Shown: positions 1 through 64,000 of the stretch, piece by piece
Numbering within the stretch: the first letter of the stretch is position 1
Layout of the letters: every line of letters begins with the position of its first letter
Sequence record: PP449093.1
Direction: 5' to 3' (one strand)
From: Escherichia coli phage phiS
Length of the DNA: 64,000 bases
Notes under the pieces: model-generated
The model's database searches: none
What the model was told of the DNA's origin: nothing
Seen by the model: the letters and a program-made list of their open reading frames with translations, nothing else
Program-made: the position numbers and the translations under genes

Positions 1-213
1 TGTAGCAGTTCGGAAAGTCATCTGACCATCACGATTAAGATAACGTAGGCCGTACAATGCAGATACTGGTTGATCCGTTGGCTGGATTGCTACCAGGTCA
101 GAGAAAATCAGGTTGTTTACCGCGCGAGTTAATGATAATAGTTGCGGTCGCGCTGTCTGGTTAGCTACTGAGGAAGTAGATTCCCGCAACAGTTCAGTAA
201 AAATATGAGTCAT
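1..213 (-). CDS. 24: head vertex protein gp24 (5' part; 3' end lies beyond window start)
   Basis: Minus-strand ORF from ATG at 213..211 running off the window; N-terminus MTHIFTELLRESTSSVANQTARPQLLSLTRA resembles T4 gp24; sits downstream of gene 23 as in T4. Confidence 0.75.
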   Translation of the reverse strand, partial: MTHIFTELLRESTSSVANQTARPQLLSLTRAVNNLIFSDLVAIQPTDQPVSALYGLRYLNRDGQMTFRTAT

Positions 214-250
214 GTTTATGAATCCTGTATTTGCCTTAATGGATATATCA

Positions 251-258
251 TATTTATA
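251..258 (-). promoter_or_regulatory. T4-type late promoter (TATAAATA) for gene 24
   Basis: Plus-strand TATTTATA is TATAAATA on the minus strand, about 40 nt upstream of the gp24 ATG. Confidence 0.5.
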
Positions 259-260
259 CA

Positions 261-287
261 AAAAGAAAAAGGAATCCGAAGGATTCC
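261..287 (-). terminator. Rho-independent terminator-like hairpin
   Basis: Inverted repeat GGAATCC-GAA-GGATTCC followed by a T-run on the minus strand. Confidence 0.45.
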
Positions 288-297
288 AAAAATAAAC

Positions 298-450
298 TTA
301 CTTCTTCCTAGAAACATTATCAACGCTACGGTTAACTTTGTTTACCAGATTAATTGCATGATCAGAACGAATAATTGCATAAGCTAATGCTAACATCAAT
401 TCGTTGTATTCCTTACGAGTCATAACATAGCTGTTTTCTTTCTTACTCAT
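298..450 (-). CDS. small hypothetical protein (50 aa)
   Basis: Minus-strand ORF MSKKENSYVMTRKEYNELMLALAYAIIRSD... preceded by AAGGAGGA Shine-Dalgarno; below the 60-aa cutoff of the ORF track. Confidence 0.35.
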   Translation of the reverse strand: MSKKENSYVMTRKEYNELMLALAYAIIRSDHAINLVNKVNRSVDNVSRKK

Positions 451-461
451 GCATTTCCTCC

Positions 462-608
462 TTATGGAGAATTTGTGGTTAATTCAGGGAACAGCGTACC
501 AAAACCAAAATTACCGCTAGCGTCACGCTGAAATGTCATAACAAGGTCGGCATACACCAGATCTGTATATCTACCAAATCTATCCGACCTAATACTCATT
601 TCATTCAT
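462..608 (-). CDS. small hypothetical protein (48 aa)
   Basis: Minus-strand ORF MNEMSIRSDRFGRYTDLVYADLVMTF... with AAGGA 4 nt upstream; its stop abuts the RBS of the next small ORF. Confidence 0.3.
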   Translation of the reverse strand: MNEMSIRSDRFGRYTDLVYADLVMTFQRDASGNFGFGTLFPELTTNSP

Positions 609-724
609 TGGTCCTTTGCCATGTAGTTACTACGAAAATTGGTGGAATTGTTTGTTGTGTATATCTATTTTAGCTCCCAATAGAATATAGGCTTGCAACC
701 TTATTTATGACGGGTTATAATACG

Positions 725-754
725 CAAAAAGGGAAGACCCTTTCGAGTCTTCCC
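725..754 (-). terminator. Rho-independent terminator downstream of gene 23
   Basis: Inverted repeat GGGAAGAC-N8-GTCTTCCC followed by TTTTT on the minus strand. Confidence 0.55.
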
Positions 755-839
755 TTTGGAATTAACACTTTACACTGTCATAAGGTTTATGATAGGTCGG
801 GTATTGCACCCGACCGGAGTTTTTCAGGAATGGCTTATA

Positions 840-2426
840 TTAGCAACCTTTAACCCATACACGACGGAAGTATGCGTTTTTACCTACGCTGTCTTTGCTC
901 AACATACCGGAGGTGATGCGAGCGGACGGCGCCTGGGATTTGCTGTCAGCAAACGGGTTGATGCCAATGCCATAGCGAGTCTTGAAGCCCAGAACCGGGT
1001 GGAAAGACTGCGGATCAGTTGCACGCAGCGGAGTCAGAGCAACATACGGAGCATAGTAGATACCAGCATCCATTTCGTTGTCACCTTTGTAACCTACGGT
1101 GAAGTAGTCCTGACGAGCATACTGGTCGATGAATACTTTGTACTTACCAGCCAGAACACCAGCGAAAACAGCTTTAGTGGTGTCGGTATTCAGACCTTTT
1201 GCAGCACCCTGCATAGCAAGACTGATACCCTGATCAGCAGAAGCCAGAATGTTTACAACGTTACGGGAAGCGATAACAAAGTTACCAGCACCGCGACCAG
1301 TCTGACGAGCGATTTCAGCAGCTTCTTTGTCGATCTGGTAAATCAGAGACTTGAAGGATTCACCAGCCCAACGAGCACCGCGAGTATCAATCGGGTCTTG
1401 CAGGTCAAATACACCAGCTTTAGAACCAACGGTCTGAGTCATACCAGTCTTACCAACCTGAGCGGTAAAGTTGATCACATCAACGATTTCACGGTTGATT
1501 TCCAGCAGAACTTCGTTAGCCAGAATAGCATTCAGTTCAGCGTCAGCGTCCATACCGTGAACAGCACGCAGATCCTGCGCAACTTCGATAGAGTAACGAG
1601 CTTTCAGTTGGCGAGATTTCGCTTCAACAACCTGTTTGTCAATACGCATTGACATTTCAGCCCACGGGTTATTCTGAGAACCGTTAAAGCCTTCCTGAAT
1701 TTCGGCAATGGAGGTCGCCATACCGAAAGCGATTTCAGCCAGATCGCCTTTTTCGATCAGTTTCATAACCGTTTCGTCTGGGGTTTCTTGACCTGCTTTG
1801 GTCGGGGTTACTGCCCCTGCGGTAACGTTTTGCAGATATGCAATGCCAGTTTCTGCGAAGGTGTGGTATACAATATCACCTGCGTCAATCTGAGTACCGA
1901 TTGCCAGTTGCTTGAATGCAGTACCAGTTGGAGATTCAGTCGTTGCACCTTTAGCAGCAAGAGAGCTATGGAAAGCATCAGGCGCATACATCGGGTGGAA
2001 TGCTTCTTTAGCCTGAGGCGCCAGCGGGTTAGGACCGTATACAGAACGGATTGCAAAGATCTGGCTAGTCGGAGTGCTCATCGGCTGAACGCCACAAATA
2101 TCAAATGCGATCAGGTTAGGAATAGCACGGCGAACCATACCGATAACAGCCGGACCTACGTTGGTGATTGCGCCAGTAGTCTGACCAGCCGCGATGTGAG
2201 ATGCGTCATAACCGTGGTCGCCAGCAACTTCGGCTTCTGCGATAAAGCCACCAAATGCTTCAACAACTTTTTCATCCTTATAGATCGGGTCTACAGCAAA
2301 ATCCGCTTCCTGAGATTCCAGAATTTTAGCAACCAGTTTCTGCTTAGACGCAGTTGCGATTTCCGGCAGTTTTTCGTTCTCCAGCAGCGGGGACCATTTT
2401 TCCATCAGTTCTTTGGTAGTTTTCAT
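840..2426 (-). CDS. 23: major capsid protein gp23
   Basis: 528-aa ORF; N-terminus and internal blocks (GDHGYDASHIAAGQTTGAITNVGPAVIGMVRRAIPNLIAFDICGVQPM) match recalled T4 gp23; synteny 24-23-22. Confidence 0.95.
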   Translation of the reverse strand: MKTTKELMEKWSPLLENEKLPEIATASKQKLVAKILESQEADFAVDPIYKDEKVVEAFGGFIAEAEVAGDHGYDASHIAAGQTTGAITNVGPAVIGMVRRAIPNLIAFDICGVQPMSTPTSQIFAIRSVYGPNPLAPQAKEAFHPMYAPDAFHSSLAAKGATTESPTGTAFKQLAIGTQIDAGDIVYHTFAETGIAYLQNVTAGAVTPTKAGQETPDETVMKLIEKGDLAEIAFGMATSIAEIQEGFNGSQNNPWAEMSMRIDKQVVEAKSRQLKARYSIEVAQDLRAVHGMDADAELNAILANEVLLEINREIVDVINFTAQVGKTGMTQTVGSKAGVFDLQDPIDTRGARWAGESFKSLIYQIDKEAAEIARQTGRGAGNFVIASRNVVNILASADQGISLAMQGAAKGLNTDTTKAVFAGVLAGKYKVFIDQYARQDYFTVGYKGDNEMDAGIYYAPYVALTPLRATDPQSFHPVLGFKTRYGIGINPFADSKSQAPSARITSGMLSKDSVGKNAYFRRVWVKGC

Positions 2427-2459
2427 GTTCTTTAAACCTTGTTTGTTGTTAACCTAAAG

Positions 2460-2467
2460 TATTTATA
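2460..2467 (-). promoter_or_regulatory. T4-type late promoter (TATAAATA) for gene 23
   Basis: TATAAATA on the minus strand about 35 nt upstream of the gp23 ATG. Confidence 0.6.
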
Positions 2468-2485
2468 AAGTAGATTTGAATTACA

Positions 2486-3280
2486 TTAGATGAAATTCAG
2501 GTAGCGGGATACGCCGGAATCTACAGTTGCCTTTTTCTCTGATTCTTCGACAGCTTCTGCAATAACATTCAGCTTGTCGGCATCAGTATTTAGTGATTCT
2601 TCAATCTTCGCTGGTTTGTCTTCTTTCTTAGCCACCATTTCGACAATTGCAGTTAATTTCTTATCGAAAGTTTCGCTATATTCCAGACCTTCAATCAGCG
2701 CGGTTACTTTTTCTTTCTGAGTATCGGAAAGATCACGAGTGCTTTCATTGATCGCTTGTTCGCGCTTCATGTCACGAATTTCGCTTTCAAGTTGCAGTTT
2801 GGCATCAAAGAGTTCAGAGGTTTTTTCTTTTTCTTCTTTGAGTGCTTCGTCAAGTTCAGCAACAACGTCTACAGATTCTTCCGGTACTACAACATTGTGA
2901 GTAACGAAAACATCTTTCAGAGAACCAATCAGGGATTCGCACAGATCCGCTTTAATATTACGGGTGACGGCTTCTTTATTTTCTGCCAGCCATTTAGCGC
3001 CTAAGTGATTCAGGAATTTATCTGCATCTTCGTACAGTTTGGTTTCAATCTCGGTGCGTGCTTCTTCGACCTTTGATTCTACCAGTTCATCGGCTTTAGC
3101 GGCGATTTTTTCAAGGTGGCTTTCTGCCAGTGCAACAGCATTAGCTTTTACCGCCTGAGCGTAGATAGTACCAAAATTTTCTTTTACTTCCGGCGACAGT
3201 TCGACGGATTCAAACAGGTCATCGAGAGCAACGTCTACGGTGATCTGTTTTGCTTCTTCGAGCAGCATTTCTTTAAGCAT
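2486..3280 (-). CDS. 22: prohead core scaffold protein gp22
   Basis: 264-aa highly acidic, helix-rich ORF immediately upstream of gene 23; T4 synteny and size. Confidence 0.8.
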   Translation of the reverse strand: MLKEMLLEEAKQITVDVALDDLFESVELSPEVKENFGTIYAQAVKANAVALAESHLEKIAAKADELVESKVEEARTEIETKLYEDADKFLNHLGAKWLAENKEAVTRNIKADLCESLIGSLKDVFVTHNVVVPEESVDVVAELDEALKEEKEKTSELFDAKLQLESEIRDMKREQAINESTRDLSDTQKEKVTALIEGLEYSETFDKKLTAIVEMVAKKEDKPAKIEESLNTDADKLNVIAEAVEESEKKATVDSGVSRYLNFI

Positions 3281-3311
3281 GGTTATAACCTTCTTGTTGA
3301 TAACGACGTTA

Positions 3312-4007
3312 TTATTTATAGCGTTTAGATAACGCTTCTGCGAGCGCCATAAACGCGCTATTATTCGATTCTACGATGTTTTGTTGTGAGGCTGTAGGGT
3401 TAGTCACTTTTTCGGTTTTATCGCTTTCTGGTGCGTCTGACGCGCTAGAATCGCTATCCGTTGACTCAACCACCGGAGTTACCCACGCATCCGGTGCGCT
3501 CGGACCCCAAACAACATCAACACCAACCGTCAACACAAAACCTTCCTGTACAATATTGTATCCGCGACCAGAGTCTTTCAACCGACCCAACCCACGGGAG
3601 GAAACGCCAGGAATCCAGCCAGCGCGAATCAGTGCAGCAAGTTTATCACCTGCGCCTTTATCCCCTTCAATAACACGGGCTTTACCCATCACGTTATTAC
3701 CTTCCCACCATAATTTTTCAATTATGATGCAAGCATTAGATGGATCTGGCATTGCTCTTGCTGGGTGATTAAGTTCGCCTAGAGCTTGATGTGTCTCAAC
3801 TTGTTCATGTATGTATTTAGTAACCGCATTTTCTAGAACACTGCGAGGATACCAGCGTTTATTACGGTTTACCGTTTCGGCTTGCAGGAAAATCCCTTGA
3901 ATATAGAGATTTCCTGTAGCCTTATCATCAAATGATTCAAGCAATGACGAACTACCGCGAGCACAAGGAACGCCCCATTGTTCGATCAGTAATTCGTTCT
4001 TTTCCAT
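3312..4007 (-). CDS. 21: prohead protease gp21
   Basis: 231-aa ORF in the T4 gene 21 position between 68 and 22. Confidence 0.8.
   Translation of the reverse strand: MEKNELLIEQWGVPCARGSSSLLESFDDKATGNLYIQGIFLQAETVNRNKRWYPRSVLENAVTKYIHEQVETHQALGELNHPARAMPDPSNACIIIEKLWWEGNNVMGKARVIEGDKGAGDKLAALIRAGWIPGVSSRGLGRLKDSGRGYNIVQEGFVLTVGVDVVWGPSAPDAWVTPVVESTDSDSSASDAPESDKTEKVTNPTASQQNIVESNNSAFMALAEALSKRYK
3313..3320 (-). promoter_or_regulatory. T4-type late promoter (TATAAATA) for gene 22
   Basis: TATAAATA on the minus strand about 35 nt upstream of the gp22 ATG. Confidence 0.5.
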
Positions 4008-4018
4008 GTTGTTTCCTG

Positions 4019-4426
4019 TTATAATCCTAACGCCTTACGTTTACGCATTGCTTTTTTGCGCTTACGTTCCGCATGACGTTCGATAGATGGATTTGCACGT
4101 TTGGTTTTTGCAGCACGACGGGCAATTTGACGGCGTTTAGCTTTGCTTAGGCCAGTAGTCATGTAAGCATTACGCTCACGGGTTTTGCGATCTTTCTTAC
4201 GTTCAACTTCCCCGCGTGCGTTTACATGTTTAACCATTGCTTCATTTACAGTAATTCCGTCGATGATAGACAGCATTGCTACCGCCAGTTCAGGCTCATC
4301 CTCGGAGATACCTTCAACGATTTTCAATAGTTCTTCTGACTCAAACATAGCCAACATGTCCAATTTTTCCTGTGCTTCCGGCAGAAAAGTTTCTAAGTCA
4401 GCTTTAGGAGTAAAATCTTTAATCAT
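4019..4426 (-). CDS. 68: prohead core protein gp68
   Basis: 135-aa ORF with basic C-terminus, in the T4 gene 68 position. Confidence 0.7.
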   Translation of the reverse strand: MIKDFTPKADLETFLPEAQEKLDMLAMFESEELLKIVEGISEDEPELAVAMLSIIDGITVNEAMVKHVNARGEVERKKDRKTRERNAYMTTGLSKAKRRQIARRAAKTKRANPSIERHAERKRKKAMRKRKALGL

Positions 4427-4438
4427 GTTGGCTTCCTA

Positions 4439-4681
4439 TTATTCGTCGTCTTCTTTGTCTTTTTTATCGTCTTTGCGATCTTCGTCTTCGTCGTCCTCAT
4501 CTTCCATATCTTCTTCATCATCGCGGTCTTTTTCTTCTTCACCTTCGATCATGATACTGGATGCGATTTCGACACGCTGGGATTCGATGATCTGGGCTTT
4601 TTTAGCCTCCATGATCTTATCAAATTCTTTTTCGATCAGCGTTAGATCGCGAGTTTTAATTGCTTCGATAAATTGTTTCAT
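4439..4681 (-). CDS. 67: prohead core protein gp67
   Basis: 80-aa ORF with extremely acidic C-terminus (DDEEDMEDEDDEDEDRKDDKKDKEDDE); same size and position as T4 gp67. Confidence 0.7.
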   Translation of the reverse strand: MKQFIEAIKTRDLTLIEKEFDKIMEAKKAQIIESQRVEIASSIMIEGEEEKDRDDEEDMEDEDDEDEDRKDDKKDKEDDE

Positions 4682-6247
4682 TTAAAAATCCTCTATTTCA
4701 TCGGGAGTTTGTTTAAAGCGCGGATCGTTCGCTTCTTCTTCGATCTGTTTCTTCTCGGTGTCCATCTGGTCATCGGTATATTTCAGAATGTCACGCATCA
4801 CTGTCTGGTTAGAGAAATATTTACCAATGTAAGGTGTAATACGTTCGATTAGACCGATTCGACGTTCTAAAATTTCCGCGTCTTTAACTTCTGTATAGTA
4901 AGAGTCCCGATGGAAAACCACCTTGATATTATTTATTTCACGATCCCAATCGTCTTCCGTAATTACATTTTTGAGAATCAGATTATATTTCAGAGGATCG
5001 CGCAATACTTCCGAAAACTGTGATTGCAGAGTTCTAATGAATTTCGAAAATTCCAACTCATCGCGAGTAATTTCTGAACCGTCACCACCGATCACCATAT
5101 TAGCATCGGAGAGATTACTACGTGACAATGGCACACGCAACGCTTCATACAACTTACGGTTAAAGTAGCGAATATCATCGATATCACTCATACCGGATGC
5201 ACCGGGTAAAGTAGTAACGTCGGTGATTGCTTTACCATCTCGACGCTGTAACCAGTAGTCCTCTGTCATTGATAGATTTGCTTGCTGGTTTTTAAGTTTA
5301 CCAGTCGATGCATCATAAACAACGCGGTTTTTAAAAGACTGTGCCACTGAGTTCATGTGCTGTGCAGCCTTGCGGTTGTTCATGTTTCCGGTATCAATAA
5401 AGAACACTCGGCGTTCCGGTGCACGCGTGATACGATAAACGACCATTGCGTCTTCCAACAATTTAAGCTGGTTTGCTGGCTTAACCGCCCGATGCAAATA
5501 ACCAATGATATATTTATCATCGCAATCCATCAAGCCGCTGTGAGCGTATGTAATAGCACTACGCGGGATTTTAACGCGACTATTAGGAGAGAATACTTGA
5601 CCACCTGCGCAATAAGAGCTATTACCTACAGTGTAGATGAAATATTCTTTCGTTGCTTTATAAATTTTACCTTCCGGTGTGTCTTCTGTAATGATCTCTC
5701 GAACGTATTCAAGATTTCGTGGATCAAGCTGGCGTAATTCTACGATACCATCTTTTGGATTTTTGCCGATGATTTTATGGAAGAAAATACGAGAATCGAC
5801 ATACCAGCGACGGAACATATCCTGACCACGCTTATCAAACTGGATAGTGTTTAAAAGATCTTTAAATTCTTCATGAATGCGCTCTTTTACAGATTCACTA
5901 AAGCCAGTCGCCTCAAGATTTAATGAAACAACGTCATGACCGTCTTCGAATACAATAGCATCGTTAACGATATTTTGTACAGCGTTTTCGACTTCATGGT
6001 TATTCATCAAACCGCGATATGTGTTAACTAATTGCTTAGTTGTACTGATTTTCTGGTCGGTGCTGTAAAATTGCTGGGTAAGAGAGTTCCACGCGCTAGC
6101 AGGTGAATTATCATTAATTTCTACTTCCGTAGCACCATCATTGTTTTTAGGTGCGGCGATAGACTCTGCTTTATCTTTAATTTGTTCTTCGTATTTGTCG
6201 TTGTCAAAATCAGCCCAACGCGCAAGCATTTTTAATCTACTAAACAT
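4682..6247 (-). CDS. 20: portal vertex protein gp20
   Basis: 521-aa ORF; size and synteny with T4 gp20 (524 aa). Confidence 0.9.
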   Translation of the reverse strand: MFSRLKMLARWADFDNDKYEEQIKDKAESIAAPKNNDGATEVEINDNSPASAWNSLTQQFYSTDQKISTTKQLVNTYRGLMNNHEVENAVQNIVNDAIVFEDGHDVVSLNLEATGFSESVKERIHEEFKDLLNTIQFDKRGQDMFRRWYVDSRIFFHKIIGKNPKDGIVELRQLDPRNLEYVREIITEDTPEGKIYKATKEYFIYTVGNSSYCAGGQVFSPNSRVKIPRSAITYAHSGLMDCDDKYIIGYLHRAVKPANQLKLLEDAMVVYRITRAPERRVFFIDTGNMNNRKAAQHMNSVAQSFKNRVVYDASTGKLKNQQANLSMTEDYWLQRRDGKAITDVTTLPGASGMSDIDDIRYFNRKLYEALRVPLSRSNLSDANMVIGGDGSEITRDELEFSKFIRTLQSQFSEVLRDPLKYNLILKNVITEDDWDREINNIKVVFHRDSYYTEVKDAEILERRIGLIERITPYIGKYFSNQTVMRDILKYTDDQMDTEKKQIEEEANDPRFKQTPDEIEDF

Positions 6248-6260
6248 TATTCACCTCGAA

Positions 6261-6293
6261 TTGGGAGAAATTAAGCGGGGAACTTCTCCCCGC
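6261..6293 (-). other. GC-rich intergenic hairpin (GCGGGGA-N-TCCCCGC) between genes 20 and 19
   Basis: Perfect inverted repeat gcggggaacttctccccgc in the 58-nt gap between gp19 stop and gp20 start. Confidence 0.5.
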
Positions 6294-6305
6294 ATGATAA
6301 TATAT

Positions 6306-6800
6306 TTATTCTACCCAATCGATAGCAAAAGTAACTTCAAACGTTTCAACTTCGTTGTTTTGTTCCCAATCGAGGGTTACTTCACCAACGTTGGTCGGGA
6401 AAATACCGTACAATGTTTTTTCGCTAGTTGATTCGGTGTTACGGTTAAGTTGACGAACAATAGCTTGTTTCTTATATTGTGCAGGAGTTGCACCAGTGAT
6501 CGCCGAACCTGTGCCATGTGTCTGATCGCTCCATGCAACGATAGCATCACGGATCTTGTGTGCGTCATCGTTGAATACAGTGATGGTCCAGTCGTCGTAT
6601 ACACGGTCGCCAGCGATGTTAATTTTACGGTTTTGATAGCCTACAGCAATTTTTTCTACGGTTGCGGCCGGGACAGTCGCAGCCTTACACATCAGCTTAA
6701 AGTTTTGCCCCAGATACGGGATCTCAACTTCAAACAGGTTAGGACGAGCAAAATCGCCAGACTCGAAACCGCGTGTAATATCATTCAAATCGAGTGCCAT
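6306..6800 (-). CDS. 19: tail tube protein gp19
   Basis: 164-aa ORF; T4 gp19 size and position between 20 and 18. Confidence 0.85.
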   Translation of the reverse strand: MALDLNDITRGFESGDFARPNLFEVEIPYLGQNFKLMCKAATVPAATVEKIAVGYQNRKINIAGDRVYDDWTITVFNDDAHKIRDAIVAWSDQTHGTGSAITGATPAQYKKQAIVRQLNRNTESTSEKTLYGIFPTNVGEVTLDWEQNNEVETFEVTFAIDWVE

Positions 6801-6820
6801 AATTGATATTCCTTAATAGA

Positions 6821-6839
6821 GCGGGGATTTTCTCCCCGC
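6821..6839 (-). other. GC-rich intergenic hairpin (GCGGGGA-N-TCCCCGC)
   Basis: Inverted repeat gcggggattttctccccgc between the HNH ORF stop and gp19 start; near-copy of the hairpin at 6261-6293. Confidence 0.5.
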
Positions 6840-6843
6840 TTGA

Positions 6844-7404
6844 TTAATCTAATAATTCCCAGACGTCAATACTATTTTTAGTGTATTTCTGTCTATTGTT
6901 TTCCCATGTGATTATTTCTAAATTCTTTATGCCGCCTATGATATGCGGCGGGATGTGATTATCAAATCCATAACGTATAGAAACTTTATGGTCTAGTTGA
7001 TATGCACCTTTTTTACCACACATTCCTAACTTATCGGCATTTTCCCATTTAGACCATATTGGCTTATGTTTTCGTGTCTCTGAATAAACACGGGCTTTAT
7101 ATTCCGCCAATTTATCCTTATCAGTTTTCCATCTTGGGTGATTTTCACCGCTAACGTGAGGGCGATGTGTGTTTTTTGTTTTTAACCCAGATTTGCGAGA
7201 TGCATCTTTCTTTGCACAAGAATAACATAAATGAATATCCCTTTTCATTAAAATTTGAAACTGTCTTTCAAATTTAGACCCGCATTCATCGCAAATACAA
7301 TTTACTTTTTTATTACTATTGATCGGTAGATTTTCTACAGGAACTTCAATAATAGAAAATGGTTTAACTTCATATCCTAAATGCTCTGTCCATCTTTTAG
7401 ACAT
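6844..7404 (-). CDS. free-standing HNH homing endonuclease (zinc-finger + HNH)
   Basis: ORF trimmed to Met MSKRWTEHLGY; CxxC...CxxC zinc-finger motifs and HNH-like motif YQLDHKVSIRYGF...NLEIITWENNRQK; inserted between genes 19 and 18, which I recall as adjacent in T4. Confidence 0.65.
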   Translation of the reverse strand: MSKRWTEHLGYEVKPFSIIEVPVENLPINSNKKVNCICDECGSKFERQFQILMKRDIHLCYSCAKKDASRKSGLKTKNTHRPHVSGENHPRWKTDKDKLAEYKARVYSETRKHKPIWSKWENADKLGMCGKKGAYQLDHKVSIRYGFDNHIPPHIIGGIKNLEIITWENNRQKYTKNSIDVWELLD

Positions 7405-7466
7405 TGCTCTTACATTTATAAAGACCGGTTTAGTAGTAATCACATGGGAATCCTCGCTTGTTAATG

Positions 7467-7485
7467 GGGGGAGTTGACCTCCCCC
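7467..7485 (-). other. GC-rich intergenic hairpin upstream of HNH endonuclease gene
   Basis: Inverted repeat gggggag-ttgac-ctccccc between gp18 stop and the HNH start. Confidence 0.45.
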
Positions 7486-7495
7486 TTCATTAATG

Positions 7496-9496
7496 TTATG
7501 CTTGGTTGGGTGGACCGATAATTTCGTCAAAATCAGCACCAGTTGCAACAGCCGTGAAGTTCAATAGAATGTAGTTAATCGATTTTGCTGGTTTGATGAA
7601 CATACTGGCAACAAATTCGTTACGATCAATTACATCCGGCGTGTTATTCGTGGTGTCGCATTGTACTCGGAAGTCATAAATGCCGCCCAGAGAGCGAATC
7701 GTGCTGAGATATTGCGAAACCTCCATACGGAAGGAAGCGCGAGTAAAGTTATCGTTGTTTTCAAACAGTTTGTATTTGCTTGAATCGCCGATATTCTTTT
7801 TCAGCATGTTAAACAGACGACGAACGTTAATGCGGTCAAACGGGCTAGGAACAGTCGTAGCGGTTTTATCACCCATCAGGATAAACCCTTCACCACCAGC
7901 ACCGATCACCGGGTTAATTGCGGACTGATACAGACGATCGCGGTGCGCTTTGCGAGGCTCAATTGCCAGTTTAACCACGTTCATGATCTGACCACGGTTA
8001 TAACCTGCCGGACTCATCCACGGCTGGGATACAGCATCAGTACGAGCGCACAGACCAGCAATATCAGCAGCCAACGGAACCCAACGGTTTACGTCGTTGT
8101 ATTTGTCATACTGATATTTGTAGTTACCATCAATAACCGCGTAAGTGGTATTAATGTTCATGTTGTTTTCATTATAGTTTCCTGAACCTTCGCGCCATGC
8201 AATCAGGTTATCAATTGCGGTAGTCACCGGAATATTAACAACAGTGCTACGCGGCGGAGAAACCATTACTAAGCAATCCTGACGCTCATCACCGATGGAA
8301 ACAGCATGTTTCTGTACGGTAGAGAACGCATCGCCTTCGCCAGCACATGCACCAGCGATCAACAGGTTTACGTGAATAGATTCACGTTCAGCAAACAGAT
8401 CCCAACCTTGCATCATCGCACCGATGAACGGATCAGCACCAACTCCACCAGTCGTTGCTTCGTTAGCAGAAACACCACCAGCAAGAGAGATAATACCACT
8501 GAAACCATCTACCCACCCTTGAGCGGTTGCATAGATGTACTGGCTAGAACCACGAGCAAAGAAGTCGTCCATGTAGATAGAATTGCCGTATACGTCTTTA
8601 TCCCCTTTCAGAGTAGACAGTACATAGGATTCTACCACAACACCATCGCGACGAACAATAAATGCATATTGATTATCATTCTGCGGTGCATATGGAATCA
8701 GGTTGCGTGCTGCGGTGCGCTCGCCACCATAAGGATACATGGTCAGATCCGGTGCAGTATTCTTAAACGCACTACGTGCCAGAATTTCAACTTCCAGAGA
8801 GTTACCAATCTCACCAGCATAGATCGCGCTTACCGCTGGCATGTCATATTTCTTGAGTTTAGTCAAGAAAGTTTGACTTGTGATATTGGCACGGGAAGTT
8901 TCCAGATCCGTTAAGAGAAGACCGGAATCGGTAACAATTTTAGTTACTGACAGCGCCGCACTACCGTTACCTGACGAAGAAGTGAACTCTGCCGTCCAAC
9001 CTCCATCAAGTTCTGGATATACACCGATTGCTTTAGCGTGAGCGATAATTTTACCAGTTGGGATAAATACGCCCTTAACTTTACCATCACCATCAACTTT
9101 AGTTACTTTACCTGCCGTTTCAATCTCTTGACGGTTATGTTTAATCTTGATGGTATCGCCTACTTTATAGTTTGAACCTTCGTTTGTGATTTCAAACTCT
9201 ACGTTACCAGCTAGGGCAGTTGCGTTTTTTGCTTTTTCTTTATTGAGTACACGAACAACACGCAGGTCATTGCCATACTGGAGGAAGTTAGCCCCGCTCA
9301 TGAAATAGTCTGCGGTGTTATTATCCGGCTGACCAAATTTATTAACTAATTCAACTTCATTAGTTACTTGAATAATCTGGAAAGCTGGACCCCATTGGAA
9401 TTTACCCACCAGTGCCGCGCGACCAGTCGCAGATTGCACAATGGTAGTGGAGAGAGTAGTTTCTTTCGTTTCGAAACCCGGTGATAATAGAGTCAT
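7496..9496 (-). CDS. 18: tail sheath protein gp18
   Basis: 666-aa ORF; size and synteny with T4 gp18 (659 aa). Confidence 0.9.
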   Translation of the reverse strand: MTLLSPGFETKETTLSTTIVQSATGRAALVGKFQWGPAFQIIQVTNEVELVNKFGQPDNNTADYFMSGANFLQYGNDLRVVRVLNKEKAKNATALAGNVEFEITNEGSNYKVGDTIKIKHNRQEIETAGKVTKVDGDGKVKGVFIPTGKIIAHAKAIGVYPELDGGWTAEFTSSSGNGSAALSVTKIVTDSGLLLTDLETSRANITSQTFLTKLKKYDMPAVSAIYAGEIGNSLEVEILARSAFKNTAPDLTMYPYGGERTAARNLIPYAPQNDNQYAFIVRRDGVVVESYVLSTLKGDKDVYGNSIYMDDFFARGSSQYIYATAQGWVDGFSGIISLAGGVSANEATTGGVGADPFIGAMMQGWDLFAERESIHVNLLIAGACAGEGDAFSTVQKHAVSIGDERQDCLVMVSPPRSTVVNIPVTTAIDNLIAWREGSGNYNENNMNINTTYAVIDGNYKYQYDKYNDVNRWVPLAADIAGLCARTDAVSQPWMSPAGYNRGQIMNVVKLAIEPRKAHRDRLYQSAINPVIGAGGEGFILMGDKTATTVPSPFDRINVRRLFNMLKKNIGDSSKYKLFENNDNFTRASFRMEVSQYLSTIRSLGGIYDFRVQCDTTNNTPDVIDRNEFVASMFIKPAKSINYILLNFTAVATGADFDEIIGPPNQA

Positions 9497-9527
9497 TAGA
9501 ATTTCCTCATCTTTTTATGCATTATCG

Positions 9528-13136
<3,609 letters not shown>

Positions 13137-13149
13137 AATAAATTACCTC

Positions 13150-14013
13150 TTAAAATTCTCTTACAATACGTGGACCCGGTGGAGTCGGTGCAACTGGTAT
13201 TGGAATATCACTAGAATATGATTCTTTGATAGTTCCGTCCCATTCTTCTTGCTCGACGTCACGTTTAACGACCTCGTGATCCACAGATTCAAAATTACCG
13301 CTAGGATTTAATTCACGAGAATTAGCATGAAAATCAAGATAAATCGTTCTGATTTCCCCCTTAACGTCGGTAGCTGGAGGATAGATAAACCCGATGAACT
13401 CAAACATAATGGTCCACTCAAGACGACGACGAGAAAACTTATCTTCGCCTACCTGTTCATCTGGAGTAATAGAACTAATTGTGACCTGAATATCTCGATC
13501 AATCCATACATCATTACCGTGTAGTTCTTTAATCTTACAGTTAAAATGAGGCTGGAAGTAAGGAAGAATCTGTTCAATTATCTGAAACATATCATCTTCG
13601 TTACGTGTATAAATCCCCAGCTCGAAGGTAAACTTATATGGTACAGGATTATATTGTGTCACACTCCTGATACCATCAGCCGTATATTTTGGTACTGTCT
13701 TATTTGCAATATTTGTTTTAAAGTTCTGGGCGTATGTCATATCAATCAAAGAAAGACACATACGAGGTAAAATAGTTTCTACCTTTGCTACGTCTTCCTC
13801 GCTTAAGATATTGTTATATTTGTCCAGACTCATCATGAATTTTTCTTTCTTTGCGTAGGTGATAGGAACTTTAATAAAACGCTCACCGTCACTACGCACC
13901 CTTTTAATTTGTACGCCGGAGAATAAATTACCCAGCAATACAATATATCTTCTAATTGACGAATTATAGTGCCAACCGAACATTTGACCCCCTTGTTTAT
14001 GAGTATTTATCAA
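13150..14013 (-). CDS. 15: tail sheath stabilizer / tail completion protein gp15
   Basis: 287-aa ORF in the T4 gene 15 position. Confidence 0.75.
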
Positions 14014-14750
14014 AAATTAGCAAAAGGTGAACCAGTGCCATTAATAGGATCAAACGGGTCAATAAAATCTTGTCCTTCGCTTCTGAATTGCTTATCTTCT
14101 TTGTACTGATCTAAGTTGATATCTGTTAACCCGTCCAGATTAGTGATCGGTGCAAGGTCCAGATCCGCAAACTCATCAACATTAATTCCCTCATTGCGTT
14201 GTAATTCTGGTCGCAATTCCTCACCGCTATACACGAATTTCTCTGCAATAATTTTACGCATGGCATTTTTGCCAGCCTGAAAAAACGGCTGATATGGCTC
14301 TACATATGAGATTTCAAATAAATCATTGCTCATAGGAATGTAAAACAAATCACCGGATTTAGGCTCTTGGTTATCTACTTGATGTTTAAATAAATTTGGA
14401 TTTATAGTTATGGTTAACTCATCATTAGCGGTATAACCGAAAGATTGAAAGAAATTGCCAGCACCCTCATACCCATCGAAAGAATTTATGTATGCTGCAA
14501 ACTTCCACGCCTTAGTGAATTTGCTTTGCACGTCCTCCCCAAATATCATATCAGGTTTCACAAATTCTCTCGGTATGTAGTACATCTCGACGCCGCGCAT
14601 TTGTATAGACTCGGCAACCATAATATCGGCTAGAGTTTGTGTATTTGTATGTGAATTGAAATTCACATAAGGATTGAGAATTTCTGTTTGTCTAGTGTTC
14701 TCATAATCCTTCTGTGACTCCAATCTGGCAAATAATGTAGAGTCAAACAT
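14010..14750 (-). CDS. 14: neck protein gp14
   Basis: 246-aa ORF in the T4 gene 14 position. Confidence 0.75.
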
Positions 14751-15327
14751 AATAAAACTCCTTCCATTTTTCTGCGGTTGACTTTACTCGTTTCCTCATA
14801 GAAGCGGCTGATATCCCATACTTTCTACAACATTCTTGAGTGGTTAAGTATAGAACACCTTCTGCCATAATTTTTCTTGCGCCTTTAAAATTTTCCCAAT
14901 CTCTATTTCTATTTTTTGCCGATTGACTCATTTTATTTTTAGTCTCGTCTGAGTGAGATTCTCTTTTTCGACTGGATGCTTTTTCAGATATTTTTCTTCT
15001 TGCTTCATTTTTGGTTTCTTCGTCCATGTCATCCCACAAAGAACCTCTATTCACTCCACCCAGAGCAATATTATATGTATCTTCTCTTTCTACAAATTCC
15101 TTAGTCACTATCTTTTTTTCTGCTAAAGCTAGTTCTTCTAACGTGTTGTGTGTGGAAAGAATAGTTTTTGTGAAGTTCTCTATTCCATACTTTTTTATTG
15201 CTCTTTTAATTCGTTTTCCGCTCCCCCAATAAGAATCCTTTTCTATTGGTTTTCTGGACGTTCTCATACCAACATAGACCATCCCATTTAAATTATTTGT
15301 TATTTGATATAGATAATAATATGCCAT
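14743..15327 (-). CDS. GIY-YIG homing endonuclease (Seg-like)
   Basis: N-terminal GIY-YIG motif [19 protein letters not shown]...YNIALGG; inserted between genes 14 and 13. Confidence 0.75.
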
Positions 15328-15394
15328 ATGATTCTCCTTTTTATGTTCTCGTCAGATCATACACTAACGAGAACATATTAGTCAACACATTTAA

Positions 15395-16327
15395 TCAAAT
15401 CATGAGGATGCCGAACGGAGGATCTAATAATTCTAGTTCTTGTCGCAATTTCTCAATGTCGGCTCGTGCTTCTTCAATGATTCGGATACCATCAACAGTG
15501 ACACCACCGGGTAATTGCAGACCTTGATGTTTAGCCATGATGGACCCCCAAACCTCCTTAGTGAAGGCGGTGGCCATATCTTTCACCCAACGGTTATTAT
15601 ATGCGCCCTGCTTGTTCTCACTGATCGGTCCCATGCCAGCAACAATCCCGCTTAAACCAGCAGTTGGGTTATCATAAACGGCGCTAATCCCGCCAGCGGT
15701 AGAACATCCTCCCGCATGAGCATAACCAGCAACCGCACCGATCATATCAGGAACGTCTATATAGCTTTTAACATATAATTCAACAACAATGAGATCACCT
15801 TCTCGGAAGTTTCCTGTAATCTTAAGTTGTCCGTTTGCGCTATTATACCAATAATCTGGAAGCGGATTGAGCATATTTTGCATAGTTGCGCGATAGCTCA
15901 TAAGCTGTTCGAAATATCCCAGATCACCGCCCATTGCATTTGGACCATAAAATTTACTACAGCCAGATCCTAAACCGCCATTTACACCCGCTAAACCCAA
16001 CAGAAAGTCAGTAAACCACGGATAAACGGCAGTGCCATCCATCGTAGCCGCGCTACCTACGTTTGTTCGAATTATTTTAGTTACTGCGAATACTCCAGAA
16101 TCGCTTAAATCAAATACCCCGTGTTGCGCTTGCTCTGCACTAACACGAAATACTTTATATCCTTTATTCACACCATCGAAATGATATTCCCCATAGAGTT
16201 CTAGTGCTCTCTGAATACAATCGTAAATCTGGTCTTCTGTGACTTCTACGTTAATTACTGGTGCGCCTAAACGACGCAGAATAGCGTCTTTTAATTCTCT
16301 TGGGTTATTGGTTACATATCCTGACAT
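15395..16327 (-). CDS. 13: neck protein gp13
   Basis: 310-aa ORF; T4 gp13 size and position. Confidence 0.75.
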
Positions 16328-16341
16328 AATATCACCTATAA

Positions 16342-16366
16342 ACGGAAAAGGGGCTTAACGCCCCTT
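16342..16366 (-). terminator. hairpin/terminator-like element between wac and gene 13
   Basis: Inverted repeat AGGGGCGTTAAGCCCCT followed by TTTT on the minus strand. Confidence 0.4.
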
Positions 16367-16373
16367 TAATTTC

Positions 16374-18143
16374 TTATACCGGAGAAATTCCAAAGAGGAA
16401 CTCTTTAATTTGTAGCTGTTGCGCTAATGCTTCTTCGGATACGCCCTTAATGCGAATATCGATCCGGTCGCCCTTTTCAATATTTAGGAAAGCACTGGTA
16501 GAATAGCTAATTAAATCATCAGGTCCATAATGACCATTTCGTACCTCATGTACAATCAGACCATTTTTAGCAATACCGACTACGAAAGTAGCGTTATGTG
16601 CCGCATTTACAGAACAACGGAAATCACAACGGAATAAGCCTTTGTCGTTAACCGTAACAAGAGATTCGCTCTTAACCATTCCACGCGCAGGAACTTCTTC
16701 GGTCATATCGTTTAGCGGGATTCCTTTGTATTGATCTTGTCCGTCGAGAGTAATATCAATCTGAGCGGTGTTTTTAAATGCACCAGCCGCCCATGCGACC
16801 TGAACCCATTCCCCGTGCTTACGTAGATAATGGAAACCATCATCAGGAACGTCTGTTACCTTGCTTGCATTTGATGTGCTCAATTCCTTAACAGTTTTCA
16901 CGATCCCATCTTGTTCAAGCTGCGTGCTTCCTTCTGGATTGCCGTACATGTCGCTTGACAGCTTAATAACCCCGGCGGTTAGACCGGAATCTCGATCTCC
17001 GATCATTTGCTCGATATCCTGTACGCTAGCTTCTAGTCGTCCCTGTGTATTTTCTACAATTTTTAGACGACCTGCGATAGTATGACGCTCACTATCAGTA
17101 CCAACTGTGTTAGAGATTCGTGCAACCTCACCACGTAGACCATCAGCACCACTAACACCGACAATAGATTTAAGATCTACAAATTCCCGTTCTTGATTAG
17201 TCAATCGATAATCAATACTTCCAGCGGCTTGAGGACTGCCAATCGTATTTTCCAGAAGAGTTAAACGAGGACGGATACCAGCGTCAACCCCGTTGACTTC
17301 ATCATTAAGCTGTGTATAATCAGATTGTAGCTTAGTTACTTTAGTACCGATATCAGGAATTGATTCAAATAGAATCGCTTTCTTTACTTCCTGAACTTCG
17401 TTTGATATACTAGCGATATTGCGAGTATTTGTGCGAAGACGAAGATAAACATTGTCCTGTGTTGCTAGTGATGTGTCGCCTAGCTCGCTTCGCATTTTGT
17501 TAACTTGTTCTGTTAGCTCTCCAACGTCAGAATCTTGCCAGTCGTTTTCTAGTTGGCGGATTCGCTGACCGTGGTTGTTTAATGCTTCCGTATTCTGGAT
17601 AACTCGATATTTGATACCGGAACCGGAACTACCCGGATCTGGAGAGCCGTTGATATTGAAGTTAGGGAAAGCGCCCAATTCTTGTTTGATGAAAGAAATA
17701 TCATCATATATTGTTCGTGTACTCGGATCTGCTGCCGGACGAACACCAATTTTCTTTCCTGTCTCTGCCAGTTCATCTACTGTGGTTTGTAATGTCCTTG
17801 AAGTTTCTCCTAAATTTTCTTCTACAGACTCAACCTTTGAAATAGTTTGATTGACAATATCAATAATACTACCATCAGCAACCGCGCCTAAAGTAGTTTT
17901 AATATCATTAACTGCTGTAACAACTTCGTTAACTTTTGTTACCGTTGTCTTAGAATTTTCATCCAGACGAACAATATTTTCTTGAATAGCATAAGGGGCG
18001 CGGTTAAGCGTCCCCTCATGTCCTGTTTCTGTGGTTGCTGCGCTTAGACATTCACCATTTTTAATCCAGCTAATAGAATGCTGTCCCTCTCCAGGGACAC
18101 CATCGACGTTAGGGATCTTTCGAATGTTTAACTGTTCGATCAT
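16374..18143 (-). CDS. wac: fibritin (whisker antigen control, wac) with extended C-terminal domain
   Basis: N-terminus NVDGVPGEGQHSISWIKNGE matches recalled T4 fibritin; foldon-like DGFHYLRKHGEWVQV near residue 440; about 140 extra C-terminal residues not present in T4 wac. Confidence 0.8.
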   Translation of the reverse strand: MIEQLNIRKIPNVDGVPGEGQHSISWIKNGECLSAATTETGHEGTLNRAPYAIQENIVRLDENSKTTVTKVNEVVTAVNDIKTTLGAVADGSIIDIVNQTISKVESVEENLGETSRTLQTTVDELAETGKKIGVRPAADPSTRTIYDDISFIKQELGAFPNFNINGSPDPGSSGSGIKYRVIQNTEALNNHGQRIRQLENDWQDSDVGELTEQVNKMRSELGDTSLATQDNVYLRLRTNTRNIASISNEVQEVKKAILFESIPDIGTKVTKLQSDYTQLNDEVNGVDAGIRPRLTLLENTIGSPQAAGSIDYRLTNQEREFVDLKSIVGVSGADGLRGEVARISNTVGTDSERHTIAGRLKIVENTQGRLEASVQDIEQMIGDRDSGLTAGVIKLSSDMYGNPEGSTQLEQDGIVKTVKELSTSNASKVTDVPDDGFHYLRKHGEWVQVAWAAGAFKNTAQIDITLDGQDQYKGIPLNDMTEEVPARGMVKSESLVTVNDKGLFRCDFRCSVNAAHNATFVVGIAKNGLIVHEVRNGHYGPDDLISYSTSAFLNIEKGDRIDIRIKGVSEEALAQQLQIKEFLFGISPV

Positions 18144-19546
18144 TATTGTACCCTTATCATGTAGTTTAATGCAAGGCTTTTAACGCGAGTTTCGCCAGAC
18201 GTTCTAACCTGTCTTGCGCTGTCAAAGTTAACAATACTACCCCAATCATCACCACCACCGTTTTTATAGTTCGTGCTCCATTGACCACCTGTGATGGAAA
18301 ATGCACCACCAGTCCAACCGCGCCAACGGTTAGCTACAGGGAAGTTACCTGTCATATGTTGCATGGTGTCGTCTTGATAAGTACCAAATCCACGACCTGG
18401 GTCTAGTCCTCGACCGTGGTCGCATCCTCTAGCAACAAGCCCTCGCATATCGGGTAGAGCAAAGTTGTCTCCGCCATCTCCGCCGTAAGTGAAACCGATT
18501 CGTGAAAATAATACTGGATATTGGTGTTTATTTAACCATTGACCGTTACAGATTTTGAATTGTGCGTGGTCGAAACTGTTAAATGCTGTAAGAATGATGC
18601 CACCAATAGGCATACAAAGACCATCCAGTTCATTTTTAATGATAAACTGGTTTCCGTCGCCTCCGCTATGACGATACACATCACCAGTAACGACACCACC
18701 ACTTAGAGGCAATACACGAGCATTTGCCGACAGTGCTGTGTTTGCCTCGCCTGATCCTGGGTTATCTGTTAGCTTAACAACACCGAATTGTCCAGTGGTT
18801 GCTTTAGTGTTCGCAAATTTTTGTGCTGATACTACTACTGTGTTGTCATTGCCGTCAATCATTTGTTGGGATGAGGCAATTTTAACAGTACCCGCCTGAT
18901 TTTCATTGGCTCTTGCGTTGGAAAATGCATATGGACTAACGGCAAATCCTTCTCTGATAGTACCAGCAAGCGTTTGTTGGCTTGTCGCCAGTCTAACTAA
19001 ACCCTCACGGGACTCGGTCGCCGTGTTTTGTTCTGGAATCAACCCAGGAACAATCTGAGCAATAGCAGCGTGCATCTTTTTAGGCGTTACTGCCATAGTG
19101 TCATCGCTACCTATTTTTGCCGCATCCATAGAACAGATTTTAATTGTACCCTGTACGGTTTCCGTTGCTTTCTTGTTCTCGAATACATGGGTTAATGTAT
19201 CAGGACCAATTGCAATATTTGGAGTATCGCCCATAGCTTCATCGTTATTAGCATAGCGAGTGATCCCTTTGACAAGTTTTGTTGCGTCCGGTCTTGACAG
19301 CTTAACAGCCAATGTTTTTGGGGTAACAATTTTAGTTCCATCCAACCCATCATCTACTTCTTGTTGAGTAGCAATTTCAGCAATACCCGCTGTTTCTTCG
19401 GTTGCCGTTGGAAGACCTGCAATCGCAAATCCCTGAATAGCGGCTAATGCCGCTTGTACGTTTTTTATATTGCTAGGCCAATTTCCGGTAGGGTCAAACT
19501 TAACATACTGTGCATCGTCTTTTACGTGATTAATAGTGTTATTCAT
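18143..19546 (-). CDS. 12: short tail fiber protein gp12
   Basis: 467-aa ORF in the T4 gene 12 position between wac and 11. Confidence 0.7.
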   Translation of the reverse strand: MNNTINHVKDDAQYVKFDPTGNWPSNIKNVQAALAAIQGFAIAGLPTATEETAGIAEIATQQEVDDGLDGTKIVTPKTLAVKLSRPDATKLVKGITRYANNDEAMGDTPNIAIGPDTLTHVFENKKATETVQGTIKICSMDAAKIGSDDTMAVTPKKMHAAIAQIVPGLIPEQNTATESREGLVRLATSQQTLAGTIREGFAVSPYAFSNARANENQAGTVKIASSQQMIDGNDNTVVVSAQKFANTKATTGQFGVVKLTDNPGSGEANTALSANARVLPLSGGVVTGDVYRHSGGDGNQFIIKNELDGLCMPIGGIILTAFNSFDHAQFKICNGQWLNKHQYPVLFSRIGFTYGGDGGDNFALPDMRGLVARGCDHGRGLDPGRGFGTYQDDTMQHMTGNFPVANRWRGWTGGAFSITGGQWSTNYKNGGGDDWGSIVNFDSARQVRTSGETRVKSLALNYMIRVQ

Positions 19547-19557
19547 AATTTTACACC

Positions 19558-20202
19558 TTACGCAATACGCTTAAAATAAAATAGTGTTGAATCAAATTTT
19601 TCTTCCGTTCCCAATCTGGACCATGCACCATAACCATAACGAGCAGGGGAATTTATTTCCCCACGAACGCTAATACCATATTTTTCTACGACCGTTGCTT
19701 CGTGTGCGTTTGAATCAATATACTGAATCTCTATTTTATCATTACCAGTGCCTTTCCGCTCAACTTTAGAGAATAAGATACTTTTGTCTTTCAATTCAGT
19801 AAATTTTGTTGTGACCATTTCGCATAATGCAACATTCGATGTTCCAACATTAACAACAAATGGATAACCCAAAACTTCAATTACAACTTTTGTCGCGGCT
19901 GGATCGTGTTTATTTGTTACCGTTCCAGTGAAAGAAAGAGTTTCTATTTGTCCCGCCGCTTCCGGTGGAGTTGAATTTGTAGTTACCAATACATCACCGA
20001 CATTAAGCATAGAAATGCTATACAAATCATCAATGGCTGATTGTACGTTGTTAATAAAAGAACCTTTGCGAGATTGGTCTACGTTTAATCCACCAATTGG
20101 GCGAATGTCACCAATAATGGGGTCTTTCGACCCCGGATCGTATGAAATGAATGCTGCGTCGCTAGAAAATACGCTTGCTTTAGAACGTGTTTTAGAAATC
20201 AT
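19558..20202 (-). CDS. 11: baseplate wedge protein gp11
   Basis: 214-aa ORF; T4 gp11 size (219 aa) and synteny. Confidence 0.65.
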   Translation of the reverse strand: MISKTRSKASVFSSDAAFISYDPGSKDPIIGDIRPIGGLNVDQSRKGSFINNVQSAIDDLYSISMLNVGDVLVTTNSTPPEAAGQIETLSFTGTVTNKHDPAATKVVIEVLGYPFVVNVGTSNVALCEMVTTKFTELKDKSILFSKVERKGTGNDKIEIQYIDSNAHEATVVEKYGISVRGEINSPARYGYGAWSRLGTEEKFDSTLFYFKRIA

Positions 20203-20203
20203 A

Positions 20204-22006
20204 TTAACCTACCCTTAACCAGCGATGAACGGTACGATATGGAGGAAGAATACCCATCATTGATGGATCAGCATTTCCAGAATTAACTTTTACGATATCC
20301 TCTCTATATTTCGTAAACGCTGGACCTGCCGCATCAGGATCAACTTGACAACCACCAATGATAATTGACCCTGTATCGTCTTTCACCAAAACACGATCGC
20401 TGGATTGTAATTCAGGAATCATATCTTTCTTGATTTGATAGGCAACTTCACCACCAGTACCACCAGCGGTGTGTGTAGGTTGTCCATGAATATCAAGATC
20501 GTTATTGTTTAATGCAAAATTCTGGTCGCTGGCATCAGAAGACCAACCAGCAAGAAATTCTCCTTCCGCATACCGAACCCAGATACCAATACCCATATAT
20601 GTCGCTGGGTTAGCTGGGTTATGTGCGTTTTCGTATATCGTGCCGATCGGATGGAAAATATCAAACAGTGCATATATATCCATAATTCGACCTGAATACT
20701 CTTCTGCCGGACGAGTGTTTTTCTGGCTAGGATTCTGGAAGTCGGTATATTCAATTTGTTTTGTTAAATTAACTTCGTCTTCGTTATTGAGATAAATCTT
20801 GTCTGCTTTTTCTTTAATTCCGCCGACACCATCCCATTCTAATAGAGTTCCGATATCGTTATTAAACCAACGAATTGTTATAGTATCTCTATTGTCCAAC
20901 GCTTTAGCTAATTTAATCCCTGTTACAATGCTATTCTCATCAAATACCAGTGAATAATCTTCTCCAGACTGTACCCACTGACCGCCAGCAAGTGCGCAAC
21001 TCTCTTCGGTTTCTCCGTCAGCACCTTCACAAACAAACGAAGGAAGATCAGCATCACCAGCTTTAATCATTTGAGTACCATTTATTAATAACTCAAATGA
21101 ATTTGGGTTAATTATATCACGTTTACTAACTCCCAAATCAGCATTGGTAAATTCTTTTTTCGTCGATAAATCACCTACCCACACTTCACCCGGAATAGTT
21201 TCTAGTGCTGTCATTCCGGTATCATACACTCTAATTGTGTGTGTGATATAACTAGATCGGAATGATGCAATTCCGTCCATATATGTAATAATTTGAACGG
21301 TGTCCCCAGCCGAACAAGGAAAACGAAGTTTTATGCTTTTGCCATCAAGTTCAACAAGTGATCCATCCTCACCAATTGAACCGTAGTTAGAGTCATTACT
21401 AAAAGACTTGCCATAATATAAAAGGTTTCCTCGATAATATACTTCAACATTTCGAGTGTTATATGTGTTAGAACCAAATACATTAGGGAAATCTGTTTGC
21501 CCTTCTGTGGCAATATAAACTTCCTTAGCTACTGTGCTTAGGTCAGACGTGGTGATCGTGTCAACTCGCTTGTTTTCGATATATTCCCAGCGTCCAGGCG
21601 CACAATAAACCAGTTCAACATCCATAAAATCTTTATACAACTCACGGTCGATTGGAGATCCCTTAATGGTATCACCTTGTGCTGGCTTCAATGTTACGTT
21701 ATGTGCAGCCCATGAGCGCCAAACATCACGAAGTTTAATTGTTTTATTGTAATCACTCGCGCTTCCTTTAGGCAATTCAACAGAAACAGCGTTGTTCGTT
21801 GTATTAATTGCCCATGCATCACCAAAATTTGGTTTTAATACTGGTTGTGTGTGAGTTTTCCACGCGCCGGATGCATGGGGGATATCACCGTCCCCCAGCT
21901 TAGTATAAAGTTCAGAAAAGTTGTCATTAATCTTTTGACCGCCTTTTCTTAGATAATCACCTGTACCGTCATCAACAACGTTACCGATATTAATTAATTG
22001 TTTCAT
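20204..22006 (-). CDS. 10: baseplate wedge protein gp10
   Basis: 600-aa ORF; T4 gp10 size (602 aa) and synteny. Confidence 0.7.
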   Translation of the reverse strand: MKQLINIGNVVDDGTGDYLRKGGQKINDNFSELYTKLGDGDIPHASGAWKTHTQPVLKPNFGDAWAINTTNNAVSVELPKGSASDYNKTIKLRDVWRSWAAHNVTLKPAQGDTIKGSPIDRELYKDFMDVELVYCAPGRWEYIENKRVDTITTSDLSTVAKEVYIATEGQTDFPNVFGSNTYNTRNVEVYYRGNLLYYGKSFSNDSNYGSIGEDGSLVELDGKSIKLRFPCSAGDTVQIITYMDGIASFRSSYITHTIRVYDTGMTALETIPGEVWVGDLSTKKEFTNADLGVSKRDIINPNSFELLINGTQMIKAGDADLPSFVCEGADGETEESCALAGGQWVQSGEDYSLVFDENSIVTGIKLAKALDNRDTITIRWFNNDIGTLLEWDGVGGIKEKADKIYLNNEDEVNLTKQIEYTDFQNPSQKNTRPAEEYSGRIMDIYALFDIFHPIGTIYENAHNPANPATYMGIGIWVRYAEGEFLAGWSSDASDQNFALNNNDLDIHGQPTHTAGGTGGEVAYQIKKDMIPELQSSDRVLVKDDTGSIIIGGCQVDPDAAGPAFTKYREDIVKVNSGNADPSMMGILPPYRTVHRWLRVG

Positions 22007-22857
22007 GTAGCAACCCCGATTTTAATAGTGTCTACGGCTTTAACTGCTAAACGAATATTTTCGCCAGTAGCCTTATACTCTGCATATACTTTATCGCCGG
22101 AACCGATGAAATAACGAACTTTGTATAGCTCATCTTCTGTCTTCTGCAAAACTGCATATTCCGTCGCATAAACTTTTCCGGCTTTAGAATCAATCATCAG
22201 TAGCGTTTCACTTGAACGCATTTTTGAACCGGATGTATTGCTAGCGGTAGTTAATAATTTGATGGAAACGTATTCTGTTTTTGCGGCAATAGCAACGTTT
22301 GTTGCTACTCCAGTTACGTTAACTGTTTTATCTAATGGCATTGTTGTATCGGTAAACATACTTTCGATACCCAATCGCCATGTTACGCGACTACCTTCAA
22401 CGGCAGTACACCAAACAGTGACTTTTGAGAAAGGTTGAGTTATTACCGCGTCACCTGAATACCCGCTAATAGAATCACCTGCTTGAGTTCGAATATTGAG
22501 CGGTGTCGTCGTTGAAAAGCTACCGTTACTATTTATGAATACAACACCCTCACCAACCTTTGCTTTAGGTAGAATAGCAATAAGTGCGCCTTGAGTTGTA
22601 TCGATATCGTGTAGACTCCCAATCTCAACAGCGGAACCAGCGTAGCTTTGACGTGGATGTTTCTGATAGTATCCGGTTGCATGAATAACCATTCTTCCCA
22701 CGCCGTGGTCTATGTCTTTAAACCGTTGATCAGCGAATGCGTCATAGATTGAATCAAAGTTATCGTTAATTTTATTACCGCCATCATATAAGATATCGCC
22801 AGTCGATGGATTGCCGACAGTACCTGTGTCTATTCTTTTCTTTGGAACTTGTGCCAT
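22003..22857 (-). CDS. 9: baseplate wedge / long-tail-fiber socket protein gp9
   Basis: 284-aa ORF; T4 gp9 size (288 aa) and synteny. Confidence 0.7.
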   Translation of the reverse strand: MAQVPKKRIDTGTVGNPSTGDILYDGGNKINDNFDSIYDAFADQRFKDIDHGVGRMVIHATGYYQKHPRQSYAGSAVEIGSLHDIDTTQGALIAILPKAKVGEGVVFINSNGSFSTTTPLNIRTQAGDSISGYSGDAVITQPFSKVTVWCTAVEGSRVTWRLGIESMFTDTTMPLDKTVNVTGVATNVAIAAKTEYVSIKLLTTASNTSGSKMRSSETLLMIDSKAGKVYATEYAVLQKTEDELYKVRYFIGSGDKVYAEYKATGENIRLAVKAVDTIKIGVAT

Positions 22858-22884
22858 TGTTTAATTCCTCATGTTATGATGTAT

Positions 22885-22892
22885 TATTTATA
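22885..22892 (-). promoter_or_regulatory. T4-type late promoter (TATAAATA) for gene 9
   Basis: TATAAATA on the minus strand about 30 nt upstream of the gp9 ATG, just downstream of a terminator. Confidence 0.5.
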
Positions 22893-22900
22893 AAATACAT

Positions 22901-22928
22901 ACAAAAAAGCCGCCCACAAGGACGGCTT
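22901..22928 (-). terminator. Rho-independent terminator after the methyltransferase gene
   Basis: Hairpin AAGCCGTCCTTGTGGGCGGCTT followed by TTTTTTGT on the minus strand. Confidence 0.55.
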
Positions 22929-22932
22929 ATAA

Positions 22933-23772
22933 TTAAATGTCAAACAAATCTGAGAGCGTCCCAGACTCGCTTTCCTGTTTCGGTAAGGTAATATCCTTAC
23001 TTTCTTCTATTTGTTCGTTAGGACGTGATTTAGGCGCTTCTACGGCTTCTTTCTCGTAATACCGAACCTCAACCACTTCTGTTAAAACGTTGGTACTATG
23101 CCATTCATCGCGATAGATTGATGTATCGATCCCGCATCCGGCGTAAGTCACCAAACCAGTTTGTTTGCTCCATTTTAGATATTTATTAGACTTCACTGAT
23201 TCATCATAATAAGGTCTGCCGGAATAAGCAAACCCAGCGGAACTAGCAGGAACAATAAAATAACCTACATCGGCAAACTTCTGGCCTAACGTCATAACCT
23301 TAAATTCAAACTCACCGCCAGTATATTCAAATACATCCTTTGTGTCTGTAGTATTGATTTTACCGAAAGGTGGATTGCTGATCACCACATCGAATTTTTC
23401 GTTTGACTCAAATTCGAATACATCGCTGGTGATCCATTCTGCCTCCGGTAATAGTCGCTTGCCAATCAGCGCAAATTCTGGATTGAGTTCGACGCATACG
23501 ATCTTTTCTGGCTTACAACGATGTAACATACAAAAAGATAAGCGACCGATCCCCGCACAAAGATCTAATACTTTTCCGGTGCAATATGCATCAATGGTAA
23601 AATCCCAGGCAAGCCATTCTGGGGTAAAGAATGCACCGGAACCACCTAGTCCATCGCCATGATAGTTGTTATAGCAAAATTCTTTTTCTTCAAATGTCAA
23701 TGGACGATCTGAATTAATCAACTCCATCACCCGATCGTGTAATTTTTGTTCTTGTTTAGAAAGTCGTGCCAT
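22933..23772 (-). CDS. SAM-dependent amino-methyltransferase (probable DNA N6-adenine or N4-cytosine MTase)
   Basis: Motif I-like VLDLCAGIGRLS and motif IV ISNPPFGKI; inserted between genes 9 and 8. Confidence 0.65.
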   Translation of the reverse strand: MARLSKQEQKLHDRVMELINSDRPLTFEEKEFCYNNYHGDGLGGSGAFFTPEWLAWDFTIDAYCTGKVLDLCAGIGRLSFCMLHRCKPEKIVCVELNPEFALIGKRLLPEAEWITSDVFEFESNEKFDVVISNPPFGKINTTDTKDVFEYTGGEFEFKVMTLGQKFADVGYFIVPASSAGFAYSGRPYYDESVKSNKYLKWSKQTGLVTYAGCGIDTSIYRDEWHSTNVLTEVVEVRYYEKEAVEAPKSRPNEQIEESKDITLPKQESESGTLSDLFDI

Positions 23773-24104
23773 TATTTAACCTTTGCTGTGACGGTAACGC
23801 TATGTCCCAAATAAACATGAGACATAAAGAACACAAAGTTTTTAAATTGCGGATTCTTACGAATCCATCGTTTCAATTTTCGAATGCAAGTTATACGATG
23901 GTCATAATTAGAATAACTAAATTCAATACCCTGTTTCATCATCTCGTGCATTTCTTCGTATGTGTGCCATTGGTTATCATGTTTACAAAACCAATGAGTA
24001 CCATAGAGTTTAGGATCTTGTGCACGTAGACCATAGTAATGCTTTTGCATTGGGAACTTAGCTTTATTCATTGTGTAGTGCAATTTAATATTTACGCGTG
24101 CCAT
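23772..24104 (-). CDS. hypothetical protein (110 aa)
   Basis: ORF with start overlapping the MTase gene; His/Trp-rich; no recognisable motif. Confidence 0.5.
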   Translation of the reverse strand: MARVNIKLHYTMNKAKFPMQKHYYGLRAQDPKLYGTHWFCKHDNQWHTYEEMHEMMKQGIEFSYSNYDHRITCIRKLKRWIRKNPQFKNFVFFMSHVYLGHSVTVTAKVK

Positions 24105-24349
24105 TTTCTATTACTCCACATACCGAAAGTTGGATTATACACAAAATAGATAGCTTCGTCGATAGTCTTGAATCGTTTAGTGTCATTCATGAAGTTGATA
24201 CCCTCCCATAGTTCATCGGTGTAATCGGCTAATGATGAATGAGTATGATCGATGATCTCTCCGATCTTTTCACCGTTCGCGATCACATCCCAACCGCAAG
24301 GGGATACCTGAATTGCTTCACAATTATCTGTAAATTTACGACGTGCCAT
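24092..24349 (-). CDS. hypothetical protein (85 aa)
   Basis: ORF in the island between gp8 and gp9; no recognisable motif. Confidence 0.5.
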   Translation of the reverse strand: MARRKFTDNCEAIQVSPCGWDVIANGEKIGEIIDHTHSSLADYTDELWEGINFMNDTKRFKTIDEAIYFVYNPTFGMWSNRKWHA

Positions 24350-24459
24350 AATTTATCCTCCGTTGTTTAGATGTGTGTATTATACCTTACCAAATAAGAT
24401 TGTCAACACCAAAAATGGAAAAAGCCAACTCTCTCGAATTGGCTTTTAAAATCATACAC

Positions 24460-25455
24460 TTAGAACTCAAACAATACAGAAACAAGTTCTGTTTGATCTA
24501 ATGACCGAACGATAGGTTGTCGGTTTTCCATGTAGACCATTTCGCCTGAGTGTGGCTCTAAGTCTTGCGGACGATACTTATCTTTAACCGCTTTAACGTC
24601 TGGATCGCTAGGACGTGCTTTCTTTTCCAATGGGTTAAGGATAATGCTTAACTGACGGAAACCAGTATTACCCACTAACGCGGTAGTTGGGAATTGTGCA
24701 GAGTCCATATAAGCCTGAAAACGCAAAGTTACTACTTTCAGCCGATAAAGCAGATTATAGTCATTATACCAGGTGATCACATTGTCATAGCCCCAACGCG
24801 CCGGATCTTGTCGCAGTTCATCGGGGAACGGTACAACAATATGTTCATTGGTGCAACGGTTGATCGCCGCATCAGGTGGAATTGTGTACAGATATTCCCA
24901 ACGATACCCATCACCCATATCAATAGAATCGCCCTTTCCTACAGGTGGCGCAATTGATTCATGAGTGGGGGTCCACTTTCCGCCCAACTTCAAACACTCT
25001 ACTTTATCGTCAATGCTTGAAATCGAGCAGTAACCGCGATCAGGAACATCGGTTACGCGATACACCATCCAGCCGCTACCAACATCAGTTCGGTTATATG
25101 GTGCTGAGTTGACAACAACAATGTCATTGATAAAGAATGTGCGCGGGTTATCCTGTCCGGTATCACCCCAATCTTTACGAGGTATAACCGCATCAAGAAG
25201 TGATTTGTTAATCTTAACCGCCCCCAACATATGGGTCCACATATCAACAACGCCAGCCGTTGAATCGGTCGGATAAGGTGGGGCAAAGCCCACCTCTTTT
25301 TCGTTTTCTGACCACGGCTCCGAACGTCCAAACGTTCCATAAATTGTAATTTGATTTGCTCCATCGCCTACAGAATTATAGAAGTTCAGAAGTTTTTCTG
25401 TTCTGAATTTGCTAGTAATGATTGAGCGATAGATCACACTATTTTCATTAGCCAT
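24460..25455 (-). CDS. 8: baseplate wedge protein gp8
   Basis: 331-aa ORF; T4 gp8 size (334 aa); start overlaps gp7 stop. Confidence 0.75.
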   Translation of the reverse strand: MANENSVIYRSIITSKFRTEKLLNFYNSVGDGANQITIYGTFGRSEPWSENEKEVGFAPPYPTDSTAGVVDMWTHMLGAVKINKSLLDAVIPRKDWGDTGQDNPRTFFINDIVVVNSAPYNRTDVGSGWMVYRVTDVPDRGYCSISSIDDKVECLKLGGKWTPTHESIAPPVGKGDSIDMGDGYRWEYLYTIPPDAAINRCTNEHIVVPFPDELRQDPARWGYDNVITWYNDYNLLYRLKVVTLRFQAYMDSAQFPTTALVGNTGFRQLSIILNPLEKKARPSDPDVKAVKDKYRPQDLEPHSGEMVYMENRQPIVRSLDQTELVSVLFEF

Positions 25456-28400
25456 TAATTTTCCTCTGTGTCGGATTCTTCGGATCGCGTGGATTCCCTA
25501 TATTATCCTTCAACCGTTTATCTACAAGTTCACGGAACATAGAGAATGTTACCGCCGACTGGTCAAACAGTGGACTCATTGCAAATCTTCGTTCGCTTGC
25601 TTTAAGTCCGTGGAACAATTCGCTGTTCTCCTGATCATATTCAGGAGGAACGGGGAACTCTTCGCCCATTGTCGGTGACGTTAAGTATAATGCTTTCCCT
25701 GTTAGTGGGTCAATCTTAATGTTTCCGTCAACGTCAAGGTCTGCCACCCGATCAGGATACACGCTAGGCAATCCGCTGTCAAACTTATAATTTTTCAGAG
25801 ATTGAATTATAGTCTCGGTGTGCTTCATGCTCAACCCGCTGTTAATGAACATCGTAAGCAGGGTAACACCGATAAACCCAAAGCCGACAGGATGAACGAA
25901 TCGCATTACATCATTTGCATAGCGCGAAACTGGCAATGCACTTTTAATCTTCATGGTGTATTGGCTTCGTGAGCGGTTGATATAGTCGATTGAACTACTC
26001 AACAACTCTTTACCACGTACACCAACAAGGATCATCCCCTCAAACGCTGTTTTCTCTGATTTGATCACTTGACCTTCTTCGAACCGTCCGATCAGGTTAT
26101 GAATGGTTACTCGCCAGCGTAGGCGACCACCTTCATATTCCCTTTCAAGATACGTCACGTTAGCCCGTCCGGTTGGAGTATAGATCGTGCGACCTACGAT
26201 ATCCTCGTCAATGTTCGTTGAACTAACAACAATATCATACTCTAGTCCGGCTTGTGATTCAACCTCAATTTCCACATCTTCATTATAAAGTAACTTAAAC
26301 AAGAACTTGTAAGAAGCCTCCACGCCCTTAGTGGAATAAAAATCTGATTTGCGGGATTCAAAGAATCTTACGACCGCATCTCGCTTGTTTTTATCTGCAT
26401 AGATGTTTCGTTTGTTCATCTCTGACCAAAGATACTCATATGCATCTTGCTCGCGTGGATATTTGTTTTTAATCAGATTTTTTAGTTTATTATAATATGT
26501 TCCTGAACCATCACTTAAGAATTGCAGATAATATTCAGAGAATTTTCTGAAATTTTCGTTCTCAAGTAAAAAGCTATCAGGTGTCATCTTATTCAGTAAA
26601 GGTCGCAAATCTGGGTCTTGCTCTCTGTCATAATGAACAGGAACCCAGGGAACCTCTCGGACCTGATTTTGCAGTTCAGCAACAAATGCTACATTTGTAG
26701 GTTTCCAATATACACCAACCAGATCGCGAACACGATAGTTAAATTGATAGAATCCAATGATCTCTCCCGTGTTTTTATGGAACATTACACCGGATGCATA
26801 TTGTTTGAACCCTTCAAATTTAACATTGTTAAGATAACAGGTCACGGTCCCTTTATCATAAACTTCACGGTTAATTCTGTTTTTATCAAGAATGCCGGAA
26901 GTATCAACGTCTTGAGTATAGATAACCTCTGGATAAACAACCAACGGGCGATTATCATTTGTGATCCACACACGAACACCATTTCGACGCATCCATGTAT
27001 AATCAGCCTCATTATAATACGCTTGCGGTCCTAATTCCCAAATACGCAAATCATCATAACTTGCTCTGAAAGTAGTTTGATGTATTTTCTTATCAGTTAG
27101 ATAAGTTGGCTCCTGAGAATATTTTACAGCTTCGCTTAATTCATATTTCGCGGCAGTTTCTGGATCAGGTAAAATGCTTTCGAAATGATGATTATAATGG
27201 CTTATGAACACCTCATCACCATTGGTTGACATATTACTGAACCCATGCTGAATATATTCCCTTTCCTGCGGAGTGTTGCCAAATACTCTCTGAAAAGACA
27301 GACCATCACTCCCAATTAAGTATACACCCGCATCGTCTGACGGAACAACGTTTTCTGGTTTAGTTGGATCTTGATAACGCTGTTTAACTTCACCCGTAAC
27401 AAATACAAGCAATTTACCGTCGATCACATCCATTTTCTGAATGACAGCTTTATCATTTCCTGTTACTCGGATAACATCAGGATCGAATATTTTTTCTCCA
27501 AACGTAGGCGAACCCTGTACGGTATCGACCGGAGTATTCTTAAGGCGAATCCTGCGAATAACATCCTTAGCACCAACCCACAAATAATCGTCACTACACG
27601 CCATCGCTTCGGCGTATTTTGTGGTGTCGCCTGTTAATCGGGAAAATACGCCAAATACCTCAACGTCAAACCCTAAATCGTTCTCGTCACCAACCTTTGC
27701 AAAAGTGATCGTATCATCACTAAATCGAACATCGTCCGCGCTCCATCGAGTATCGCTCGCTTGTCGTCCGTAAAAGATTCGGTCATAACCTAAAACGTAA
27801 GTAGTTGTTTTAGACTGATAAACGCATGTACGGGAAACCGGATTGCCTACACGGTCATTAAAAGCCTTGTATGCTTTCCATGATTGACCTTTATCATTTG
27901 ACACTTTCACGATCGGCTGGAACCGTTCGAAAAGGTACAAAACACCGTTCATTTCCGCTAACATAGTGCGGTTTATATCAATACAAACTTTTTCTATGTG
28001 ATCCTGTATTTCATGAAAGTTCTCATCAACTACAATGTAGTTTGAGATATTTGTCATGTTTGCATATTCAGGACTAAAGACAAAATCTTCCTTCATCAAT
28101 GATGCTTGAATCAGGTCAGTATTAAACTTGACATACTCTCGATTATCGTATGTAAATTTTTCCTTTATAAACTCATTTGCAAGGTTGAACTCTCGCATCA
28201 TAGAAAAATTATATGCGTTTGTTTTAAATGTCTGAAACTCTTCTGTTTCAACCCATTTACTTTGTTCAAATCCTTCTGCGGCTACTGCTACACGAAACTT
28301 GTAATAATATTCTGGAAAAAGGTTTTTATCCTCAAACCAGTTTTGTTCGGCAGTATATCCCAGGTTTACCCAGCTTAACTCATCGACGGGGATGATCTCC

Positions 28401-28534
28401 CCGTCTCGTGTTCTGGTTTCGGCTAACTCCACAAAATAAAAGAAGTTTTCGCCTACGTCATCCCATGTGATATACGCCTGATTAGCAGACAATTTTTCTA
28501 TTGTCAAGCTAGTTACACTAGGCGCTTTAATCAT
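25448..28534 (-). CDS. 7: baseplate wedge initiator gp7
   Basis: 1028-aa ORF; T4 gp7 size (1032 aa) and synteny. Confidence 0.8.
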   Translation of the reverse strand: MIKAPSVTSLTIEKLSANQAYITWDDVGENFFYFVELAETRTRDGEIIPVDELSWVNLGYTAEQNWFEDKNLFPEYYYKFRVAVAAEGFEQSKWVETEEFQTFKTNAYNFSMMREFNLANEFIKEKFTYDNREYVKFNTDLIQASLMKEDFVFSPEYANMTNISNYIVVDENFHEIQDHIEKVCIDINRTMLAEMNGVLYLFERFQPIVKVSNDKGQSWKAYKAFNDRVGNPVSRTCVYQSKTTTYVLGYDRIFYGRQASDTRWSADDVRFSDDTITFAKVGDENDLGFDVEVFGVFSRLTGDTTKYAEAMACSDDYLWVGAKDVIRRIRLKNTPVDTVQGSPTFGEKIFDPDVIRVTGNDKAVIQKMDVIDGKLLVFVTGEVKQRYQDPTKPENVVPSDDAGVYLIGSDGLSFQRVFGNTPQEREYIQHGFSNMSTNGDEVFISHYNHHFESILPDPETAAKYELSEAVKYSQEPTYLTDKKIHQTTFRASYDDLRIWELGPQAYYNEADYTWMRRNGVRVWITNDNRPLVVYPEVIYTQDVDTSGILDKNRINREVYDKGTVTCYLNNVKFEGFKQYASGVMFHKNTGEIIGFYQFNYRVRDLVGVYWKPTNVAFVAELQNQVREVPWVPVHYDREQDPDLRPLLNKMTPDSFLLENENFRKFSEYYLQFLSDGSGTYYNKLKNLIKNKYPREQDAYEYLWSEMNKRNIYADKNKRDAVVRFFESRKSDFYSTKGVEASYKFLFKLLYNEDVEIEVESQAGLEYDIVVSSTNIDEDIVGRTIYTPTGRANVTYLEREYEGGRLRWRVTIHNLIGRFEEGQVIKSEKTAFEGMILVGVRGKELLSSSIDYINRSRSQYTMKIKSALPVSRYANDVMRFVHPVGFGFIGVTLLTMFINSGLSMKHTETIIQSLKNYKFDSGLPSVYPDRVADLDVDGNIKIDPLTGKALYLTSPTMGEEFPVPPEYDQENSELFHGLKASERRFAMSPLFDQSAVTFSMFRELVDKRLKDNIGNPRDPKNPTQRKING

Positions 28535-30435
28535 TGAGCAATTGCCTCCAGACTAATAGTTGTGTACTGAGGACGGAGATCGTTTTCAAACACGATCAAA
28601 GAACCGTCTTTAGTAAAGATGTTATCAGCAATCGGTTTAGCTGTCAACTCAATATATGAACCAGTAAAGCGATCGCTATTGATATTCAGTTTACCCAGAT
28701 CCCATGAAATAAGGTCGTCATAATGCTTAACCTCTCCAACCTCAAAGTATAGGTCCGCACCGTCGATAACCTCTTTATCAAAATCAGTGCCGGAATAGTG
28801 CGGTAAAGCGATTGTAGAATCAACAGGGAAAGGTCCAACCAGCAATTTAGCTAAACCGGATTCTTTGTTCATTTCTGTACTTACATAATGGATCGGATAT
28901 TGCTTGTCGTCCTTTTCGAAGTTGAATGAACTAGACTTGATTCCGCTCTTATACTGGTTTAAAAACTTGATTCCAGCCATCGGTGCTTTATAGAAGTTGT
29001 CGATCTCTCGCACCATCTCGATTTCTGCACTAGAACCTATCACAGATACATCAGCTTTGTCAATACGCGCAAGCATTTTAGACTTACTAAAGGTCTGGTT
29101 AAAAATTTCCACTTCGTCGTTATAATATGCATCAATCTGATCAATAACCGCACCGCGCAGCCACTGTTCTGATTCAGACAAGTCATTTATTGAATATGAA
29201 ACTTTAATATTCTGTTTAATATACAGATAGTTAGGGTCAATGATGCTCGGTGTGATAGGGGCAAGATTATATTTTGCCAGATAATCCCGCATATCTTCTT
29301 TTTGAACAGTTGTCAAGCGCAAGCCAGATTTCGGCTTAACAGCAACAAAAGCATAACCTGGCTTTTCTCGGTCGGTGAAACATTGTACCGCCTGAACAAT
29401 ACTACCAAAACGGCTAGATACAAAAGCCTCATAGTCGGAAGCAGTAACACAACGACGCTGAGATTCACGCATTACCGGAGCAAGTTCACGAATACGTTCG
29501 ATTGATTCAGGATCACCACCACCATCTGCGCCGACATAATCACGATCATTTGTCGGATTCTCAATAATTTTAACAATAGAGATAGATGCAAGGGTATCCG
29601 CATATGTAAAATTAACTGAACCGTTTGCTTCCGCTCCCTTAGTGCTGATATATTCGATAACAATATTAGCACCAGTTGACGGCTTAAGGCCACCAATATA
29701 ATTTGCTTCCAGCGCCCCGCCAGCCGCAGATAAGGTTGATTCACCTTCACCAAAGAAGATTTCTGTATGTCCGTCTACGGTTTCGCGCATATAGAAAATA
29801 TTGCTTGCACCAGTTGCATTAACAATACTTTCGCGCGTCCAGTCTTTCCATTCAGCACCGTCTACCCACAACTTAACCTGAGCGCGGTCAATATCAGGAT
29901 CGCGGATCAGAATTTGTTTCTTCGGATCAAATAACATCTCTGTACGAACGATACGACCTTGTGCGACTTTAAGCATAGGCGTATATAAACCATTTGAACC
30001 TAAAACGCTCACAACGTCTTCTGTAGTAACAAATGGGTAAGAAGTCTGGCGATCCACACTTGCAATAAATTTAGTTCCTCGTGGGATTCGAATACTTGCC
30101 GGATTTCGCGGATGTGTTACGTGCAACATAATTGTAGTCGATGCACTAGTTTTACTTGCTGGCAAATATCCTAAATCTTGCGCGGCTTGAACAACTGAAC
30201 TACGCTTAATTGCAGTTCTGATAAAAGATTCATATAGCGCGGCGTTAGCGAATTGCTGAATATACAGAGTGTTATATGCGAGCAAGTCCATCAATACGTT
30301 AATACCAGCACCATTAAAATCAAAATCTTTAAATTCTTCCTGGTTTCTCATCCAGTCTGTTAATGCGCTTTTAATTTCATCGAATGTGGCAGCATTAAAA
30401 ATGTCAGGGATTTGTGTAATCTTTTGCTTTGTCAT
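28531..30435 (-). CDS. 6: baseplate wedge protein gp6
   Basis: 634-aa ORF; T4 gp6 size (660 aa) and synteny. Confidence 0.8.
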
Positions 30436-30725
30436 TTTATAAACACCTTCGGTGATGCCATAGCGACGGTATCGCCACAGCTAATACGGTCTGCCATTTG
30501 AATTGCTTTCTTTCCGGTAACAAATACTTTCGGGGTACTGGCGACCGTAGTTCCCCCGTGTGTATCATAAGGTTTTGTTGTTCTTGTATGTGGGATTATA
30601 GAATCACCTTCCACCAATACCGGAATACCTTCAACGAATACTTTAGATTGAGATGCATTAATCATTGTAGGCGGAAAATTTGAATGCCCTGTTGTTTTTG
30701 CTTTATCATAAGATAATCCAGCCAT
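30432..30725 (-). CDS. 5.4: baseplate spike tip protein gp5.4 (PAAR-repeat)
   Basis: 97-aa ORF; MAGLSYDK...[15 protein letters not shown]...[42 protein letters not shown] closely resembles recalled T4 gp5.4. Confidence 0.85.
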
Positions 30726-31291
30726 TAAACACCCCTATGTACATAATCTCTTAATTGCTCTGCCCAGATATCCCAATTACCGAAAACTGTTTGAGTATAA
30801 ACTTTCTCTATTGTGTGCTCGGTTACTACCGGAGGCGGATTAGTTTCACCAGCACCCTCTCGGCTATTGGAACCACCACTATTTCCTTCACCGGAACCAC
30901 CAGAAGACTCCGAAACAGATTGGATATAGGTTAGGGTTACTTTATAAGTATAAACCTCCTGTAGACGTGTAGGAGCGTTAAAATAATATAGATCTGCGGT
31001 AGTTGGATCTGGTAAATCATCAAAACTTCCGGCAGATTTTTTAATTCGATCTTTCGTTATATATTTAAGAGAATCCTCGCCAAGCGAAAAACTATCCCGA
31101 TACTCACCAGATATTTTAGTTTCTTCAACGGTAACGCCCTTATTAGGGCGATACTCGATGATCTTAAACTCTTTAATCGTGTATGTGGTATTTGCATCAG
31201 GTGGCGTTGCTTTATAAGAGAACACCACCTCAAAGATTTCTCGCTCGCTGATATCCTCCAATTTTGAACTCATCGGAAGAATTTCAACCAT
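30725..31291 (-). CDS. hypothetical protein in the position of T4 gene 5.1
   Basis: 188-aa ORF between gp5 and gp5.4; Gly/Ser-rich C-terminal stretch. Confidence 0.55.
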
Positions 31292-31299
31292 TAGTTACC

Positions 31300-33099
31300 T
31301 CACCCAAGATCAATACGGCTACCATCAATTTTAACTGTACCCGATGCAATATCTTTAACGTTTGCACCACAATTACGGGACCAGTCACCATTAACCTGAT
31401 CTGATTTAGTGCCATTGACGGTCATATTAAAATTACCTTCAACGGTTAAATCATAGTTACCTTTAATTGTCTCGGTAGTATTACCCTCGATCATTAATTC
31501 AGCATTACCCTTGACGTTAGCCGTCAAATTAGCGTCAAGCTGTGCGGTAACATCACCTACAACATGCATATTCGCAGTACCCTCAACGGTCTGATTAACA
31601 TTGCCACGAATAAATTCAGTGACGTTACCATCAACGGTTTGCATCACATTACCCATATAATAAACTTGCGCGTCACCTTCAACAACAACTTGCAGATTGC
31701 CTTTAACGTTGACTTTGCGACCTTGCTTAACGATCAAATAATCATCACCTTCAATCTTTTCTACCCTCGTTCCGTCCGGTCTGGTTTCTTCAAATGTACC
31801 AGAAGGATGTTTACGATGATATCGCTCGTGAGAAGGAGTATCATCAATCTCTATAATATGACCGCTCTCTGACTCGTATACATGGTTATAAGGATACCTT
31901 GCAGAATACGAACTCTTAGGCTCTTTAAACATGATTCGTGTGTCTTGTGGGGTAAACGGTGCTTCTGGGTCTTCTTCTGCTCTCTGTGTCTTATAGGCAG
32001 CAATACGGGCTTTTCTTAAACGCTCTCTAGGATCATCAGAAATTGATTCCTCTTTCTTTGTAGCAATTACGCCATATGATTCTAAGTTACCAGTAAGAAT
32101 AATTTTAGAAACACGGTTGGAGCGTCCTGGAGTTTGACTAGCCCATACAGATTGACGTAATCCATCATAGGCTTGTTTCCATTCTTCCGCCAGCATTGCA
32201 GCAAGACTATTCTTAAATTTACCCAATCCACCAACGCCCATTTGAAACGCCATATTTTCTAATGCCATACGACGAGAAGCATTACATTTATTATAGACAG
32301 GTGCAATACGTGGATGTTTGCGCATATCACGACGGGTCTTTTCTATATCGTCAGCAAATACTTTACTAACTTCTTCGGCGGTAAGTCTTCCGTTTGTAAC
32401 TTCACGCCCTACCAGCTTAGAAAGTTCATTATTGATAATACCCAGATCACTGGTTTTCTTATAAATGATCAAATGCCCGATCCCTATTGTCGGATATCCT
32501 TCTGAATCAAGATACCATTTCTCGCGATATCCCTCATCGCCCCGCAGCATTTTTTCTATTGTAAAATCAGGATTATCATCAACCGGAATTTGGTCTAATG
32601 GCTCGTCGTCTGGATTTACTGCAACTCCAGTGTTTTCATCTCGAATATAGACACTATCAGGTTTTGTTGTTTGTCCGGTTTCTGGGTTAATACCGCCACG
32701 GGCAAGAATATTAACATCATTACCAATATAACGAGGATATGCACCAGAAGGGTCACAAAAACCTTCTGTAGTGAGTGGTTTCTCTGTATATTGTCCGGCA
32801 ATAGTACCCAGAATAACGCAGTTTAAATAACGTTCATCTAAAGCCAAACCAAATACCATTGAACCTTCAACAATACCAGTAGGACTTTGACCTATACCGG
32901 AGATCGCCGCGCTTGTAATATCTTGTACTGGAGTAATCCATAATAGATCTTCGGTTGGGAGACCTTGAATGTCACCGTGTGCGGATAGCGAAGGATGTAT
33001 ACCATGAATCCTAACCTGAACACGCCCCAGCATTAATGGGTCTTCCCTGTTTTCTACAATTCCGGTAAACCATTTAACGGAGTTATTAAACATTAGCAT
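31300..33099 (-). CDS. 5: baseplate hub and tail lysozyme gp5
   Basis: 599-aa ORF; T4-lysozyme-like block DSEGYPTIGIGHLI; C-terminal VxGxxxxx beta-helix repeats. Confidence 0.9.
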   Translation of the reverse strand: MLMFNNSVKWFTGIVENREDPLMLGRVQVRIHGIHPSLSAHGDIQGLPTEDLLWITPVQDITSAAISGIGQSPTGIVEGSMVFGLALDERYLNCVILGTIAGQYTEKPLTTEGFCDPSGAYPRYIGNDVNILARGGINPETGQTTKPDSVYIRDENTGVAVNPDDEPLDQIPVDDNPDFTIEKMLRGDEGYREKWYLDSEGYPTIGIGHLIIYKKTSDLGIINNELSKLVGREVTNGRLTAEEVSKVFADDIEKTRRDMRKHPRIAPVYNKCNASRRMALENMAFQMGVGGLGKFKNSLAAMLAEEWKQAYDGLRQSVWASQTPGRSNRVSKIILTGNLESYGVIATKKEESISDDPRERLRKARIAAYKTQRAEEDPEAPFTPQDTRIMFKEPKSSYSARYPYNHVYESESGHIIEIDDTPSHERYHRKHPSGTFEETRPDGTRVEKIEGDDYLIVKQGRKVNVKGNLQVVVEGDAQVYYMGNVMQTVDGNVTEFIRGNVNQTVEGTANMHVVGDVTAQLDANLTANVKGNAELMIEGNTTETIKGNYDLTVEGNFNMTVNGTKSDQVNGDWSRNCGANVKDIASGTVKIDGSRIDLG

Positions 33100-33110
33100 A
33101 ATTAATCACC

Positions 33111-33665
33111 TTACACATCAGCCTTTTCCATTTCTCGAATGAATGCGTTAATAAATTGTTTAATTTGTGTAGGATCTATGATCTTGATCTTGCGTCGTTC
33201 CTCGTTGCGGAGGATCGCATCTTCCAGTGTATCTACTGCCGATAATGCACCATGAAACTGCAAATGACGGTGATGAATATCACCTTTATCATACCAATTG
33301 CTTGATCCTTTCGGATATTCGGTAAGATTCCAATACTTGTTTCCGTCAATATCAACGTGGTATAATACTTGATTTCCTCCTACATTTGCATATCGTTGTT
33401 CGGCTGATTCATATGCTGTCTCTTGATCGGTGATCCAGTCATGAAACGGATCGTATACGTCATTAAGCATCAGCAAGATCCAATAAAGTTGCTGGTTTCC
33501 GTATACTTCATATGCAACCTGTTCCGGTCGTGGGCTACCTTGAATGTAATATGTTTGTATGTTATAATCAGAAATTATTGCATTGAAATATGCGCGGTAA
33601 TTGCGCACAATGTCAGTAATCATCTTGCCGTTGTATTCAATGGCAGGGAAGAAAGAAAAGAGCAT
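33111..33665 (-). CDS. 53: baseplate wedge protein gp53
   Basis: 184-aa ORF; T4 gp53 size and position at the end of the baseplate cluster. Confidence 0.7.
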   Translation of the reverse strand: MLFSFFPAIEYNGKMITDIVRNYRAYFNAIISDYNIQTYYIQGSPRPEQVAYEVYGNQQLYWILLMLNDVYDPFHDWITDQETAYESAEQRYANVGGNQVLYHVDIDGNKYWNLTEYPKGSSNWYDKGDIHHRHLQFHGALSAVDTLEDAILRNEERRKIKIIDPTQIKQFINAFIREMEKADV

Positions 33666-33697
33666 TTTAGCACCCTCAATTGATAAATAGTATTATG

Positions 33698-33705
33698 TAT
33701 TTATA
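33698..33705 (-). promoter_or_regulatory. T4-type late promoter (TATAAATA) for gene 53 in divergent region
   Basis: TATAAATA on the minus strand about 30 nt upstream of the gp53 ATG. Confidence 0.45.
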
Positions 33706-33712
33706 ATAAAGG

Positions 33713-34198
33713 GTGCTAAAAATGGGAGGATCTAACACTTATAAGGGCAAGTATAAGCCAGAAAATCCTGAGAAGTATAAAGGGAATAACTTACACAAGA
33801 TCACGTATCGGTCAAGCTGGGAGTTGCACATTTTTAAGTGGCTAGACCGTAACCCTAGAGTCGCTAAATGGGGGTCGGAGACCGTAGTGATTCCATACTG
33901 GTCCAGCGCCGATAACAAAAAAAGGCGCTACTACATGGATATATACGTTAAGTTTGATGATGGTAAAGAGCATTTATGGGAAATAAAACCAGCAAAAGAG
34001 ACAAGGCCACCAGAAAGGCCAAAAAGAATAACCACTAAGACTAAGCAAAGATATATGCAAGAGTGTTACACATACACAGTGAACACAGAAAAATGGAAAG
34101 CTGCGGTTGATTTATGCCAAAAGCATAACATGGAGTTTAAGATCATAACTGAACACGCATTAAAGAAAGTATTTGGCTTTAAAGGGCTTAACAAATAG
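33713..34198 (+). CDS. 4: head completion nuclease gp4
   Basis: 161-aa ORF with YKGKYKPENPEKY...ITYRSSWEL...EIKP motifs; T4 gene 4 position divergent from gene 53. Confidence 0.75.
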   Translation: MLKMGGSNTYKGKYKPENPEKYKGNNLHKITYRSSWELHIFKWLDRNPRVAKWGSETVVIPYWSSADNKKRRYYMDIYVKFDDGKEHLWEIKPAKETRPPERPKRITTKTKQRYMQECYTYTVNTEKWKAAVDLCQKHNMEFKIITEHALKKVFGFKGLNK

Positions 34199-34209
34199 AG
34201 GATAATATT

Positions 34210-35031
34210 ATGAGCGTATTTGAAATAATCACAGAAGACGAAAAGCCGTCTCCCCAAAAGCGAAAGTCTAAACAGTGGGTCGAATTGGGCGTAGAATTTG
34301 CGAAAGCAAAAGCCAAAGGCATGACAGCTAAAGCATTCGCAGATTCTAAGGGAATAGCCTATGCGACTTTCACTAAAAGTATGTCTCGTTATGCCAGCGA
34401 AATTAAAACAGCAATAGAAGTTGAAAAACTAAAAGGGAAAGGTGCAAAGGGTCTCAATAAGCAGCAACGCGCAATGATGATGATTAATGATTTTCGTGCG
34501 TCTATGCGTGCTGTATCAAAGAGTCGTCCTAAAGAAAAATCACAAGAGTGGTTTACTAAAACAATAAAATCGGGAATAAAGGGACACCAGATTGTAAAAC
34601 CGCAAGTAGGGAGAATCTATACCTTTATGTATGATGCGAAGTATAAAGACACTTTGCCATATTGGGATGTTTTCCCGCTGATCATTTGTCTGGGTGATTC
34701 TAAGACAAAGGCGGGTAATACTGTAATGCTGGGTCTTAACTTACACTATGTAACGCCTAAAGCCCGTCAGCAGTTTTTAGAGGCACTTTTAAAGCAATAT
34801 GCATCTACTCCTACCTTGAGTAATAAAACACGCTTAAAAATCAAATGGAGCGATGTAAAAGGTATGCGTGGAAGTGATCACATGATCAAAGCATATCTAC
34901 CGGGACACATTAAAACAAAACTTGTTGAGATTAGCCCGAAAGACTGGAGCAATATCATCTATATGCCAACATATCAGTTTATGTCAAAAGGCAAGAAATA
35001 CGACGCAAGGAAAGTCTGGAAGGATGCATAA
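34210..35031 (+). CDS. 2: DNA end protector protein gp2
   Basis: 273-aa ORF; T4 gp2 size (274 aa) and position after gene 4. Confidence 0.75.
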   Translation: MSVFEIITEDEKPSPQKRKSKQWVELGVEFAKAKAKGMTAKAFADSKGIAYATFTKSMSRYASEIKTAIEVEKLKGKGAKGLNKQQRAMMMINDFRASMRAVSKSRPKEKSQEWFTKTIKSGIKGHQIVKPQVGRIYTFMYDAKYKDTLPYWDVFPLIICLGDSKTKAGNTVMLGLNLHYVTPKARQQFLEALLKQYASTPTLSNKTRLKIKWSDVKGMRGSDHMIKAYLPGHIKTKLVEISPKDWSNIIYMPTYQFMSKGKKYDARKVWKDA

Positions 35032-35035
35032 GATT

Positions 35036-35062
35036 AAGCCCGTCAATGACGGGCTTTTTTAT
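35036..35062 (+). terminator. Rho-independent terminator after gene 2
   Basis: Hairpin AAGCCCGTCAATGACGGGCTT followed by TTTTTTATT. Confidence 0.6.
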
Positions 35063-35316
35063 TATAGATCGATAGCATGAGCATAACCATGTAAGAAGTC
35101 TTTTAATTCTTCCTTATTGGTAACACGCTGTAAAATCTCTAATGCCTTGTCGCGATCACGTAATGCACCTGAAAGGGATTTTATTTGTTCATCCCTTTCT
35201 GCAATCTGCTTAAGCAGATCTGTATTGCATTTAGACAAATAGAGAACTTCACCCCGCAATGTTGCTAATTCGTTATCCAAACGATCATAGAGTTTTAACA
35301 AAATGTCTTCTGTCAT
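35062..35316 (-). CDS. hypothetical coiled-coil protein (84 aa)
   Basis: Minus-strand ORF with GAGGA 5 nt upstream of ATG; helical heptad-like sequence. Confidence 0.4.
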   Translation of the reverse strand: MTEDILLKLYDRLDNELATLRGEVLYLSKCNTDLLKQIAERDEQIKSLSGALRDRDKALEILQRVTNKEELKDFLHGYAHAIDL

Positions 35317-35472
35317 AAGAAGTCCTCGTATAGTACCCGTTTTATTTATTACTGTATAAAAATATAGTTATTGGTTAAAACATAACCAAAACGAAGAAAG
35401 ATCTTATAGAATAATAAAAATTTGTTTCGGTTAAAAAGTAGTCAGTGCCTCCGGCACGTCGCAAAGCGACAA

Positions 35473-35501
35473 TTGACATTATATACTAGATATGTTAGAT
35501 T
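35473..35501 (+). promoter_or_regulatory. sigma70-like promoter (TTGACA-17-TAGATT)
   Basis: TTGACA at 35473 and TAGATT at 35496, upstream of the HNH-AP2 gene. Confidence 0.35.
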
Positions 35502-35534
35502 GATGTTGTTATTAATATTATCAGGAGAAAATGT

Positions 35535-36068
35535 ATGTCTGGTTTTAAGATGTGGGATGATTTTACACAAAAAGAAATTAGAGATAAGTATAAACACGTT
35601 AATGGTATATTGTACCATTTGAAAGACAGTGGAAAGAATGGTCGATGGTATAAGGCAGGAGACCCGGTTAAAGTTTATAAAAATAGTCGAGGTTATCTAT
35701 GTTTTAAGTTTTGGCGCAGTGATGGCTATTCTTTGGTCATTAAAGTTCATAGGGTTGTTTGGTATCTTGAACATGGTACGCAAGTTAAAATGATCGACCA
35801 TGTAGATAGAAACCGAGAAAATAATGCACCGGATAACTTGAGAGAATCCACTTCTCAGGAAAATGCATTCAATCGCGGAAAACTTGATGGTTGTAAGAGC
35901 AAGTATAAAGGAGTGATTAGAACACAGAATAACAAATGGTGTGCTCAGATATCAATCAATCGTAGAAAGGTCCATTTGGGCGTCTTTCTTGACGAAGTTG
36001 ATGCTGCAAAGGCTTATGACGAAGCAGCAAAGGAACATTTTGGAGATTATGCTAGTTTAAATTTTTAG
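35535..36068 (+). CDS. HNH homing endonuclease with AP2 DNA-binding domain
   Basis: HNH_3-like motif IDHVDRNRENNAPDNLRESTSQEN; AP2-like domain YKGVIR...KWCAQISINRRKVHLGVF...AAKAYDEAAKEHFGDYASLNF; inserted between genes 2 and 3. Confidence 0.8.
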   Translation: MSGFKMWDDFTQKEIRDKYKHVNGILYHLKDSGKNGRWYKAGDPVKVYKNSRGYLCFKFWRSDGYSLVIKVHRVVWYLEHGTQVKMIDHVDRNRENNAPDNLRESTSQENAFNRGKLDGCKSKYKGVIRTQNNKWCAQISINRRKVHLGVFLDEVDAAKAYDEAAKEHFGDYASLNF

Positions 36069-36099
36069 TTGATAAATATTTTCATTTAAGGAATCGTAA

Positions 36100-36690
36100 A
36101 TGTCCAATCTCTTTAACTATGCTAACCCTAGCAACTGGCAGATTGCCATTCCAGATGGTCAACTAACAAAAGGCTTTACTTTAAACTGTCAAGGTGTTAC
36201 ACTTCCGGCTATAACCATTCCACCGACTAAACAAGTTGCTGGTCAATATGGTTTGGCGGTTGCTGATTATCCGTCTAGTCATGTAGAGTTTGACCCGCTG
36301 GTAGTCCGGTTTATTGTCGATGAGCATTTGGAAAGTTATCTAAACCTTTACACATGGATGCTTTCTATAGTAGACTACAATAACGGTAACTCCACAGCGT
36401 GGAAGGATTCAATGCCGGAAGCCGTTCAAGTTCACATGATGGACAACGAACGCCGTAACATTGTGTGCACTTTTAACTTTTATGGTTGTTGGTGTTCACA
36501 ATTGGGGGAACTTGAGTTAACATACACCGATGATATGCATGAATCTCTGGTGTGTACTGCAATTCTTCCCTTTAAAACAATGAGCATTGAACGTGATGGT
36601 CAACTGATCGTTCCTCGCCCAGCAATTCAGGCGGCGGATCGTCAGAGGGTGGAAGGTATTAAAGCTATGCACCCTGCTTTTAGAAAGTAA
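36100..36690 (+). CDS. 3: tail completion / tube terminator protein gp3 (by position)
   Basis: 196-aa ORF between gene 2 and gene 1 as in T4. Confidence 0.55.
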   Translation: MSNLFNYANPSNWQIAIPDGQLTKGFTLNCQGVTLPAITIPPTKQVAGQYGLAVADYPSSHVEFDPLVVRFIVDEHLESYLNLYTWMLSIVDYNNGNSTAWKDSMPEAVQVHMMDNERRNIVCTFNFYGCWCSQLGELELTYTDDMHESLVCTAILPFKTMSIERDGQLIVPRPAIQAADRQRVEGIKAMHPAFRK

Positions 36691-36705
36691 TAAGAGGCTT
36701 ATATA

Positions 36706-37362
36706 ATGAAATTGATTGCACTTTGTGGTAAAAAGCGAGTAGGAAAAGACACTGCCGCGTTAATCATTGATGGACATAGTTATCAACTGGCAGCACCGAT
36801 CAAAGAAATATTGTGCGAATGTCAACCAGACTTAGGTCTGACTTATCTTGACTTTGACGGGTTAGGGCGTGACAGAGAATCCGATCTAGGTATTGATACC
36901 TATACCGCGCATAAGTGGTTTATTCAGTGTCTTCTTATGCTAGATTCGAAGTATGGTGGTAGTTCCTTTACTTGTGATCGTCTGGCTGAGATTTACAAGG
37001 TCGTTAATGAGATTGGCGAAAAACATAATAACGTCTGGTCTATTCGTCTCATGTTAACCACTCTCGGTACTGATATAATGGTTAACTTGATCAATCCGCT
37101 TTATTGGTGTAATCTCTTCGTGGATGAGTTTATGAAGCGCAAAAATGAAGAAGGTTATTTTGTAGTGGTTGATGTGCGTCAGCCTATTGAAATTGCTCTC
37201 GTGCGTGCTATGGGTGCTAAGGTGTTGCATATTCAGCGTGATACTGGTATTGTATCGACTCACTCCACCGAAAAAGGAATTTTGCCTATTGACGGTGAAA
37301 CCATTATCATAAATAATGGTACATTAGAAGAATTTGAAAGCGCGATTCTCGCGAACATTTAA
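36706..37362 (+). CDS. 1: deoxynucleoside monophosphate kinase gp1
   Basis: P-loop LCGKKRVGKDT near the N-terminus; T4 gene 1 position. Confidence 0.8.
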   Translation: MKLIALCGKKRVGKDTAALIIDGHSYQLAAPIKEILCECQPDLGLTYLDFDGLGRDRESDLGIDTYTAHKWFIQCLLMLDSKYGGSSFTCDRLAEIYKVVNEIGEKHNNVWSIRLMLTTLGTDIMVNLINPLYWCNLFVDEFMKRKNEEGYFVVVDVRQPIEIALVRAMGAKVLHIQRDTGIVSTHSTEKGILPIDGETIIINNGTLEEFESAILANI

Positions 37363-37388
37363 TAAAAAGTTATCAACAAGTAGGAGAT

Positions 37389-37655
37389 GTGAATATGTCC
37401 AATCAGCATGAACAAATGATTAATGTCCTGAAAGTACGTCTGTTTGACACTCAAGAAAAGGCCGCATTCTTAGAAGGCCAACTGAAAGATCGTGAGCGTG
37501 TATTGATGGAACTGGTACGCATTCTGGGTATTCAGCCAGACGAAAACGGCACTGTTTCCCTTGATGCTATTGTCGAAGAAGTGAAAGCACTTCTCCCTAA
37601 AGACGAAGCCGCAGAAGAAGCAGAAGAGGAAGTAGAACTGATCAAGGAGGCTTGA
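37389..37655 (+). CDS. 57A: tail fiber assembly chaperone gp57A-like
   Basis: 88-aa helical, acidic-tailed ORF between gene 1 and 57B; position and size. Confidence 0.5.
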   Translation: MNMSNQHEQMINVLKVRLFDTQEKAAFLEGQLKDRERVLMELVRILGIQPDENGTVSLDAIVEEVKALLPKDEAAEEAEEEVELIKEA

Positions 37656-38122
37656 TTATGACCCCGTTTAGAGAATCCGTTAAAGGTACATATGCGGCGG
37701 TTAAATTCACTGAGGATACACTAGACCGCATTGAAAAATTGCAGGAGTTCTACGATCTGCCTAATGCCGTTCCTCGTGATAAACTGCATAGCACTATCTT
37801 ATATTCTCGTGTCTATGTTCCGTTTATCCCAGAAGAAGGGGAGAAGTTCTTAGGCTCTCTATGCCATCTGAAAGTGTTTGAAACTCAATCCGGTACTAAT
37901 GCGCTTGTGCTGGCATTTGAAAGCGACTACATGCAATTCAGACACGATATCGGCACTGCTTTAGGTGCGACGTGGGATTATCCTGAATATGTACCGCATA
38001 TCACGCTTTCTTATGATGTTGGTGCGCGTAAATTTGGCACTGACCTAGAGTTTGATTTAGAGATTGTCCGATCTCATGAGTATGTCGAAGATCTAGACCT
38101 GGAGTGGACGACCAAACTGTAA
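37652..38122 (+). CDS. acb1: 2H phosphoesterase, Acb1-like (gene 57B) cyclic-oligonucleotide nuclease
   Basis: 156-aa ORF with two H-x-T/S-x motifs (HSTIL and HITLS) typical of the 2H/LigT fold; position of T4 57B, which I recall as anti-CBASS Acb1. Confidence 0.7.
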   Translation: MIMTPFRESVKGTYAAVKFTEDTLDRIEKLQEFYDLPNAVPRDKLHSTILYSRVYVPFIPEEGEKFLGSLCHLKVFETQSGTNALVLAFESDYMQFRHDIGTALGATWDYPEYVPHITLSYDVGARKFGTDLEFDLEIVRSHEYVEDLDLEWTTKL

Positions 38123-38129
38123 TTTTATA

Positions 38130-38160
38130 CCCCGAAAATTTTTCGGGGTTTTTTGTTTTT
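38130..38160 (+). terminator. Rho-independent terminator
   Basis: Hairpin CCCCGAAAATTTTTCGGGG followed by a long T-run. Confidence 0.7.
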
Positions 38161-38165
38161 AGGTG

Positions 38166-38194
38166 TTGACAACCATAAACGACTATAGCATAAT
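38166..38194 (+). promoter_or_regulatory. early promoter cassette copy 1 (TTGACA-17-CATAAT)
   Basis: Sigma70-like -35/-10 followed by conserved leader ATCGAAACGAAACAC and SD GGAGAATCAAA ATG. Confidence 0.6.
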
Positions 38195-38231
38195 GCACAT
38201 ATCGAAACGAAACACATTTAGGAGAATCAAA

Positions 38232-38609
38232 ATGATGATGATGTTTAAAGATAAGTTCGAATGTCACTACACCCGTAACTTTTACTTAGTATCCCGCTAC
38301 TACATTCATAAAGAAACTGGTACGCAAGTAGTTCTTGAATCTCACAGCGAAGTAGGATTCGATTCAACAAAAGTAGCAATTAGTGCTCGCTTCTGGGATA
38401 ACGGCAAATTTGCTTATATCGCTTGGAACGACGACGAAAATGTAATTACAGTAGCTTTCGGTGATGACTACTACACTAAAAAGACTTTCGATAGCAAGCC
38501 ATCAAATGAATACCTGAAAGCGTATGTGCAGCACATGTTCCAACGTGTTCTGACCGGAATGGAAATCAATGTCATGAAAGACATTGTAGACGAAGTAAAA
38601 TTTTCTTAA
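38232..38609 (+). CDS. hypothetical protein (125 aa)
   Basis: ORF trimmed to first ATG after the GGAGAATCAAA SD (MMMMFKDK...). Confidence 0.55.
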   Translation: MMMMFKDKFECHYTRNFYLVSRYYIHKETGTQVVLESHSEVGFDSTKVAISARFWDNGKFAYIAWNDDENVITVAFGDDYYTKKTFDSKPSNEYLKAYVQHMFQRVLTGMEINVMKDIVDEVKFS

Positions 38610-38615
38610 AAACAG

Positions 38616-38644
38616 TTGACAACATGAAACGGGGGTAGTAAGAT
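38616..38644 (+). promoter_or_regulatory. early promoter cassette copy 2 (TTGACA-17-TAAGAT)
   Basis: Same cassette architecture with palindromic spacer. Confidence 0.55.
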
Positions 38645-38675
38645 ACACCCACAAACAAACGAAAGGAGAATCAAA

Positions 38676-38834
38676 ATGAAATTTATCGGTAAAACTTTTA
38701 TGTTCGTAGCTGGTACTCTGTTTACTGCAACTCTGTTAGCTGGTGGCTTAGATATCTTTACTGCATTTGAAACTTTCGGGTATACTGTAGCATCGGGTGC
38801 TCTCTTCGGATTGGGTTTAGCGATTAGCAAATAA
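38676..38834 (+). CDS. small membrane protein (52 aa)
   Basis: ORF MKFIGKTFMFVAGTLFTATLLAGG... after SD AGGAGAATCAAA; hydrophobic; below ORF-track cutoff. Confidence 0.5.
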   Translation: MKFIGKTFMFVAGTLFTATLLAGGLDIFTAFETFGYTVASGALFGLGLAISK

Positions 38835-38843
38835 GGTGATAAT

Positions 38844-39047
38844 ATGGAATTTGATATGGTTAAAGCAAAATTTATGGGTAAGGATAAGAGCGGTAAAACA
38901 TTTGTTATTAATAGAACATTGTTTCGCTCTGACCTTAAGTGGGTAACACAACAATTTGCGGAAGTCAACGAGGCAGTTGTGACATGCTTCGTTGATGGTA
39001 AAAAAGTTTTTGAAATTGATCGTCGTGGGATGTCTAATGATCACTAA
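38844..39047 (+). CDS. hypothetical protein (67 aa)
   Basis: ORF with SD GGTGA upstream. Confidence 0.5.
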   Translation: MEFDMVKAKFMGKDKSGKTFVINRTLFRSDLKWVTQQFAEVNEAVVTCFVDGKKVFEIDRRGMSNDH

Positions 39048-39234
39048 ACTGTTTAGCAATACTTTGTTTCTGATTGTATTTGTTTTCTTTCTGTGTCTGA
39101 TGACCGGTGTTGTTACAGTAGGTAGCTATTCCGGTATTACCTTAGATGATTTTTGTGATCTTGTTTTAGTGTCGTTTATTCCTAGTCTACTGGTCGCTTT
39201 ATGTAGTGCTTTAATGTGGGTTTGTAAGCTATGA
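39037..39234 (+). CDS. small membrane protein (65 aa)
   Basis: Hydrophobic ORF MITKLFSNTLFLIVFVFFLCLMTG... Confidence 0.45.
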   Translation: MITKLFSNTLFLIVFVFFLCLMTGVVTVGSYSGITLDDFCDLVLVSFIPSLLVALCSALMWVCKL

Positions 39235-39341
39235 ACGAAATAGACCGAATGATGTTGATAGGTGGACCGGAGTCCACTAAATTTGATGCAATTCTTATTG
39301 CGTTGGGTTTTCTTATGATCTTTTGTATGGTTGCGCTATGA
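39231..39341 (+). CDS. small membrane peptide (36 aa)
   Basis: ATGA overlap with preceding gene; hydrophobic C-terminus ILIALGFLMIFCMVAL. Confidence 0.35.
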   Translation: MNEIDRMMLIGGPESTKFDAILIALGFLMIFCMVAL

Positions 39342-39562
39342 GTAGTATAAAATATTTCGCTTTCTTGTGCTTTATGATGTTCTTTACATTCTTAGCATGT
39401 GTTTTCTTTACCTGGCTTGCTCATGTTGATAATGCAACCGGACCGTTTTACTTCTTCTGTGTATTGTCTGTGTTGACTGGTGCTCTTGTTACGTGGATGA
39501 TTCGAGATTGTTATGGAATGTATAAGTTTGAAAAGACTCGACCGAAATTGGGCAAACGATGA
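39338..39562 (+). CDS. small membrane protein (74 aa)
   Basis: ATGA overlap start; two hydrophobic segments. Confidence 0.45.
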   Translation: MSSIKYFAFLCFMMFFTFLACVFFTWLAHVDNATGPFYFFCVLSVLTGALVTWMIRDCYGMYKFEKTRPKLGKR

Positions 39563-39741
39563 AATTATTTGCGTGGCTAATTATTTTAAATGTAATTGTT
39601 AAGACCGTTCTCGCTGGTCTGATGATGGCGCATAGCACCGAACCAGAAGAAGCATTAACGTATTTTGTTGCTTATGTGTTGGGATTCTTGCTTACTGCGT
39701 GGATGTGTGATGAATATCGAAGAATTGAGGTAAAACCATGA
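39559..39741 (+). CDS. small membrane protein (60 aa)
   Basis: ATGA-coupled ORF; hydrophobic. Confidence 0.45.
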   Translation: MKLFAWLIILNVIVKTVLAGLMMAHSTEPEEALTYFVAYVLGFLLTAWMCDEYRRIEVKP

Positions 39742-39956
39742 AAATGACTTTTTATATCTTAGCAAGTATCATGCTTGTGATCTCTTCTGCACTATTTGCA
39801 TTTCTTACCGTTTGGGGGATCTGTACTGATGCGAAGCCGTGGGATATCGTAGAAAATACGGTTATGTTTATTATTAGTGTCATGTGTCTTTTTGATGCAT
39901 TTAACTCTATCAAGGAAGAAGATCAAAAACGTCGCGAGAGAAAGCGATATAAATAA
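39738..39956 (+). CDS. small membrane protein (72 aa)
   Basis: ATGA-coupled ORF; two hydrophobic segments and basic C-terminus. Confidence 0.45.
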   Translation: MKMTFYILASIMLVISSALFAFLTVWGICTDAKPWDIVENTVMFIISVMCLFDAFNSIKEEDQKRRERKRYK

Positions 39957-39959
39957 TAG

Positions 39960-40106
39960 TGAACTAAAGACAGCGCGGTTAGAATGATTTGGACGTCACC
40001 TAGCCGCATTTATTACAGCGTATGTTGGCGATCCGGTACGCTAAAGCATTCACTTGCTAGGCCGCTAGCAGGTTGGAGACAAGGAAGATTCGCTACCTTC
40101 CCTATA
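39960..40106 (+). ncRNA. candidate structured small RNA (unclassified)
   Basis: 150-nt ORF-free segment with several inverted repeats (GCGGTTAG...CTAGCCGC, GCTAGGCCGCTAGC, GGAAG...CTTCC) ending at a strong terminator. Confidence 0.25.
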
Positions 40107-40132
40107 AGCCACTCTTCGGAGTGGCTTTTTTA
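40107..40132 (+). terminator. Rho-independent terminator
   Basis: Hairpin AAGCCACTCTTCGGAGTGGCTT followed by TTTTTAT. Confidence 0.7.
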
Positions 40133-40158
40133 TTGCCTAAAATTTTTTAAAAAAGTTG

Positions 40159-40187
40159 TTGACACCAGATCCGGCCTATAGCATAAT
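40159..40187 (+). promoter_or_regulatory. early promoter cassette copy 3 (TTGACA-17-CATAAT)
   Basis: Conserved cassette with leader ATCGAAACGAAACAC. Confidence 0.6.
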
Positions 40188-40233
40188 ACACCCATCGAAA
40201 CGAAACACACTTTCTTAAACGGAGAATCAAATT

Positions 40234-40419
40234 ATGGCACGTCGCATCACTAAAGCACTGAAAGCAGTAAGCAAAGAAAACGTAGTAGCTATTCTGGTAA
40301 TCTGGGGTTATAACGAAGAATCCGCTAAACAGAAAGTTGAAGCAGGGTTTGAACTGGCAGTAAAAGCAATGCCGAATGATGACTCTGTAGGACTGGCAAA
40401 CTATATTGCATATTTCTGA
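40234..40419 (+). CDS. hypothetical protein (61 aa)
   Basis: ORF after cassette SD GGAGAATCAAA. Confidence 0.55.
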   Translation: MARRITKALKAVSKENVVAILVIWGYNEESAKQKVEAGFELAVKAMPNDDSVGLANYIAYF

Positions 40420-40427
40420 TAAAAGTG

Positions 40428-40456
40428 TTGACAGGGGAGGATAACTCCCCTACAAT
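40428..40456 (+). promoter_or_regulatory. early promoter cassette copy 4 (TTGACA-17-TACAAT) with GGGGAG/CTCCCC palindrome in spacer
   Basis: TTGACAGGGGAGGATAACTCCCCTACAAT. Confidence 0.6.
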
Positions 40457-40485
40457 ACAAACATCAACGAAACGGGAGAATCAAA

Positions 40486-40707
40486 ATGATTAACTTTAAA
40501 GACGCAGCAAAAGAAATTATCGACTTTGAGCGTGAACTGTTTGAGATGGAACCAAATATGAGTAAACTGGAATTGGCTAACCAGATCTGGTGCTCTAAGA
40601 TGAATCCATCCGACCGCTTAGAAGTTATGAACATCGTAGGCGAAGTGAAAGGTAGTGCATTAATGAAACTCCGCGCTTGTCACGCTTACATCGCTGATCA
40701 ACTATAA
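40486..40707 (+). CDS. hypothetical protein (73 aa)
   Basis: ORF after cassette SD. Confidence 0.55.
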   Translation: MINFKDAAKEIIDFERELFEMEPNMSKLELANQIWCSKMNPSDRLEVMNIVGEVKGSALMKLRACHAYIADQL

Positions 40708-40716
40708 GGGGGTAAT

Positions 40717-40911
40717 ATGGGGGATAAACCATTAGTACAACTAAGAGTACGCTATAACCAGATTTTAGCATTACTTAAAGCTGAGGGTGTAGACCCATCG
40801 GACCGCGAGGCTGTAAAAGCGTGTCTATCTGATACGGTACAGCCAAAACATAATTTTGCTTGTTATATGTACTTTTACAATAGGTTGAATAGACCGTTTG
40901 AGTTTGAATAA
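40717..40911 (+). CDS. hypothetical protein (64 aa)
   Basis: ORF with SD GGGGG upstream. Confidence 0.5.
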   Translation: MGDKPLVQLRVRYNQILALLKAEGVDPSDREAVKACLSDTVQPKHNFACYMYFYNRLNRPFEFE

Positions 40912-40933
40912 CGTTAAGTGTTGAGGTGATACT

Positions 40934-41122
40934 ATGGAAGACCAAATTGAACAATTACGCGAATCCGCTAAAGAGCATGGTATGAGCGAAGCGTTTGTAG
41001 AATGGTTTATCTCTAAAAAGGTTGATTCCTGCGGGTGCTTTAACTTCCTTACTATGTCCATTATGTGGGAAGGTTGGAAAGGTGCTGTAGAAACTGCTCT
41101 AGAAATTATGAAAAAAGACTAA
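40934..41122 (+). CDS. hypothetical protein (62 aa)
   Basis: ORF with SD GAGGTG upstream. Confidence 0.5.
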   Translation: MEDQIEQLRESAKEHGMSEAFVEWFISKKVDSCGCFNFLTMSIMWEGWKGAVETALEIMKKD

Positions 41123-41130
41123 AAAAGTTG

Positions 41131-41159
41131 TTGACACGCGAGAGGGTGTATAGCATAAT
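41131..41159 (+). promoter_or_regulatory. early promoter cassette copy 5 (TTGACA-17-CATAAT)
   Basis: GGGTGTAT/ATACACCC palindrome spanning the -10. Confidence 0.6.
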
Positions 41160-41201
41160 ACACCCATCGAAACGAAACACGAACTACTAAGGAGTATCAA
41201 A

Positions 41202-41528
41202 ATGAAACCAGTATCTGTTAAAGTTATCTTCTCTGAATCTTCTGTATTCGCTAACGCAAACGAAGTATTCCACTTCGAAGACTTCGAGCGTAAAGCACAG
41301 GACGCGGCAGCAAAAGCCTATGAAAGCGAATATGACAAAACTCAAATCGAGGTTACTTTCGAAAACGGCACTACTTACGCTTGCCGCCTTGACCTGGGTG
41401 ATCGTCTGTCTGGCTTCCGTCACCATGTAGAGAAGACAATCGCTTTCTCTAAAACCGAAAAAGGAAAACACTACTTTTCTGTTTTCGGTACTAAAAATCT
41501 GGATTTCTTGAAAACTGTTTCTTTCTAA
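41202..41528 (+). CDS. hypothetical protein (108 aa)
   Basis: ORF after cassette SD AGGAGTATCAAA. Confidence 0.55.
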   Translation: MKPVSVKVIFSESSVFANANEVFHFEDFERKAQDAAAKAYESEYDKTQIEVTFENGTTYACRLDLGDRLSGFRHHVEKTIAFSKTEKGKHYFSVFGTKNLDFLKTVSF

Positions 41529-41536
41529 GGTATATT

Positions 41537-41719
41537 ATGAAAAAGATTAATTGGTTAGCGAACATAGGCGCGGTCTGCGCCTTTAACATCCTCGGATGGA
41601 TAATGTTACATTTTGATGAGCGAGTTTCAAAATGTGAGGGTGCATTGATTCTCGGATCTGCTAGCATATTCATTATGCTGTATGTAATTGCTGTTGACTT
41701 AAGCCGCGAGGATTGTTAA
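41537..41719 (+). CDS. small membrane protein (60 aa)
   Basis: Hydrophobic ORF. Confidence 0.45.
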   Translation: MKKINWLANIGAVCAFNILGWIMLHFDERVSKCEGALILGSASIFIMLYVIAVDLSREDC

Positions 41720-41720
41720 T

Positions 41721-41915
41721 ATGAATATTACTAATACGGCTATCGGATTTTCTAGCGCCTTTGCTAGTTTCTTTGCGCTGGTCTGTATGTTTGTTTTTAT
41801 TCCTGTTGTATATCTTGGATATTGTGATATTGAAATTGCATTGATTGCTGGGATCTATATGTGGGTTGCGGTCTTTGTTCTTTCTGTTATAATGTGCAAG
41901 ATTATTGACCATTGA
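41721..41915 (+). CDS. small membrane protein (64 aa)
   Basis: Hydrophobic ORF, two predicted TM segments. Confidence 0.45.
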   Translation: MNITNTAIGFSSAFASFFALVCMFVFIPVVYLGYCDIEIALIAGIYMWVAVFVLSVIMCKIIDH

Positions 41916-41937
41916 TTAACTATGTGAGGATTATACT

Positions 41938-42258
41938 ATGAGCAAACTGTTTGAAACTCCGCGTGAAATTCTAATTGATAAGCTGAAACAACGTGGTTTT
42001 AAAATCAAAGATGCAACCAAATACAGCCGAATTGATGAAATTAAGTTGCATTCTCTTGATGAACTGGTAGAATATGTTGCGGCAGTGGCTGATCCGCAGT
42101 TTGATGTGATTGTAGGTGACGTTGAATATCTCGATAATGTATATTCATTCTTCACTTATGGTAAAATTGTGTCTGTGAAAATATCATTCTGTGAAAATGT
42201 GGAGGTGCTTGCTAGTGAACCAGAAAAACCAACTGACAACGGTCCTACGGCAGCGTAA
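41938..42258 (+). CDS. hypothetical protein (106 aa)
   Basis: ORF preceded by TGAGGATTATACTATG initiation motif. Confidence 0.55.
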   Translation: MSKLFETPREILIDKLKQRGFKIKDATKYSRIDEIKLHSLDELVEYVAAVADPQFDVIVGDVEYLDNVYSFFTYGKIVSVKISFCENVEVLASEPEKPTDNGPTAA

Positions 42259-42529
42259 CAAGGAAGACCGTCTGATTTATGCGCTGGCGGTTATCCTTGA
42301 AAAAGAATTACCGGATCTTGATGTAGTTTTTACTGACCGACCAGTAGGCCAACGTTACGGAGGATATGACAGCCTAGTTTATCCATCATATAGCATTGAA
42401 ATGTGGGTAGAAGATTTTAAAAACTTGGCTGATACATCTAAACCGCTTTATTTGTGGGATGTTGAGTATAATTGCGATCCTAACTGGCCTGGCATTAATG
42501 TTTATGCGTCTATGACTTTAAAGGTGTGA
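42191..42529 (+). CDS. hypothetical protein (start uncertain, GTG/ATG within upstream gene)
   Basis: Long ORF overlapping the preceding gene by about 65 nt; true start not resolved. Confidence 0.4.
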   Translation: MKMWRCLLVNQKNQLTTVLRQRNKEDRLIYALAVILEKELPDLDVVFTDRPVGQRYGGYDSLVYPSYSIEMWVEDFKNLADTSKPLYLWDVEYNCDPNWPGINVYASMTLKV

Positions 42530-42531
42530 TA

Positions 42532-42690
42532 ATGGTTGAACAAATGTTAACTTCAATGGTAATGGCTTTCTGTGTGGGTGTTGTTCTGTTTGCGATGATT
42601 CCAAAAGACCGAATGAATCTGCTTGTTGCTGTGTGTTTGGGTGTGGTTAGCGGTTGGTGTGGAATCGTTCTAGAACACGCTCTGCGATGA
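42532..42690 (+). CDS. small membrane peptide (52 aa)
   Basis: Hydrophobic ORF MVEQMLTSMVMAFCVGVVLFAMIP... Confidence 0.4.
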   Translation: MVEQMLTSMVMAFCVGVVLFAMIPKDRMNLLVAVCLGVVSGWCGIVLEHALR

Positions 42691-42751
42691 TTAACAATGC
42701 GGGTAGGGTAATGTACTACCCGCACTAAATTAGCTCACTGGAGGGCTTTCT

Positions 42752-42940
42752 ATGGCGTTTTGTCTATGGTTGCTTATAGTATGCTTTGTAATTGGTTTAT
42801 GCTTCTATACTGGCGTATTCTGTTTTGTCGCCTGGATAGACGGCGGATTCTCTAATATCATTTTGCTTGCAGGATCAATTGCCTCGTTTCTGTTTATTTG
42901 GCTATTTTCATATTTGATTGGTGAATGGGATTTATTATGA
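42752..42940 (+). CDS. small membrane protein (62 aa)
   Basis: Hydrophobic ORF. Confidence 0.45.
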   Translation: MAFCLWLLIVCFVIGLCFYTGVFCFVAWIDGGFSNIILLAGSIASFLFIWLFSYLIGEWDLL

Positions 42941-43116
42941 ACAAATATATGTTTTGGGCGACCATTGCCTATGTTGTGATTGCGGTAGTATGGGGATTCT
43001 GTGTTATTGTCGCTTCTCTGATCTGGTGGGAATCACTTGGTGCGGGTTGTCTGATTAGCGGCGCATCATGTCTTATCACTGGCGTGATTGTTGGTTTTCT
43101 TGTGTCGGAGGCTTGA
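42937..43116 (+). CDS. small membrane protein (59 aa)
   Basis: ATGA overlap start; hydrophobic. Confidence 0.45.
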   Translation: MNKYMFWATIAYVVIAVVWGFCVIVASLIWWESLGAGCLISGASCLITGVIVGFLVSEA

Positions 43117-43118
43117 CA

Positions 43119-43334
43119 ATGGTTTTCTTCGGTCTTATTATAATGGTGCTTAATGTCATTTGTGGCGTTGCTATGTTAGCTATGGCCTTTACTGTTCCTA
43201 TGTCTGTTGATAGCGCCGCATCCGTAGGTGTGTTGGGAATTGTAAACCTGTTTACCGCCCTAGCATGTTGGATCACCGGACGCGATGAGGTAATGTATTA
43301 CTTTTATAAACGTAAACAGAGAAAAGGAAAATAA
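43119..43334 (+). CDS. small membrane protein (71 aa)
   Basis: Hydrophobic ORF with basic C-terminus KRKQRKGK. Confidence 0.45.
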   Translation: MVFFGLIIMVLNVICGVAMLAMAFTVPMSVDSAASVGVLGIVNLFTALACWITGRDEVMYYFYKRKQRKGK

Positions 43335-43335
43335 T

Positions 43336-43527
43336 ATGAAATTTGCATTTGGTTTTACCGTGATGTTGATTATTGCTCTGAGTATGTGTACCGGAATGCT
43401 TGTATTTGGTCTTGCAAACGGGTTTAGCATTTATAATAATCAGTGGGTTGATTGGGGAATGGTTGTCGTTAATGCGATCCTGATTGGTGCTAATACAAGA
43501 AATCTATGCAGGATCGCCGGAATCTAA
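43336..43527 (+). CDS. small membrane protein (63 aa), immediately upstream of endolysin
   Basis: Two hydrophobic segments; adjacent to the endolysin gene. Confidence 0.45.
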   Translation: MKFAFGFTVMLIIALSMCTGMLVFGLANGFSIYNNQWVDWGMVVVNAILIGANTRNLCRIAGI

Positions 43528-43555
43528 ATATTATCACTCACAAAGGGGGTGAATA

Positions 43556-43945
43556 ATGTTTAAATTATCTCAAAGAAGCAAAGATCGGCTTGTTGGTGTA
43601 CATCCTGATCTGGTAAAAGTCGTTCATCGTGCGTTAGAACTGACTCCGGTCGATTTTGGTATTACGGAAGGTGTGCGTAGTCTAGAAACGCAAAAGAAAT
43701 ATGTTGCGGAAGGTAAATCTAAGACTATGAAATCTCGTCATCTTCACGGTTTCGCGGTTGACGTTGTAGCGTATCCGAAAGATAAGGATACATGGAACAT
43801 GAAATACTACCACATGATCGCGGATGCATTTAAACAAGCTGGTCGAGAATTGGGTGTTCCTGTTATCTGCGGTGTTGATTGGGTTACTTTTAAAGACGGA
43901 CCGCATATGGAACTCGATAAAAAGGTATATCCAGACCCGGTATAA
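43556..43945 (+). CDS. endolysin, L-alanyl-D-glutamate peptidase (peptidase M15 family)
   Basis: 129-aa ORF with T5-endolysin-like blocks VHPDLVKVVHRALELTPVDFGITEGVRS, SRHLHGFAVDV and DGPHMEL (Zn-binding H...D...H). Confidence 0.75.
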   Translation: MFKLSQRSKDRLVGVHPDLVKVVHRALELTPVDFGITEGVRSLETQKKYVAEGKSKTMKSRHLHGFAVDVVAYPKDKDTWNMKYYHMIADAFKQAGRELGVPVICGVDWVTFKDGPHMELDKKVYPDPV

Positions 43946-43990
43946 CTAAAATCAAGCCAGCTTAATCGCTGGCTTTGTGAGGATTATAAA

Positions 43991-44566
43991 ATGGCTTTTA
44001 AATATTGGGATGAATCCCTACAAAACGAGATAAAACTTAGATATGCTCATATAGAGGGTATCTTATATTATAGAGTCGATAGTAAAGCTATCAAAGGACG
44101 ACCATTAGGGAGTAGATATAAACACGGCGATTTAGTTAAAGTCAGAACAAATAAAGATGGTCATCTTAGATTTTGGCATAGTAGAGATGACGGTCTTCCT
44201 AGAGTTCATCTATTCGTGCATAGGGTTGTTTGGTTTCTGGAACATGGGACGCAAGTTAGATTAATTGATCATATTGACGGGAATCCTGCTAATAACAATC
44301 CTCCAAATCTTAGGGAGGCAACCGACGCGCAAAATCAACACAATAGAAAGAAGAAGTCTAAAAAGTTTTCTAGTGTGTATAAGGGTGTTAGTAAGTGTAA
44401 CAGGAAGGATTTGCGTAAGAAATGGAGAGCTAGTATAATGGTCAACCTAAAAAGACATGTTCTTGGACAATATGACACAGAAATCGAAGCTGCAATCGCT
44501 TATGATAATGCAGCTAGGAAATTTTATGGAGAATATGCTCTATTGAATTTCCCAGATCCAAAATAA
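43991..44566 (+). CDS. HNH homing endonuclease with AP2 domain
   Basis: HNH motif IDHIDGNPANNNPPNLREATDAQNQHN and AP2-like YKGVSK...IEAAIAYDNAARKFYGEYALLNF; paralog of 35535-36068. Confidence 0.8.
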   Translation: MAFKYWDESLQNEIKLRYAHIEGILYYRVDSKAIKGRPLGSRYKHGDLVKVRTNKDGHLRFWHSRDDGLPRVHLFVHRVVWFLEHGTQVRLIDHIDGNPANNNPPNLREATDAQNQHNRKKKSKKFSSVYKGVSKCNRKDLRKKWRASIMVNLKRHVLGQYDTEIEAAIAYDNAARKFYGEYALLNFPDPK

Positions 44567-44628
44567 AATATTAACCATCAACGGGGAGACAATCTAAGGA
44601 TCTCTCCCCGTTCACTGGAGACTTTACC

Positions 44629-45114
44629 ATGAATATTGATGTAAAATTAGAAAGTAAAGATTTGATTTATGCTGCGTGTGTATCTGCCGTAAATGGCATC
44701 ATAGAACGCCGTAAGCGACGAAATTTTGCTGATGACCTAGATTCCATCGTCTCAATCAATTTAGGCCGTCAAACAGGGCATACAGACGCTACAATCAAGC
44801 TATATGACCATTATACGCGAAAAGGATATAGTGTCTTTATCGTTTCAACGACGCGGGAACATGCCAAAACGATCCGAGATCGCGGTCGCGGTGAAAATGT
44901 AAATATTTCAAATGTAGATTGTACGTCGATCCGAACTTTCCTGAATCCGATCACATGGCGAGGGCGTAGTCTTGACAAAACAATTTTTATCCTAGATACT
45001 ACCATGCGCGGATTTACTGACAGCGTATTGCAGTTTTTAGAAGTAAATCGACTTAGTGTTGGGATGGGTAATGTAGAAGACCAACCTATTTTCATTGGCT
45101 TAGGTATCAACTAA
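44629..45114 (+). CDS. hypothetical protein (161 aa)
   Basis: ORF with SD upstream; no recognisable motif. Confidence 0.55.
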   Translation: MNIDVKLESKDLIYAACVSAVNGIIERRKRRNFADDLDSIVSINLGRQTGHTDATIKLYDHYTRKGYSVFIVSTTREHAKTIRDRGRGENVNISNVDCTSIRTFLNPITWRGRSLDKTIFILDTTMRGFTDSVLQFLEVNRLSVGMGNVEDQPIFIGLGIN

Positions 45115-45239
45115 TGAAAAATAAAGATAGCGTAGCTCGTCGATTCCGTGCTACAATCAATAAGAATCGTAAAGTCCAACCTGATAAACTCTATGGTGTT
45201 TTGGTTGGTAAAATTAATGACGAACGTCCTGATCTATAA
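45114..45239 (+). CDS. small basic hypothetical protein (41 aa)
   Basis: TAATG overlap with previous stop; below ORF-track cutoff. Confidence 0.3.
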   Translation: MKNKDSVARRFRATINKNRKVQPDKLYGVLVGKINDERPDL

Positions 45240-45249
45240 GAGGTGAATT

Positions 45250-45666
45250 ATGGAATTTAAAGCAATTCAAATCATGAAAGGTGAGCATAAAGGTACTATT
45301 ATTGGTGGACACTTCGCGCCTATGATTCTGGTATCCGAACCGAAAGCACTGATCGGCGCTAAAGTAATTGTTAGTAAAACTTTCGCAGAAGACCATGTGA
45401 TCACCGCAGAAGACGTCGATTCTCTGGCACTGCACACAACTAGCTTCCGTCCTGTTTATATCGAAGATAGTATTGGTATGAAGCGAGGATCTCAACATCT
45501 CAACGTCAATGTAATGAATCGCGACCTTCTTCTGGATGCGGTAGAGAATCCGGATAAATATCCATCACTAACTGTACGAATTTCAGGCTATGCGGTCAGA
45601 TTTAATGCACTTACGCCGGAACAACAACGAGATATCATTACCCGAACCTTCACGGAAGCAATGTAA
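45250..45666 (+). CDS. grcA: autonomous glycyl radical cofactor (GrcA/YfiD-like)
   Basis: C-terminus GSQHLNVNVMNRDLLLDAVENPDKYPSLTVRISGYAVRFNALTPEQQRDIITRTFTEAM carries the glycyl radical motif RxSGYAVRF and closely resembles recalled E. coli GrcA. Confidence 0.85.
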   Translation: MEFKAIQIMKGEHKGTIIGGHFAPMILVSEPKALIGAKVIVSKTFAEDHVITAEDVDSLALHTTSFRPVYIEDSIGMKRGSQHLNVNVMNRDLLLDAVENPDKYPSLTVRISGYAVRFNALTPEQQRDIITRTFTEAM

Positions 45667-45672
45667 TTTTTT

Positions 45673-45705
45673 AAGCCAATCCTAAAGGGTTGGCTTTTTC
45701 TTTTT
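45673..45705 (+). terminator. Rho-independent terminator after grcA
   Basis: Hairpin AGCCAATCCTAAAGGGTTGGCT followed by TTTTTCTTTTT. Confidence 0.6.
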
Positions 45706-45749
45706 ATTGTGATATGATGACAAAACTTAACAACATGGAGATTGACATT

Positions 45750-46277
45750 ATGATTAAAAGATATTGTGACGACCATCCGGTGGAAGAGTGGAAAGTGATT
45801 GAGGATCTTTATCCGTTAACTCATTTTGAGATTAGCTCTCATGGTCGAGTTAGAAATTCTATTACCGGAAAATATTTGTCTATTGTTGAAACGAAAGATT
45901 ATACTAAAGTTTCTTTTAAGCATCGTCCTAGTAAAACGCATAAAACTTTAAACATGCATAGGATGATGGCTGTTGCGTTTATTCCTAATCCTAATAATTA
46001 TCGTGTAGTTAACCATAAGGATGGAAACAAGAGAAATTTTGACCTGTACAATCTTGAATGGACTACAGACACGCGAAATCTTGCTCATGCAAAGGAAGAA
46101 GGGTTAAACAAAAATTGGGGAGAGAACCACGGAAACGCAAAACTAACAGATAAGCAAGTGAAAGAGATTTTAGCTTCTCCACATATGAAAGGTGTAGAGC
46201 TTGCAAGAAAATATAATGTTACCCCTGCCACAATTAGCCGTGTCCGAAATGGTAAAGTCCGTAACGTCAAATACTAA
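45750..46277 (+). CDS. HNH homing endonuclease (NUMOD4-type N-terminus, C-terminal HTH)
   Basis: NUMOD4-like EEWKVIEDLYPLTHFEISSHGRVRN; HNH-like VNHKDGNKRNFDLYNLEWTT; C-terminal HTH ARKYNVTPATISRVRNG. Confidence 0.7.
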   Translation: MIKRYCDDHPVEEWKVIEDLYPLTHFEISSHGRVRNSITGKYLSIVETKDYTKVSFKHRPSKTHKTLNMHRMMAVAFIPNPNNYRVVNHKDGNKRNFDLYNLEWTTDTRNLAHAKEEGLNKNWGENHGNAKLTDKQVKEILASPHMKGVELARKYNVTPATISRVRNGKVRNVKY

Positions 46278-46290
46278 TGAGGGTTTAATT

Positions 46291-46989
46291 ATGCATACAA
46301 TGGTTAAAATGGTTTTCGGATCTCACTTATACGGCCTTGATACTGAAAATTCCGATAAAGATTATCGTGGTATCTTTGTTCCGACTGCGAAAGAAATTAT
46401 CTTAGGATCGATGAAAGAACACTATGACCAAAGCACTAGCGGTCAAGGTATCAAGAACACCAAAGACGATATTGATGTTAATATGTTCAGTCTAAAACGG
46501 TTTATCAATCTGGCATGTAAAGGCGATATCGGCGCTATTGACATGGTGCACGCTCCTAGTAACATGTTGATCGAATCCTCCAGAGAATGGGAATACATCC
46601 GAACACATCGAGATAAATTCTATCATGTTGGTATGTGGGGTTTGTCTGGCTATCTCAAAAAGCAGGTAGCCAAATCTGAAAAGTATTTCAGTAACTGGAA
46701 AGATCTTTCTCATGCTCTGCGTGTTGGTTATCAGCTACTTGAAATCTATCAAACTGGTGATCTACAATTCCCGCTCGCGCGACGTTCTTCTATTTTAGCG
46801 TGTAAGTTAGGAGAAAGAACCTTTGATAATGTGCGGGAAGAATTGAAAGATCTCTACGAGCGTGTTAAACTCGCGCGTGAAGAGGCAAAGAAAAACGGTA
46901 TGCCGGAAGAACCAGATATTGACTTTTGGAAAGATCTATTAGAATATATTCATCTGACAGTTGTTCTGGAACACTATACCCGTGGTTAG
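46291..46989 (+). CDS. predicted nucleotidyltransferase (Pol beta superfamily fold)
   Basis: N-terminal VFGSHLYGLDTENSDKDYRGIF fits the G[SG]-x(9-13)-DxD NTase signature; helical C-terminal domain. Confidence 0.5.
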   Translation: MHTMVKMVFGSHLYGLDTENSDKDYRGIFVPTAKEIILGSMKEHYDQSTSGQGIKNTKDDIDVNMFSLKRFINLACKGDIGAIDMVHAPSNMLIESSREWEYIRTHRDKFYHVGMWGLSGYLKKQVAKSEKYFSNWKDLSHALRVGYQLLEIYQTGDLQFPLARRSSILACKLGERTFDNVREELKDLYERVKLAREEAKKNGMPEEPDIDFWKDLLEYIHLTVVLEHYTRG

Positions 46990-47010
46990 TTAATATAGGA
47001 GATTAAGAAA

Positions 47011-47205
47011 ATGCAAGTTTATACCAATAGCAATAAAGGACAAGATATTACGCCCGGAAAGATGTATGATTTTACCCCGGCACGAGACGACGAAAATCCA
47101 CCGACAATCGGGTATATTGAAGATGATGCGGGGTTTCGTATTACAATACTTCTTAAGGATGGATGTTTTCATCTTCGCGGTGATCGTTGGGAGTTAGTAC
47201 CATGA
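47011..47205 (+). CDS. hypothetical protein, tandem paralog family member 1
   Basis: 64-aa ORF; shares Y-x-TP...GYI-DD-G...I-I-LK-C-HL-GR-W-LV pattern with the next two ORFs. Confidence 0.5.
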   Translation: MQVYTNSNKGQDITPGKMYDFTPARDDENPPTIGYIEDDAGFRITILLKDGCFHLRGDRWELVP

Positions 47206-47447
47206 TGTATGTGATGACACCTTATAGTAACCGCAAGTATATTACACCTAATACACTGTATGAATATACACCACATGAAAGATTTTCGAATAGTGGTTAT
47301 ATCCGTGATGATAAGGGACACCAGATTTTTATTTGTCTTAAAAATTGTGCACACTTAGACGGTCGAACCTGGACACTGGTCGAAGAACCAAAACAACATG
47401 AGAATAAAGGTCTTTGGAATGTGCTAAAAAAATTCTTGAAAAAGTAG
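47202..47447 (+). CDS. hypothetical protein, tandem paralog family member 2
   Basis: ATGA overlap start; same family pattern. Confidence 0.5.
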   Translation: MMYVMTPYSNRKYITPNTLYEYTPHERFSNSGYIRDDKGHQIFICLKNCAHLDGRTWTLVEEPKQHENKGLWNVLKKFLKK

Positions 47448-47478
47448 TTGACAGCATGAAACGGGGGGGTAGTAATAT
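47448..47478 (+). promoter_or_regulatory. early promoter cassette copy 6
   Basis: TTGACA ... GGGGGGGTAGTAATATACCCCC palindrome; leader ATCGAAACAAAGGAGTATTAAA ATG. Confidence 0.55.
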
Positions 47479-47506
47479 ACCCCCATCGAAACAAAGGAGT
47501 ATTAAA

Positions 47507-47842
47507 ATGAGTGTTAAAGAAGTGTTTGTTTATACCGACTATGACGGGTGCGCCTATCTCACTGCTGGAAAACTTTACCGTTGTGAGATTATTCATGGTA
47601 CGCTAGGTCGAATTATGTGCGATCCGATTACAAAATTGTGGAAAAATAATCCTAGTGAGCGAGAAACTCTTATTAACCTAGATCCAGACGGTTGTTCACA
47701 TTTGGACTATAGAAAATGGCATATAGTTACACATGATGCTTATGGTATTCATCTTGCTACTAAAGAATTAACTATTGACAAGTTCAAGTTTAAAGAAATC
47801 CCGTTTGTATACTGGCTTCGCAATTTGTTTAAGAAAGGATAA
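47507..47842 (+). CDS. hypothetical protein, tandem paralog family member 3
   Basis: ORF trimmed to ATG after cassette SD (MSVKEVFVYTDYDGCAYLTAGKLY...); same family pattern. Confidence 0.55.
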   Translation: MSVKEVFVYTDYDGCAYLTAGKLYRCEIIHGTLGRIMCDPITKLWKNNPSERETLINLDPDGCSHLDYRKWHIVTHDAYGIHLATKELTIDKFKFKEIPFVYWLRNLFKKG

Positions 47843-47846
47843 TAAA

Positions 47847-48269
47847 ATGGAAACAATTAACGTACATGTTCGCCGTAGTAAGCTGCGTAGATTCTTCGAA
47901 ACCGAAATGCGCAAAACCAATGCGCAGATCAAAGAAAAGTGCTTGAATGATGGTTACGGTGAGTATATTTTCATTCGCTTTAGTCCGCATATGATCGACC
48001 GTCTAACCGATCGTCATATCGATGAACATAAGACAATGGAACTATTCAATAAGATAGAAACTCGTTTGCCGGAGATCTTCGACTTCCTGAAAATGGAAGA
48101 CCGTCCGAATCGATTAGAAATTACTGACGGTAACATGTGGATCGGGATGACAGTAGATCTAATCGAAGACGGCAAGCCATATCACGGTCTATGCTGCCGA
48201 ATGATTATAGAGAATCCAAAACGACTGGCGGGTAAAATGTCGGCGGTTGTTTTGAAGGTAGACCAATAA
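47847..48269 (+). CDS. hypothetical protein (140 aa)
   Basis: ORF trimmed to METINVHV after SD AAGGA. Confidence 0.5.
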   Translation: METINVHVRRSKLRRFFETEMRKTNAQIKEKCLNDGYGEYIFIRFSPHMIDRLTDRHIDEHKTMELFNKIETRLPEIFDFLKMEDRPNRLEITDGNMWIGMTVDLIEDGKPYHGLCCRMIIENPKRLAGKMSAVVLKVDQ

Positions 48270-48292
48270 TGGAAATTGGTTAAAAATAATGC

Positions 48293-48319
48293 TTGACTTT
48301 CTGGTGATAGGGCTATATT
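48293..48319 (+). promoter_or_regulatory. sigma70-like promoter (TTGACT-15-TATATT)
   Basis: Upstream of the secreted transglycosylase gene. Confidence 0.35.
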
Positions 48320-48355
48320 ATGGAATCAGAAAGTTAAGCCAAACAGGAGAAATTA

Positions 48356-48946
48356 ATGTTAAAAGTTCTAAAAGCGATAGTATTGAGTCTGTCACTAGCC
48401 GTTGGTGCTACACACGCATCGACTAGCGCACCGATCAAAAAAGCGCCGATAGACAACTTTACAGCACACCAACTAGATAATTTACATTTCGCCTATCAAT
48501 ACGGCGAGCAATTCGAGAAAAGCGGTAAGTTGAAAAAGTACCATCCGAATATTCGCTATAACGGAAAGGGTTTAGGTCACATCCTGGCGGGTATCGCATG
48601 GCAAGAATCAAGCGCGGGTGCAAACTTAGCACCAAAGAAAAATCATCATGCTTATGGATTATTTCAAAATTACCTTAAAACGGTGAAAGCGAAAAATGCA
48701 AAGCGCGGTGTTAAAATGAGTGATCGCCAGACTATCAACTTTATCATGAATCGCGAGGTTTCTGCATTCTACGCGATGGATGAGTTAGCATACTGGCTGG
48801 ATGTTCGAAACGGTAATATCCGACTCGCGCTAGCTTCTTACAATGCAGGGTGGAACTATAAAGCCGGGTTAGGTTATGCTGATGACGTACTAAAAAAGGC
48901 TAACCATCTAAAGAGTAAAGGCATTCTTAAGACTAAACGCTATTGA
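48356..48946 (+). CDS. secreted lytic transglycosylase (SLT domain) with signal peptide
   Basis: N-terminal signal peptide MLKVLKAIVLSLSLAVGATHA; SLT-like motifs AWQESSAG, AYGLFQ and SYNAGW. Confidence 0.6.
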   Translation: MLKVLKAIVLSLSLAVGATHASTSAPIKKAPIDNFTAHQLDNLHFAYQYGEQFEKSGKLKKYHPNIRYNGKGLGHILAGIAWQESSAGANLAPKKNHHAYGLFQNYLKTVKAKNAKRGVKMSDRQTINFIMNREVSAFYAMDELAYWLDVRNGNIRLALASYNAGWNYKAGLGYADDVLKKANHLKSKGILKTKRY

Positions 48947-48953
48947 GGAATAT

Positions 48954-49313
48954 ATGAAAAAGTTGACAATAATTGCTATGATTGCTATGATGTTCTCGGC
49001 TGGTGCGCTTGCTAGTAATGAGCGCCCTTATCCAAAGTTTGAATACAAAGGATTTGAGATCAACAAAAAGATCATTAAAACTTTCTGTGATGATGATAAC
49101 ATGTGTAGTGATTTTATCGCGCTCGAACTTGATGAAGCATACAAACAAGGTAGAGACGAAAAACGAAAAAATCGAGCATGGGATCTGAGTATTGCCAGCT
49201 TTGCTAAAACAAAACGCAACCTGTGTGATACTGCCCCTGATAAGCAATTATGCTTTGCTTATCGCGACACACTGTTAAGCCGTTTTATGGCTGGGTTGTC
49301 GTCCCGTGACTAA
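48954..49313 (+). CDS. secreted/periplasmic Cys-containing protein (119 aa)
   Basis: Signal peptide MKKLTIIAMIAMMFSAGALA; 4 Cys in the mature part. Confidence 0.5.
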   Translation: MKKLTIIAMIAMMFSAGALASNERPYPKFEYKGFEINKKIIKTFCDDDNMCSDFIALELDEAYKQGRDEKRKNRAWDLSIASFAKTKRNLCDTAPDKQLCFAYRDTLLSRFMAGLSSRD

Positions 49314-49328
49314 TGAGAGGTTTATATT

Positions 49329-49784
49329 ATGATTATTGATACTGTAAAGGGCGATCTCATCGCCCTGTTTAAACAAGGAAACGGTCATTTAATTCATGGT
49401 TGTAATTGTTTTCATACTATGGGCGCTGGTATTGCTGCAAAGATCGCGAAAGAGTTACCGCAAGCGTTAGAGATTGACAAGCAAACTTCTCGCGGTAAGG
49501 TAGAAAAGCTGGGTGGGTTTAGTGTCTGGACGCATCAAGTTAATGGTTATAACTGGTGCGGGGTGAATCTCTATACCCAATTCCGACCGGGTCCAAATGC
49601 TGAATATGGTGCTATCCTGAAAGGATTTGAGACTATCAATGATGTTTTTGAAGGTGCTATACAGCCTTTCTATATTCCTAAAATCGGTTGCGGTATCGGT
49701 GGCCTTGAGTGGGAATGTGTAGAAGAGATCATTAATATTGCTACTCCAGACATTAACATTGTGGTGGTTGAATATGACAAATAA
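49329..49784 (+). CDS. macro-domain-like protein (putative ADP-ribose binding/hydrolase)
   Basis: Pattern GDL...LIHGCNCFHTMGAGIAAKIA...GGFSVWTHQVNG...IPKIGCGIGGLEWE resembles the macro-domain glycine-rich loops; weak assignment from motif reading only. Confidence 0.45.
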   Translation: MIIDTVKGDLIALFKQGNGHLIHGCNCFHTMGAGIAAKIAKELPQALEIDKQTSRGKVEKLGGFSVWTHQVNGYNWCGVNLYTQFRPGPNAEYGAILKGFETINDVFEGAIQPFYIPKIGCGIGGLEWECVEEIINIATPDINIVVVEYDK

Positions 49785-49968
49785 AAATGATCTATATTCC
49801 GGTGATTGGGTGAAACGTCAGTCTGTAGAAAACGTAACTTGTTTTCGTTGTTTCACTGAATACAATATAAAAACCGCTCCTGTTAGTGTTCCAAAGACAG
49901 ACGGGTATTATATTAAAGAACCGCATTGCCCTAAATGTAAATGTCGATTATATTGGAGTCATCTATGA
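49774..49968 (+). CDS. small zinc-ribbon protein (64 aa)
   Basis: CFRC...CPKCKC motif pair. Confidence 0.45.
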   Translation: MTNKNDLYSGDWVKRQSVENVTCFRCFTEYNIKTAPVSVPKTDGYYIKEPHCPKCKCRLYWSHL

Positions 49969-50183
49969 AGAAGCCTAATACCGCTCACATGAAAGAAAAC
50001 TGCCGATGTGTTAGATGTGGTTGGCCTATTATATTCACTTGCTGTAACGACGATATGCAGCGTTTACCGTGGGGAATGTGGGATTGGTGGATGTATTGCA
50101 GCAATAAAGGTTGCGACCATCATGAAGGTGAAGGAGTCTTTCAGGAAACACCTGATTGGGTGGAGGTGATAGAAAATGCTTGA
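49965..50183 (+). CDS. small Cys/Trp-rich protein (72 aa)
   Basis: ATGA overlap start; CRCVRCGW...FTCCN...CSNKGCDHH. Confidence 0.45.
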   Translation: MKKPNTAHMKENCRCVRCGWPIIFTCCNDDMQRLPWGMWDWWMYCSNKGCDHHEGEGVFQETPDWVEVIENA

Positions 50184-50469
50184 GACTATCATTAATCTTG
50201 TTGTGTGGACTTTTATTTTCGTTATTGTTATTATGGCGGGTGTAGAGATTGTAAAACAATATCTATTGCAATCTCGAAATAAACATGTTGTCGTTGATAT
50301 GGACTCGCAAGGCAATAAGTTGATCCGGTTAGAAGATGGTCGGGAATATTGGGTCGGGTATCCCAAAACTCTGAAAGGGTTTATCCTTGCCATGAGCATT
50401 AACATCTTTTTCATTGGTATCTGGACTTATATCGGTTTAGGTCTTGTTGGATTTTTGGAGATTAATTAA
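50176..50469 (+). CDS. membrane protein (97 aa)
   Basis: Two hydrophobic segments at the N- and C-termini. Confidence 0.5.
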   Translation: MLETIINLVVWTFIFVIVIMAGVEIVKQYLLQSRNKHVVVDMDSQGNKLIRLEDGREYWVGYPKTLKGFILAMSINIFFIGIWTYIGLGLVGFLEIN

Positions 50470-51065
50470 TGGCGCAATTATATTTCTACTATGCATCTAT
50501 GAACGCTGGCAAATCAACTTCTCTGTTACAAAGTGCTTATAACTATACCGAACGTGATATGCGAGTATTAATTCTTAAGCCAGCGATTGATAATCGAGAT
50601 TCAGAAAGTGAAGTCGTTTCCCGAATTGGCCTAAGTGCCCCAGCGATCACCTTCACTAAATCGGATGATCTTTTCGATTTGGTTTATCGTGAATCGTTAG
50701 GTAAGCGTAGACCGGATCGATGGCGTCCAGATGCAGTTTTTGTAGACGAAGCCCAATTTATGACTAAAGAGCATGTTTTAGGCTTGTGTGCGCTTGTTGA
50801 TGATGCTAATATCCCTGTACTGTGCTATGGCCTTCGCACTGACTTTCAGGGCAATCTATTTGAAGGATCTGCGGCATTAATGGCATTTGCTGATAAACTG
50901 GTCGAAATGAAGGGTATTTGTCATTGTGGCAAGAAAGCGACTATGGTCCTTCGCGTAGATAAAGATGGTAATGTTATTCGCGATGGTGCTCAAATAGAAG
51001 TTGGTGCAGAGGATAAATATGTTTCGGTGTGCCGTAAACATTTTATTGACGGTACTACCAAATAA
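50469..51065 (+). CDS. tk: thymidine kinase
   Basis: P-loop YYASMNAGKSTSLLQ, VFVDEAQF, and zinc ribbon CHCGKKA...CRKH typical of type II thymidine kinase. Confidence 0.9.
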   Translation: MAQLYFYYASMNAGKSTSLLQSAYNYTERDMRVLILKPAIDNRDSESEVVSRIGLSAPAITFTKSDDLFDLVYRESLGKRRPDRWRPDAVFVDEAQFMTKEHVLGLCALVDDANIPVLCYGLRTDFQGNLFEGSAALMAFADKLVEMKGICHCGKKATMVLRVDKDGNVIRDGAQIEVGAEDKYVSVCRKHFIDGTTK

Positions 51066-51133
51066 GAGTTAATCATAAATAAAGCCCCGGATTATAAATA
51101 TAACTGAATATTTTCAATCTGGGGGAATGACTT

Positions 51134-51436
51134 ATGTCATTTATTCGTAAAACTCTAACAGCGGCAATATGCTTGACTGCGGTCGGAAGTGTCAGTGCTG
51201 ACCAATATGATCCAACTGGTGATTTTACTGATTATTTCGACGGCGCAATGATAGTATATGTAAACAAAATATCTCCTTCCATTGAAACCAGCCAGAAATT
51301 TCATGCCCATATTATGAAGATGTATGCTCGTAGTAAATGTATGGATTCTAGGCAGTGTTTTATTATGGGGGGATATGCCGCACAACAATTTGTTCTGTTG
51401 CATAATATGGAGAATCGAGAACATGAAATTCAGTGA
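51134..51436 (+). CDS. secreted hypothetical protein (100 aa)
   Basis: Signal-peptide-like N-terminus MSFIRKTLTAAICLTAVGSVSA. Confidence 0.5.
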   Translation: MSFIRKTLTAAICLTAVGSVSADQYDPTGDFTDYFDGAMIVYVNKISPSIETSQKFHAHIMKMYARSKCMDSRQCFIMGGYAAQQFVLLHNMENREHEIQ

Positions 51437-51821
51437 TTTTCTAAAGACTTCCGAAGAGGGAAAGGCTAATAAAGTTGACCGCTTTATCGGTGAATGTCTG
51501 ATGAGTGTTACTTATATGCATTCTGCGCATTTTGGGGTAACTGGTCCTGGATCTTATGCAAAACATAAGGCTCTAGAAGAGTTCTATCTTGAAATGCAAG
51601 AATTGGTTGATAATTTCACTGAAACCAATATTGGGATCACTGGTCGTTATCAGCCAAAGTTGGTCGTCCGCAAGGAGATTAGCGAAATTGCCTATTTGCA
51701 AGAGTTAACGCAAATGGCTAGTGAGATTTATAATGATGTTGATAGCTCGTTACAGAGCGTTTTAGACGATATCAAAGCTCTATGCTTTAAAACAATTTAT
51801 AAACTCACTCGACTGGCTTAA
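51423..51821 (+). CDS. hypothetical protein (132 aa)
   Basis: ORF trimmed to MKFSDFLK overlapping the previous stop. Confidence 0.5.
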   Translation: MKFSDFLKTSEEGKANKVDRFIGECLMSVTYMHSAHFGVTGPGSYAKHKALEEFYLEMQELVDNFTETNIGITGRYQPKLVVRKEISEIAYLQELTQMASEIYNDVDSSLQSVLDDIKALCFKTIYKLTRLA

Positions 51822-52053
51822 TGTTAGCCACTGTGGGATGCATACCAGAAGTAAAAGAATACTAGCATTAACACAACTATTTGGCTTCCTCATACTTTCT
51901 CGTGTTCAATTACTACCGAATCGGAAGACCCGTCTAAGACGAGGAAGGGTTATCATTGGAAAGGGATGGTGAATTGGTTACTATGTTTAACTAGTTTAGC
52001 AAAGGTCGATTCAAACACTACTATACAAATGGACGTGAATAAAATATAATCAA

Positions 52054-52086
52054 AAGCCATCCGAAAGGGTGGCTTTTTCGTTTTTA
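52054..52086 (+). terminator. Rho-independent terminator
   Basis: Hairpin AGCCATCCGAAAGGGTGGCT followed by TTTTTCGTTTTT. Confidence 0.55.
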
Positions 52087-52090
52087 GGTG

Positions 52091-52119
52091 TTGACAACCG
52101 GAATAGGGTATAGCATAAT
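52091..52119 (+). promoter_or_regulatory. early promoter cassette copy 7 (TTGACA-17-CATAAT)
   Basis: Conserved cassette; leader ATCGACAACAAAGGAGAATCAAA ATG. Confidence 0.6.
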
Positions 52120-52148
52120 GCACACATCGACAACAAAGGAGAATCAAA

Positions 52149-52358
52149 ATGATTAATCCAGTAGCCGCAGCACTTGCCCCCGAAGAAACTTTGAAGTATA
52201 TGGTAGAACATGCAGCAAAGAAAGGAGAAATTGTTACTGCCGATGAGATCGTAGAAACCATGCTCCGCGATCCGAAGGGTAACACTGCAAAGTTTTTTGG
52301 TGATCATCTTAAACTGGCTTACAAAACAATTATGGAGACCGTGAAGAATGCAAAATGA
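52149..52358 (+). CDS. hypothetical protein (69 aa)
   Basis: ORF after cassette SD. Confidence 0.55.
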   Translation: MINPVAAALAPEETLKYMVEHAAKKGEIVTADEIVETMLRDPKGNTAKFFGDHLKLAYKTIMETVKNAK

Positions 52359-52686
52359 TGTGATTGAAATTATTATGAATCAATACCGAAACCGGATTTG
52401 GTCTGGACGTATCAAAGAAGAAAAGGCAAAACGGATCATCGAAAAATATGCTGAAAAGACTAAGCAAGCGCCAACGGCTAACAGAGTTATGATTCTTAAA
52501 TGTCTGGTGCTTTCAGGTGACGATATGCCGATTGATGCAGAGACAGCTACCGATTTTCATAAGACCTATCGTCAGTGTGATGTAATTTTTACTTCTGGCT
52601 TCGGTAGTTATGACTCTATTATGTGGAATTTAATGCACCTTGACGCAACGATCTGGGATGTACTTTCAGAGGAGGGTTACAATTGA
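52348..52686 (+). CDS. hypothetical protein (112 aa)
   Basis: Overlapping-start ORF. Confidence 0.5.
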   Translation: MQNDVIEIIMNQYRNRIWSGRIKEEKAKRIIEKYAEKTKQAPTANRVMILKCLVLSGDDMPIDAETATDFHKTYRQCDVIFTSGFGSYDSIMWNLMHLDATIWDVLSEEGYN

Positions 52687-53033
52687 ACATTGATATTCAG
52701 CGATTAATTGATCATATTCACGCGGGAATACCTTATCATGGCGACGTTACCCGCGATATTCTTGATGTGTTGGAATATACCCAGCAAGTGATCAACGAAA
52801 AGCAAGCATTAGAATCACGGATCGACGAGGCAATAGGAAACATTGCAACCGAAGATGAATTAGATAATCACTTTGGACCTGTTCTTGATGCTCTTATGGC
52901 TGCGCGTGATACCAAACTGAAACAGGATAAACAAGAATTTATCCTTGATGGTTTAGCTCGCTATCACAACGCAATTGATATTATGAATAACCAGCATGAT
53001 TATGCTATTAGTGTTTTGCGAGGTCTGGCATGA
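52683..53033 (+). CDS. hypothetical protein (116 aa)
   Basis: ATGA-coupled ORF; helical. Confidence 0.5.
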   Translation: MNIDIQRLIDHIHAGIPYHGDVTRDILDVLEYTQQVINEKQALESRIDEAIGNIATEDELDNHFGPVLDALMAARDTKLKQDKQEFILDGLARYHNAIDIMNNQHDYAISVLRGLA

Positions 53034-53314
53034 AAGACACAAACGGATTTAACAGCATTCAGGTAAGCCCGAATTTTATTGTTCCATCACTGGTGACTAA
53101 GCTGAATGGTCATATGGTCGCTTTGTCTTCCACACCGCCAGAATCAGGAAAGTTTATCACTATCGTAGTTTATGCGGGGCAAATTTTCTCTCATGATTGC
53201 TGCATGAAAAATGATCAGTTGATGGTTGCAAATTATGACTACGGCGACCTTGAATGGGAAGTTTTAGACCTGGCTAAAAGTGCTGAAATTCTGGGCTATA
53301 TTCGATTAATTTAA
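53030..53314 (+). CDS. hypothetical protein (94 aa)
   Basis: ATGA-coupled ORF. Confidence 0.5.
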   Translation: MKDTNGFNSIQVSPNFIVPSLVTKLNGHMVALSSTPPESGKFITIVVYAGQIFSHDCCMKNDQLMVANYDYGDLEWEVLDLAKSAEILGYIRLI

Positions 53315-53332
53315 AATTTTTCTTAGAAAGTG

Positions 53333-53361
53333 TTGACAGCGATCCGGTGTTATTGCACAAT
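53333..53361 (+). promoter_or_regulatory. early promoter cassette copy 8 (TTGACA-17-CACAAT)
   Basis: Conserved cassette; SD AGGAGAATCAACA ATG. Confidence 0.5.
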
Positions 53362-53400
53362 ACACACATCGAAGCACGACACTTTCTAGGAGAATCAACA

Positions 53401-53691
53401 ATGACCACTGAACAATTAATCAAACATATCCGCAGTATTATCTGGGATCTGTCTGGCGATAAAGAGGAACAAGCCGAACGCATTTTAGCTAAACTGTATA
53501 AACGCCGCGATCGTGGAGTATCAGCAAAGAAAGTAGAAACTTTCAAAGAATTGTCTTTCATCGAAGCTAAAAAGGATGGATTAATTTATCAGTTGACAGA
53601 TGGTTACTGGTGCTATGATAATACTCGCTATGACACCTCGACTGATGCATTAAAAGCATGTAATGACCATCTTCGCAAAACTACCATTTGA
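53401..53691 (+). CDS. hypothetical protein (96 aa)
   Basis: ORF trimmed to ATG after cassette SD. Confidence 0.55.
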   Translation: MTTEQLIKHIRSIIWDLSGDKEEQAERILAKLYKRRDRGVSAKKVETFKELSFIEAKKDGLIYQLTDGYWCYDNTRYDTSTDALKACNDHLRKTTI

Positions 53692-53701
53692 GGATTATAT
53701 T

Positions 53702-53899
53702 ATGAAGGTTAAAACATTAGCTGATATGGATGAGATCGAGACTCAAGTACATGCGGCGTTAGTCGGTTATGAGTTTGGTCGATTCCTTAATAAGTTCCAT
53801 GATTATAAATGTTTAAATTGTGGTGCTCATAACGTAATTGGTGCTTGCTGTATTAATCCTGTTATAGTACCATATAAAAGAAATGAAACAGAAGAGTGA
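53702..53899 (+). CDS. small zinc-ribbon-like protein (65 aa)
   Basis: Preceded by GAGGATTATATTATG; CLNCGAHNVIGACC motif. Confidence 0.5.
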   Translation: MKVKTLADMDEIETQVHAALVGYEFGRFLNKFHDYKCLNCGAHNVIGACCINPVIVPYKRNETEE

Positions 53900-53909
53900 G
53901 GAATATAGA

Positions 53910-54128
53910 ATGAAGACCAACGAATCAGTAATACCGCCAGCTTTCGGATATACTCCGGTCGAGATCACAAAATCTAATACTTCTTTCGTGAAAGTGGGAG
54001 AGAAAACGCATATTTCAACTATGCAGGACGGCACACAATATCTATGGTCCGATTTCTGCCAGCGTTACGAGCGTTTATCATGGGCTACCCGCTTATGGTG
54101 TGTTGAGTATAAGGAGATCACAAAATGA
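53910..54128 (+). CDS. hypothetical protein (72 aa)
   Basis: Preceded by GAGGAATATAGAATG. Confidence 0.5.
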   Translation: MKTNESVIPPAFGYTPVEITKSNTSFVKVGEKTHISTMQDGTQYLWSDFCQRYERLSWATRLWCVEYKEITK

Positions 54129-54373
54129 TCGTCGGATACATCCCATATTCAACAACAAAACATATTGTCGGATTCGAAGACATAGAAAAGTCTTGCTTTC
54201 CTCTTAAGGTTGAAGTAGACTTTATTACAGCGAACGGATGGGCTTACGTTACCGTAGAAGAAATGAAGCGCGTAGGATGGGAAAACTGCATTCACCTACC
54301 GCATCTTATCCTAGATGTTCGCGCTGGTGAAATTGATATTGATGGAAAGATCTATGGAGATAATGTAAAATGA
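54125..54373 (+). CDS. hypothetical protein (82 aa)
   Basis: ATGA-coupled ORF. Confidence 0.5.
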   Translation: MIVGYIPYSTTKHIVGFEDIEKSCFPLKVEVDFITANGWAYVTVEEMKRVGWENCIHLPHLILDVRAGEIDIDGKIYGDNVK

Positions 54374-54573
54374 AAATTAAAATTGAAATTTTTGACAATG
54401 GCGGATATTCTTTCATGAAAGGCGTTGAACTTCCTATCATCGTGGAAGGTCGACCGTATGGGCATGATTATCTTGTTGAAACGCAGGAATTACGCAAAGC
54501 TGGCGTACCGATTAAAGGTTATTCTCCTGAGTATAAATGGTGTTTTCTTAGCAAAGAAGCCTGGGAAGTGTAA
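54370..54573 (+). CDS. hypothetical protein, tandem paralog family B member 1
   Basis: MKIKIEIFDNGGYSFMKGVELPIIVEGRP...; paralogous to the following two ORFs. Confidence 0.5.
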   Translation: MKIKIEIFDNGGYSFMKGVELPIIVEGRPYGHDYLVETQELRKAGVPIKGYSPEYKWCFLSKEAWEV

Positions 54574-54630
54574 TTAATTGAGGATTATATTATAAAGATT
54601 GAAATTTTTGGTGATGGCGGATATTCTTTC

Positions 54631-54849
54631 ATGAAAGGTGTTAAACTTCCGATTATTGTTAGAGGAACTCCCTTCTATGATAGTTTCTTGATACCAACAA
54701 GAGAACTACGCAAAGCTGGCGCTTCCTTTGAGGGAATTTATAATGATGATTATGAATGGTGTTTCTTGGATAGGTTTGCCCGTAAAGCAGAAGAAGCACG
54801 AAAAGCATCATTGTTTGCTCGTTTTAATAACTGGTTGAGGAAGCTGTAA
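54631..54849 (+). CDS. hypothetical protein, family B member 2 (start codon unresolved; possible ATA/ATT initiation or N-truncated)
   Basis: Homology to member 1 extends upstream to 54592 where ATA replaces the expected ATG behind an intact GAGGATTATATT SD; first ATG in frame is at 54631. Confidence 0.4.
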   Translation: MKGVKLPIIVRGTPFYDSFLIPTRELRKAGASFEGIYNDDYEWCFLDRFARKAEEARKASLFARFNNWLRKL

Positions 54850-55187
54850 TGAACGAACTGAAAATGTATTTGTTGCTGAATGATTCAGGGTATACCTTCT
54901 TACAAGGTGTCGAACGTGATTCGCGTCCTATTGTATATGGCAAGGGACATCCGACCATTCCTGGGATCATTGTTGTTACGACAACATCACTTCGTCGTGT
55001 GTCGGAAAGCCCATACCTACAAAACGTAAAGCAGGACCGAGAATGGGCTTTCGAGTTAGGTAAAGATCTTGTTGAATGGGTAAACTGTGAAGACAAGAAC
55101 CAACGAAATCATGAAAAGAAGATTGCACGACTTGAACATAGAAGAAAACTTGATGAAATCAAAAACAGGATTCTACAATCAATGTAA
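54849..55187 (+). CDS. hypothetical protein, family B member 3
   Basis: N-terminus LLLNDSGYTFLQGVERD resembles members 1 and 2. Confidence 0.5.
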   Translation: MNELKMYLLLNDSGYTFLQGVERDSRPIVYGKGHPTIPGIIVVTTTSLRRVSESPYLQNVKQDREWAFELGKDLVEWVNCEDKNQRNHEKKIARLEHRRKLDEIKNRILQSM

Positions 55188-55416
55188 CAGAGTATTCATT
55201 GTCCTGATGGAGTCCGAAAACTATCCCGAACTCGCTAAAACGCGTTTTCCGTGCGTTGTTGAAGCATATAAGACAGATGCGCCAGATAAACAGTTTATCG
55301 TGTTAGCGAGCGAAATAGAGCGGTTGGGCGTGATTCCTAAACATGATGAATACGTGTTTCGTAATGTGTACTCTGTACATCATTTTGATGTAGTAGTTAA
55401 TTCACTAATATCATAA
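55153..55416 (+). CDS. hypothetical protein (start uncertain)
   Basis: ORF overlapping the previous gene; candidate starts at 55153 or 55207. Confidence 0.35.
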   Translation: MKSKTGFYNQCNRVFIVLMESENYPELAKTRFPCVVEAYKTDAPDKQFIVLASEIERLGVIPKHDEYVFRNVYSVHHFDVVVNSLIS

Positions 55417-55424
55417 AAAAGTTG

Positions 55425-55453
55425 TTGACAGGGGATCGCGTATCCCCTATACT
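55425..55453 (+). promoter_or_regulatory. early promoter cassette copy 9 (TTGACA-17-TATACT) with GGGGAT/ATCCCC palindrome
   Basis: TTGACAGGGGATCGCGTATCCCCTATACT then conserved leader. Confidence 0.6.
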
Positions 55454-55495
55454 ACACACATCAAAACGAAACACACTTTCTTAAGGAGAATCAAA

Positions 55496-55774
55496 ATGAG
55501 CAACCTTTCTTTCGCTAAAGTAGAAATTTCCAAAACTCGTGGTGGTATCAAAATCAAAACTTCCAATATCACGTCCTGCCGTGGTTGCGACCAGTTTGCT
55601 CGTGACCTGGCTGTTAAGCTGGGTATTAAAACCTTTACCGTTGAGAGCGGATCTAACTGGACCACTCTGATTGTTACTGCCGCTTGGATCAATGGCGAGT
55701 ATGTGGAAAAAGCATACTTTGACATTTTCTATGACTACGAAGAAAAATGCTTTTATGCACTGCAAGACATGTAA
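55496..55774 (+). CDS. hypothetical protein (92 aa)
   Basis: ORF after cassette SD. Confidence 0.55.
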   Translation: MSNLSFAKVEISKTRGGIKIKTSNITSCRGCDQFARDLAVKLGIKTFTVESGSNWTTLIVTAAWINGEYVEKAYFDIFYDYEEKCFYALQDM

Positions 55775-55783
55775 GGAGGTATT

Positions 55784-56080
55784 ATGGATTTAAACGCGTT
55801 AGGCAGAAATCTTTCTATCTGGGCGGTAGGTGCAATGATCTCGTATCTTGTATTCTGCTTGTATGCCAGATTCGACAAGGACACTAAAGAGGTCGATACA
55901 GGAGCATTTTGTATTGCTGCGATCGTCTGGCCTATAACGTGGATTATTGTAGAAATTGTCATGATCTATAAAGGATTGAAATGTTTTGGTTTATCAATTG
56001 CTGGTAAGCCGGAAGCTAAACCGCGCACGCATAAAGGATTCAGCCCAAAACAGGAAGATGGCGGTCGATATAAACCGTAA
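55784..56080 (+). CDS. membrane protein (98 aa)
   Basis: SD AAGGAGG; two hydrophobic segments. Confidence 0.5.
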   Translation: MDLNALGRNLSIWAVGAMISYLVFCLYARFDKDTKEVDTGAFCIAAIVWPITWIIVEIVMIYKGLKCFGLSIAGKPEAKPRTHKGFSPKQEDGGRYKP

Positions 56081-56098
56081 GAAGATTTTTAAAAACTG

Positions 56099-56127
56099 TT
56101 GACATGAAAATGTGGTTATCCTATAAT
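56099..56127 (+). promoter_or_regulatory. early promoter (TTGACA-17-TATAAT)
   Basis: Consensus -35 and -10 with 17-nt spacer; followed by GTGAGGAATATATTATG. Confidence 0.6.
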
Positions 56128-56161
56128 AGCCGCATCAAATGAACGATGTGAGGAATATATT

Positions 56162-56470
56162 ATGTTTATCTCTTCTGATACTCCAGTTAAAGTTTACGGC
56201 GAAACTGTATATCTTCCGGCTGGCTATCGCTATGTTATCGTTGACCGTTACGGTGATGTATATGCTTTTAAAGGTCGTCCGGTTGAGATTGATGCTGAAT
56301 ATTGTACATGGGGATATAAAGCCGCTTACATGGATATTCCTGATTTGGGAGTACGCTTAGGAAGATTTGATAATGATGTTAAACCATGCTTGATTAAGTA
56401 TGCATCCTATGGTAAAACTGTTAAACCAAATAGCGTCGGCTGGATTGATGACGGCGTTAACGTGAAATAA
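56162..56470 (+). CDS. hypothetical protein (102 aa)
   Basis: ORF after promoter. Confidence 0.55.
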   Translation: MFISSDTPVKVYGETVYLPAGYRYVIVDRYGDVYAFKGRPVEIDAEYCTWGYKAAYMDIPDLGVRLGRFDNDVKPCLIKYASYGKTVKPNSVGWIDDGVNVK

Positions 56471-56484
56471 TGTGAGGTGAATTT

Positions 56485-56778
56485 ATGCTGTCTACTCGTA
56501 AAATGGTTGTTGGTGTCGCTGAAAATGCTTTAGAAATCGCTGATGAGGCTTTGACCGTCGCTTATGTTCGACGTGAAGAACTGCTACTGAAACACGCGGA
56601 CCTGTTGGTTGAACTGAAAGAGACTATGAAAGCGGGTAAAAGCAGCACGGCAATTGCCATTAAACTTTCTGATAGTGAAGATGAGATCGTGGAGATCCAC
56701 ACTAAGATCAAGGAAGTAGAAAAATACTCTGAAATGCTGCGACACAATCTTGATGAATTGGGGGTAAATCATGGCTAA
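56485..56778 (+). CDS. hypothetical helical protein (97 aa)
   Basis: ORF with SD GAGGTG. Confidence 0.5.
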   Translation: MLSTRKMVVGVAENALEIADEALTVAYVRREELLLKHADLLVELKETMKAGKSSTAIAIKLSDSEDEIVEIHTKIKEVEKYSEMLRHNLDELGVNHG

Positions 56779-56992
56779 GTTACGATCTGGACGAGTTTTA
56801 ACGCTGGCTGAACTGAGAGAAAAAGGATTAGACCCTGATTCTGTAGGTATTAGACCTATTAATTACATTCTGTTTCTAGAGGGTAAACACTTTACTAATG
56901 CTCATCCAGCATTGAATGCACCACATTTTTATAAGTGTAATGACTTTAACGGGTATATCGTTCCAGAATATTTCTTAGACTTTGATGATTAG
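56771..56992 (+). CDS. hypothetical protein (73 aa)
   Basis: Overlapping-start ORF. Confidence 0.45.
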   Translation: MAKLRSGRVLTLAELREKGLDPDSVGIRPINYILFLEGKHFTNAHPALNAPHFYKCNDFNGYIVPEYFLDFDD

Positions 56993-57278
56993 TATAAAAC
57001 ACTCACCGACCGGAAAGGGGTCGGTGATCTTCAATGATGATAAACCGTTAATCTTAATTCGAAATGGTGACTGGACATTACATGATACCCGTGTTACTAT
57101 CCATTCACCGCCTAAAGAGATTCAACGGGAATTGGTTAGGATCGCCCTAACCGATAAGCATAAAGAGGCGGTAGGCTATTCTCTTCTGAAATTAGGTGTT
57201 GACTTTCCTTTCGAGTATACGCTAACATTCAGAGAGCAGTCAGTGAAGCTAACAGAGATTCTATTCTCTGAGATATGA
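56982..57278 (+). CDS. hypothetical protein (98 aa)
   Basis: Overlapping-start ORF. Confidence 0.45.
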   Translation: MMISIKHSPTGKGSVIFNDDKPLILIRNGDWTLHDTRVTIHSPPKEIQRELVRIALTDKHKEAVGYSLLKLGVDFPFEYTLTFREQSVKLTEILFSEI

Positions 57279-57288
57279 GGATTATATA

Positions 57289-57720
57289 ATGGTTTATCCA
57301 ACTCCTAGTAAGATTTACATTGATGATACCCATTTTATGGTTGATATGATGGGTATAAAGTTTAGTGGTATTGTTAAAATTGTAGAATGGGAATTGCACG
57401 GTCAACCTGTCACTGACTATGACCATTACATTCCTTTTTTGGGTGATGACAATTTTGTCTCGTTTGACCATGAAGGTTACATGATCTTTGAACAGTCTGA
57501 CGTACCAACCTATCTGGCAATGATGCAAATTCCTACGAAGGTTTCTGTTGCTGAGGGTGATTGCGATTGCTGCGGTTGGTATAGTGTAACAGATATTAAG
57601 TTGCCATCCGGTAAAGAACTCTATAACGAAGACCATTTTGGAAACTGCAACTTTCCGTGTGATTGGGATGAATTTTTCGAACTGGTAGAAACTGAAAGAA
57701 CTTATTTAAGGAAGGGATAA
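57289..57720 (+). CDS. hypothetical Cys-rich protein (143 aa)
   Basis: Preceded by GAGGATTATATAATG; CDCCGW...CNFPCDW. Confidence 0.5.
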   Translation: MVYPTPSKIYIDDTHFMVDMMGIKFSGIVKIVEWELHGQPVTDYDHYIPFLGDDNFVSFDHEGYMIFEQSDVPTYLAMMQIPTKVSVAEGDCDCCGWYSVTDIKLPSGKELYNEDHFGNCNFPCDWDEFFELVETERTYLRKG

Positions 57721-58490
57721 TGAAGAAAGCATTAGGTTTAATTCCCTATACTGGCAATAAGGAAAAGTTATTGCCAGGTGTTAGTAAGTATTTCCCTAAG
57801 CACTACAACCGCTTTGTTGATGCCTTTTGTGGTGGTTTGAGCGTGTCTCTGTATGTTGAAGGTGATGTGCTGGCTAATGACTATGATCACCGTTTAATTG
57901 ACGCTTACAAGGCCATTGATGCGTGTCCTGAACCAGTTTCTACGATCAAGCGGATTATTGCCGAGAATGGTTTGTCTCGCGATGATAAAGATGCTTACAT
58001 GGCATTCCGTAAGAAGTATAACGAGAATCCAGATCCGCTATCTCTGTTTGTTCTGATCCAGCATAGTTTTAGCAACATTAACCGCCATAACCGGAAGGGC
58101 GAATTTAATGCTAACTTTGGTCGCCGGACTTTTAACGAAAATGCGGTAGAGCGTGTCCTGAATTTTAAAGAAGAAAACAAAGACGGTCGAATCAATTTTA
58201 CTTCTGGACGATATGACGAGATCGAGATCTTGCCGGATGATTTCGTTTTCCTTGATCCGCCATATTGGATCACGTCGGCAGAATATAATAAGTTCTGGAG
58301 TGAAGAAGAAGAGATTAAATTCTACATGTGGATAGAATCATTAATGTCTAGCGGTGCTAAGTTTGGATTAAGCAATGTTACTCACCACAAAGGGAAAGTT
58401 AACAACCATCTGCTCGATTTTATCGAACGTAATGATGTTTCTGTTGTTGAACTGGATAAAACATATTGTTTAGATCGTAGCGGGGGGTAA
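57720..58490 (+). CDS. dam: DNA adenine methyltransferase (Dam)
   Basis: Blocks YTGNKEKLLP, NRFVDAFCGGLSVSL and DPPY closely resemble recalled T4 Dam. Confidence 0.85.
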   Translation: MKKALGLIPYTGNKEKLLPGVSKYFPKHYNRFVDAFCGGLSVSLYVEGDVLANDYDHRLIDAYKAIDACPEPVSTIKRIIAENGLSRDDKDAYMAFRKKYNENPDPLSLFVLIQHSFSNINRHNRKGEFNANFGRRTFNENAVERVLNFKEENKDGRINFTSGRYDEIEILPDDFVFLDPPYWITSAEYNKFWSEEEEIKFYMWIESLMSSGAKFGLSNVTHHKGKVNNHLLDFIERNDVSVVELDKTYCLDRSGG

Positions 58491-58513
58491 AAAATCCGAT
58501 ACTAAGGAAGTTT

Positions 58514-59269
58514 ATGTCACCAATGTTAAAATATGAGGTTATACACAAGACTCCAGAAGATAAACGTTTATATGATTTATATCATTCACGGTTTTATTAT
58601 GATGATGGTTTTCTTAGGTGGAAGATTCACCCGCACCGAAAAGGTGTTATAAACGGATTAGCTGGAAGTGATACCCCCGATGGGTATCGTATTGTATGGA
58701 CTGGCGAGCGATACGAACGTATGCACCGTGTTATCTATCATATGTTTCATGGTCATTGTCCTAAGTATATAGATCATAAAGACCGAGATCGTTATAATAG
58801 CCGCATTGAAAACCTTAGAGAGACGACAAGCAAACAAAATAATATGAATATGAGCAAGACCAAATGCAAAACATATTCGAAGTATAAAGGTGTGTCGTTT
58901 AATAAGAATAAAGGTTATTGGACTGGTGCAATAATGTTGGATGGGAAGTCGATACATTTAGGATATTTTCCCTCTGAGATCGGTGCGGCGTATGCATATA
59001 ATCTTGCAGCGTTGAAACATTTTGGTGATAGGTCTTGTATAAACGAGATTGATGATATAGAATATGCAAAGTCTGAATATGACAAGAAGCTCCAAAAAGC
59101 AGCAAGTTCCCGTCATAGATACGTTTACAAAGTACCAAAACAAGGTAATTACGGTGCTAAAGTTCGCGGTGTGTATATAGGAAGATTTGACACAGAATAT
59201 GATGCGGCACGGGCAGTTAATGCCTATATTATTGAAAATGAACTTGATATAGAACTGAATGAGGTATAA
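58514..59269 (+). CDS. HNH homing endonuclease with two AP2-like domains
   Basis: HNH motif IDHKDRDRYNSRIENLRETTSKQN; AP2-like YKGVSF...GYWTGAIMLDGKSIHLGYF...AAYAYNLAALKHFG and a second AP2-like repeat. Confidence 0.75.
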   Translation: MSPMLKYEVIHKTPEDKRLYDLYHSRFYYDDGFLRWKIHPHRKGVINGLAGSDTPDGYRIVWTGERYERMHRVIYHMFHGHCPKYIDHKDRDRYNSRIENLRETTSKQNNMNMSKTKCKTYSKYKGVSFNKNKGYWTGAIMLDGKSIHLGYFPSEIGAAYAYNLAALKHFGDRSCINEIDDIEYAKSEYDKKLQKAASSRHRYVYKVPKQGNYGAKVRGVYIGRFDTEYDAARAVNAYIIENELDIELNEV

Positions 59270-59270
59270 T

Positions 59271-59552
59271 ATGGTAGAAATTTTTGGTTTTGAAGGTTAC
59301 AACTGTAAGTATTGCCAGAATGCAAAGCGCCTTTGTGAAGCGCGTAAGATCCCTTACATCTACATTCCGGTTAATGATGGTGTGGACGAAAACGGTCGTC
59401 CGGTAAAGATTGATTCTATCATTGCCGACATTCAGGATCGCGCAGGGGTAGAAGTTATTGCCACCATGCCGCAGATTTTCTATAATGGTGATTATATTGG
59501 TGGTTTTGATGAGTTCCGTTCCTTTGTAGTCAAAAACAAGATTAATGGTTAA
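59271..59552 (+). CDS. nrdC: glutaredoxin-like thioredoxin NrdC
   Basis: MVEIFGFEGYNCKYCQNAKRL...MPQIFYNGDYIGGFDEF resembles recalled T4 NrdC including the CxxC redox motif. Confidence 0.85.
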   Translation: MVEIFGFEGYNCKYCQNAKRLCEARKIPYIYIPVNDGVDENGRPVKIDSIIADIQDRAGVEVIATMPQIFYNGDYIGGFDEFRSFVVKNKING

Positions 59553-59576
59553 ATACCTTCTTTGGAGGGTGAATTT

Positions 59577-60050
59577 ATGTTACTGACTGCTAAGAGTGCT
59601 AAAGAGTACAAACAAGAACTATTCGAAAAACAGGGGGGCATTTGCCCCCTTTGTCAAATGCCACTTTTTGAGGATATGAGCAAAAACCATCTTGACCACG
59701 ACCACGATCTAGATGGGAAAGGGCAAGGCCGAGTAAGGGGATTGCTTCATTCGTGTTGCAACCGCCTAGAAGGATCGTTGACCGGAGACTTTAAACGGTT
59801 TGGTGTTGGTGCTTTAGGTGCTGACTTCGTTGTTTGGGCTACAAACTATGTTAATTACATCAAAGGAGACTACACCAACAATCATTTACATCCTCAATAT
59901 GCTGTTGATAAAGTAAAACGATTTTCACGCTTGACACGCGCGGAGATGGTTGCTATTATGGACGCAGAAGGTTTCGATTACTGCGACGCTGATACACGAG
60001 AAGAGATCACGAAGAAGTATAAGAAACAATTTATACAAAGATTAAGATAG
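59577..60050 (+). CDS. 49: endonuclease VII (Holliday junction resolvase, gene 49)
   Basis: MLLTAKSAKEYKQELFEKQGGICPLCQ...NHLDHDHDLDG...VRGLLHSCCN resembles recalled T4 endo VII. Confidence 0.85.
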   Translation: MLLTAKSAKEYKQELFEKQGGICPLCQMPLFEDMSKNHLDHDHDLDGKGQGRVRGLLHSCCNRLEGSLTGDFKRFGVGALGADFVVWATNYVNYIKGDYTNNHLHPQYAVDKVKRFSRLTRAEMVAIMDAEGFDYCDADTREEITKKYKKQFIQRLR

Positions 60051-60053
60051 TAG

Positions 60054-60082
60054 TTGACAATAAGAAATGGGAGTAGTAAAAT
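60054..60082 (+). promoter_or_regulatory. early promoter cassette copy 11 (TTGACA-17-TAAAAT) with GGGAGTA/TACTCCC palindrome
   Basis: TTGACAATAAGAAATGGGAGTAGTAAAATACTCCC then SD AGGAGAATCAACA ATG. Confidence 0.6.
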
Positions 60083-60113
60083 ACTCCCATCTAATCAAGA
60101 AGGAGAATCAACA

Positions 60114-60386
60114 ATGCGTAAGATGTTTAAATCCGGTGTGGCCTATGTTTTTAAATCTGAGCAAGCACATAAAGACTTCTTAGATGATGAATACGAAGGG
60201 GTGAAAGATACCTACGAAGTCATCAAGAATGGGTTTACTGTTCTTAAAGTGTCACCTGTTGGTTATGTAAGTGAAATCTCAGTTGATGGGAAAACATACA
60301 CCGCTAAAGACTTTGATCCGCGTTGGGAATTTATGCTGCTTCCGTGTGAGCGCATTCTGTTCCGTGCTGTTCAATTAGTGAAATGA
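60114..60386 (+). CDS. hypothetical protein, one-module member of paralog family C
   Basis: MRKMFKSGVAYVFKSEQAHKDF...NGFTVLKV...VDGKTYTAKDF...W; module shared with the next two ORFs. Confidence 0.55.
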   Translation: MRKMFKSGVAYVFKSEQAHKDFLDDEYEGVKDTYEVIKNGFTVLKVSPVGYVSEISVDGKTYTAKDFDPRWEFMLLPCERILFRAVQLVK

Positions 60387-60400
60387 TAGAGGATTATATT

Positions 60401-60961
60401 ATGGTACAGAAAACGTATAAATTGTATCCGGCTAAGTCTTCAAATGATGCTGTTTTTGAACGAGGTCGTTATTACACTTTCCGTAATGCTGAGTCCGCAG
60501 AGGAATTTGTTAAACGCTATCCACAACATAACAAGTTCCTGTATGGTGTGCTTCACAAGGGCTTTAAAGTTCTGACTGTTAATGTTATGGGTAAAGTGTA
60601 TTTGGTAGAAACTCATGATTATGAGGGCGCGTCAATCATGATTGATGCCAGCGAGCGCAAATACTTTAAGCGTATCACTAAAAAGCAGTTTGAAGAAATG
60701 AAGCCAGTTAAGAAAGAAGAATCGCTGGAAGATCTGATTAACTTGTTTGCGAAGTCTTCTTTGGTATCATTGACGCTGGAAGATTTTAGCGTTGATAATC
60801 AGCTATACTTTAAAAATGCCGATGACCTGAAAGATTTTTTGATTGAGAATAAACCTAAGCTAGAAACCTATATCAAAGGTGAGATTAAGCGCATGGAACA
60901 TCAAGCAAAATATAGCGCAGATAAAGTAGCTGAACTGAAAGAGATCCAAAAGTCACTTTAA
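60401..60961 (+). CDS. hypothetical protein, family C (one N-terminal module plus coiled-coil tail)
   Basis: Preceded by GAGGATTATATTATG; N-terminal module and C-terminal tail LKDFLIENKPKLETYIKGEIKRMEHQ paralogous to 61025-62203. Confidence 0.55.
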   Translation: MVQKTYKLYPAKSSNDAVFERGRYYTFRNAESAEEFVKRYPQHNKFLYGVLHKGFKVLTVNVMGKVYLVETHDYEGASIMIDASERKYFKRITKKQFEEMKPVKKEESLEDLINLFAKSSLVSLTLEDFSVDNQLYFKNADDLKDFLIENKPKLETYIKGEIKRMEHQAKYSADKVAELKEIQKSL

Positions 60962-60964
60962 CGC

Positions 60965-60993
60965 TTGACATGATGAAACGGGAGTAGTAAGAT
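60965..60993 (+). promoter_or_regulatory. early promoter cassette copy 12 (TTGACA-17-TAAGAT) with GGGAGTA/TACTCCC palindrome
   Basis: Near-identical to copy 11. Confidence 0.6.
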
Positions 60994-61024
60994 ACTCCCA
61001 TCTAAACAACGAGAGGATTATATT

Positions 61025-62203
61025 ATGGCTCAATTCTTTGAAGGGCATTACTATGCATTCCGTGAAGGCGGTAAAGATGAGTTTCTAGACTTTTCTCGCT
61101 ATTCAATTACTCTGACCGATGATTCGCGCCGTGGTCATATTCGGGTTGCTGAAATCGTAGAAAACGGTTTTAAAGTATTAGAAAAAGATGACCACGGTCA
61201 TGTTGTTACTATTGAAGCTGGAGATGTAGTTTATTCCTCTGAGGATATTGTGGACTATTGGGCTACTATGTTTATGCACAATGAGCGTAAATTCTTTAAA
61301 CGTATCTCAAAAGAGGCATACGAAGCAATGAACAAGAAAGAAGATGTAATGCCGACTTACTTTGAAAAAGGTAAGTGCTATTCGTTTACCCCAGAAGGTT
61401 TGCAAGAATTTAAGCGATTCTGGGGAGAGCATGATCCAGATCACAAAGAAGCCATGAAACTTGTTGATTTTGTTGAATATGGCTTTTTAGTTGAAGAAGA
61501 ATTTCATGGGTCGGCTACCATGATCACCGCGAAAGGTGAAACCGTTAAGGCGGATCGTTTTTGTGATCAATGGGCGTGTGTGATTGACGGTGGCGAATTT
61601 GAATACTTCGCTGAAATCACGAAACAACAATTTCATTCTATGCAAGCGGCTGGTCAGAGATTTAAAGTAGGTGAACGCTACAAGCCAAATCAGCATAATT
61701 TGCCATATTGGTTTACCGCTGAAACTGTATCAAGTCATGTTGTTGAAATTGTTCAAAAGCTGGGACAAGGATTTAAGGTAACTAAAGTAGATGATTATGG
61801 AAGTGTTGACGCGGTTGAAATTGATGGTGTAGAATATACACCGAAATCTTTCGGGCTTTGCTGGTATCACCTGATCAGCAATGATGAACGTTATTACTTT
61901 GTTGAACTGCCATCTGAACCGGAAGAAGCACTAGAAGATCATGATCATCTGTCTGAACTGGTTAAACTGTTTGGTGATCTGCCGGATGGTGTAGGCGTGG
62001 CGGTAATGGGTGAAGGTGCTGTTATCCGAAACCTGAAAGACCTTAAAAAGTTCTTGATTGACATGCTGCCTAAACTTGATGATAATCTCGATAAAGATAT
62101 TCAGAATCGCAAAGAAATTGTTAAAGATACTGAAAAAGAGATCGAAGAGATTCGAGCAATTCGCCAGAAGGTGAAAGCAGTAAAGAAAAAAGTTAGTGCT
62201 TGA
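61025..62203 (+). CDS. hypothetical protein, family C (three tandem internal modules plus coiled-coil tail)
   Basis: 392-aa ORF with three approximately 100-aa repeats (Y-x-F ... GF-x-VL ... ERKFFKRI-like ends) and C-terminal LKDLKKFLIDMLPKLDDNLDKD... coiled coil. Confidence 0.6.
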   Translation: MAQFFEGHYYAFREGGKDEFLDFSRYSITLTDDSRRGHIRVAEIVENGFKVLEKDDHGHVVTIEAGDVVYSSEDIVDYWATMFMHNERKFFKRISKEAYEAMNKKEDVMPTYFEKGKCYSFTPEGLQEFKRFWGEHDPDHKEAMKLVDFVEYGFLVEEEFHGSATMITAKGETVKADRFCDQWACVIDGGEFEYFAEITKQQFHSMQAAGQRFKVGERYKPNQHNLPYWFTAETVSSHVVEIVQKLGQGFKVTKVDDYGSVDAVEIDGVEYTPKSFGLCWYHLISNDERYYFVELPSEPEEALEDHDHLSELVKLFGDLPDGVGVAVMGEGAVIRNLKDLKKFLIDMLPKLDDNLDKDIQNRKEIVKDTEKEIEEIRAIRQKVKAVKKKVSA

Positions 62204-62227
62204 CATGCGAAGGGAGTATGCTATAAT
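62200..62227 (+). promoter_or_regulatory. early promoter cassette copy 13 (TTGACA-16-TATAAT) with GGGAGTAT/ATACTCCC palindrome
   Basis: CTTGACATGCGAAGGGAGTATGCTATAATACTCCC then GAGAGGATTATATTATG. Confidence 0.6.
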
Positions 62228-62257
62228 ACTCCCACTTAACAACGAGAGGATTATATT

Positions 62258-62752
62258 ATGTGGGTACAAGATGTTTGGTATACTGTAACTAAAGAAAACC
62301 TTGACGCATTCAGCGACCAATCTTGCGCTAATAGCTCAATTGCTGGTATACTTACTGATGTGTTTGGTGGTGTAGATAAAATTCGTTTTAAAGTTGTTGT
62401 TAGTTCGCTGGGTCAGGTGAAAGATCTTTACACCGAAGATAAAGACCTTGATCTTGAACTTCGTCTTCGTATTGATAATGCAAGTCTAGGTTATTGGTTT
62501 GAAGATAACGAATATGAATACTTCACACCAGCAATTAAAGTTTTTGCGACTAAACTGGAAGCTGTACTGAATCTACGACCAATTAATGTTGACGGCTACA
62601 TTATCAAAAATATTCAGGATTGGGAGTTGTATCTAGATCAGGTTATCCGAAATAGTAAGCAGGAAGCCGCTAATAAGAAGCGACAAGAGATTAAACAGCT
62701 TAAAGCTGAACTGGAATCGGCGGAAAAAGAATTAGCAGAACTGGTAAAATAA
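62258..62752 (+). CDS. hypothetical protein with C-terminal coiled coil (164 aa)
   Basis: C-terminus QEAANKKRQEIKQLKAELESAEKELAELVK; similar tail architecture to the two preceding genes. Confidence 0.55.
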   Translation: MWVQDVWYTVTKENLDAFSDQSCANSSIAGILTDVFGGVDKIRFKVVVSSLGQVKDLYTEDKDLDLELRLRIDNASLGYWFEDNEYEYFTPAIKVFATKLEAVLNLRPINVDGYIIKNIQDWELYLDQVIRNSKQEAANKKRQEIKQLKAELESAEKELAELVK

Positions 62753-62761
62753 CTATCAACG

Positions 62762-62786
62762 AGCGGGAGAAATCCCGCTTTTTCAT
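62762..62786 (+). terminator. hairpin/terminator-like element upstream of nrdD
   Basis: Hairpin AGCGGGAGAAATCCCGCT followed by TTTTTCA. Confidence 0.45.
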
Positions 62787-62796
62787 AGGTGATACA

Positions 62797-63666
62797 ATGG
62801 AAAAACTAATCAAAGACATTACAGAGATCGCAACGGGTAAAGAAAACGAAGTAAGCAAAGAGAACGCGAACAAAGACGCGCGAACATTCCCGACACGTCG
62901 AGATCTGATTGCTGGTGCTGTGTCTAAACAGATTGCTAAAACCGTGTTACCTGAGCACATCTATAAAGCGCATGTAGACGGTGATATTCATTATCATGAT
63001 ATGGATTATGCACCCGCTATGCCGTTTACTAACTGCTGTCTTGTTAATCTCAAAGACATGTTAGAGAATGGTTTTAAATTGGGTAGCGCACAAATCGAAA
63101 GTCCGAAATCAATCGGCGTTGCTTGTGCTGTAACCGCTCAAATTATCGCACAGGTGGCAAGTCATCAATATGGCGGGACCACAATTGCAAACATCGACCA
63201 GGTGTTAGCACCGTATGTTAAGAAAACATATCATAAACACCTTGCTGATGCCGAAACCTACGGAATCAAAGCTGATACTCTCTATGCACAAGAGAAAACA
63301 GAAAAAGAAACGTTAGACGGATATCAGGCGTTGGAATATGAGATCAACACTTTGTTCTCCACCAACGGTCAAACGCCTTTTGTGACTTTAACCTTTGGTA
63401 TGGGTACTAGCTGGGAAGAAAAACTGATTCAGAAAGCGATCCTGAATGTTCGAACTAAAGGTTTAGGTAAAGACGGTATAACTCCGGTGTTTCCTAAGCT
63501 GGTGATGTTCTTAGAAGAAGGATTAAACCTTAAACCGGAAGATCCGAACTACGACATTAAGCAACTTGCATTGGAATGTTCTAGTAAGCGTCTTTACCCT
63601 GATTATATCTCTGCGAAGAATAACCGTAGTATCACTGGATCTAGTGTTCCGGTTAGCCCGATGGGT
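62797..63666 (+). CDS. nrdD: anaerobic ribonucleoside-triphosphate reductase NrdD, exon 1 (reading frame hits a stop at 63673-63675 inside the intron)
   Basis: Blocks FPTRRDLIAGAVSKQIAK, PFTNCCLVNLKDMLENGFKLG, VASHQYGGTT and GSSVPVSPMG match recalled T4 NrdD; ORF breaks after PMG where a group-I-intron-like sequence begins. Confidence 0.8.
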
Positions 63667-64000
63667 AAACTTTAAACAGCTCATCTAAAATCTGCCTAAA
63701 CGGGGGAACTCTCTAGAAGACAATCCCGTGCTAAACATAGCGATCATATTCTCTTTACGCCAATGTGTATAAGAGGATATATTATGGAACTTAGAAAAAT
63801 TCGTGATACCGAATATATGGTATCGAAAGATGGACGGGTGTTTTCTCCTAAAGGTAAACAGTTGAGCACCTGGATAGAAAACAATACCGGATATACATTA
63901 GTAAGGGTAAGGAGAGACAAGAAACCTTTATGTTTGCGTGTTCATGTTATTGTGGCTGAATGCTGGATTCCAAATCCTAACGGCTATCGATACGTGAAAC
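63667..64000 (+). mobile_element. group I intron in nrdD (5' part; continues beyond window) carrying an HNH endonuclease ORF
   Basis: Sequence GCCTAAACGGGGGAACTCTCTAGAAGACAATCCCGTGCTAAA resembles the conserved 5' core I recall from T4 td/nrdD group I introns; the exact 5' splice site is not determined. Confidence 0.6.
63783..64000 (+). CDS. intron-encoded HNH homing endonuclease (I-TevIII-like), 5' part
   Basis: ORF after AAGAGGATATATTATG; NUMOD4-like N-terminus MELRKIRDTEYMVSKDGRVFSPKG; truncated by the window end. Confidence 0.6.

What the first reader, a model, noticed from the sequence alone, without database searches (positions are those of the whole stretch)
37652..38122. Acb1-like 2H phosphoesterase (anti-CBASS candidate) in the 57B position
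The ORF after 57A has two H-x-T/S motifs (HSTILYSR, HITLSYDV) at spacing typical of the 2H phosphoesterase fold. It occupies the T4 57B position, which I recall as encoding Acb1, a nuclease that degrades cyclic oligonucleotide signals of CBASS and related defences. It is likely the main anti-defence gene recognisable in the window.
Basis: partly seen in the sequence, partly recalled or inferred. Interest (0 to 1): 0.5.

Follow-up and report, generated by a model that had tools for sequence, protein, structure and literature searches.

The report
Ordinary Acb1 anti-CBASS gene (57B)

Summary
The motif pair alone is weak evidence (4.5% of shuffles). The homology is decisive:
- Pfam Acb1 (PF23474): E=1.5e-51, 174 bits against a cut-off of 27.
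- Crystal structure of Erwinia phage FBB1 Acb1 (7T26/7T27): 53% identity over 144 aa, E=1.8e-43.
- T4 gp57B/Acb1: 48% identity.

All residues that Hobbs et al. 2022 tie to catalysis or ligand binding are present or conservatively replaced: H44/T46, H114/T116, Y12, F74, Y108, E144, W150.

The gene order 3–1–57A–57B matches T4. The window is a Krischvirus (RB49/JSE-like) genome at 98–99% nucleotide identity. Across seven Krischvirus copies, 14 nucleotide sites vary and none changes an amino acid.

The gene is translationally coupled to 57A and ends at an intrinsic terminator. It most likely cleaves 3'3'-cGAMP, cUA, cAAA and cAAG to linear products and so blunts CBASS.

It is not the only anti-defence gene here: dmd lies three genes downstream. 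Activity was not tested. The finding is ordinary, already known and of low interest.

The parts
37658..38122 (+). acb1 (gene 57B) coding sequence, 154 aa plus stop
   Evidence: ORF. Pfam PF23474 Acb1 E=1.5e-51. PDB 7T26 E=1.8e-43. Same CDS boundaries are annotated in JSE, kaaroe, JK32, KMB43 and Whisky.
37644..37650 (+). Shine-Dalgarno AAGGAGG inside the end of 57A, 7 nt before ATG 37658; the 57A stop TGA is at 37653-37655, so the two genes are probably translationally coupled
   Evidence: Read directly from the sequence. Coupling is inferred.
37787..37795 (+). First catalytic motif H44-S45-T46 (equals T4 H44/T46)
   Evidence: Sequence. Invariant in 10 diverse homologues. Catalytic role taken from PMC9117128.
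37997..38005 (+). Second catalytic motif H114-I115-T116 (equals T4 H113/T115)
   Evidence: Sequence. Invariant in 10 diverse homologues. Catalytic role taken from PMC9117128.
38087..38119 (+). C-terminal segment E144...W150...L154: adenine-contacting Glu (T4 E141) and lid Trp (T4 W147)
   Evidence: Alignment with T4 and FBB1. Lid and contacts described in PMC9117128.
38129..38159 (+). Intrinsic terminator: 9-bp stem ACCCCGAAA/TTTCGGGGT followed by a T-run, 7 nt after the stop codon
   Evidence: Terminator scan. RNA fold -12.8 kcal/mol, z=-2.9. vB_EcoM_G2494 and two other vB_EcoM Krischvirus records annotate 'terminator (x2)' within the 2-kb stretch window:36700-38700; their positions were not checked.
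37395..37655 (+). Upstream gene 57A (tail fibre chaperone), which defines the '57B position'
   Evidence: Pfam GP57 E=2.5e-06, 27.6 bits against a cut-off of 27. JSE annotation.
37289..37317 (+). Sigma-70-like promoter match (TTGACG-17-AATAAT) inside the 3' end of gene 1; a possible early promoter for 57A-acb1
   Evidence: Consensus scan only, 10 of 12 matches. Not evidence of function.

Best explanation
The gene is the Krischvirus (RB49/JSE-type) orthologue of T4 gene 57B, acb1. It encodes a 154-aa, metal-independent 2H phosphodiesterase.

By homology, the enzyme binds cyclic di- and trinucleotide CBASS signals that contain at least one adenosine (3'3'-cGAMP, cUA, cAAA, cAAG) in a U-shaped pocket. 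Aromatic residues Y12, F74, Y108 and W150 stack on the bases, and E144 reads the adenine N6. The H44/T46 + H114/T116 tetrad then drives attack of the 2'-OH on the 3'-5' bond next to adenosine. The reaction passes through a cyclic-phosphate intermediate to a linear 3'-phosphate product.

Removing the second messenger keeps CBASS effectors off, so the phage completes its cycle.

The gene is the last in a 57A-acb1 unit, probably coupled to 57A translation and closed by an intrinsic terminator.

Shown here: homology, conserved residues, synteny and purifying selection. Inferred: activity, substrate range, timing of expression and the in vivo anti-CBASS effect.
For: - Pfam Acb1 PF23474: E=1.5e-51, 174.4 bits against a gathering score of 27, covering model positions 1-143 of 144.
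- PHROG 755: E=9.8e-55.
- The only solved-structure match is Acb1 7T26/7T27: E=1.8e-43, 53% identity over 144 aa.
- 48% identity to T4 gp57B over the full length.
- Hobbs et al. 2022 (PMC9117128) showed that T4 57B is Acb1 and that 9 further homologues all cleaved 3'3'-cGAMP and cAAA. They also defined the catalytic and ligand-contact residues.
- All those residues are present here or conservatively replaced. F74 and Y108 are the same residues as in the crystallised FBB1 enzyme.
- Gene order 4-2-3-1-57A-57B matches T4 and JSE.
- Across 7 Krischvirus copies, 14 nucleotide sites vary and no amino acid changes. 55 phage records encode a protein at least 99% identical.
- Shine-Dalgarno sequence and terminator are present.
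Against: - There is no biochemical or genetic test of this protein. An RB49-type phage (vB_EcoM-G2494) was in the Hobbs lysate screen, but its result is in a figure I could not read.
- Single-sequence AlphaFold gave an unusable model (pLDDT 37), so the fold rests on sequence homology to 7T26.
- At 48-53% identity to the characterised enzymes, the substrate range could differ in detail.
- No convincing promoter was identified. There are only consensus matches, and no T4 late-promoter motif lies nearby.
Confidence: 0.93

Rival explanations
1. It is a generic LigT-type 2H enzyme acting on RNA (2'-5' RNA ligase or 2',3'-cyclic phosphodiesterase in RNA repair), as the 'RNA ligase' label in RefSeq and PHROG annotation implies.
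For: JSE, T4 and many other records name the gene 'RNA ligase'. PHROG 755 carries the same label. There are weak Pfam matches to 2_5_RNA_ligase2 (E=0.0011) and LigT_PEase (E=0.057).
Against: Both LigT-type matches fall below their curated cut-offs (19.4 against 27 bits; 14.1 against 23.3), whereas the Acb1 model scores 174 bits. The residues that hold a cyclic dinucleotide in the Acb1 structure are conserved. The 'RNA ligase' name is a family label and does not show a tested activity. T4 gp57B was shown biochemically to be a cyclic-oligonucleotide phosphodiesterase (PMC9117128).
Confidence: 0.03
2. The enzyme chemistry is the same, but the main physiological target in this phage's hosts is not CBASS. 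It could be another cA3 or cyclic-dinucleotide signalling defence, such as cA3-using type III CRISPR. The gene would also be a liability, because guard systems (type II Panoptes) fire when cA3 is degraded.
For: Acb1 degrades cA3. Acb1-encoding Tevenvirinae phages of the BASEL collection are restricted by type II Panoptes and escape through acb1 mutations (PMC13577387). Overexpressed Acb1 also reduced colony formation with type I Panoptes (PMC12657218).
Against: This extends the main explanation and does not replace it. The only direct in vivo protection data for Acb1 concern CBASS (PMC9117128). Nothing in this sequence distinguishes the targets.
Confidence: 0.08
3. It is a decayed or catalytically dead relic, or a chance ORF that happens to carry two H-x-T motifs.
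For: The motif pair alone occurs in 4.5% of shuffles.
Against: The full-length profile match is E=1.5e-51. The catalytic tetrad is intact. All 14 variable nucleotide sites among 7 Krischvirus copies are synonymous. The gene has a Shine-Dalgarno sequence and a terminator.
Confidence: 0.01

Closest known systems
T4 Acb1 (gene 57B product, NP_049750.1; Hobbs et al. 2022, PMC9117128)
   Same: 48% identity over the full length. Same position after 57A, in the gene order 3-1-57A-57B. Same HxT/HxT tetrad, and the same Y12, E (T4 141) and W (T4 147). Similar size (154 against 152 aa).
   Different: W74 is F and F107 is Y (both aromatic). There is one extra residue in the 79-82 loop and two in the 127-133 region. 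In T4 the next gene is ipI followed by a tRNA cluster. Here the next gene is an unrelated 124-aa protein of unknown function, no ipI homologue was found, and the window has no tRNA genes.
Erwinia phage FBB1 Acb1, crystal structures 7T26 (apo) and 7T27 (with a 3'3'-cGAMP analogue)
   Same: 53% identity over 144 aa, E=1.8e-43. Shares F74 and Y108 with the window protein, so the base-stacking pocket is closer to FBB1 than to T4.
   Different: Different phage and host. There is a two-residue length difference before the last strand.
LigT / 2'-5' RNA ligase and other cellular 2H phosphoesterases (Pfam PF13563, PF02834)
   Same: Same superfamily signature of two H-x-T/S motifs and metal-independent chemistry. 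Weak Pfam similarity.
   Different: The matches are below the curated thresholds. The substrate is a cyclic oligonucleotide and not an RNA end (PMC9117128).
Acb2 (T4 Vs.4), the cyclic-nucleotide sponge
   Same: Same biological purpose: removing CBASS second messengers.
   Different: Acb2 is unrelated in sequence and mechanism; it sequesters the signal and does not cleave it. No Vs.4 homologue was detected anywhere in this window, although the window covers the syntenic regB-vs.6 region.

Membership tests
Acb1 (Pfam PF23474, anti-CBASS protein 1) | Match to the curated family profile above its gathering score, over the full length | tested here: met
   174.4 bits against a cut-off of 27, E=1.5e-51, profile positions 1-143 of 144.
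Acb1 (Pfam PF23474, anti-CBASS protein 1) | Compact 2H phosphoesterase fold, as in 7T26/7T27 | tested here: met
   Met by sequence homology only: 53% identity over 144 of 154 residues to the crystallised FBB1 Acb1. The single-sequence AlphaFold model was too poor to superpose (pLDDT 37).
Acb1 (Pfam PF23474, anti-CBASS protein 1) | Catalytic HxT/HxT tetrad (T4 H44, T46, H113, T115) | tested here: met
   H44, T46, H114 and T116 are present and invariant across 10 diverse homologues. Roles are from PMC9117128.
Acb1 (Pfam PF23474, anti-CBASS protein 1) | Base-stacking aromatics (T4 Y12, W74, F107, W147) and the adenine-specific Glu (T4 E141) | tested here: met
   Y12, F74, Y108, W150 and E144. The two substitutions are aromatic-for-aromatic and identical to the FBB1 enzyme.
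Acb1 (Pfam PF23474, anti-CBASS protein 1) | C-terminal lid segment that closes over the ligand | tested here: met
   The C-terminus aligns to its end with T4 and FBB1, including the lid Trp. Lid closure itself cannot be tested here.
Acb1 (Pfam PF23474, anti-CBASS protein 1) | In T4-like phages, position immediately downstream of 57A (gene 57B) | tested here: met
   57A (Pfam GP57) lies at 37395-37655, with dNMP kinase and gp3 upstream. The order is the same in T4 and JSE.
Acb1 (Pfam PF23474, anti-CBASS protein 1) | Cleavage of 3'3'-cGAMP and cAAA (but not cGG or cA4) to linear 3'-phosphate products | not testable with these tools
   Biochemistry is required. All 10 homologues assayed by Hobbs et al. 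were active, but I cannot tell whether any of them was a Krischvirus protein.
Acb1 (Pfam PF23474, anti-CBASS protein 1) | Protection of the phage from CBASS in vivo | not testable with these tools
   This needs a deletion mutant and CBASS-carrying hosts.
LigT / 2'-5' RNA ligase (Pfam PF13563, PF02834) | Match to the family profile above its gathering score | tested here: not met
   19.4 bits against 27 and 14.1 bits against 23.3, partial matches only.

The most novel reading that the evidence does not exclude
In the part of the genome covered by this window, the phage carries Acb1 but no detectable Acb2 sponge in the syntenic vs region. Its Acb1 pocket (F74/Y108) matches the FBB1 type, not the T4 type. 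The Krischvirus enzyme might therefore have a broadened or shifted substrate range that compensates for the missing sponge. In that case it would be the phage's sole countermeasure against cyclic-oligonucleotide signalling, and its sole trigger for cA3-guard systems.
Probability: 0.1. Interest if true: 0.3.

Novelty: already known. Interest (0 to 1): 0.1.

Why it matters
It matters little beyond correct annotation. The family, its structure and its mechanism were published in 2022, and it has a curated Pfam model. The identical protein is in dozens of deposited Krischvirus genomes. Those records mostly label it 'hypothetical protein' or 'RNA ligase', so relabelling it Acb1 is a useful correction.

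There are two practical consequences. RB49/JSE-type phages, several of which are being developed for therapy, probably resist many CBASS systems. They may also be sensitive to guard systems that sense loss of cA3 (type II Panoptes; PMC13577387).

Tried and rejected
- **Single-sequence AlphaFold2.** Mean pLDDT was 37 and pTM 0.36, so the model was unusable and I ran no fold search.
- **Large protein-database searches.** I did not use them to build an alignment for a second model. With 53% identity to a crystal structure and a 174-bit curated profile match, a model could not change the verdict.
- **T4 late-promoter motif TATAAATA.** None lies near the gene, and the window count (8) is no higher than chance.
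- **Sigma-70-like matches upstream** (37289-37317 and 36679-36707). These are consensus hits only, so I do not claim a promoter.
- **Acb2 in the syntenic vs region.** Pfam found nothing in the three small ORFs there. tblastn with T4 Vs.3, Vs.4, Vs.5, IPI and IPII gave only chance-level hits, all with E of 0.4 or more.
- **Literature search for Acb1 together with RB49, Krischvirus or JSE.** No paper discusses this orthologue. An RB49-type phage is listed in the Hobbs lysate screen, but its result is only in a figure.
- **TTG 37652 as the start codon.** Rejected because it lies 1 nt after the Shine-Dalgarno sequence and overlaps the 57A stop.

Full report
**Observation**

An ORF runs on the + strand from TTG 37652 to the stop at 38120-38122.
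- Numbered from ATG 37658, the two histidines are H44 (codon 37787-37789) and H114 (37997-37999), 70 residues apart.
- The TTG is an unlikely start. It overlaps the 57A stop codon (TGA 37653-37655) and lies 1 nt after the Shine-Dalgarno AAGGAGG (37644-37650).
- ATG 37658 lies 7 nt after that Shine-Dalgarno sequence. It is the start annotated in every annotated Krischvirus record I fetched.
- The motif pair is not strong evidence on its own. A pair of H-x-[ST] motifs 55-95 residues apart appears in 4.5% of shuffles of this protein and in 2 of 52 comparable ORFs of the window.

**What it is**

The 154-aa protein matches three independent references.
- Pfam Acb1 model PF23474: E=1.5e-51, 174.4 bits against a gathering score of 27, covering positions 1-143 of 144.
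- PHROG 755: E=9.8e-55.
- Protein Data Bank: its only sequence match is Acb1 of Erwinia phage FBB1 (7T26/7T27), E=1.8e-43, 53% identity over 144 residues.

It is 48% identical to T4 gp57B over the full length. The generic 2H families (2_5_RNA_ligase2, LigT_PEase) match only below their cut-offs.

Hobbs et al. 2022 (PMC9117128) identified T4 57B as Acb1. [quoted passage not shown] They also described the mechanism:
- a 2H fold with a U-shaped pocket;
- stacking by Y12, W74, F107 and W147;
- adenine recognition by E141;
- an H44/T46/H113/T115 tetrad;
- a C-terminal lid;
- metal-independent cleavage 3' of adenosine through a cyclic phosphate intermediate.

In the window protein these positions are Y12, F74, Y108, W150, E144 and H44/T46/H114/T116. 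F74 and Y108 are the residues found in the crystallised FBB1 enzyme. The tetrad, Y12 and the Glu are invariant in ten homologues from Escherichia, Erwinia, Acinetobacter, Morganella, Aeromonas, Vibrio, Klebsiella and Pseudomonas phages.

**Context**

The window is a Krischvirus (RB49/JSE-type, Straboviridae) genome segment.
- The 2 kb around the gene are 98-99% identical to 58 phage records.
- The flanks match JSE and relatives at 95-97%.
- The local gene order on the + strand is gene 4 (33713-34198), gene 2 (34210-35031), an HNH-AP2 homing endonuclease (35535-36068), gene 3 (36100-36690), gene 1 dNMP kinase (36706-37362), 57A (37395-37655) and acb1. This is the T4 order 4-2-3-1-57A-57B.
- Seven nucleotides after the stop there is an intrinsic terminator at 38129-38149 plus a T-run.
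- A near-consensus sigma-70 match (TTGACA-17-CATAAT, 38166-38194) follows, in front of the next gene.

**Selection**

Among the window and six other Krischvirus copies (JSE, RB49, kaaroe, JK32, KMB43, Whisky), 14 nucleotide sites vary: 12 at third codon positions and 2 at first. None changes an amino acid. In the phage collection, 55 records encode a protein at least 99% identical, and about 1,475 records hold a homologue.

**Mechanism (inferred from homology)**

The enzyme most likely hydrolyses adenosine-containing cyclic di- and trinucleotide second messengers made by CBASS CD-NTases. This would keep effectors such as Cap4, Cap5 and CapV inactive. Recent work adds a cost: because Acb1 degrades cA3, Acb1-encoding T-even phages are restricted by type II Panoptes and escape through acb1 mutations (PMC13577387). 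T4 acb1 was not needed for type I Panoptes defence (PMC12657218).

**Rivals**

- The 'RNA ligase' label in RefSeq and PHROG annotation is not supported here. The LigT-type profiles fall below their thresholds, and the ligand-contact residues of Acb1 are conserved.
- A dead relic or chance ORF is excluded by the intact tetrad, the profile match and purifying selection.

Acb1 is not the only recognisable anti-defence gene in the window.
- dmd lies three genes downstream (38844-39047; Pfam Dmd E=1.5e-14).
- A Dam methylase is at 57720-58490.
- Gene 2, the DNA end protector, is at 34210-35031 by synteny with JSE.
- A Tk.4 macro-domain protein is at 49329-49784.
- No homologue of T4 Acb2 (Vs.4) or IPI was detected.

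**Limits**

- No activity data exist for this protein.
- The single-sequence AlphaFold model was unusable.
- I deliberately did not run the large database searches, because they could not change the conclusion.

**Verdict**

The gene is a known Acb1 orthologue that is already present, often mislabelled, in public genomes. Interest is low.

Noticed in passing
window 38844-39047 (+): A dmd homologue (Pfam Dmd E=1.5e-14; PHROG 2102) lies three genes downstream of acb1. Together they form a small acb1-X-Y-dmd cluster that could be an anti-defence islet.
   Followed up: partly
window 38235-38609 (+) and 38676-38834 (+): The gene in the T4 ipI position is an unrelated 124-aa protein (phrog_15253, unknown function). 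It has only a sub-threshold Pfam match to Gp30.7 and its own near-consensus promoter at 38166-38194. A 52-aa ORF of unknown function (phrog_16462), rich in hydrophobic residues, follows. No ipI homologue is present in the window.
   Followed up: partly
window 47011-47205, 47199-47447, 47507-47842 (+): Three tandem paralogous small ORFs (64, 82 and 111 aa; phrog_6261 and phrog_15978, unknown function) lie between regB and nrdC.11. This is where T4 has vs.3, vs.4 (Acb2) and vs.5. No Acb2 homologue is detectable.
   Followed up: partly
window 35535-36068, 43991-44566, 58514-59269 and 45690-46277 (+): There are three paralogous HNH-AP2 homing endonuclease genes and one HNH-NUMOD4 gene. The first lies between genes 2 and 3, where JSE carries a different insertion (an 'endonuclease' of 380 aa plus a small ORF). 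This intergenic site therefore varies among Krischvirus genomes.
   Followed up: partly
window 49329-49784 (+): A Tk.4-like macro-domain protein (Pfam Macro E=4.5e-06; PHROG 335 'phosphatase'). Its target is unknown.
   Followed up: no
whole window: ARAGORN finds no tRNA genes. In T4, a cluster of at least seven tRNA genes lies about 1.4 kb from 57B.
   Followed up: no
window 33713-34198 (+): The gene 4 (head completion) product matches Pfam Tn7_TnsA-like_N, an endonuclease-type fold, at E=2e-20.
   Followed up: no
window 45250-45666 (+): The Vs.6 homologue carries a glycine-radical domain (Pfam Gly_radical E=1.9e-14). This agrees with the GrcA-like annotation of T4 vs.6.
   Followed up: no
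L012 (Klebsiella phage 05F) and L013 (Escherichia phage UPEC03): In Slopekvirus and Pseudotevenvirus, the Acb1 homologues are longer (over 185 aa, with a C-terminal extension) and have Lys in place of the lid Trp (T4 W147). They may be a variant subgroup.
   Followed up: no
L014 (Pseudomonas phage psageK9): An Acb1-like domain with an intact HxT/HxT tetrad forms the C-terminus of a roughly 600-aa protein in a 51-kb phage that is not T4-like. This is a fused form of the family.
   Followed up: no

What the first reader, a model, noticed from the sequence alone, without database searches (positions are those of the whole stretch)
38166..62227. At least 13 copies of a conserved promoter/leader cassette (PeSL-like) punctuate the early region
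Repeated units of about 70 bp contain TTGACA, a spacer that usually carries an inverted repeat whose downstream arm overlaps or directly follows the -10 (for example GGGAGTAGTAAGATACTCCC), a -10 hexamer, the leader ATCGAAACGAAACAC, and SD GGAGAATCAAA ATG. Copies sit near 38166, 38616, 40159, 40428, 41131, 47448, 52091, 53333, 55425, 56099, 60054, 60965 and 62200, each in front of a small ORF. This resembles the promoter-early stem-loop (PeSL) cassettes I recall being proposed as recombination modules in T4-type hyperplastic regions. The palindromes could be operators or RNA hairpins if read through from upstream.
Basis: partly seen in the sequence, partly recalled or inferred. Interest (0 to 1): 0.6.

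Follow-up and report, generated by a model that had tools for sequence, protein, structure and literature searches.

The report
Known PeSL promoter cassettes, RB49-like phage
The repeats are real and are the already published "PeSL" early-promoter/stem-loop cassettes of RB49-type T4-like coliphages; the window adds one clean example of gene loss by recombination between two of them, but no new kind of element.

Summary
Observation confirmed. All 13 coordinates carry an exact TTGACA, a 16-19 nt spacer, a -10, a short leader, an SD and an ATG. Similarity extends well beyond the sigma-70 hexamers. The window is a Krischvirus (RB49/JSE/phi1 group, about 96% identical to JSE). Cassette 55425 is 80/83 identical to RB49 PeSL211/210, the element whose stem-loop was tested as a terminator. 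Corrections: the stem is embedded in the promoter in 9 of 13 copies (8 significantly stable). Three copies instead have a canonical upstream terminator, and one has only a weak bulged stem. The leader ATCGAAACGAAACAC is exact in only 3 copies. Three copies use a different SD module. At least four more cassette-like sites exist, two of them on the - strand. New support: stem arms are conserved among orthologues while loops and adjacent spacer vary (p=6e-4), and paralogous stems show compensatory changes. At 53388-53424 the window has a junction found in none of 58 related records, where two cassettes recombined within the shared AGGAGAATCAA and removed ORF080 and gene 38. My inference: GGAGAAUCAAA doubles as a RegB/S1 cleavage site (10/11 match to the published consensus). 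Most other indels here are homing-endonuclease insertions.

The parts
38129..38234 (+). PeSL cassette 1. Canonical terminator 38129-38149 plus T-run, -35 38166-38171, -10 CATAAT 38189-38194, predicted +1 38201 (start of ATCGAAACGAAACAC), SD GGAGAATCAAA 38221-38231, ATG 38232 (125-aa ORF). No embedded stem.
38596..38678 (+). PeSL cassette 2. AT-rich upstream region, -35 38616, -10 TAAGAT. Stem GGGGGTA/TACACCC overlaps the -10 and has one window-specific G.A mismatch; it is a perfect TACCCCC in 8 relatives. SD GGAGAATCAAA 38665, ATG 38676 (52 aa).
40106..40236 (+). PeSL cassette 3. Canonical terminator 40106-40127 plus T-run, -35 40159, -10 CATAAT, leader ATCGAAACGAAACAC from 40194, SD GGAGAATCAAA 40221, ATG 40234 (61 aa).
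40408..40488 (+). PeSL cassette 4. -35 40428, stem GGGGAG/CTCCCC wholly within the spacer (z -5.0), -10 TACAAT, SD GGAGAATCAAA 40475, ATG 40486 (73 aa).
41111..41204 (+). PeSL cassette 5. -35 41131, stem GGGTGTAT/ATACACCC overlapping -10 CATAAT (z -4.7), leader ATCGAAACGAAACAC from 41166, SD GGAGTATCAAA, ATG 41202 (108 aa).
47428..47509 (+). PeSL cassette 6. -35 47448, abutting the stop codon of the upstream ORF. Stem GGGGGTA/TACCCCC overlaps -10 TAATAT. A 7-G run (5 in all relatives) makes the spacer 19 nt. SD GGAGTATTAAA, ATG 47507 (111 aa). The regB gene follows.
52052..52151 (+). PeSL cassette 7. Canonical terminator 52052-52077 plus T-run, -35 52091, -10 CATAAT, SD GGAGAATCAAA 52138, ATG 52149 (69 aa). 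The segment just upstream (51822-52047) is replaced by other DNA in JK32 and phi1.
53313..53403 (+). PeSL cassette 8, a recombinant. It has the promoter of the cassette that precedes ORF080 in relatives (-35 53333, -10 CACAAT, weakened from CATAAT). At AGGAGAATCAA it is joined to the ORF078 homologue (ATG 53401, 96 aa). Only a weak bulged stem.
53388..53424 (+). Cassette-to-cassette recombination junction. This stretch aligns to both sides of a 1117-1120 bp segment (ORF080 + gene 38 + terminator) present in RB49, JSE, phi1, E26 and JK32, and of a roughly 246-283 bp segment (ORF080 only) in kvi-type phages. None of 58 related records has the window's contiguous arrangement.
55405..55498 (+). 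PeSL cassette 9. -35 55425, stem GGGGAT/ATCCCC within the spacer, -10 TATACT, leader ATCAAAACGAAACAC, SD GGAGAATCAAA 55485, ATG 55496 (92 aa). It is 80/83 identical to RB49 PeSL211/210, whose stem-loop was assayed as a terminator.
   Evidence: PMC2839356
56079..56164 (+). PeSL cassette 10. Consensus promoter (TTGACA-17-TATAAT, -35 at 56099). Stem TGTGGTTAT/ATAGCCGCA overlaps the -10 and has two U.G pairs on the sense strand. SD module GAGGAATATATT, ATG 56162 (102 aa).
60034..60116 (+). PeSL cassette 11. -35 60054, stem GGGAGTA/TACTCCC overlapping -10 TAAAAT (z -5.3), SD GGAGAATCAAC, ATG 60114 (90 aa).
60945..61027 (+). PeSL cassette 12. -35 60965, stem GGGAGTA/TACTCCC overlapping -10 TAAGAT, SD module GAGGATTATATT, ATG 61025 (frd.2, 392 aa).
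62180..62260 (+). PeSL cassette 13. -35 62200-62205, which contains the TGA stop codon of frd.2. 16-nt spacer, stem GGGAGTAT/ATACTCCC overlapping -10 TATAAT, SD module GAGGATTATATT, ATG 62258 (164 aa).
24347..24445 (-). Additional cassette on the - strand inside the baseplate module, between gene 8 and a small-ORF cluster. It has a canonical terminator, TTGACA (24406)-16-TATAAT, leader ACACACATCTAAACAAC as in cassette 12, an SD and ATG 24349 (85-aa ORF).
15325..15400 (-). Additional cassette-like promoter. TTGACT (15385)-18-TATGAT with a 14-bp stem overlapping the -10, and SD AGGAGAATCAT-ATG. It precedes ORF 14743-15327, whose N-terminus looks GIY-YIG-like by eye.
35473..35537 (+). Promoter-like site (TTGACA-17-TAGATT, SD AGGAG) at the left edge of a 592-bp HNH homing-endonuclease insertion absent from all relatives. 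No PeSL-type stem. A weak candidate.
48293..48358 (+). Conserved promoter-like site (TTGACT-17-TATTAT, SD AGGAG) upstream of vs.1 (ATG 48356). A weaker candidate member.
47847..48269 (+). regB gene (site-specific RNA endonuclease, by position and annotation of the orthologues). It is the inferred trans-acting partner of the cassettes' GGAGAAUCAAA module.
   Evidence: for position and annotation; the link is an inference from PMC1702504

Best explanation
These are PeSLs (promoter-early stem-loops), the composite regulatory cassettes described in phages phi1 and RB49, here in a close relative.

Each unit of about 80-130 bp fills an intergenic gap in the early, hyperplastic region. It contains:
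(i) an AT-rich stretch or a canonical terminator;
(ii) a near-consensus sigma-70 promoter with an exact TTGACA and usually a 17-nt spacer;
(iii) usually a G/C-rich hairpin placed in the spacer or across the -10 and discriminator, so that it lies entirely upstream of the cassette's own start site;
(iv) a conserved start context (C then A, 7 nt after the -10) and a 22-40 nt A/C-rich leader;
(v) a conserved SD-spacer-ATG module.

Proposed working: host RNA polymerase fires each cassette immediately after infection. The hairpin appears only in transcripts reading through from upstream, where it attenuates or terminates them and insulates each small ORF unit. Because about 100 bp is shared among dozens of copies, the phage's homologous recombination machinery can cross over between copies, deleting, inserting or swapping the ORFs in between.

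Shown here: the anatomy, conservation beyond the hexamers, selection on stem pairing, near-identity to a published tested PeSL, and one cassette-to-cassette deletion junction. Taken from the literature: promoter activity, terminator activity of the GGGGAT/ATCCCC stem, and mini-circles. Inferred by me: the GGAGAAUCAAA module is also a RegB/S1 cleavage site that shuts these early mRNAs off.
For: Identity of the genome: (96% to JSE; the hits are RB49, phi1 and other Krischvirus). Definition and experiments: PMC2839356 and PMC4122927.

Anatomy. Similarity beyond the hexamers.

Cassette 55425 is 80/83 identical to RB49 PeSL211/210, which lies at another locus about 123 kb into the RB49 genome.

Stem selection among 8-9 orthologues: arms vary in 9/130 columns, against 25/109 for the loop plus the spacer 5' of the stem (Fisher p=6e-4). 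The loop of 55425 has at least 5 variants with an invariant stem.

Paralogue covariation: stem pair 4 is G-C, T-A or A-T; pair 2 is G-C or C-G; pair 5 is G-C or T-A. The stem of 56099 has a different sequence in the same register.

Recombination: the junction at 53388-53424 lies within the shared AGGAGAATCAA. The locus has three cassette-bounded states among 58 records, and the window's state is unique.

Further support: a second hot spot ends at the terminator of cassette 52091. LF73P4 carries six extra cassettes. A - strand copy in the baseplate module precedes ORFs of unknown function, as the paper describes for core-module PeSLs.
Against: No transcription start or 3'-end data exist for this phage in what I could search, so promoter use and termination are not shown for these copies.

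None of the promoter-embedded stems is followed by a T-run, so they are not canonical intrinsic terminators. The published assay covered one stem only.

In this window only 2-3 of about 10 indel events touch a cassette. Four are HNH homing-endonuclease insertions, two end at a different SD module and one is a tandem duplication. PeSL recombination is therefore one contributor among several, and the enrichment is not statistically strong.

The crossover used only about 11-12 nt of identity, so microhomology-mediated deletion cannot be told apart from true homologous exchange.
Confidence: 0.9

Rival explanations
1. They are simply strong early promoters that look alike through common descent and selection for sigma-70 consensus, with ordinary neighbouring hairpins. 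They play no special part in gene shuffling, and the deletion at 53388-53424 is an incidental microhomology event.
For: Only 2-3 of about 10 indels in this region touch a cassette. Four are homing-endonuclease insertions, and two end at a different conserved SD motif. The crossover shares only about 11-12 nt.
Against: Conservation extends over about 100 bp, well beyond the hexamers. Near-identical cassettes sit at unrelated loci in front of unrelated ORFs. One locus has three cassette-bounded states. Mini-circles with chimeric PeSLs have been published (PMC2839356).
Confidence: 0.1
2. The palindromes are DNA-level operators, or binding or cleavage sites for a phage protein such as a repressor, a recombination protein or endonuclease VII acting on extruded cruciforms. 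On this view they are not RNA hairpins.
For: The stems overlap the core promoter, where a bound protein would block RNA polymerase. Many arms share GGGG...CCCC, and the original authors speculated about a recombination protein. Gene 49 (endonuclease VII) is encoded nearby, at 59577-60050.
Against: Arm sequences differ between copies, with compensatory changes at 3 of 7-8 pair positions. Cassette 56099 has an unrelated arm sequence in the same register. Stem position relative to the -35 and -10 varies. The four wobble-type arm variants are all G.U on the sense strand, which would be A.C mismatches on the other strand (4 versus 0, p=0.06).
Confidence: 0.07
3. The embedded hairpins act on read-through RNA, but not as terminators. 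They would be 3'-end protective structures or processing signals that define and stabilise the upstream mRNA.
For: No T-run follows any embedded stem. G.U pairs are tolerated on the sense strand only. The hairpin lies just after the upstream stop codon, 0-18 nt away in most copies.
Against: The GGGGAT/ATCCCC stem reduced downstream lacZ about as much as rrnB T1 in the published assay (PMC2839356), although a reporter drop does not separate termination from processing.
Confidence: 0.2

Closest known systems
PeSLs (promoter-early stem-loops) of coliphages phi1 and RB49 (Arbiol et al. 2010, PMC2839356; Comeau et al. 2014, PMC4122927)
   Same: The genus is the same. So is the architecture: AT-rich or terminator region, TTGACA, 17-nt spacer, -10, a G/C-rich stem in variable position, SD and ATG. 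The location is the same, intergenic in the hyperplastic early region before small ORFs of unknown function. There is the same association with indels. One copy is 80/83 identical to the published PeSL211/210.
   Different: Nothing essential. This phage has its own complement: a unique fused cassette at 53333, a degraded stem at 38616 and a 19-nt spacer at 47448. In this window homing endonucleases account for more indels than PeSLs do.
T4 RegB/S1 target sites (GGAGRAYARAA; T4 consensus GGAGAAUAAAA; Durand et al. 2006, PMC1702504)
   Same: The cassette SD module GGAGAAUCAAA matches 10 of 11 positions. It sits in the SD of early transcripts, is predicted to be single-stranded, and regB is encoded in the same region.
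   Different: Position 8 is C where the consensus strongly prefers A. Cleavage at these sites was not tested here. GGAG alone is also the SD of about 20 of 52 non-cassette genes.
Promoter/stem-loop elements at the T-even internal-protein loci (Repoila 1994, as discussed in PMC2839356)
   Same: They are composite early-promoter and stem-loop units flanking highly variable small genes, and are proposed as recombination linkers.
   Different: According to the authors they are analogues, not homologues. They are based on T4-type early promoters and have weaker, AT-rich stems.
Integron gene cassettes, lambdoid 'morons' and Botstein's linker sequences
   Same: They involve small genes that move together with expression signals, and conserved flanking sequences that target exchange to harmless sites.
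   Different: No integrase or attC-type site is involved here. Unlike morons, the regulatory sequence itself is the proposed site of exchange.

Membership tests
PeSL (Arbiol 2010) | Sigma-70 consensus early promoter (-35 and -10 boxes) | tested here: met
   Exact TTGACA in 13/13 copies. Spacer 17 nt in 11/13. The -10 has A2 and T6 in all copies.
PeSL (Arbiol 2010) | [quoted passage not shown] | tested here: met
   The 25 nt upstream are 68-84% AT in 10/13 copies, against a 60.6% background. The three lower ones carry a terminator there. The upstream stop codon lies -4 to 18 nt from the -35 in 10/13 copies.
PeSL (Arbiol 2010) | Stable stem-loop, often polyG/polyC, in one of five positions relative to the promoter | tested here: met
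   The stem is in the spacer (2 copies), overlaps the -10 (7, one degraded) or lies upstream of the -35 as a terminator (3). One copy is weak.
PeSL (Arbiol 2010) | SD and start codon of a downstream gene, typically an ORFan, at the 3' end | tested here: met
   An SD and ATG are present in 13/13 copies. 11/13 downstream ORFs are 52-125 aa and annotated hypothetical in JSE and RB49.
PeSL (Arbiol 2010) | Sequence conservation over about 100 bp among copies; preferential location in hyperplastic regions | tested here: met
   13 copies lie in the 24-kb early region, against 2 in the 33-kb late-gene half.
PeSL (Arbiol 2010) | Sequence homology to published PeSLs | tested here: met
   Cassette 55425 versus RB49 PeSL211/210 is 80/83 identical. 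Orthologues of all stem cassettes are present in RB49 and phi1.
PeSL (Arbiol 2010) | Association with insertions, deletions or replacements between related phages | tested here: met
   A unique junction at 53388-53424 and a three-state locus. Replacements end at the terminator of 52091. However, only 2-3 of about 10 events are involved.
PeSL (Arbiol 2010) | Promoter activity, attenuation by the stem-loop, and formation of mini-circles | not testable with these tools
   Published for RB49 and phi1 elements only. The tested stem equals that of window cassette 55425.
RegB/S1 target site (Durand 2006) | 11-nt single-stranded GGAGRAYARAA in an intergenic or SD position of an early mRNA | tested here: inconclusive
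   GGAGAAUCAAA matches 10/11, with C at position 8. There are 6 exact copies, all in cassettes, against 0.63 expected for the degenerate pattern. Cleavage is untested.
Canonical intrinsic terminator | G/C-rich hairpin immediately followed by a T-run | tested here: not met
   This is met only by the upstream hairpins of 38166, 40159, 52091 and 24406(-). None of the 9 promoter-embedded stems has a T-run.

The most novel reading that the evidence does not exclude
The cassette may be a self-contained 'early-only' expression module with three timing devices that travel together. The first is a -35-dependent promoter. The second is an RNA-level insulator hairpin that works without a U-tract. The third is an SD-spacer (GGAGAAUCAAA) that doubles as a RegB/S1 cleavage site. 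Any ORF captured between two cassettes would then automatically be switched on at infection and have its mRNA inactivated minutes later. A corollary is that gene 38 (the tail-fibre adhesin) sits in a cassette-bounded slot and is gained or lost through these elements, linking PeSL recombination to host range.
Probability: 0.35. Interest if true: 0.4.

Novelty: already known. Interest (0 to 1): 0.2.

Why it matters
PeSLs are one of the few concrete, sequence-defined mechanisms proposed for how large lytic phages shuffle accessory genes. This window does not change that picture but gives independent support. It shows selection on stem pairing, near-identical cassettes at unrelated loci, and a clean cassette-to-cassette junction that removed the adhesin gene 38 and its neighbour from a locus with three alternative cassette-bounded states. 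It also tempers the claim, since in this region homing endonucleases account for more indels than PeSLs. The RegB-site reading of the conserved SD module, if confirmed, would explain why the SD-to-ATG spacer is as conserved as the promoter.

Tried and rejected
(1) An IMG/VR scan for more relatives gave only two loci, so orthologue statistics rest on 8-10 genomes.

(2) A first orthologue count was contaminated by cross-matches of cassette 41131 to its paralogue 55425 in loci that do not cover that region. I redid it requiring syntenic flanks.

(3) The MAFFT alignment of paralogous stems put 7-bp and 8-bp stems in different registers, so one structure string could not be applied with the count of structure pairs. 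I tabulated the pairs by script instead.

(4) The G.U versus A.C strand-asymmetry test gave 4 versus 0 sites, p=0.06. That is suggestive, not significant.

(5) GGAG as such is not specific to cassettes: it is in 10/13 cassette SDs but also in about 20/52 other SDs. Only the full 11-nt module is cassette-specific.

(6) I looked for TSS or primer-extension data on RB49 early promoters. Nothing usable was held, and the supplements of the PeSL paper are not held.

(7) Whether phages lacking gene 38 at this locus carry a divergent copy elsewhere could not be read from the tblastn listing. The window itself has none.

(8) Rfam has no family matching the region.

(9) Operator hypothesis: rejected as the main reading because arms covary. 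Chance or artefact: rejected.

Full report
WHAT THE WINDOW IS. A megablast of window 38000-48000 against GenBank phages hits 60 records, all Krischvirus (RB49, JSE, phi1 and relatives). The best is JSE at 96% identity over the whole query. GC skew changes sign near 34 kb. The orthologous annotation shows baseplate genes on the - strand up to about 33.7 kb. After that, on the + strand, come genes 4, 2, 3, 1, 57A and 57B. The early 'hyperplastic' region follows: dmd, many small ORFs, vs.8, vs.6, nrdC.11, regB, vs, tk, rI, more small ORFs, dam, nrdC, 49, frd.2 and nrdD.

CHECK OF THE OBSERVATION. Every one of the 13 coordinates carries an exact TTGACA in a cassette-like context. A neutral scan of both strands recovers them, and the tool's sigma-70 scanner ranks them at the top, almost all on the + strand. 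TTGACA-N17-TANNAT occurs 9 times against 0.23 expected.

This is not met:
- 24 of 68 non-hexamer columns exceed the 99th percentile of random columns.
- One third of cassette pairs share an exact match of at least 12 nt (maximum 32), against 0.6% of pairs of other gene-upstream regions.
- The repeat finder reports families of 33-86 nt.

Several details need correcting:
- The leader ATCGAAACGAAACAC is exact in three copies and off by one base in a fourth.
- GGAGAATCAAA is exact in six copies and a near variant in four.
- Copies 56099, 60965 and 62200 use another conserved module, GAGGAWTATATT-ATG, which is also found at many internal genes.
- The downstream ORFs are 52-125 aa in 11 cases but 392 and 164 aa in two.

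THE HAIRPINS. Folding the 42-nt promoter cores gives significant hairpins in eight copies, with z from -2.3 to -5.3.
- In 41131, 47448, 56099, 60054, 60965 and 62200 the stem overlaps the -10 and discriminator.
- In 40428 and 55425 it lies wholly within the spacer.
- Copy 38616 has the same design, but with a window-specific C-to-A change that breaks one pair. All eight relatives have a perfect stem.
- Copy 53333 is weak.
- Copies 38166, 40159 and 52091 have no embedded stem. Each has a canonical hairpin-plus-T-run terminator 20-40 nt upstream of the -35.

These are the positional subclasses the original paper describes. None of the embedded stems is followed by a T-run. All of them lie upstream of the predicted start site, so they would appear only in transcripts reading through from upstream.

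START SITE AND LEADER. Seven nt after the -10 there is an A in all 13 copies, preceded by C in 12. The conserved 'ATCGAAAC...' begins exactly there. This gives 5'-UTRs of 22-40 nt (the printed coordinates are one base low because of an indexing slip, and I have corrected them here). This is prediction only. I found no mapped 5' ends for this phage group.

IDENTITY WITH PeSLs. PeSLs were defined in phi1 and RB49. The definition is a repeated unit made of a sigma-70 consensus promoter, an AT-rich upstream region, a stem-loop often of polyG/polyC in one of five positions, and the SD and ATG of a downstream ORFan. About 52 were reported per genome, mostly in hyperplastic regions, with a few inside core modules next to genes of unknown function (PMC2839356).

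The authors showed promoter activity for two PeSLs. They also showed that the stem-loop of PeSL211/210 lowers downstream lacZ about as much as rrnB T1. I located PeSL211/210 in RB49. It is 80/83 identical to window cassette 55425, with the same GGGGAT/ATCCCC stem and one loop difference, although it lies at a different locus in front of a different ORF. The published assay therefore applies directly to a stem present here.

The - strand copy at 24406 sits between gene 8 and a cluster of small ORFs and a methyltransferase. It fits the paper's remark about core-module PeSLs. All sequence-level membership criteria are met.

IS THE STEM SELECTED? I extracted syntenic orthologues of nine stem-bearing cassettes from 8-9 relatives. 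The proportion of variable columns was:
- -35 hexamer: 1/54
- stem arms: 9/130 (7%)
- loop: 8/52
- spacer 5' of the stem: 17/57 (30%)
- leader: 9/164
- SD to ATG: 4/103
- first codons: 20/205

Arms are significantly more conserved than the adjacent loop and spacer (p=6e-4). The loop of 55425 has at least five variants with an unchanged stem.

Among paralogues, stem pair 4 is G-C, T-A or A-T. Pair 2 is G-C or C-G. Pair 5 is G-C or T-A. Cassette 56099 has a wholly different arm sequence in the same register relative to the -10. So pairing, not arm sequence, is what is kept. This argues against a sequence-specific operator.

The four wobble-type arm variants are three sites in 56099 and one in 60054 of phi1 and ECD7. 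All are G.U on the sense strand and none is A.C. This favours an RNA-level role but is not significant (p=0.06). The few disruptive changes are all C-to-A in the 3' arm.

RECOMBINATION. I compared the window with RB49, JSE, phi1, kvi, E26 and JK32. The clearest event is at 53388-53424. This stretch aligns to both sides of a 1117-1120 bp segment in five genomes.

Base-level inspection shows the arrangement in RB49 and JSE as cassette A, ORF080, gene 38, terminator, cassette B, ORF078. In kvi it is cassette A, ORF080, a different cassette B', ORF078. In the window the promoter and leader of cassette A are joined to ORF078 inside the shared AGGAGAATCAA.

Among 58 related records, 45 have the long form, 13 the intermediate form, and none the window's form. 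Neither gene 38 nor ORF080 is found elsewhere in the window.

A second variable spot lies just upstream of cassette 52091. JK32 has 2.2 kb where the window has 224 bp, ending at the cassette's terminator, and phi1 has another variant. LF73P4 carries six cassettes not seen in the others.

The other events do not involve PeSLs:
- Four precise insertions are HNH-AP2 or HNH-NUMOD4 homing endonucleases (35535-36068, 43991-44566, 45750-46277, 58514-59269).
- Two events end at the GAGGATTATA..ATG module.
- One is a tandem duplication.

PeSL-mediated exchange is therefore real here but is a minority of events, and my sample is too small for a strong enrichment statistic.

THE SD MODULE AND RegB (my inference). 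The SD-to-ATG spacer is as conserved as the promoter. Durand et al. showed that T4 RegB, with ribosomal protein S1, needs an 11-nt single-stranded site, GGAGRAYARAA. The T4 in vivo consensus is GGAGAAUAAAA. The site is typically in the SD of early mRNAs, and sites mapped in RB49 conform (PMC1702504).

The cassette module GGAGAAUCAAA matches 10 of 11 positions. Its six exact copies are all in cassettes (0.63 expected for the degenerate pattern), and regB lies at 47847-48269. GGAG alone is not cassette-specific. I rate this reading as plausible but untested.

VERDICT. The element is already known, in this very phage group. The window contributes a unique cassette-to-cassette deletion of ORF080 and gene 38, evidence for selection on stem pairing, and a testable idea about the SD module. 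Rfam holds no matching family. Later literature in the held library adds only the 2014 extension to other T4-like phages and a citing cyanophage paper.

Noticed in passing
window 53388-53424 (compare L002 34350-35660, L005 15570-16010): The window lacks ORF080 and gene 38 (tail-fibre adhesin/assembly protein), which lie here in 45 of 58 related records. 13 records keep ORF080 only, and none shares the window's junction. No gene 38 homologue is found anywhere in the 64-kb window. Whether one exists elsewhere in the genome is unknown.
   Followed up: yes
window 35535-36068, 43991-44566, 45750-46277, 58514-59269: These are four free-standing HNH homing-endonuclease genes (HNH_3 with AP2 or NUMOD4). 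The first and last are precise insertions absent from all relatives examined. 35745-35824 and 44216-44295 are 76% identical, so these are paralogues.
   Followed up: partly
window 14743-15400 (- strand): ORF 14743-15327 begins [21 protein letters not shown], which looks GIY-YIG-like (seg-type endonuclease) by eye only. It has its own promoter-like site (TTGACT-18-TATGAT), a 14-bp stem across the -10 and SD AGGAGAATCAT. It lies in the late-gene half of the window.
   Followed up: no
window 47463-47469: The G-run in the 5' arm of cassette 47448 is 7 long, against 5 in all eight relatives. This lengthens the promoter spacer from 17 to 19 nt. It is either a real weakening of this promoter or a homopolymer sequencing error.
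   Followed up: partly
window 34187-34212, 41915-41940, 43978-43997, 49306-49331, 53688-53725, 56139-56164, 57276-57295, 60378-60403, 61002-61027, 62235-62260: A second conserved translation-initiation module, (T)GAGGATTATATT-ATG, recurs at many gene starts, with or without a cassette. Two indel ends (41922 and 53914-53937) fall at it, so it may also serve as a short recombination linker.
   Followed up: partly
window 54376-54443 and 54592-54659: An 85%-identical direct repeat marks a tandem duplication of about 216 bp that gives two paralogous small ORFs (54370-54573 and 54631-54849). JSE, kvi and JK32 have one copy.
   Followed up: partly
window 62200-62205 and 47445-47453: Signals are packed very tightly. 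The TGA stop codon of frd.2 lies inside the -35 hexamer T-TGA-CA of cassette 62200. The TAG stop of the ORF before cassette 47448 directly abuts its TTGACA.
   Followed up: yes
window 51822-52047: The segment between rI.-1 and cassette 52091 is a replacement hot spot. It is 224 bp here, 2160 bp (one 2.1-kb ORF of unknown function) in JK32, and a different small ORF (084.1) in phi1.
   Followed up: partly
window 33660-33725: This site lies between the divergent genes 53 and 4. A promoter-like site (TTGATA-16-TATAAT) is enclosed by a 12-bp inverted repeat (TTTTAGCACCCT / AGGGTGCTAAAA, about -37 kcal/mol in context). It is conserved in RB49, JSE, phi1 and E26. Function not examined.
   Followed up: no
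L010 (Krischvirus LF73P4) 22898-29955: LF73P4 carries six cassette types not seen in the other genomes in this region. These include extra copies of the GGGAGTA/TACTCCC and GGGTGTAT/ATACACCC stem classes, which implies additional cassette-bounded ORFs.
   Followed up: no
window 38641, 53358, 53366: Three window-specific substitutions weaken cassette features that are conserved in all relatives. One is the stem mismatch in 38616. Another changes the -10 from CATAAT to CACAAT in the fused cassette 53333. The third changes ACACCC to ACACAC in the same cassette.
   Followed up: partly

Follow-up and report, generated by a model that had tools for sequence, protein, structure and literature searches.

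Do the many very small hydrophobic genes between 57B and the endolysin gene of Escherichia coli phage phiS serve lysis or some other end? The window analyzed (64,000 nucleotides of sequence record PP449093.1) belongs to a Krischvirus, an RB49/JSE-like T4-type coliphage with 97.9% identity to JSE. Direct reading gives 22 plus-strand genes from 57B (37652-38122) to the endolysin gene (43556-43945). Thirteen of these, encoding 36-74 aa, stand out for their strong hydrophobicity (GRAVY +0.32 to +1.81), and each has one or two Kyte-Doolittle segments, in agreement with the original prediction of mostly hydrophobic ORFs with one or two transmembrane (TM) segments. That prediction described a dense array of about 12 tiny membrane-protein genes; the small hydrophobic genes are present, but they form three blocks (g02 plus g04-g08; g14-g15; g18-g22) split by nine soluble genes, including dmd, g09-g13, and g16-g17, rather than one array. 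The TM genes, dmd, and the boundary genes are as follows, with TM segments assigned by hydropathy and ATGA coupling read from the sequence.

37652..38122, plus strand: 57B, left boundary, the anti-CBASS 2H phosphoesterase Acb1 (Pfam PF23474, E = 1.5e-51)
38676..38834, plus strand: g02, 52 aa, 2-TM hairpin, first in the dmd operon
38844..39047, plus strand: dmd, antitoxin against RnlA/LsoA, soluble, inside the first block (Pfam PF17587, E = 1.5e-14)
39037..39234, plus strand: g04, 65 aa, 2 TM, 11-nt overlap with dmd
39231..39341, plus strand: g05, 36 aa, one C-terminal TM, ATGA-coupled to g04
39338..39562, plus strand: g06, 74 aa, 2 TM and a basic C-tail, ATGA-coupled
39559..39741, plus strand: g07, 60 aa, 2 TM, ATGA-coupled
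39738..39956, plus strand: g08, 72 aa, 2 TM and a highly charged C-tail, ATGA-coupled, final gene in the operon
41537..41719, plus strand: g14, 60 aa, 2 TM (also TMHMM on RB49 ORF112)
41721..41915, plus strand: g15, 64 aa, 2 TM, allelic with RB49 ORF110 (35% identity; hhalign probability 97%)
42532..42690, plus strand: g18, 52 aa, 2 TM, two allele classes ~84% nt identical by genome comparison
42752..42940, plus strand: g19, 62 aa, 2 TM
42937..43116, plus strand: g20, 59 aa, 2 TM, ATGA-coupled to g19
43119..43334, plus strand: g21, 71 aa, 2 TM and a basic C-tail (KRKQRKGK)
43336..43527, plus strand: g22, 63 aa, helical hairpin, the proposed holin candidate
43556..43945, plus strand: endolysin, right boundary, M15-type peptidase (Pfam Peptidase_M15_4, E = 5.8e-8)

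The stop/start ATGA overlaps occur at all five predicted positions (39231, 39338, 39559, 39738, 42937), confirming that several ORFs are translationally chained, and the last small ORF (43336-43527) does adjoin the endolysin gene.

The TM genes are long-annotated early accessory genes of RB49/JSE-like phages, not new genes. Published TMHMM predictions cover 13 of these ORFs (Nolan 2006, Additional file 2, PMC1524935), placing segments at 7-29 and 33-50 in RB49 ORF124, the g02 orthologue, and at 5-27 and 37-54 in ORF103, the g22 orthologue; the record of phage W115 labels such genes "putative membrane protein". The interval is best read as one among several hyperplastic (accessory) regions of an RB49/JSE-like T4-type phage. 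It is the same system, in the same genus and with the same ORFs (RB49 ORF103-124), as the RB49/phi1 hyperplastic ORFan cassettes with early-promoter/stem-loop (PeSL) elements (Arbiol et al. 2010, PMC2839356; Nolan et al. 2006, PMC1524935), and the phiS window shares their PeSL repeats and their dynamics of insertion, deletion, and replacement. The portions of these two papers that were searched neither discuss the concentration of membrane proteins here nor assign it a function. Of the 20 novel ORFs that TMHMM scores as positive in RB49, 13 lie inside the equivalent 22 ORFs (Fisher's exact test, p = 5e-12).

The small membrane ORFs are real and conserved. Absence from related phages was looked for, and 58 Krischvirus records were found to carry them. 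Each TM gene other than g15 is an intact ORF in 9-11 of the 11 Krischvirus genomes compared; g15 is replaced in six, which have a different pair of 2-TM genes there. RB49-type genomes carry at this site ORF110 plus an additional 2-TM gene, ORF111, whose presence varies between genomes. Variable sites summed by codon position number 85/57/172, a third-position excess, and pooled dN/dS against a divergent relative is 0.25 for the TM genes. Together with the Fisher's test on RB49, this intactness, codon-position bias, and dN/dS indicate that the pattern goes beyond chance. Since the pooled value barely exceeds that of the soluble neighbors (0.20), it gives no sign of positive selection. The fastest-evolving member is g04 (82-90% nt identity across genomes, pN/pS 0.59; 64% aa identity to relative L014, dN/dS 0.72), and the most conserved is g06 (95% aa identity to L014, dN/dS 0.12). 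Values for other members include dN/dS of 0.11 for g08 and 0.18 for g07, and pN/pS of 0.10 for g21 and 0.07 for g02, which has its own PHROG (16462); g05 is intact in 11/11 genomes and, though uncalled on L014, is intact there as well (dN/dS 0.21). The four best-conserved members (g06, g08, g21, g02) resemble housekeeping accessory genes more than genes engaged in an arms race.

These TM proteins are genus-restricted orphans, with no homologues found beyond the genus and no paralogy found among members apart from g15 with RB49 ORF110. The only relatives of g06 among 5.8e9 proteins are at least 92% identical, the only ones of g08 and g22 are at least 83% and 86% identical, respectively, and a full HMMER search of 1.84e9 representatives found nothing for g21 beyond its own cluster.

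The genes lie downstream of early promoter motifs, and no late promoter was found across the region, either by our own scan or in published predictions. The signals identified are:

38616..38644, plus strand: sigma-70-type early promoter for g02-dmd-g04..g08 (TTGACA-17-TAAGAT, 10/12 matches)
40106..40127, plus strand: intrinsic terminator closing the dmd operon (9-bp stem, then TTTTTATT)
41131..41159, plus strand: early promoter in a PeSL cassette, for g13..g18 with read-through into g19..endolysin (TTGACA-17-CATAAT, 11/12 matches)
42699..42723, plus strand: stem-loop between g18 and g19 (GCGGGTAG/CTACCCGC) without a U-tract

The PeSL cassettes are repeated at 38166, 40159, and 41131; leader sequences are shared, and the arrangement matches the published account of PeSL elements. 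The first promoter corresponds to RB49 Pe:60244 and the second, which belongs to the 61-nt repeat family D1, to Pe:57746; the next early promoter predicted in RB49 lies only at 52389 (Nolan 2006, PMC1524935). The terminator is annotated in GEC-3S and Makalu, and leading into it is a strongly conserved ~150-nt non-coding element (39957-40105) that carries no annotation. Across genomes the stem of the 42699..42723 element is kept while its loop varies, and the element is probably an attenuator.

In the model we propose, host sigma-70 RNA polymerase would transcribe the region right after infection from the repeated PeSL cassettes, giving three polycistronic units: g02-dmd-g04..g08; g13..g18; and, past the stem-loop, g19..g22 with the endolysin gene. 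Several TM genes lack a Shine-Dalgarno of their own and would be translated by termination-reinitiation at the ATGA overlaps, and the product would be thirteen mutually unrelated small proteins. From the computed positive-inside pattern and hydropathy, we infer that these enter the inner membrane mostly as helical hairpins with both termini inside (N-in/C-in) and a short, acidic loop in the periplasm, a geometry that would restrict them to helix-helix contacts inside the membrane.

Could such proteins be lysis components, as originally suggested, above all for g22 by position? On this reading g19-g22, or g22 alone, would provide a holin, pinholin, or antiholin paired with the adjacent endolysin in a classical cassette. 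Like a holin gene, g22 stands directly 5' of the endolysin gene and is apparently co-transcribed with it; g06, g08, and g21 share with class II holins and pinholins (e.g., S21) a length of ~70 aa, two TM helices, and a basic C-tail; and g06 and g21 have sub-threshold Pfam matches to holin superfamily III models (E = 0.03-0.96). In T4-group phages (checked on RB14), e.2/e.3/e.4 and tRNA.4 occupy the same 57B-to-endolysin interval and are also predicted membrane proteins immediately upstream of the endolysin gene e, but they are larger (120-160 aa), fewer (4/14 versus 13/22 genes here), and without sequence similarity. We nevertheless consider a lysis module very unlikely. The promoters upstream are all of the early sigma-70 kind, and a holin made early would endanger the phage. 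The endolysin, annotated in Whisky as an L-alanyl-D-glutamate peptidase, is soluble and lacks an N-terminal TM, SAR, or signal sequence; a pinholin would therefore fail to release it. g22 has a short tail of only +2 charge, no TM gene matches a holin family above cut-off, and no g22 relative was found beside M15 endolysins beyond the genus. The AlphaFold2 model of g22 has helices at 2-29 and 36-61 (pLDDT 64), and its fold search returned no match at E <= 0.001. T4 holin T is a 218-aa protein with a large periplasmic domain. RB49 has a T4-type holin t at the canonical place after the tail-fiber genes, and it further encodes antiholin rI, rIIA/rIIB, and the spanins pseT.2/pseT.3 outside the interval. 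Because Krischviruses carry these functions elsewhere, the positional case for g22 is unsupported, and a holin role for it is very unlikely. Given co-transcription with the endolysin gene, g19-g22 may have some part in lysis timing.

Another possibility, which we judge unlikely but less so, is that the hairpins bind and modulate host inner-membrane machines (transporters, respiratory complexes, FtsH/HflKC, the divisome, lipid II enzymes), redirecting metabolism rather than fighting defenses or rival phages. Bacterial small membrane regulators such as AcrZ and MgtS provide a model, and proteins with almost no extramembrane residues must act by intramembrane contacts. Early transcription, as judged from promoter motifs, and strong purifying selection on g02, g06, g08, and g21 (dN/dS 0.07-0.14) fit this idea, as does the under-representation of novel-ORF regions in clone libraries, which suggests host toxicity (Nolan 2006, PMC1524935). 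Conserved host targets, however, predict wider spread among coliphages of the family than the one genus to which these proteins are confined, and genomes that are nearly identical differ by the replacement, duplication, or breakage of several members. It is highly doubtful, too, that the genes are merely young or marginal: de novo or decaying small ORFs gathered in a hyperplastic region, tolerated, weakly selected, and of little individual function. T-rich sequence would easily encode hydrophobic helices, and in these kilobases T is abundant on the coding strand (AT skew -0.11 to -0.21); the lack of homologues and paralogs, dN/dS of 0.72-0.77 for g04 and g02 against a divergent relative, and the breakage of g19 in two genomes point the same way. 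Yet dN/dS is at most 0.28 in at least one comparison for 11 of the 12 comparable TM genes, g04 being the exception (0.59 and 0.72). At synonymous divergence of 0.2-1.0, a relative still has an intact ORF for every TM gene (counting the ORF110/ORF111 pair for g15), and the number of TM segments is kept in almost all orthologues.

With moderate confidence, we regard the TM genes as encoding fast-turning-over early inner-membrane accessory proteins for phage-host or phage-phage conflict. Evolution of this type is suggested by lower identity to the divergent relative (63-95%, versus 81-100% for soluble neighbors), the g15/ORF110 alleles, the presence or absence of ORF111, the g18 allele classes, and the history of g19, which is duplicated in JK32, frameshifted in Whisky, and carries an indel in PHB13. 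T4 Imm, an early superinfection immunity protein of 83 aa with two TM helices, offers a likeness as a small inner-membrane protein of a T4-type phage without enzymatic domains. Even at E = 10, tblastn with Imm had no hits in the window or in 100 kb of RB49, and the TM genes have no relevant Pfam match. A scan of ~90% of a Krischvirus genome turned up neither an Imm nor an Sp homologue, so no provider is known there for the exclusion functions of these two proteins. A literature search found no described coliphage small TM protein that blocks a membrane defense effector.

The neighborhood also favors a conflict role: the counter-defense proteins Acb1 (whose L014 counterpart has a precomputed match to the same family, PF23474) and Dmd (46% identical to T4 Dmd) are accompanied by an LPD25-domain protein. 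The association with Acb1 and Dmd is a weak argument, because cassette recombination shuffles gene order in the region. T4 has inhibitors of GmrSD-type restriction in its internal proteins IpI and IpII, and ipI sits in the 57B-to-e interval of the T4-like phage RB14. In T4, dmd likewise heads an early operon and is co-transcribed with another defense inhibitor, the anti-ToxIN gene tifA (Srikant et al. 2022, PMC9391042); in phiS, dmd is translationally chained to g04-g08. TifA (61.4), however, is soluble and unrelated to g04-g08, and the T4 dmd neighbors are not membrane hairpins.

By context, superinfection exclusion, immunity, and inhibition of membrane-bound defense effectors, which the original prediction also listed, are more plausible than lysis. 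We infer that lysis in these phages is handled by the T4-type holin T, antiholin RI, and spanins encoded elsewhere, and that the TM proteins would be dispensable factors that change the envelope to exclude competing phages or neutralize membrane-acting host defenses.

A megablast search with positions 38600-43600 matched 60 phage records, all of them Krischvirus (RB49/JSE/phi1-like T4-type coliphages), with JSE the best match at 97.9% identity across the entire query. Gene order is identical in the annotated loci of JSE and GEC-3S: gene 1, 57A, 57B, some 22 small 'hypothetical' genes that include dmd and 55.3, the endolysin gene and vs.8. Other Straboviridae fill the same 57B ... e ... vs.8 interval with different genes, namely internal-protein genes, tRNAs and e.x genes, and the 57B-to-endolysin interval thus keeps its syntenic position but is hypervariable in gene content. 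It belongs among the 'hyperplastic regions' reported for RB49 and phi1 (Arbiol et al. 2010, PMC2839356). The plus-strand genes between 57B and the endolysin gene are numbered here g01-g22, with g03 being dmd.

Genes and other elements of the interval and its downstream side
37652-38122, plus strand: 57B
39957-40135, plus strand: conserved non-coding element
41202-41528, plus strand: g13, soluble protein
41721-41915, plus strand: g15, transmembrane (TM) protein
41938-42529, plus strand: g16 and g17, soluble proteins
43336-43527, plus strand: g22, TM protein, orthologue of RB49 ORF103
43556-43945, plus strand: endolysin gene
43991-44566, plus strand: HNH and AP2-domain homing-endonuclease gene, just past the endolysin gene
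45250-45666, plus strand: vs.6

Gene starts were set from annotated relatives and every gene was translated. Thirteen of the 22 products (g02, g04, g05, g06, g07, g08, g14, g15, g18, g19, g20, g21 and g22; 36-74 aa) are strongly hydrophobic, with GRAVY values of +0.32 to +1.81; 12 of them carry two hydrophobic helices and g05 a single, C-terminal one. The original prediction of a dense array of membrane-protein genes holds for the presence of these 13 genes but not for their continuity, as they form three blocks split by dmd, g09-g13 and g16-g17. All five of the predicted ATGA overlaps (39231, 39338, 39559, 39738 and 42937) were found in the sequence, and further tight junctions occur at dmd/g04 (11-nt overlap) and, as TAATATG, at g14/g15 and g21/g22. 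No Shine-Dalgarno sequence is recognizable ahead of g05, g06 or g07; translation of each is presumably coupled to that of the respective upstream gene.

Hydropathy and the published TMHMM analysis of the RB49 orthologues agree that the proteins are membrane proteins, as had been proposed, and this is already on record. Nolan et al. 2006 (PMC1524935) list TMHMM segments for RB49 ORF103, 104, 106, 107, 110, 111, 112, 118-122 and 124, and 11 of these genes are labeled 'putative membrane protein' in the GenBank record of phage W115. Because of that table and that annotation, neither the ORFs nor their membrane character are new: both are known from databases and a 2006 supplementary table. Our literature searches found no paper on the cluster and nothing specific on Krischvirus membrane proteins or on the blocking of membrane effectors by phage TM proteins. 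The clustering itself is not a composition artefact, because 13 of the 20 TMHMM-positive novel ORFs of RB49 fall within ORF103-124 (Fisher's exact test, p = 5e-12). By the same hydropathy criterion, other genera have fewer membrane genes in the equivalent interval than the window does (Lw1, 3/22; phiAS4, 3/15; RB14, 4/14; CC31, 6/14).

The soluble genes between the blocks have features of their own. The product of g13 contains an LPD25 domain (large polyvalent-protein-associated domain 25; Pfam E = 3.3e-14) and is strongly conserved, at 97% identity in a divergent relative from a metagenome, the contig L014; LPD domains reportedly characterize the 'polyvalent proteins' that mobile elements encode. 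The genes g16 and g17 share 44 nt; g17 starts at a GTG at 42215, and both genes are orphans that match no Pfam family at E <= 1.

The distribution of charges suggests a common topology for the membrane proteins. Of the 12 two-helix proteins, 10 carry their lysine and arginine residues at the termini, with g14 and g18 ambiguous; the tails of g06, g08 and g21 are strongly basic, and the inter-helix loops comprise 1-15 residues that are acidic or uncharged. By the positive-inside rule, this pattern predicts N-in/C-in hairpins with almost nothing outside the bilayer, and because so little would be exposed, any activity of the hairpins would have to operate through intramembrane contacts.

Transcription signals in the interval
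38166, 40159, 40428 and 41131: sigma-70 consensus promoters from a motif scan, 11/12 matches
38616: sigma-70 consensus promoter from a motif scan, 10/12 matches
38155-38235, 40138-40231 and 41110-41205: repeat families D1-D4, with adjacent terminators
38129-38149 and 40106-40127: intrinsic terminators
42699-42723, plus strand: g18/g19 intergenic hairpin
43113-43141, plus strand: sigma-70-like site spanning the g20 stop and g21 start

All five promoters sit in repeated cassettes of 30-60 nt that carry a common leader, GGAGAATCAAAATG; these correspond to the promoter-early stem-loop (PeSL) cassettes of Arbiol et al. 2010 (PMC2839356). The interval has the makeup of a PeSL-flanked ORFan region in two respects: an AT-rich tract, a sigma-70 consensus promoter and a stem-loop lie between ORFan modules, and the genes are database orphans with presence/absence or replacement polymorphism among close relatives. 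The promoters coincide with the published predicted early promoters of RB49 at 60694, 60244, 58699, 58430 and 57746. In those RB49 predictions, no early promoter follows 57746 until 52389, and no late promoter lies between 48756 and 64518. Our motif scan likewise found no late promoter upstream of the endolysin gene. The sequence TATAAATA occurs in this part of the window as a single copy, located at 39948 where g08 ends, and is absent between 39956 and 51092.

From the promoter and terminator motifs, one predicted transcription unit would run from the promoter at 38616 through g02, dmd and g04-g08 to the terminator, and another from the promoter at 41131 through g13-g18 and the hairpin at 42699-42723 to g19-g22 and the endolysin gene. 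This hairpin (GCGGGTAG ... CTACCCGC) combines a conserved stem with a variable loop and lacks a U-tract; it probably represents a promoterless attenuator of the PeSL type. The sigma-70-like site (TTGACA-17-TATTAT, 11/12) could provide a separate early transcript for g22 and the endolysin gene. It is conserved in 11 cultured genomes, a conservation that is uninterpretable because the site lies inside coding sequence.

About 150 nt of non-coding sequence separate the stop codon of g08 (39956) from the terminator at 40106-40127. They are 96-99.4% identical in all 58 of 58 Krischvirus records, and the element (39957-40135) is left unannotated in nearly every one. It is still 94% identical in L014, where the dS of the adjacent g08 is 0.87. 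One- and two-nucleotide indels rule out a coding sequence. The RNA is predicted to fold into several hairpins (MFE -59.7 kcal/mol, z = -3.4); RNAalifold detected no covariation, the sequences varying too little for any to show. No Rfam family matches the element above threshold, and it neither is a tRNA nor resembles the tRNA/rnaC/rnaD region of the T4 group; TATAAATA stands directly upstream. We regard it as a candidate for a small RNA or for a structured 3' UTR; of everything in the interval, it has probably received the least description.

The position of g22, directly upstream of the endolysin gene, had made it a holin candidate. It does encode a small membrane protein by hydropathy, and TMHMM places segments at 5-27 and 37-54 of RB49 ORF103. 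An AlphaFold2 model of low confidence (pLDDT 64) has two helices, at 2-29 and 36-61; searching this model with Foldseek against BFVD gave no match at E <= 0.001, a two-helix hairpin holding little fold information. No holin family was found for g22 in Pfam (E <= 1) or NCBIfam, and its PHROG, 15016, is without an assigned function. Its tail is short, with a charge of +2. Among 50,697 phage records and 5.8e9 proteins, no relatives of g22 were found beside M15 endolysins outside the genus. The predicted upstream promoters are solely of the early, sigma-70 type. RB49 has a T4-type holin gene, t (RB49p254), at the canonical position after the tail-fibre genes, and also encodes the antiholin rI (p086), rIIA/rIIB and a spanin pair, pseT.2/pseT.3. 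Moreover, the endolysin is an M15-type peptidase without an N-terminal hydrophobic segment; it needs a large-hole holin, which T supplies. With early promoters only, no family or fold match and t, rI and spanins encoded elsewhere, the designation of g22 as a holin by position is unsupported. The suggestion of spanin-like components gains no support either, since none of the 13 TM proteins, with their short loops, has a periplasmic domain and the RB49 spanins are annotated at pseT.2/pseT.3.

Just past the endolysin gene, the homing-endonuclease gene is present in the window, JSE, Whisky and JK32 and absent from RB49, phi1, GEC-3S, W115, Makalu_003, SSG23 and PHB13. Further on, vs.6 encodes a stand-alone glycyl-radical domain protein (Pfam Gly_radical, E = 1.9e-14), annotated in some records as 'autonomous glycyl radical cofactor'.

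Each of the 13 TM proteins matches solely its own small, single-genus PHROG without an assigned function, and none matches a Pfam or NCBIfam model above cut-off; sub-threshold matches reflect TM composition only. In a tblastn search of 50,697 phage records, matches were limited to 58 Krischvirus records, with a sensitivity reduced by the SEG filter and by the length of the query, in which the 13 proteins were concatenated. When g22, g08 and g06 were used in word-seeded searches of 5.8e9 proteins, only Krischvirus-like sequences came back, none below 83% identity, and a full HMMER scan of 1.84e9 representatives with g21 returned its own cluster and one spurious repeat protein. Expansion of a gene family was rejected: all-vs-all BLASTP and hhalign relate only g15 to another protein, RB49 ORF110 (35% identity). 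This absence of mutual similarity indicates a set of independent orphans, so far as sequence and profile comparisons can detect.

We compared the window with ten Krischvirus genomes (n = 11) and with L014, a 170-kb contig. Apart from g15, for which six genomes carry a replacement, every TM gene has kept its length and an intact reading frame in 9-11 of the 11 genomes, and TM segment count is kept in nearly all orthologues. Variable sites sum to 85, 57 and 172 at the three codon positions, and pN/pS per gene ranges from 0.07 to 0.59. The whole array is kept in L014, where gene calling had overlooked g05 and g06, and an ORF110/ORF111 pair stands at the g15 site. The TM genes have a pooled dN/dS of 0.25 against L014, compared with 0.20 in the neighboring soluble genes. 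The TM genes evolve faster, given their 63-95% amino acid identity to L014 versus 81-100% for the soluble neighbors.

Alleles also turn over among close relatives. In RB49, phi1, GEC-3S, W115, JK32, PHB13 and L014, g15 is replaced by its homologue ORF110 plus an extra, unrelated two-TM gene, ORF111 (in RB49, the replaced stretch is 4590-4996 of locus L007), with both flanks more than 95% identical between genomes; ORF111 is gained or lost between genomes. Two allele classes exist for g18, and g10/g11 show allelic polymorphism between close relatives. The least stable member of the array is g19, which is partially duplicated in JK32 (locus L009, 5837-6291), frameshifted into a 101-aa ORF in Whisky (locus L006, 5641-5946) and altered by an indel in PHB13.

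Taken together, the TM genes very probably encode real, early, membrane-inserted accessory proteins. What such inner-membrane proteins would do is best explained by conflict, in that they may exclude rival phages or blunt host defenses acting at the membrane; we judge the chances of this role to be evenly balanced. It is suggested by context: counter-defense neighbors, the LPD25 domain of g13, fast turnover, allele replacement and the lack of a detectable Imm or Sp homologue. Two known counter-defense genes stand at the head of the region: 57B, an Acb1 (anti-CBASS phosphodiesterase) family member (Pfam E = 1.5e-51) called 'RNA ligase' or 'hypothetical protein' in most records, and dmd (Pfam E = 1.5e-14), which encodes the antitoxin acting on RnlA/LsoA. 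In T4, dmd is co-transcribed with tifA, which encodes a ToxIN inhibitor (Srikant et al. 2022, PMC9391042); the dmd-neighboring genes of the window show no homology to T4 61.4 (tifA), sp or 61.2. The T4 internal proteins IpI and IpII are inhibitors of GmrSD-type restriction, and RB14, a T4-like phage, has an ipI gene between 57B and e. T4 Imm had no tblastn or blastp match at E <= 10 in the window, in RB49 1-50 kb and 114-164 kb or among the 13 TM proteins; Imm_superinfect was absent from Pfam scans of the TM proteins, and neither the window nor 100 kb of RB49 yielded a homologue of T4 Sp. Since these regions hold no homologue, the Imm and Sp exclusion functions appear to have no known provider in Krischvirus.

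Against a conflict role stands the lack of any positive-selection signal among the TM genes. The high conservation of g02, g06, g08 and g21 inside the genus would fit equally well with modulation of a conserved host membrane machine, which we consider a rather unlikely rival. An accessory role of g19-g22 in lysis timing would draw on their predicted, motif-based co-transcription with the endolysin gene and on a parallel in T4-like phages, which keep the membrane-protein genes e.2-e.4 just 5' of e, as g22 precedes the endolysin gene here; we think this improbable. Within the conflict reading, a bolder proposal, and an unlikely one, is that the three blocks form the membrane-directed arm of an anti-defense and exclusion island, each unrelated hairpin acting on a different membrane-embedded effector or blocking rival DNA entry. 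The hairpins might have been born de novo from T-rich sequence; their targets could include the TM effectors of CBASS, Pycsar, retron and Abi systems and small pore-forming toxins. Such an arm would complement the soluble Acb1 and Dmd, encoded by the same early transcripts.

In practical terms, the annotation 'holin by position' can be dropped, and the array can be provisionally resolved into three early transcription units. Much of the gene content of T4-type phages that lacks an explanation consists of small hydrophobic orphans, and this holds for the therapeutic phages JSE and phi1 too. If exclusion or defense inhibition proved true for even a few of the 13, they would represent a class of intramembrane phage-host interaction with very few characterized examples and would help account for host-range differences among nearly identical phages.
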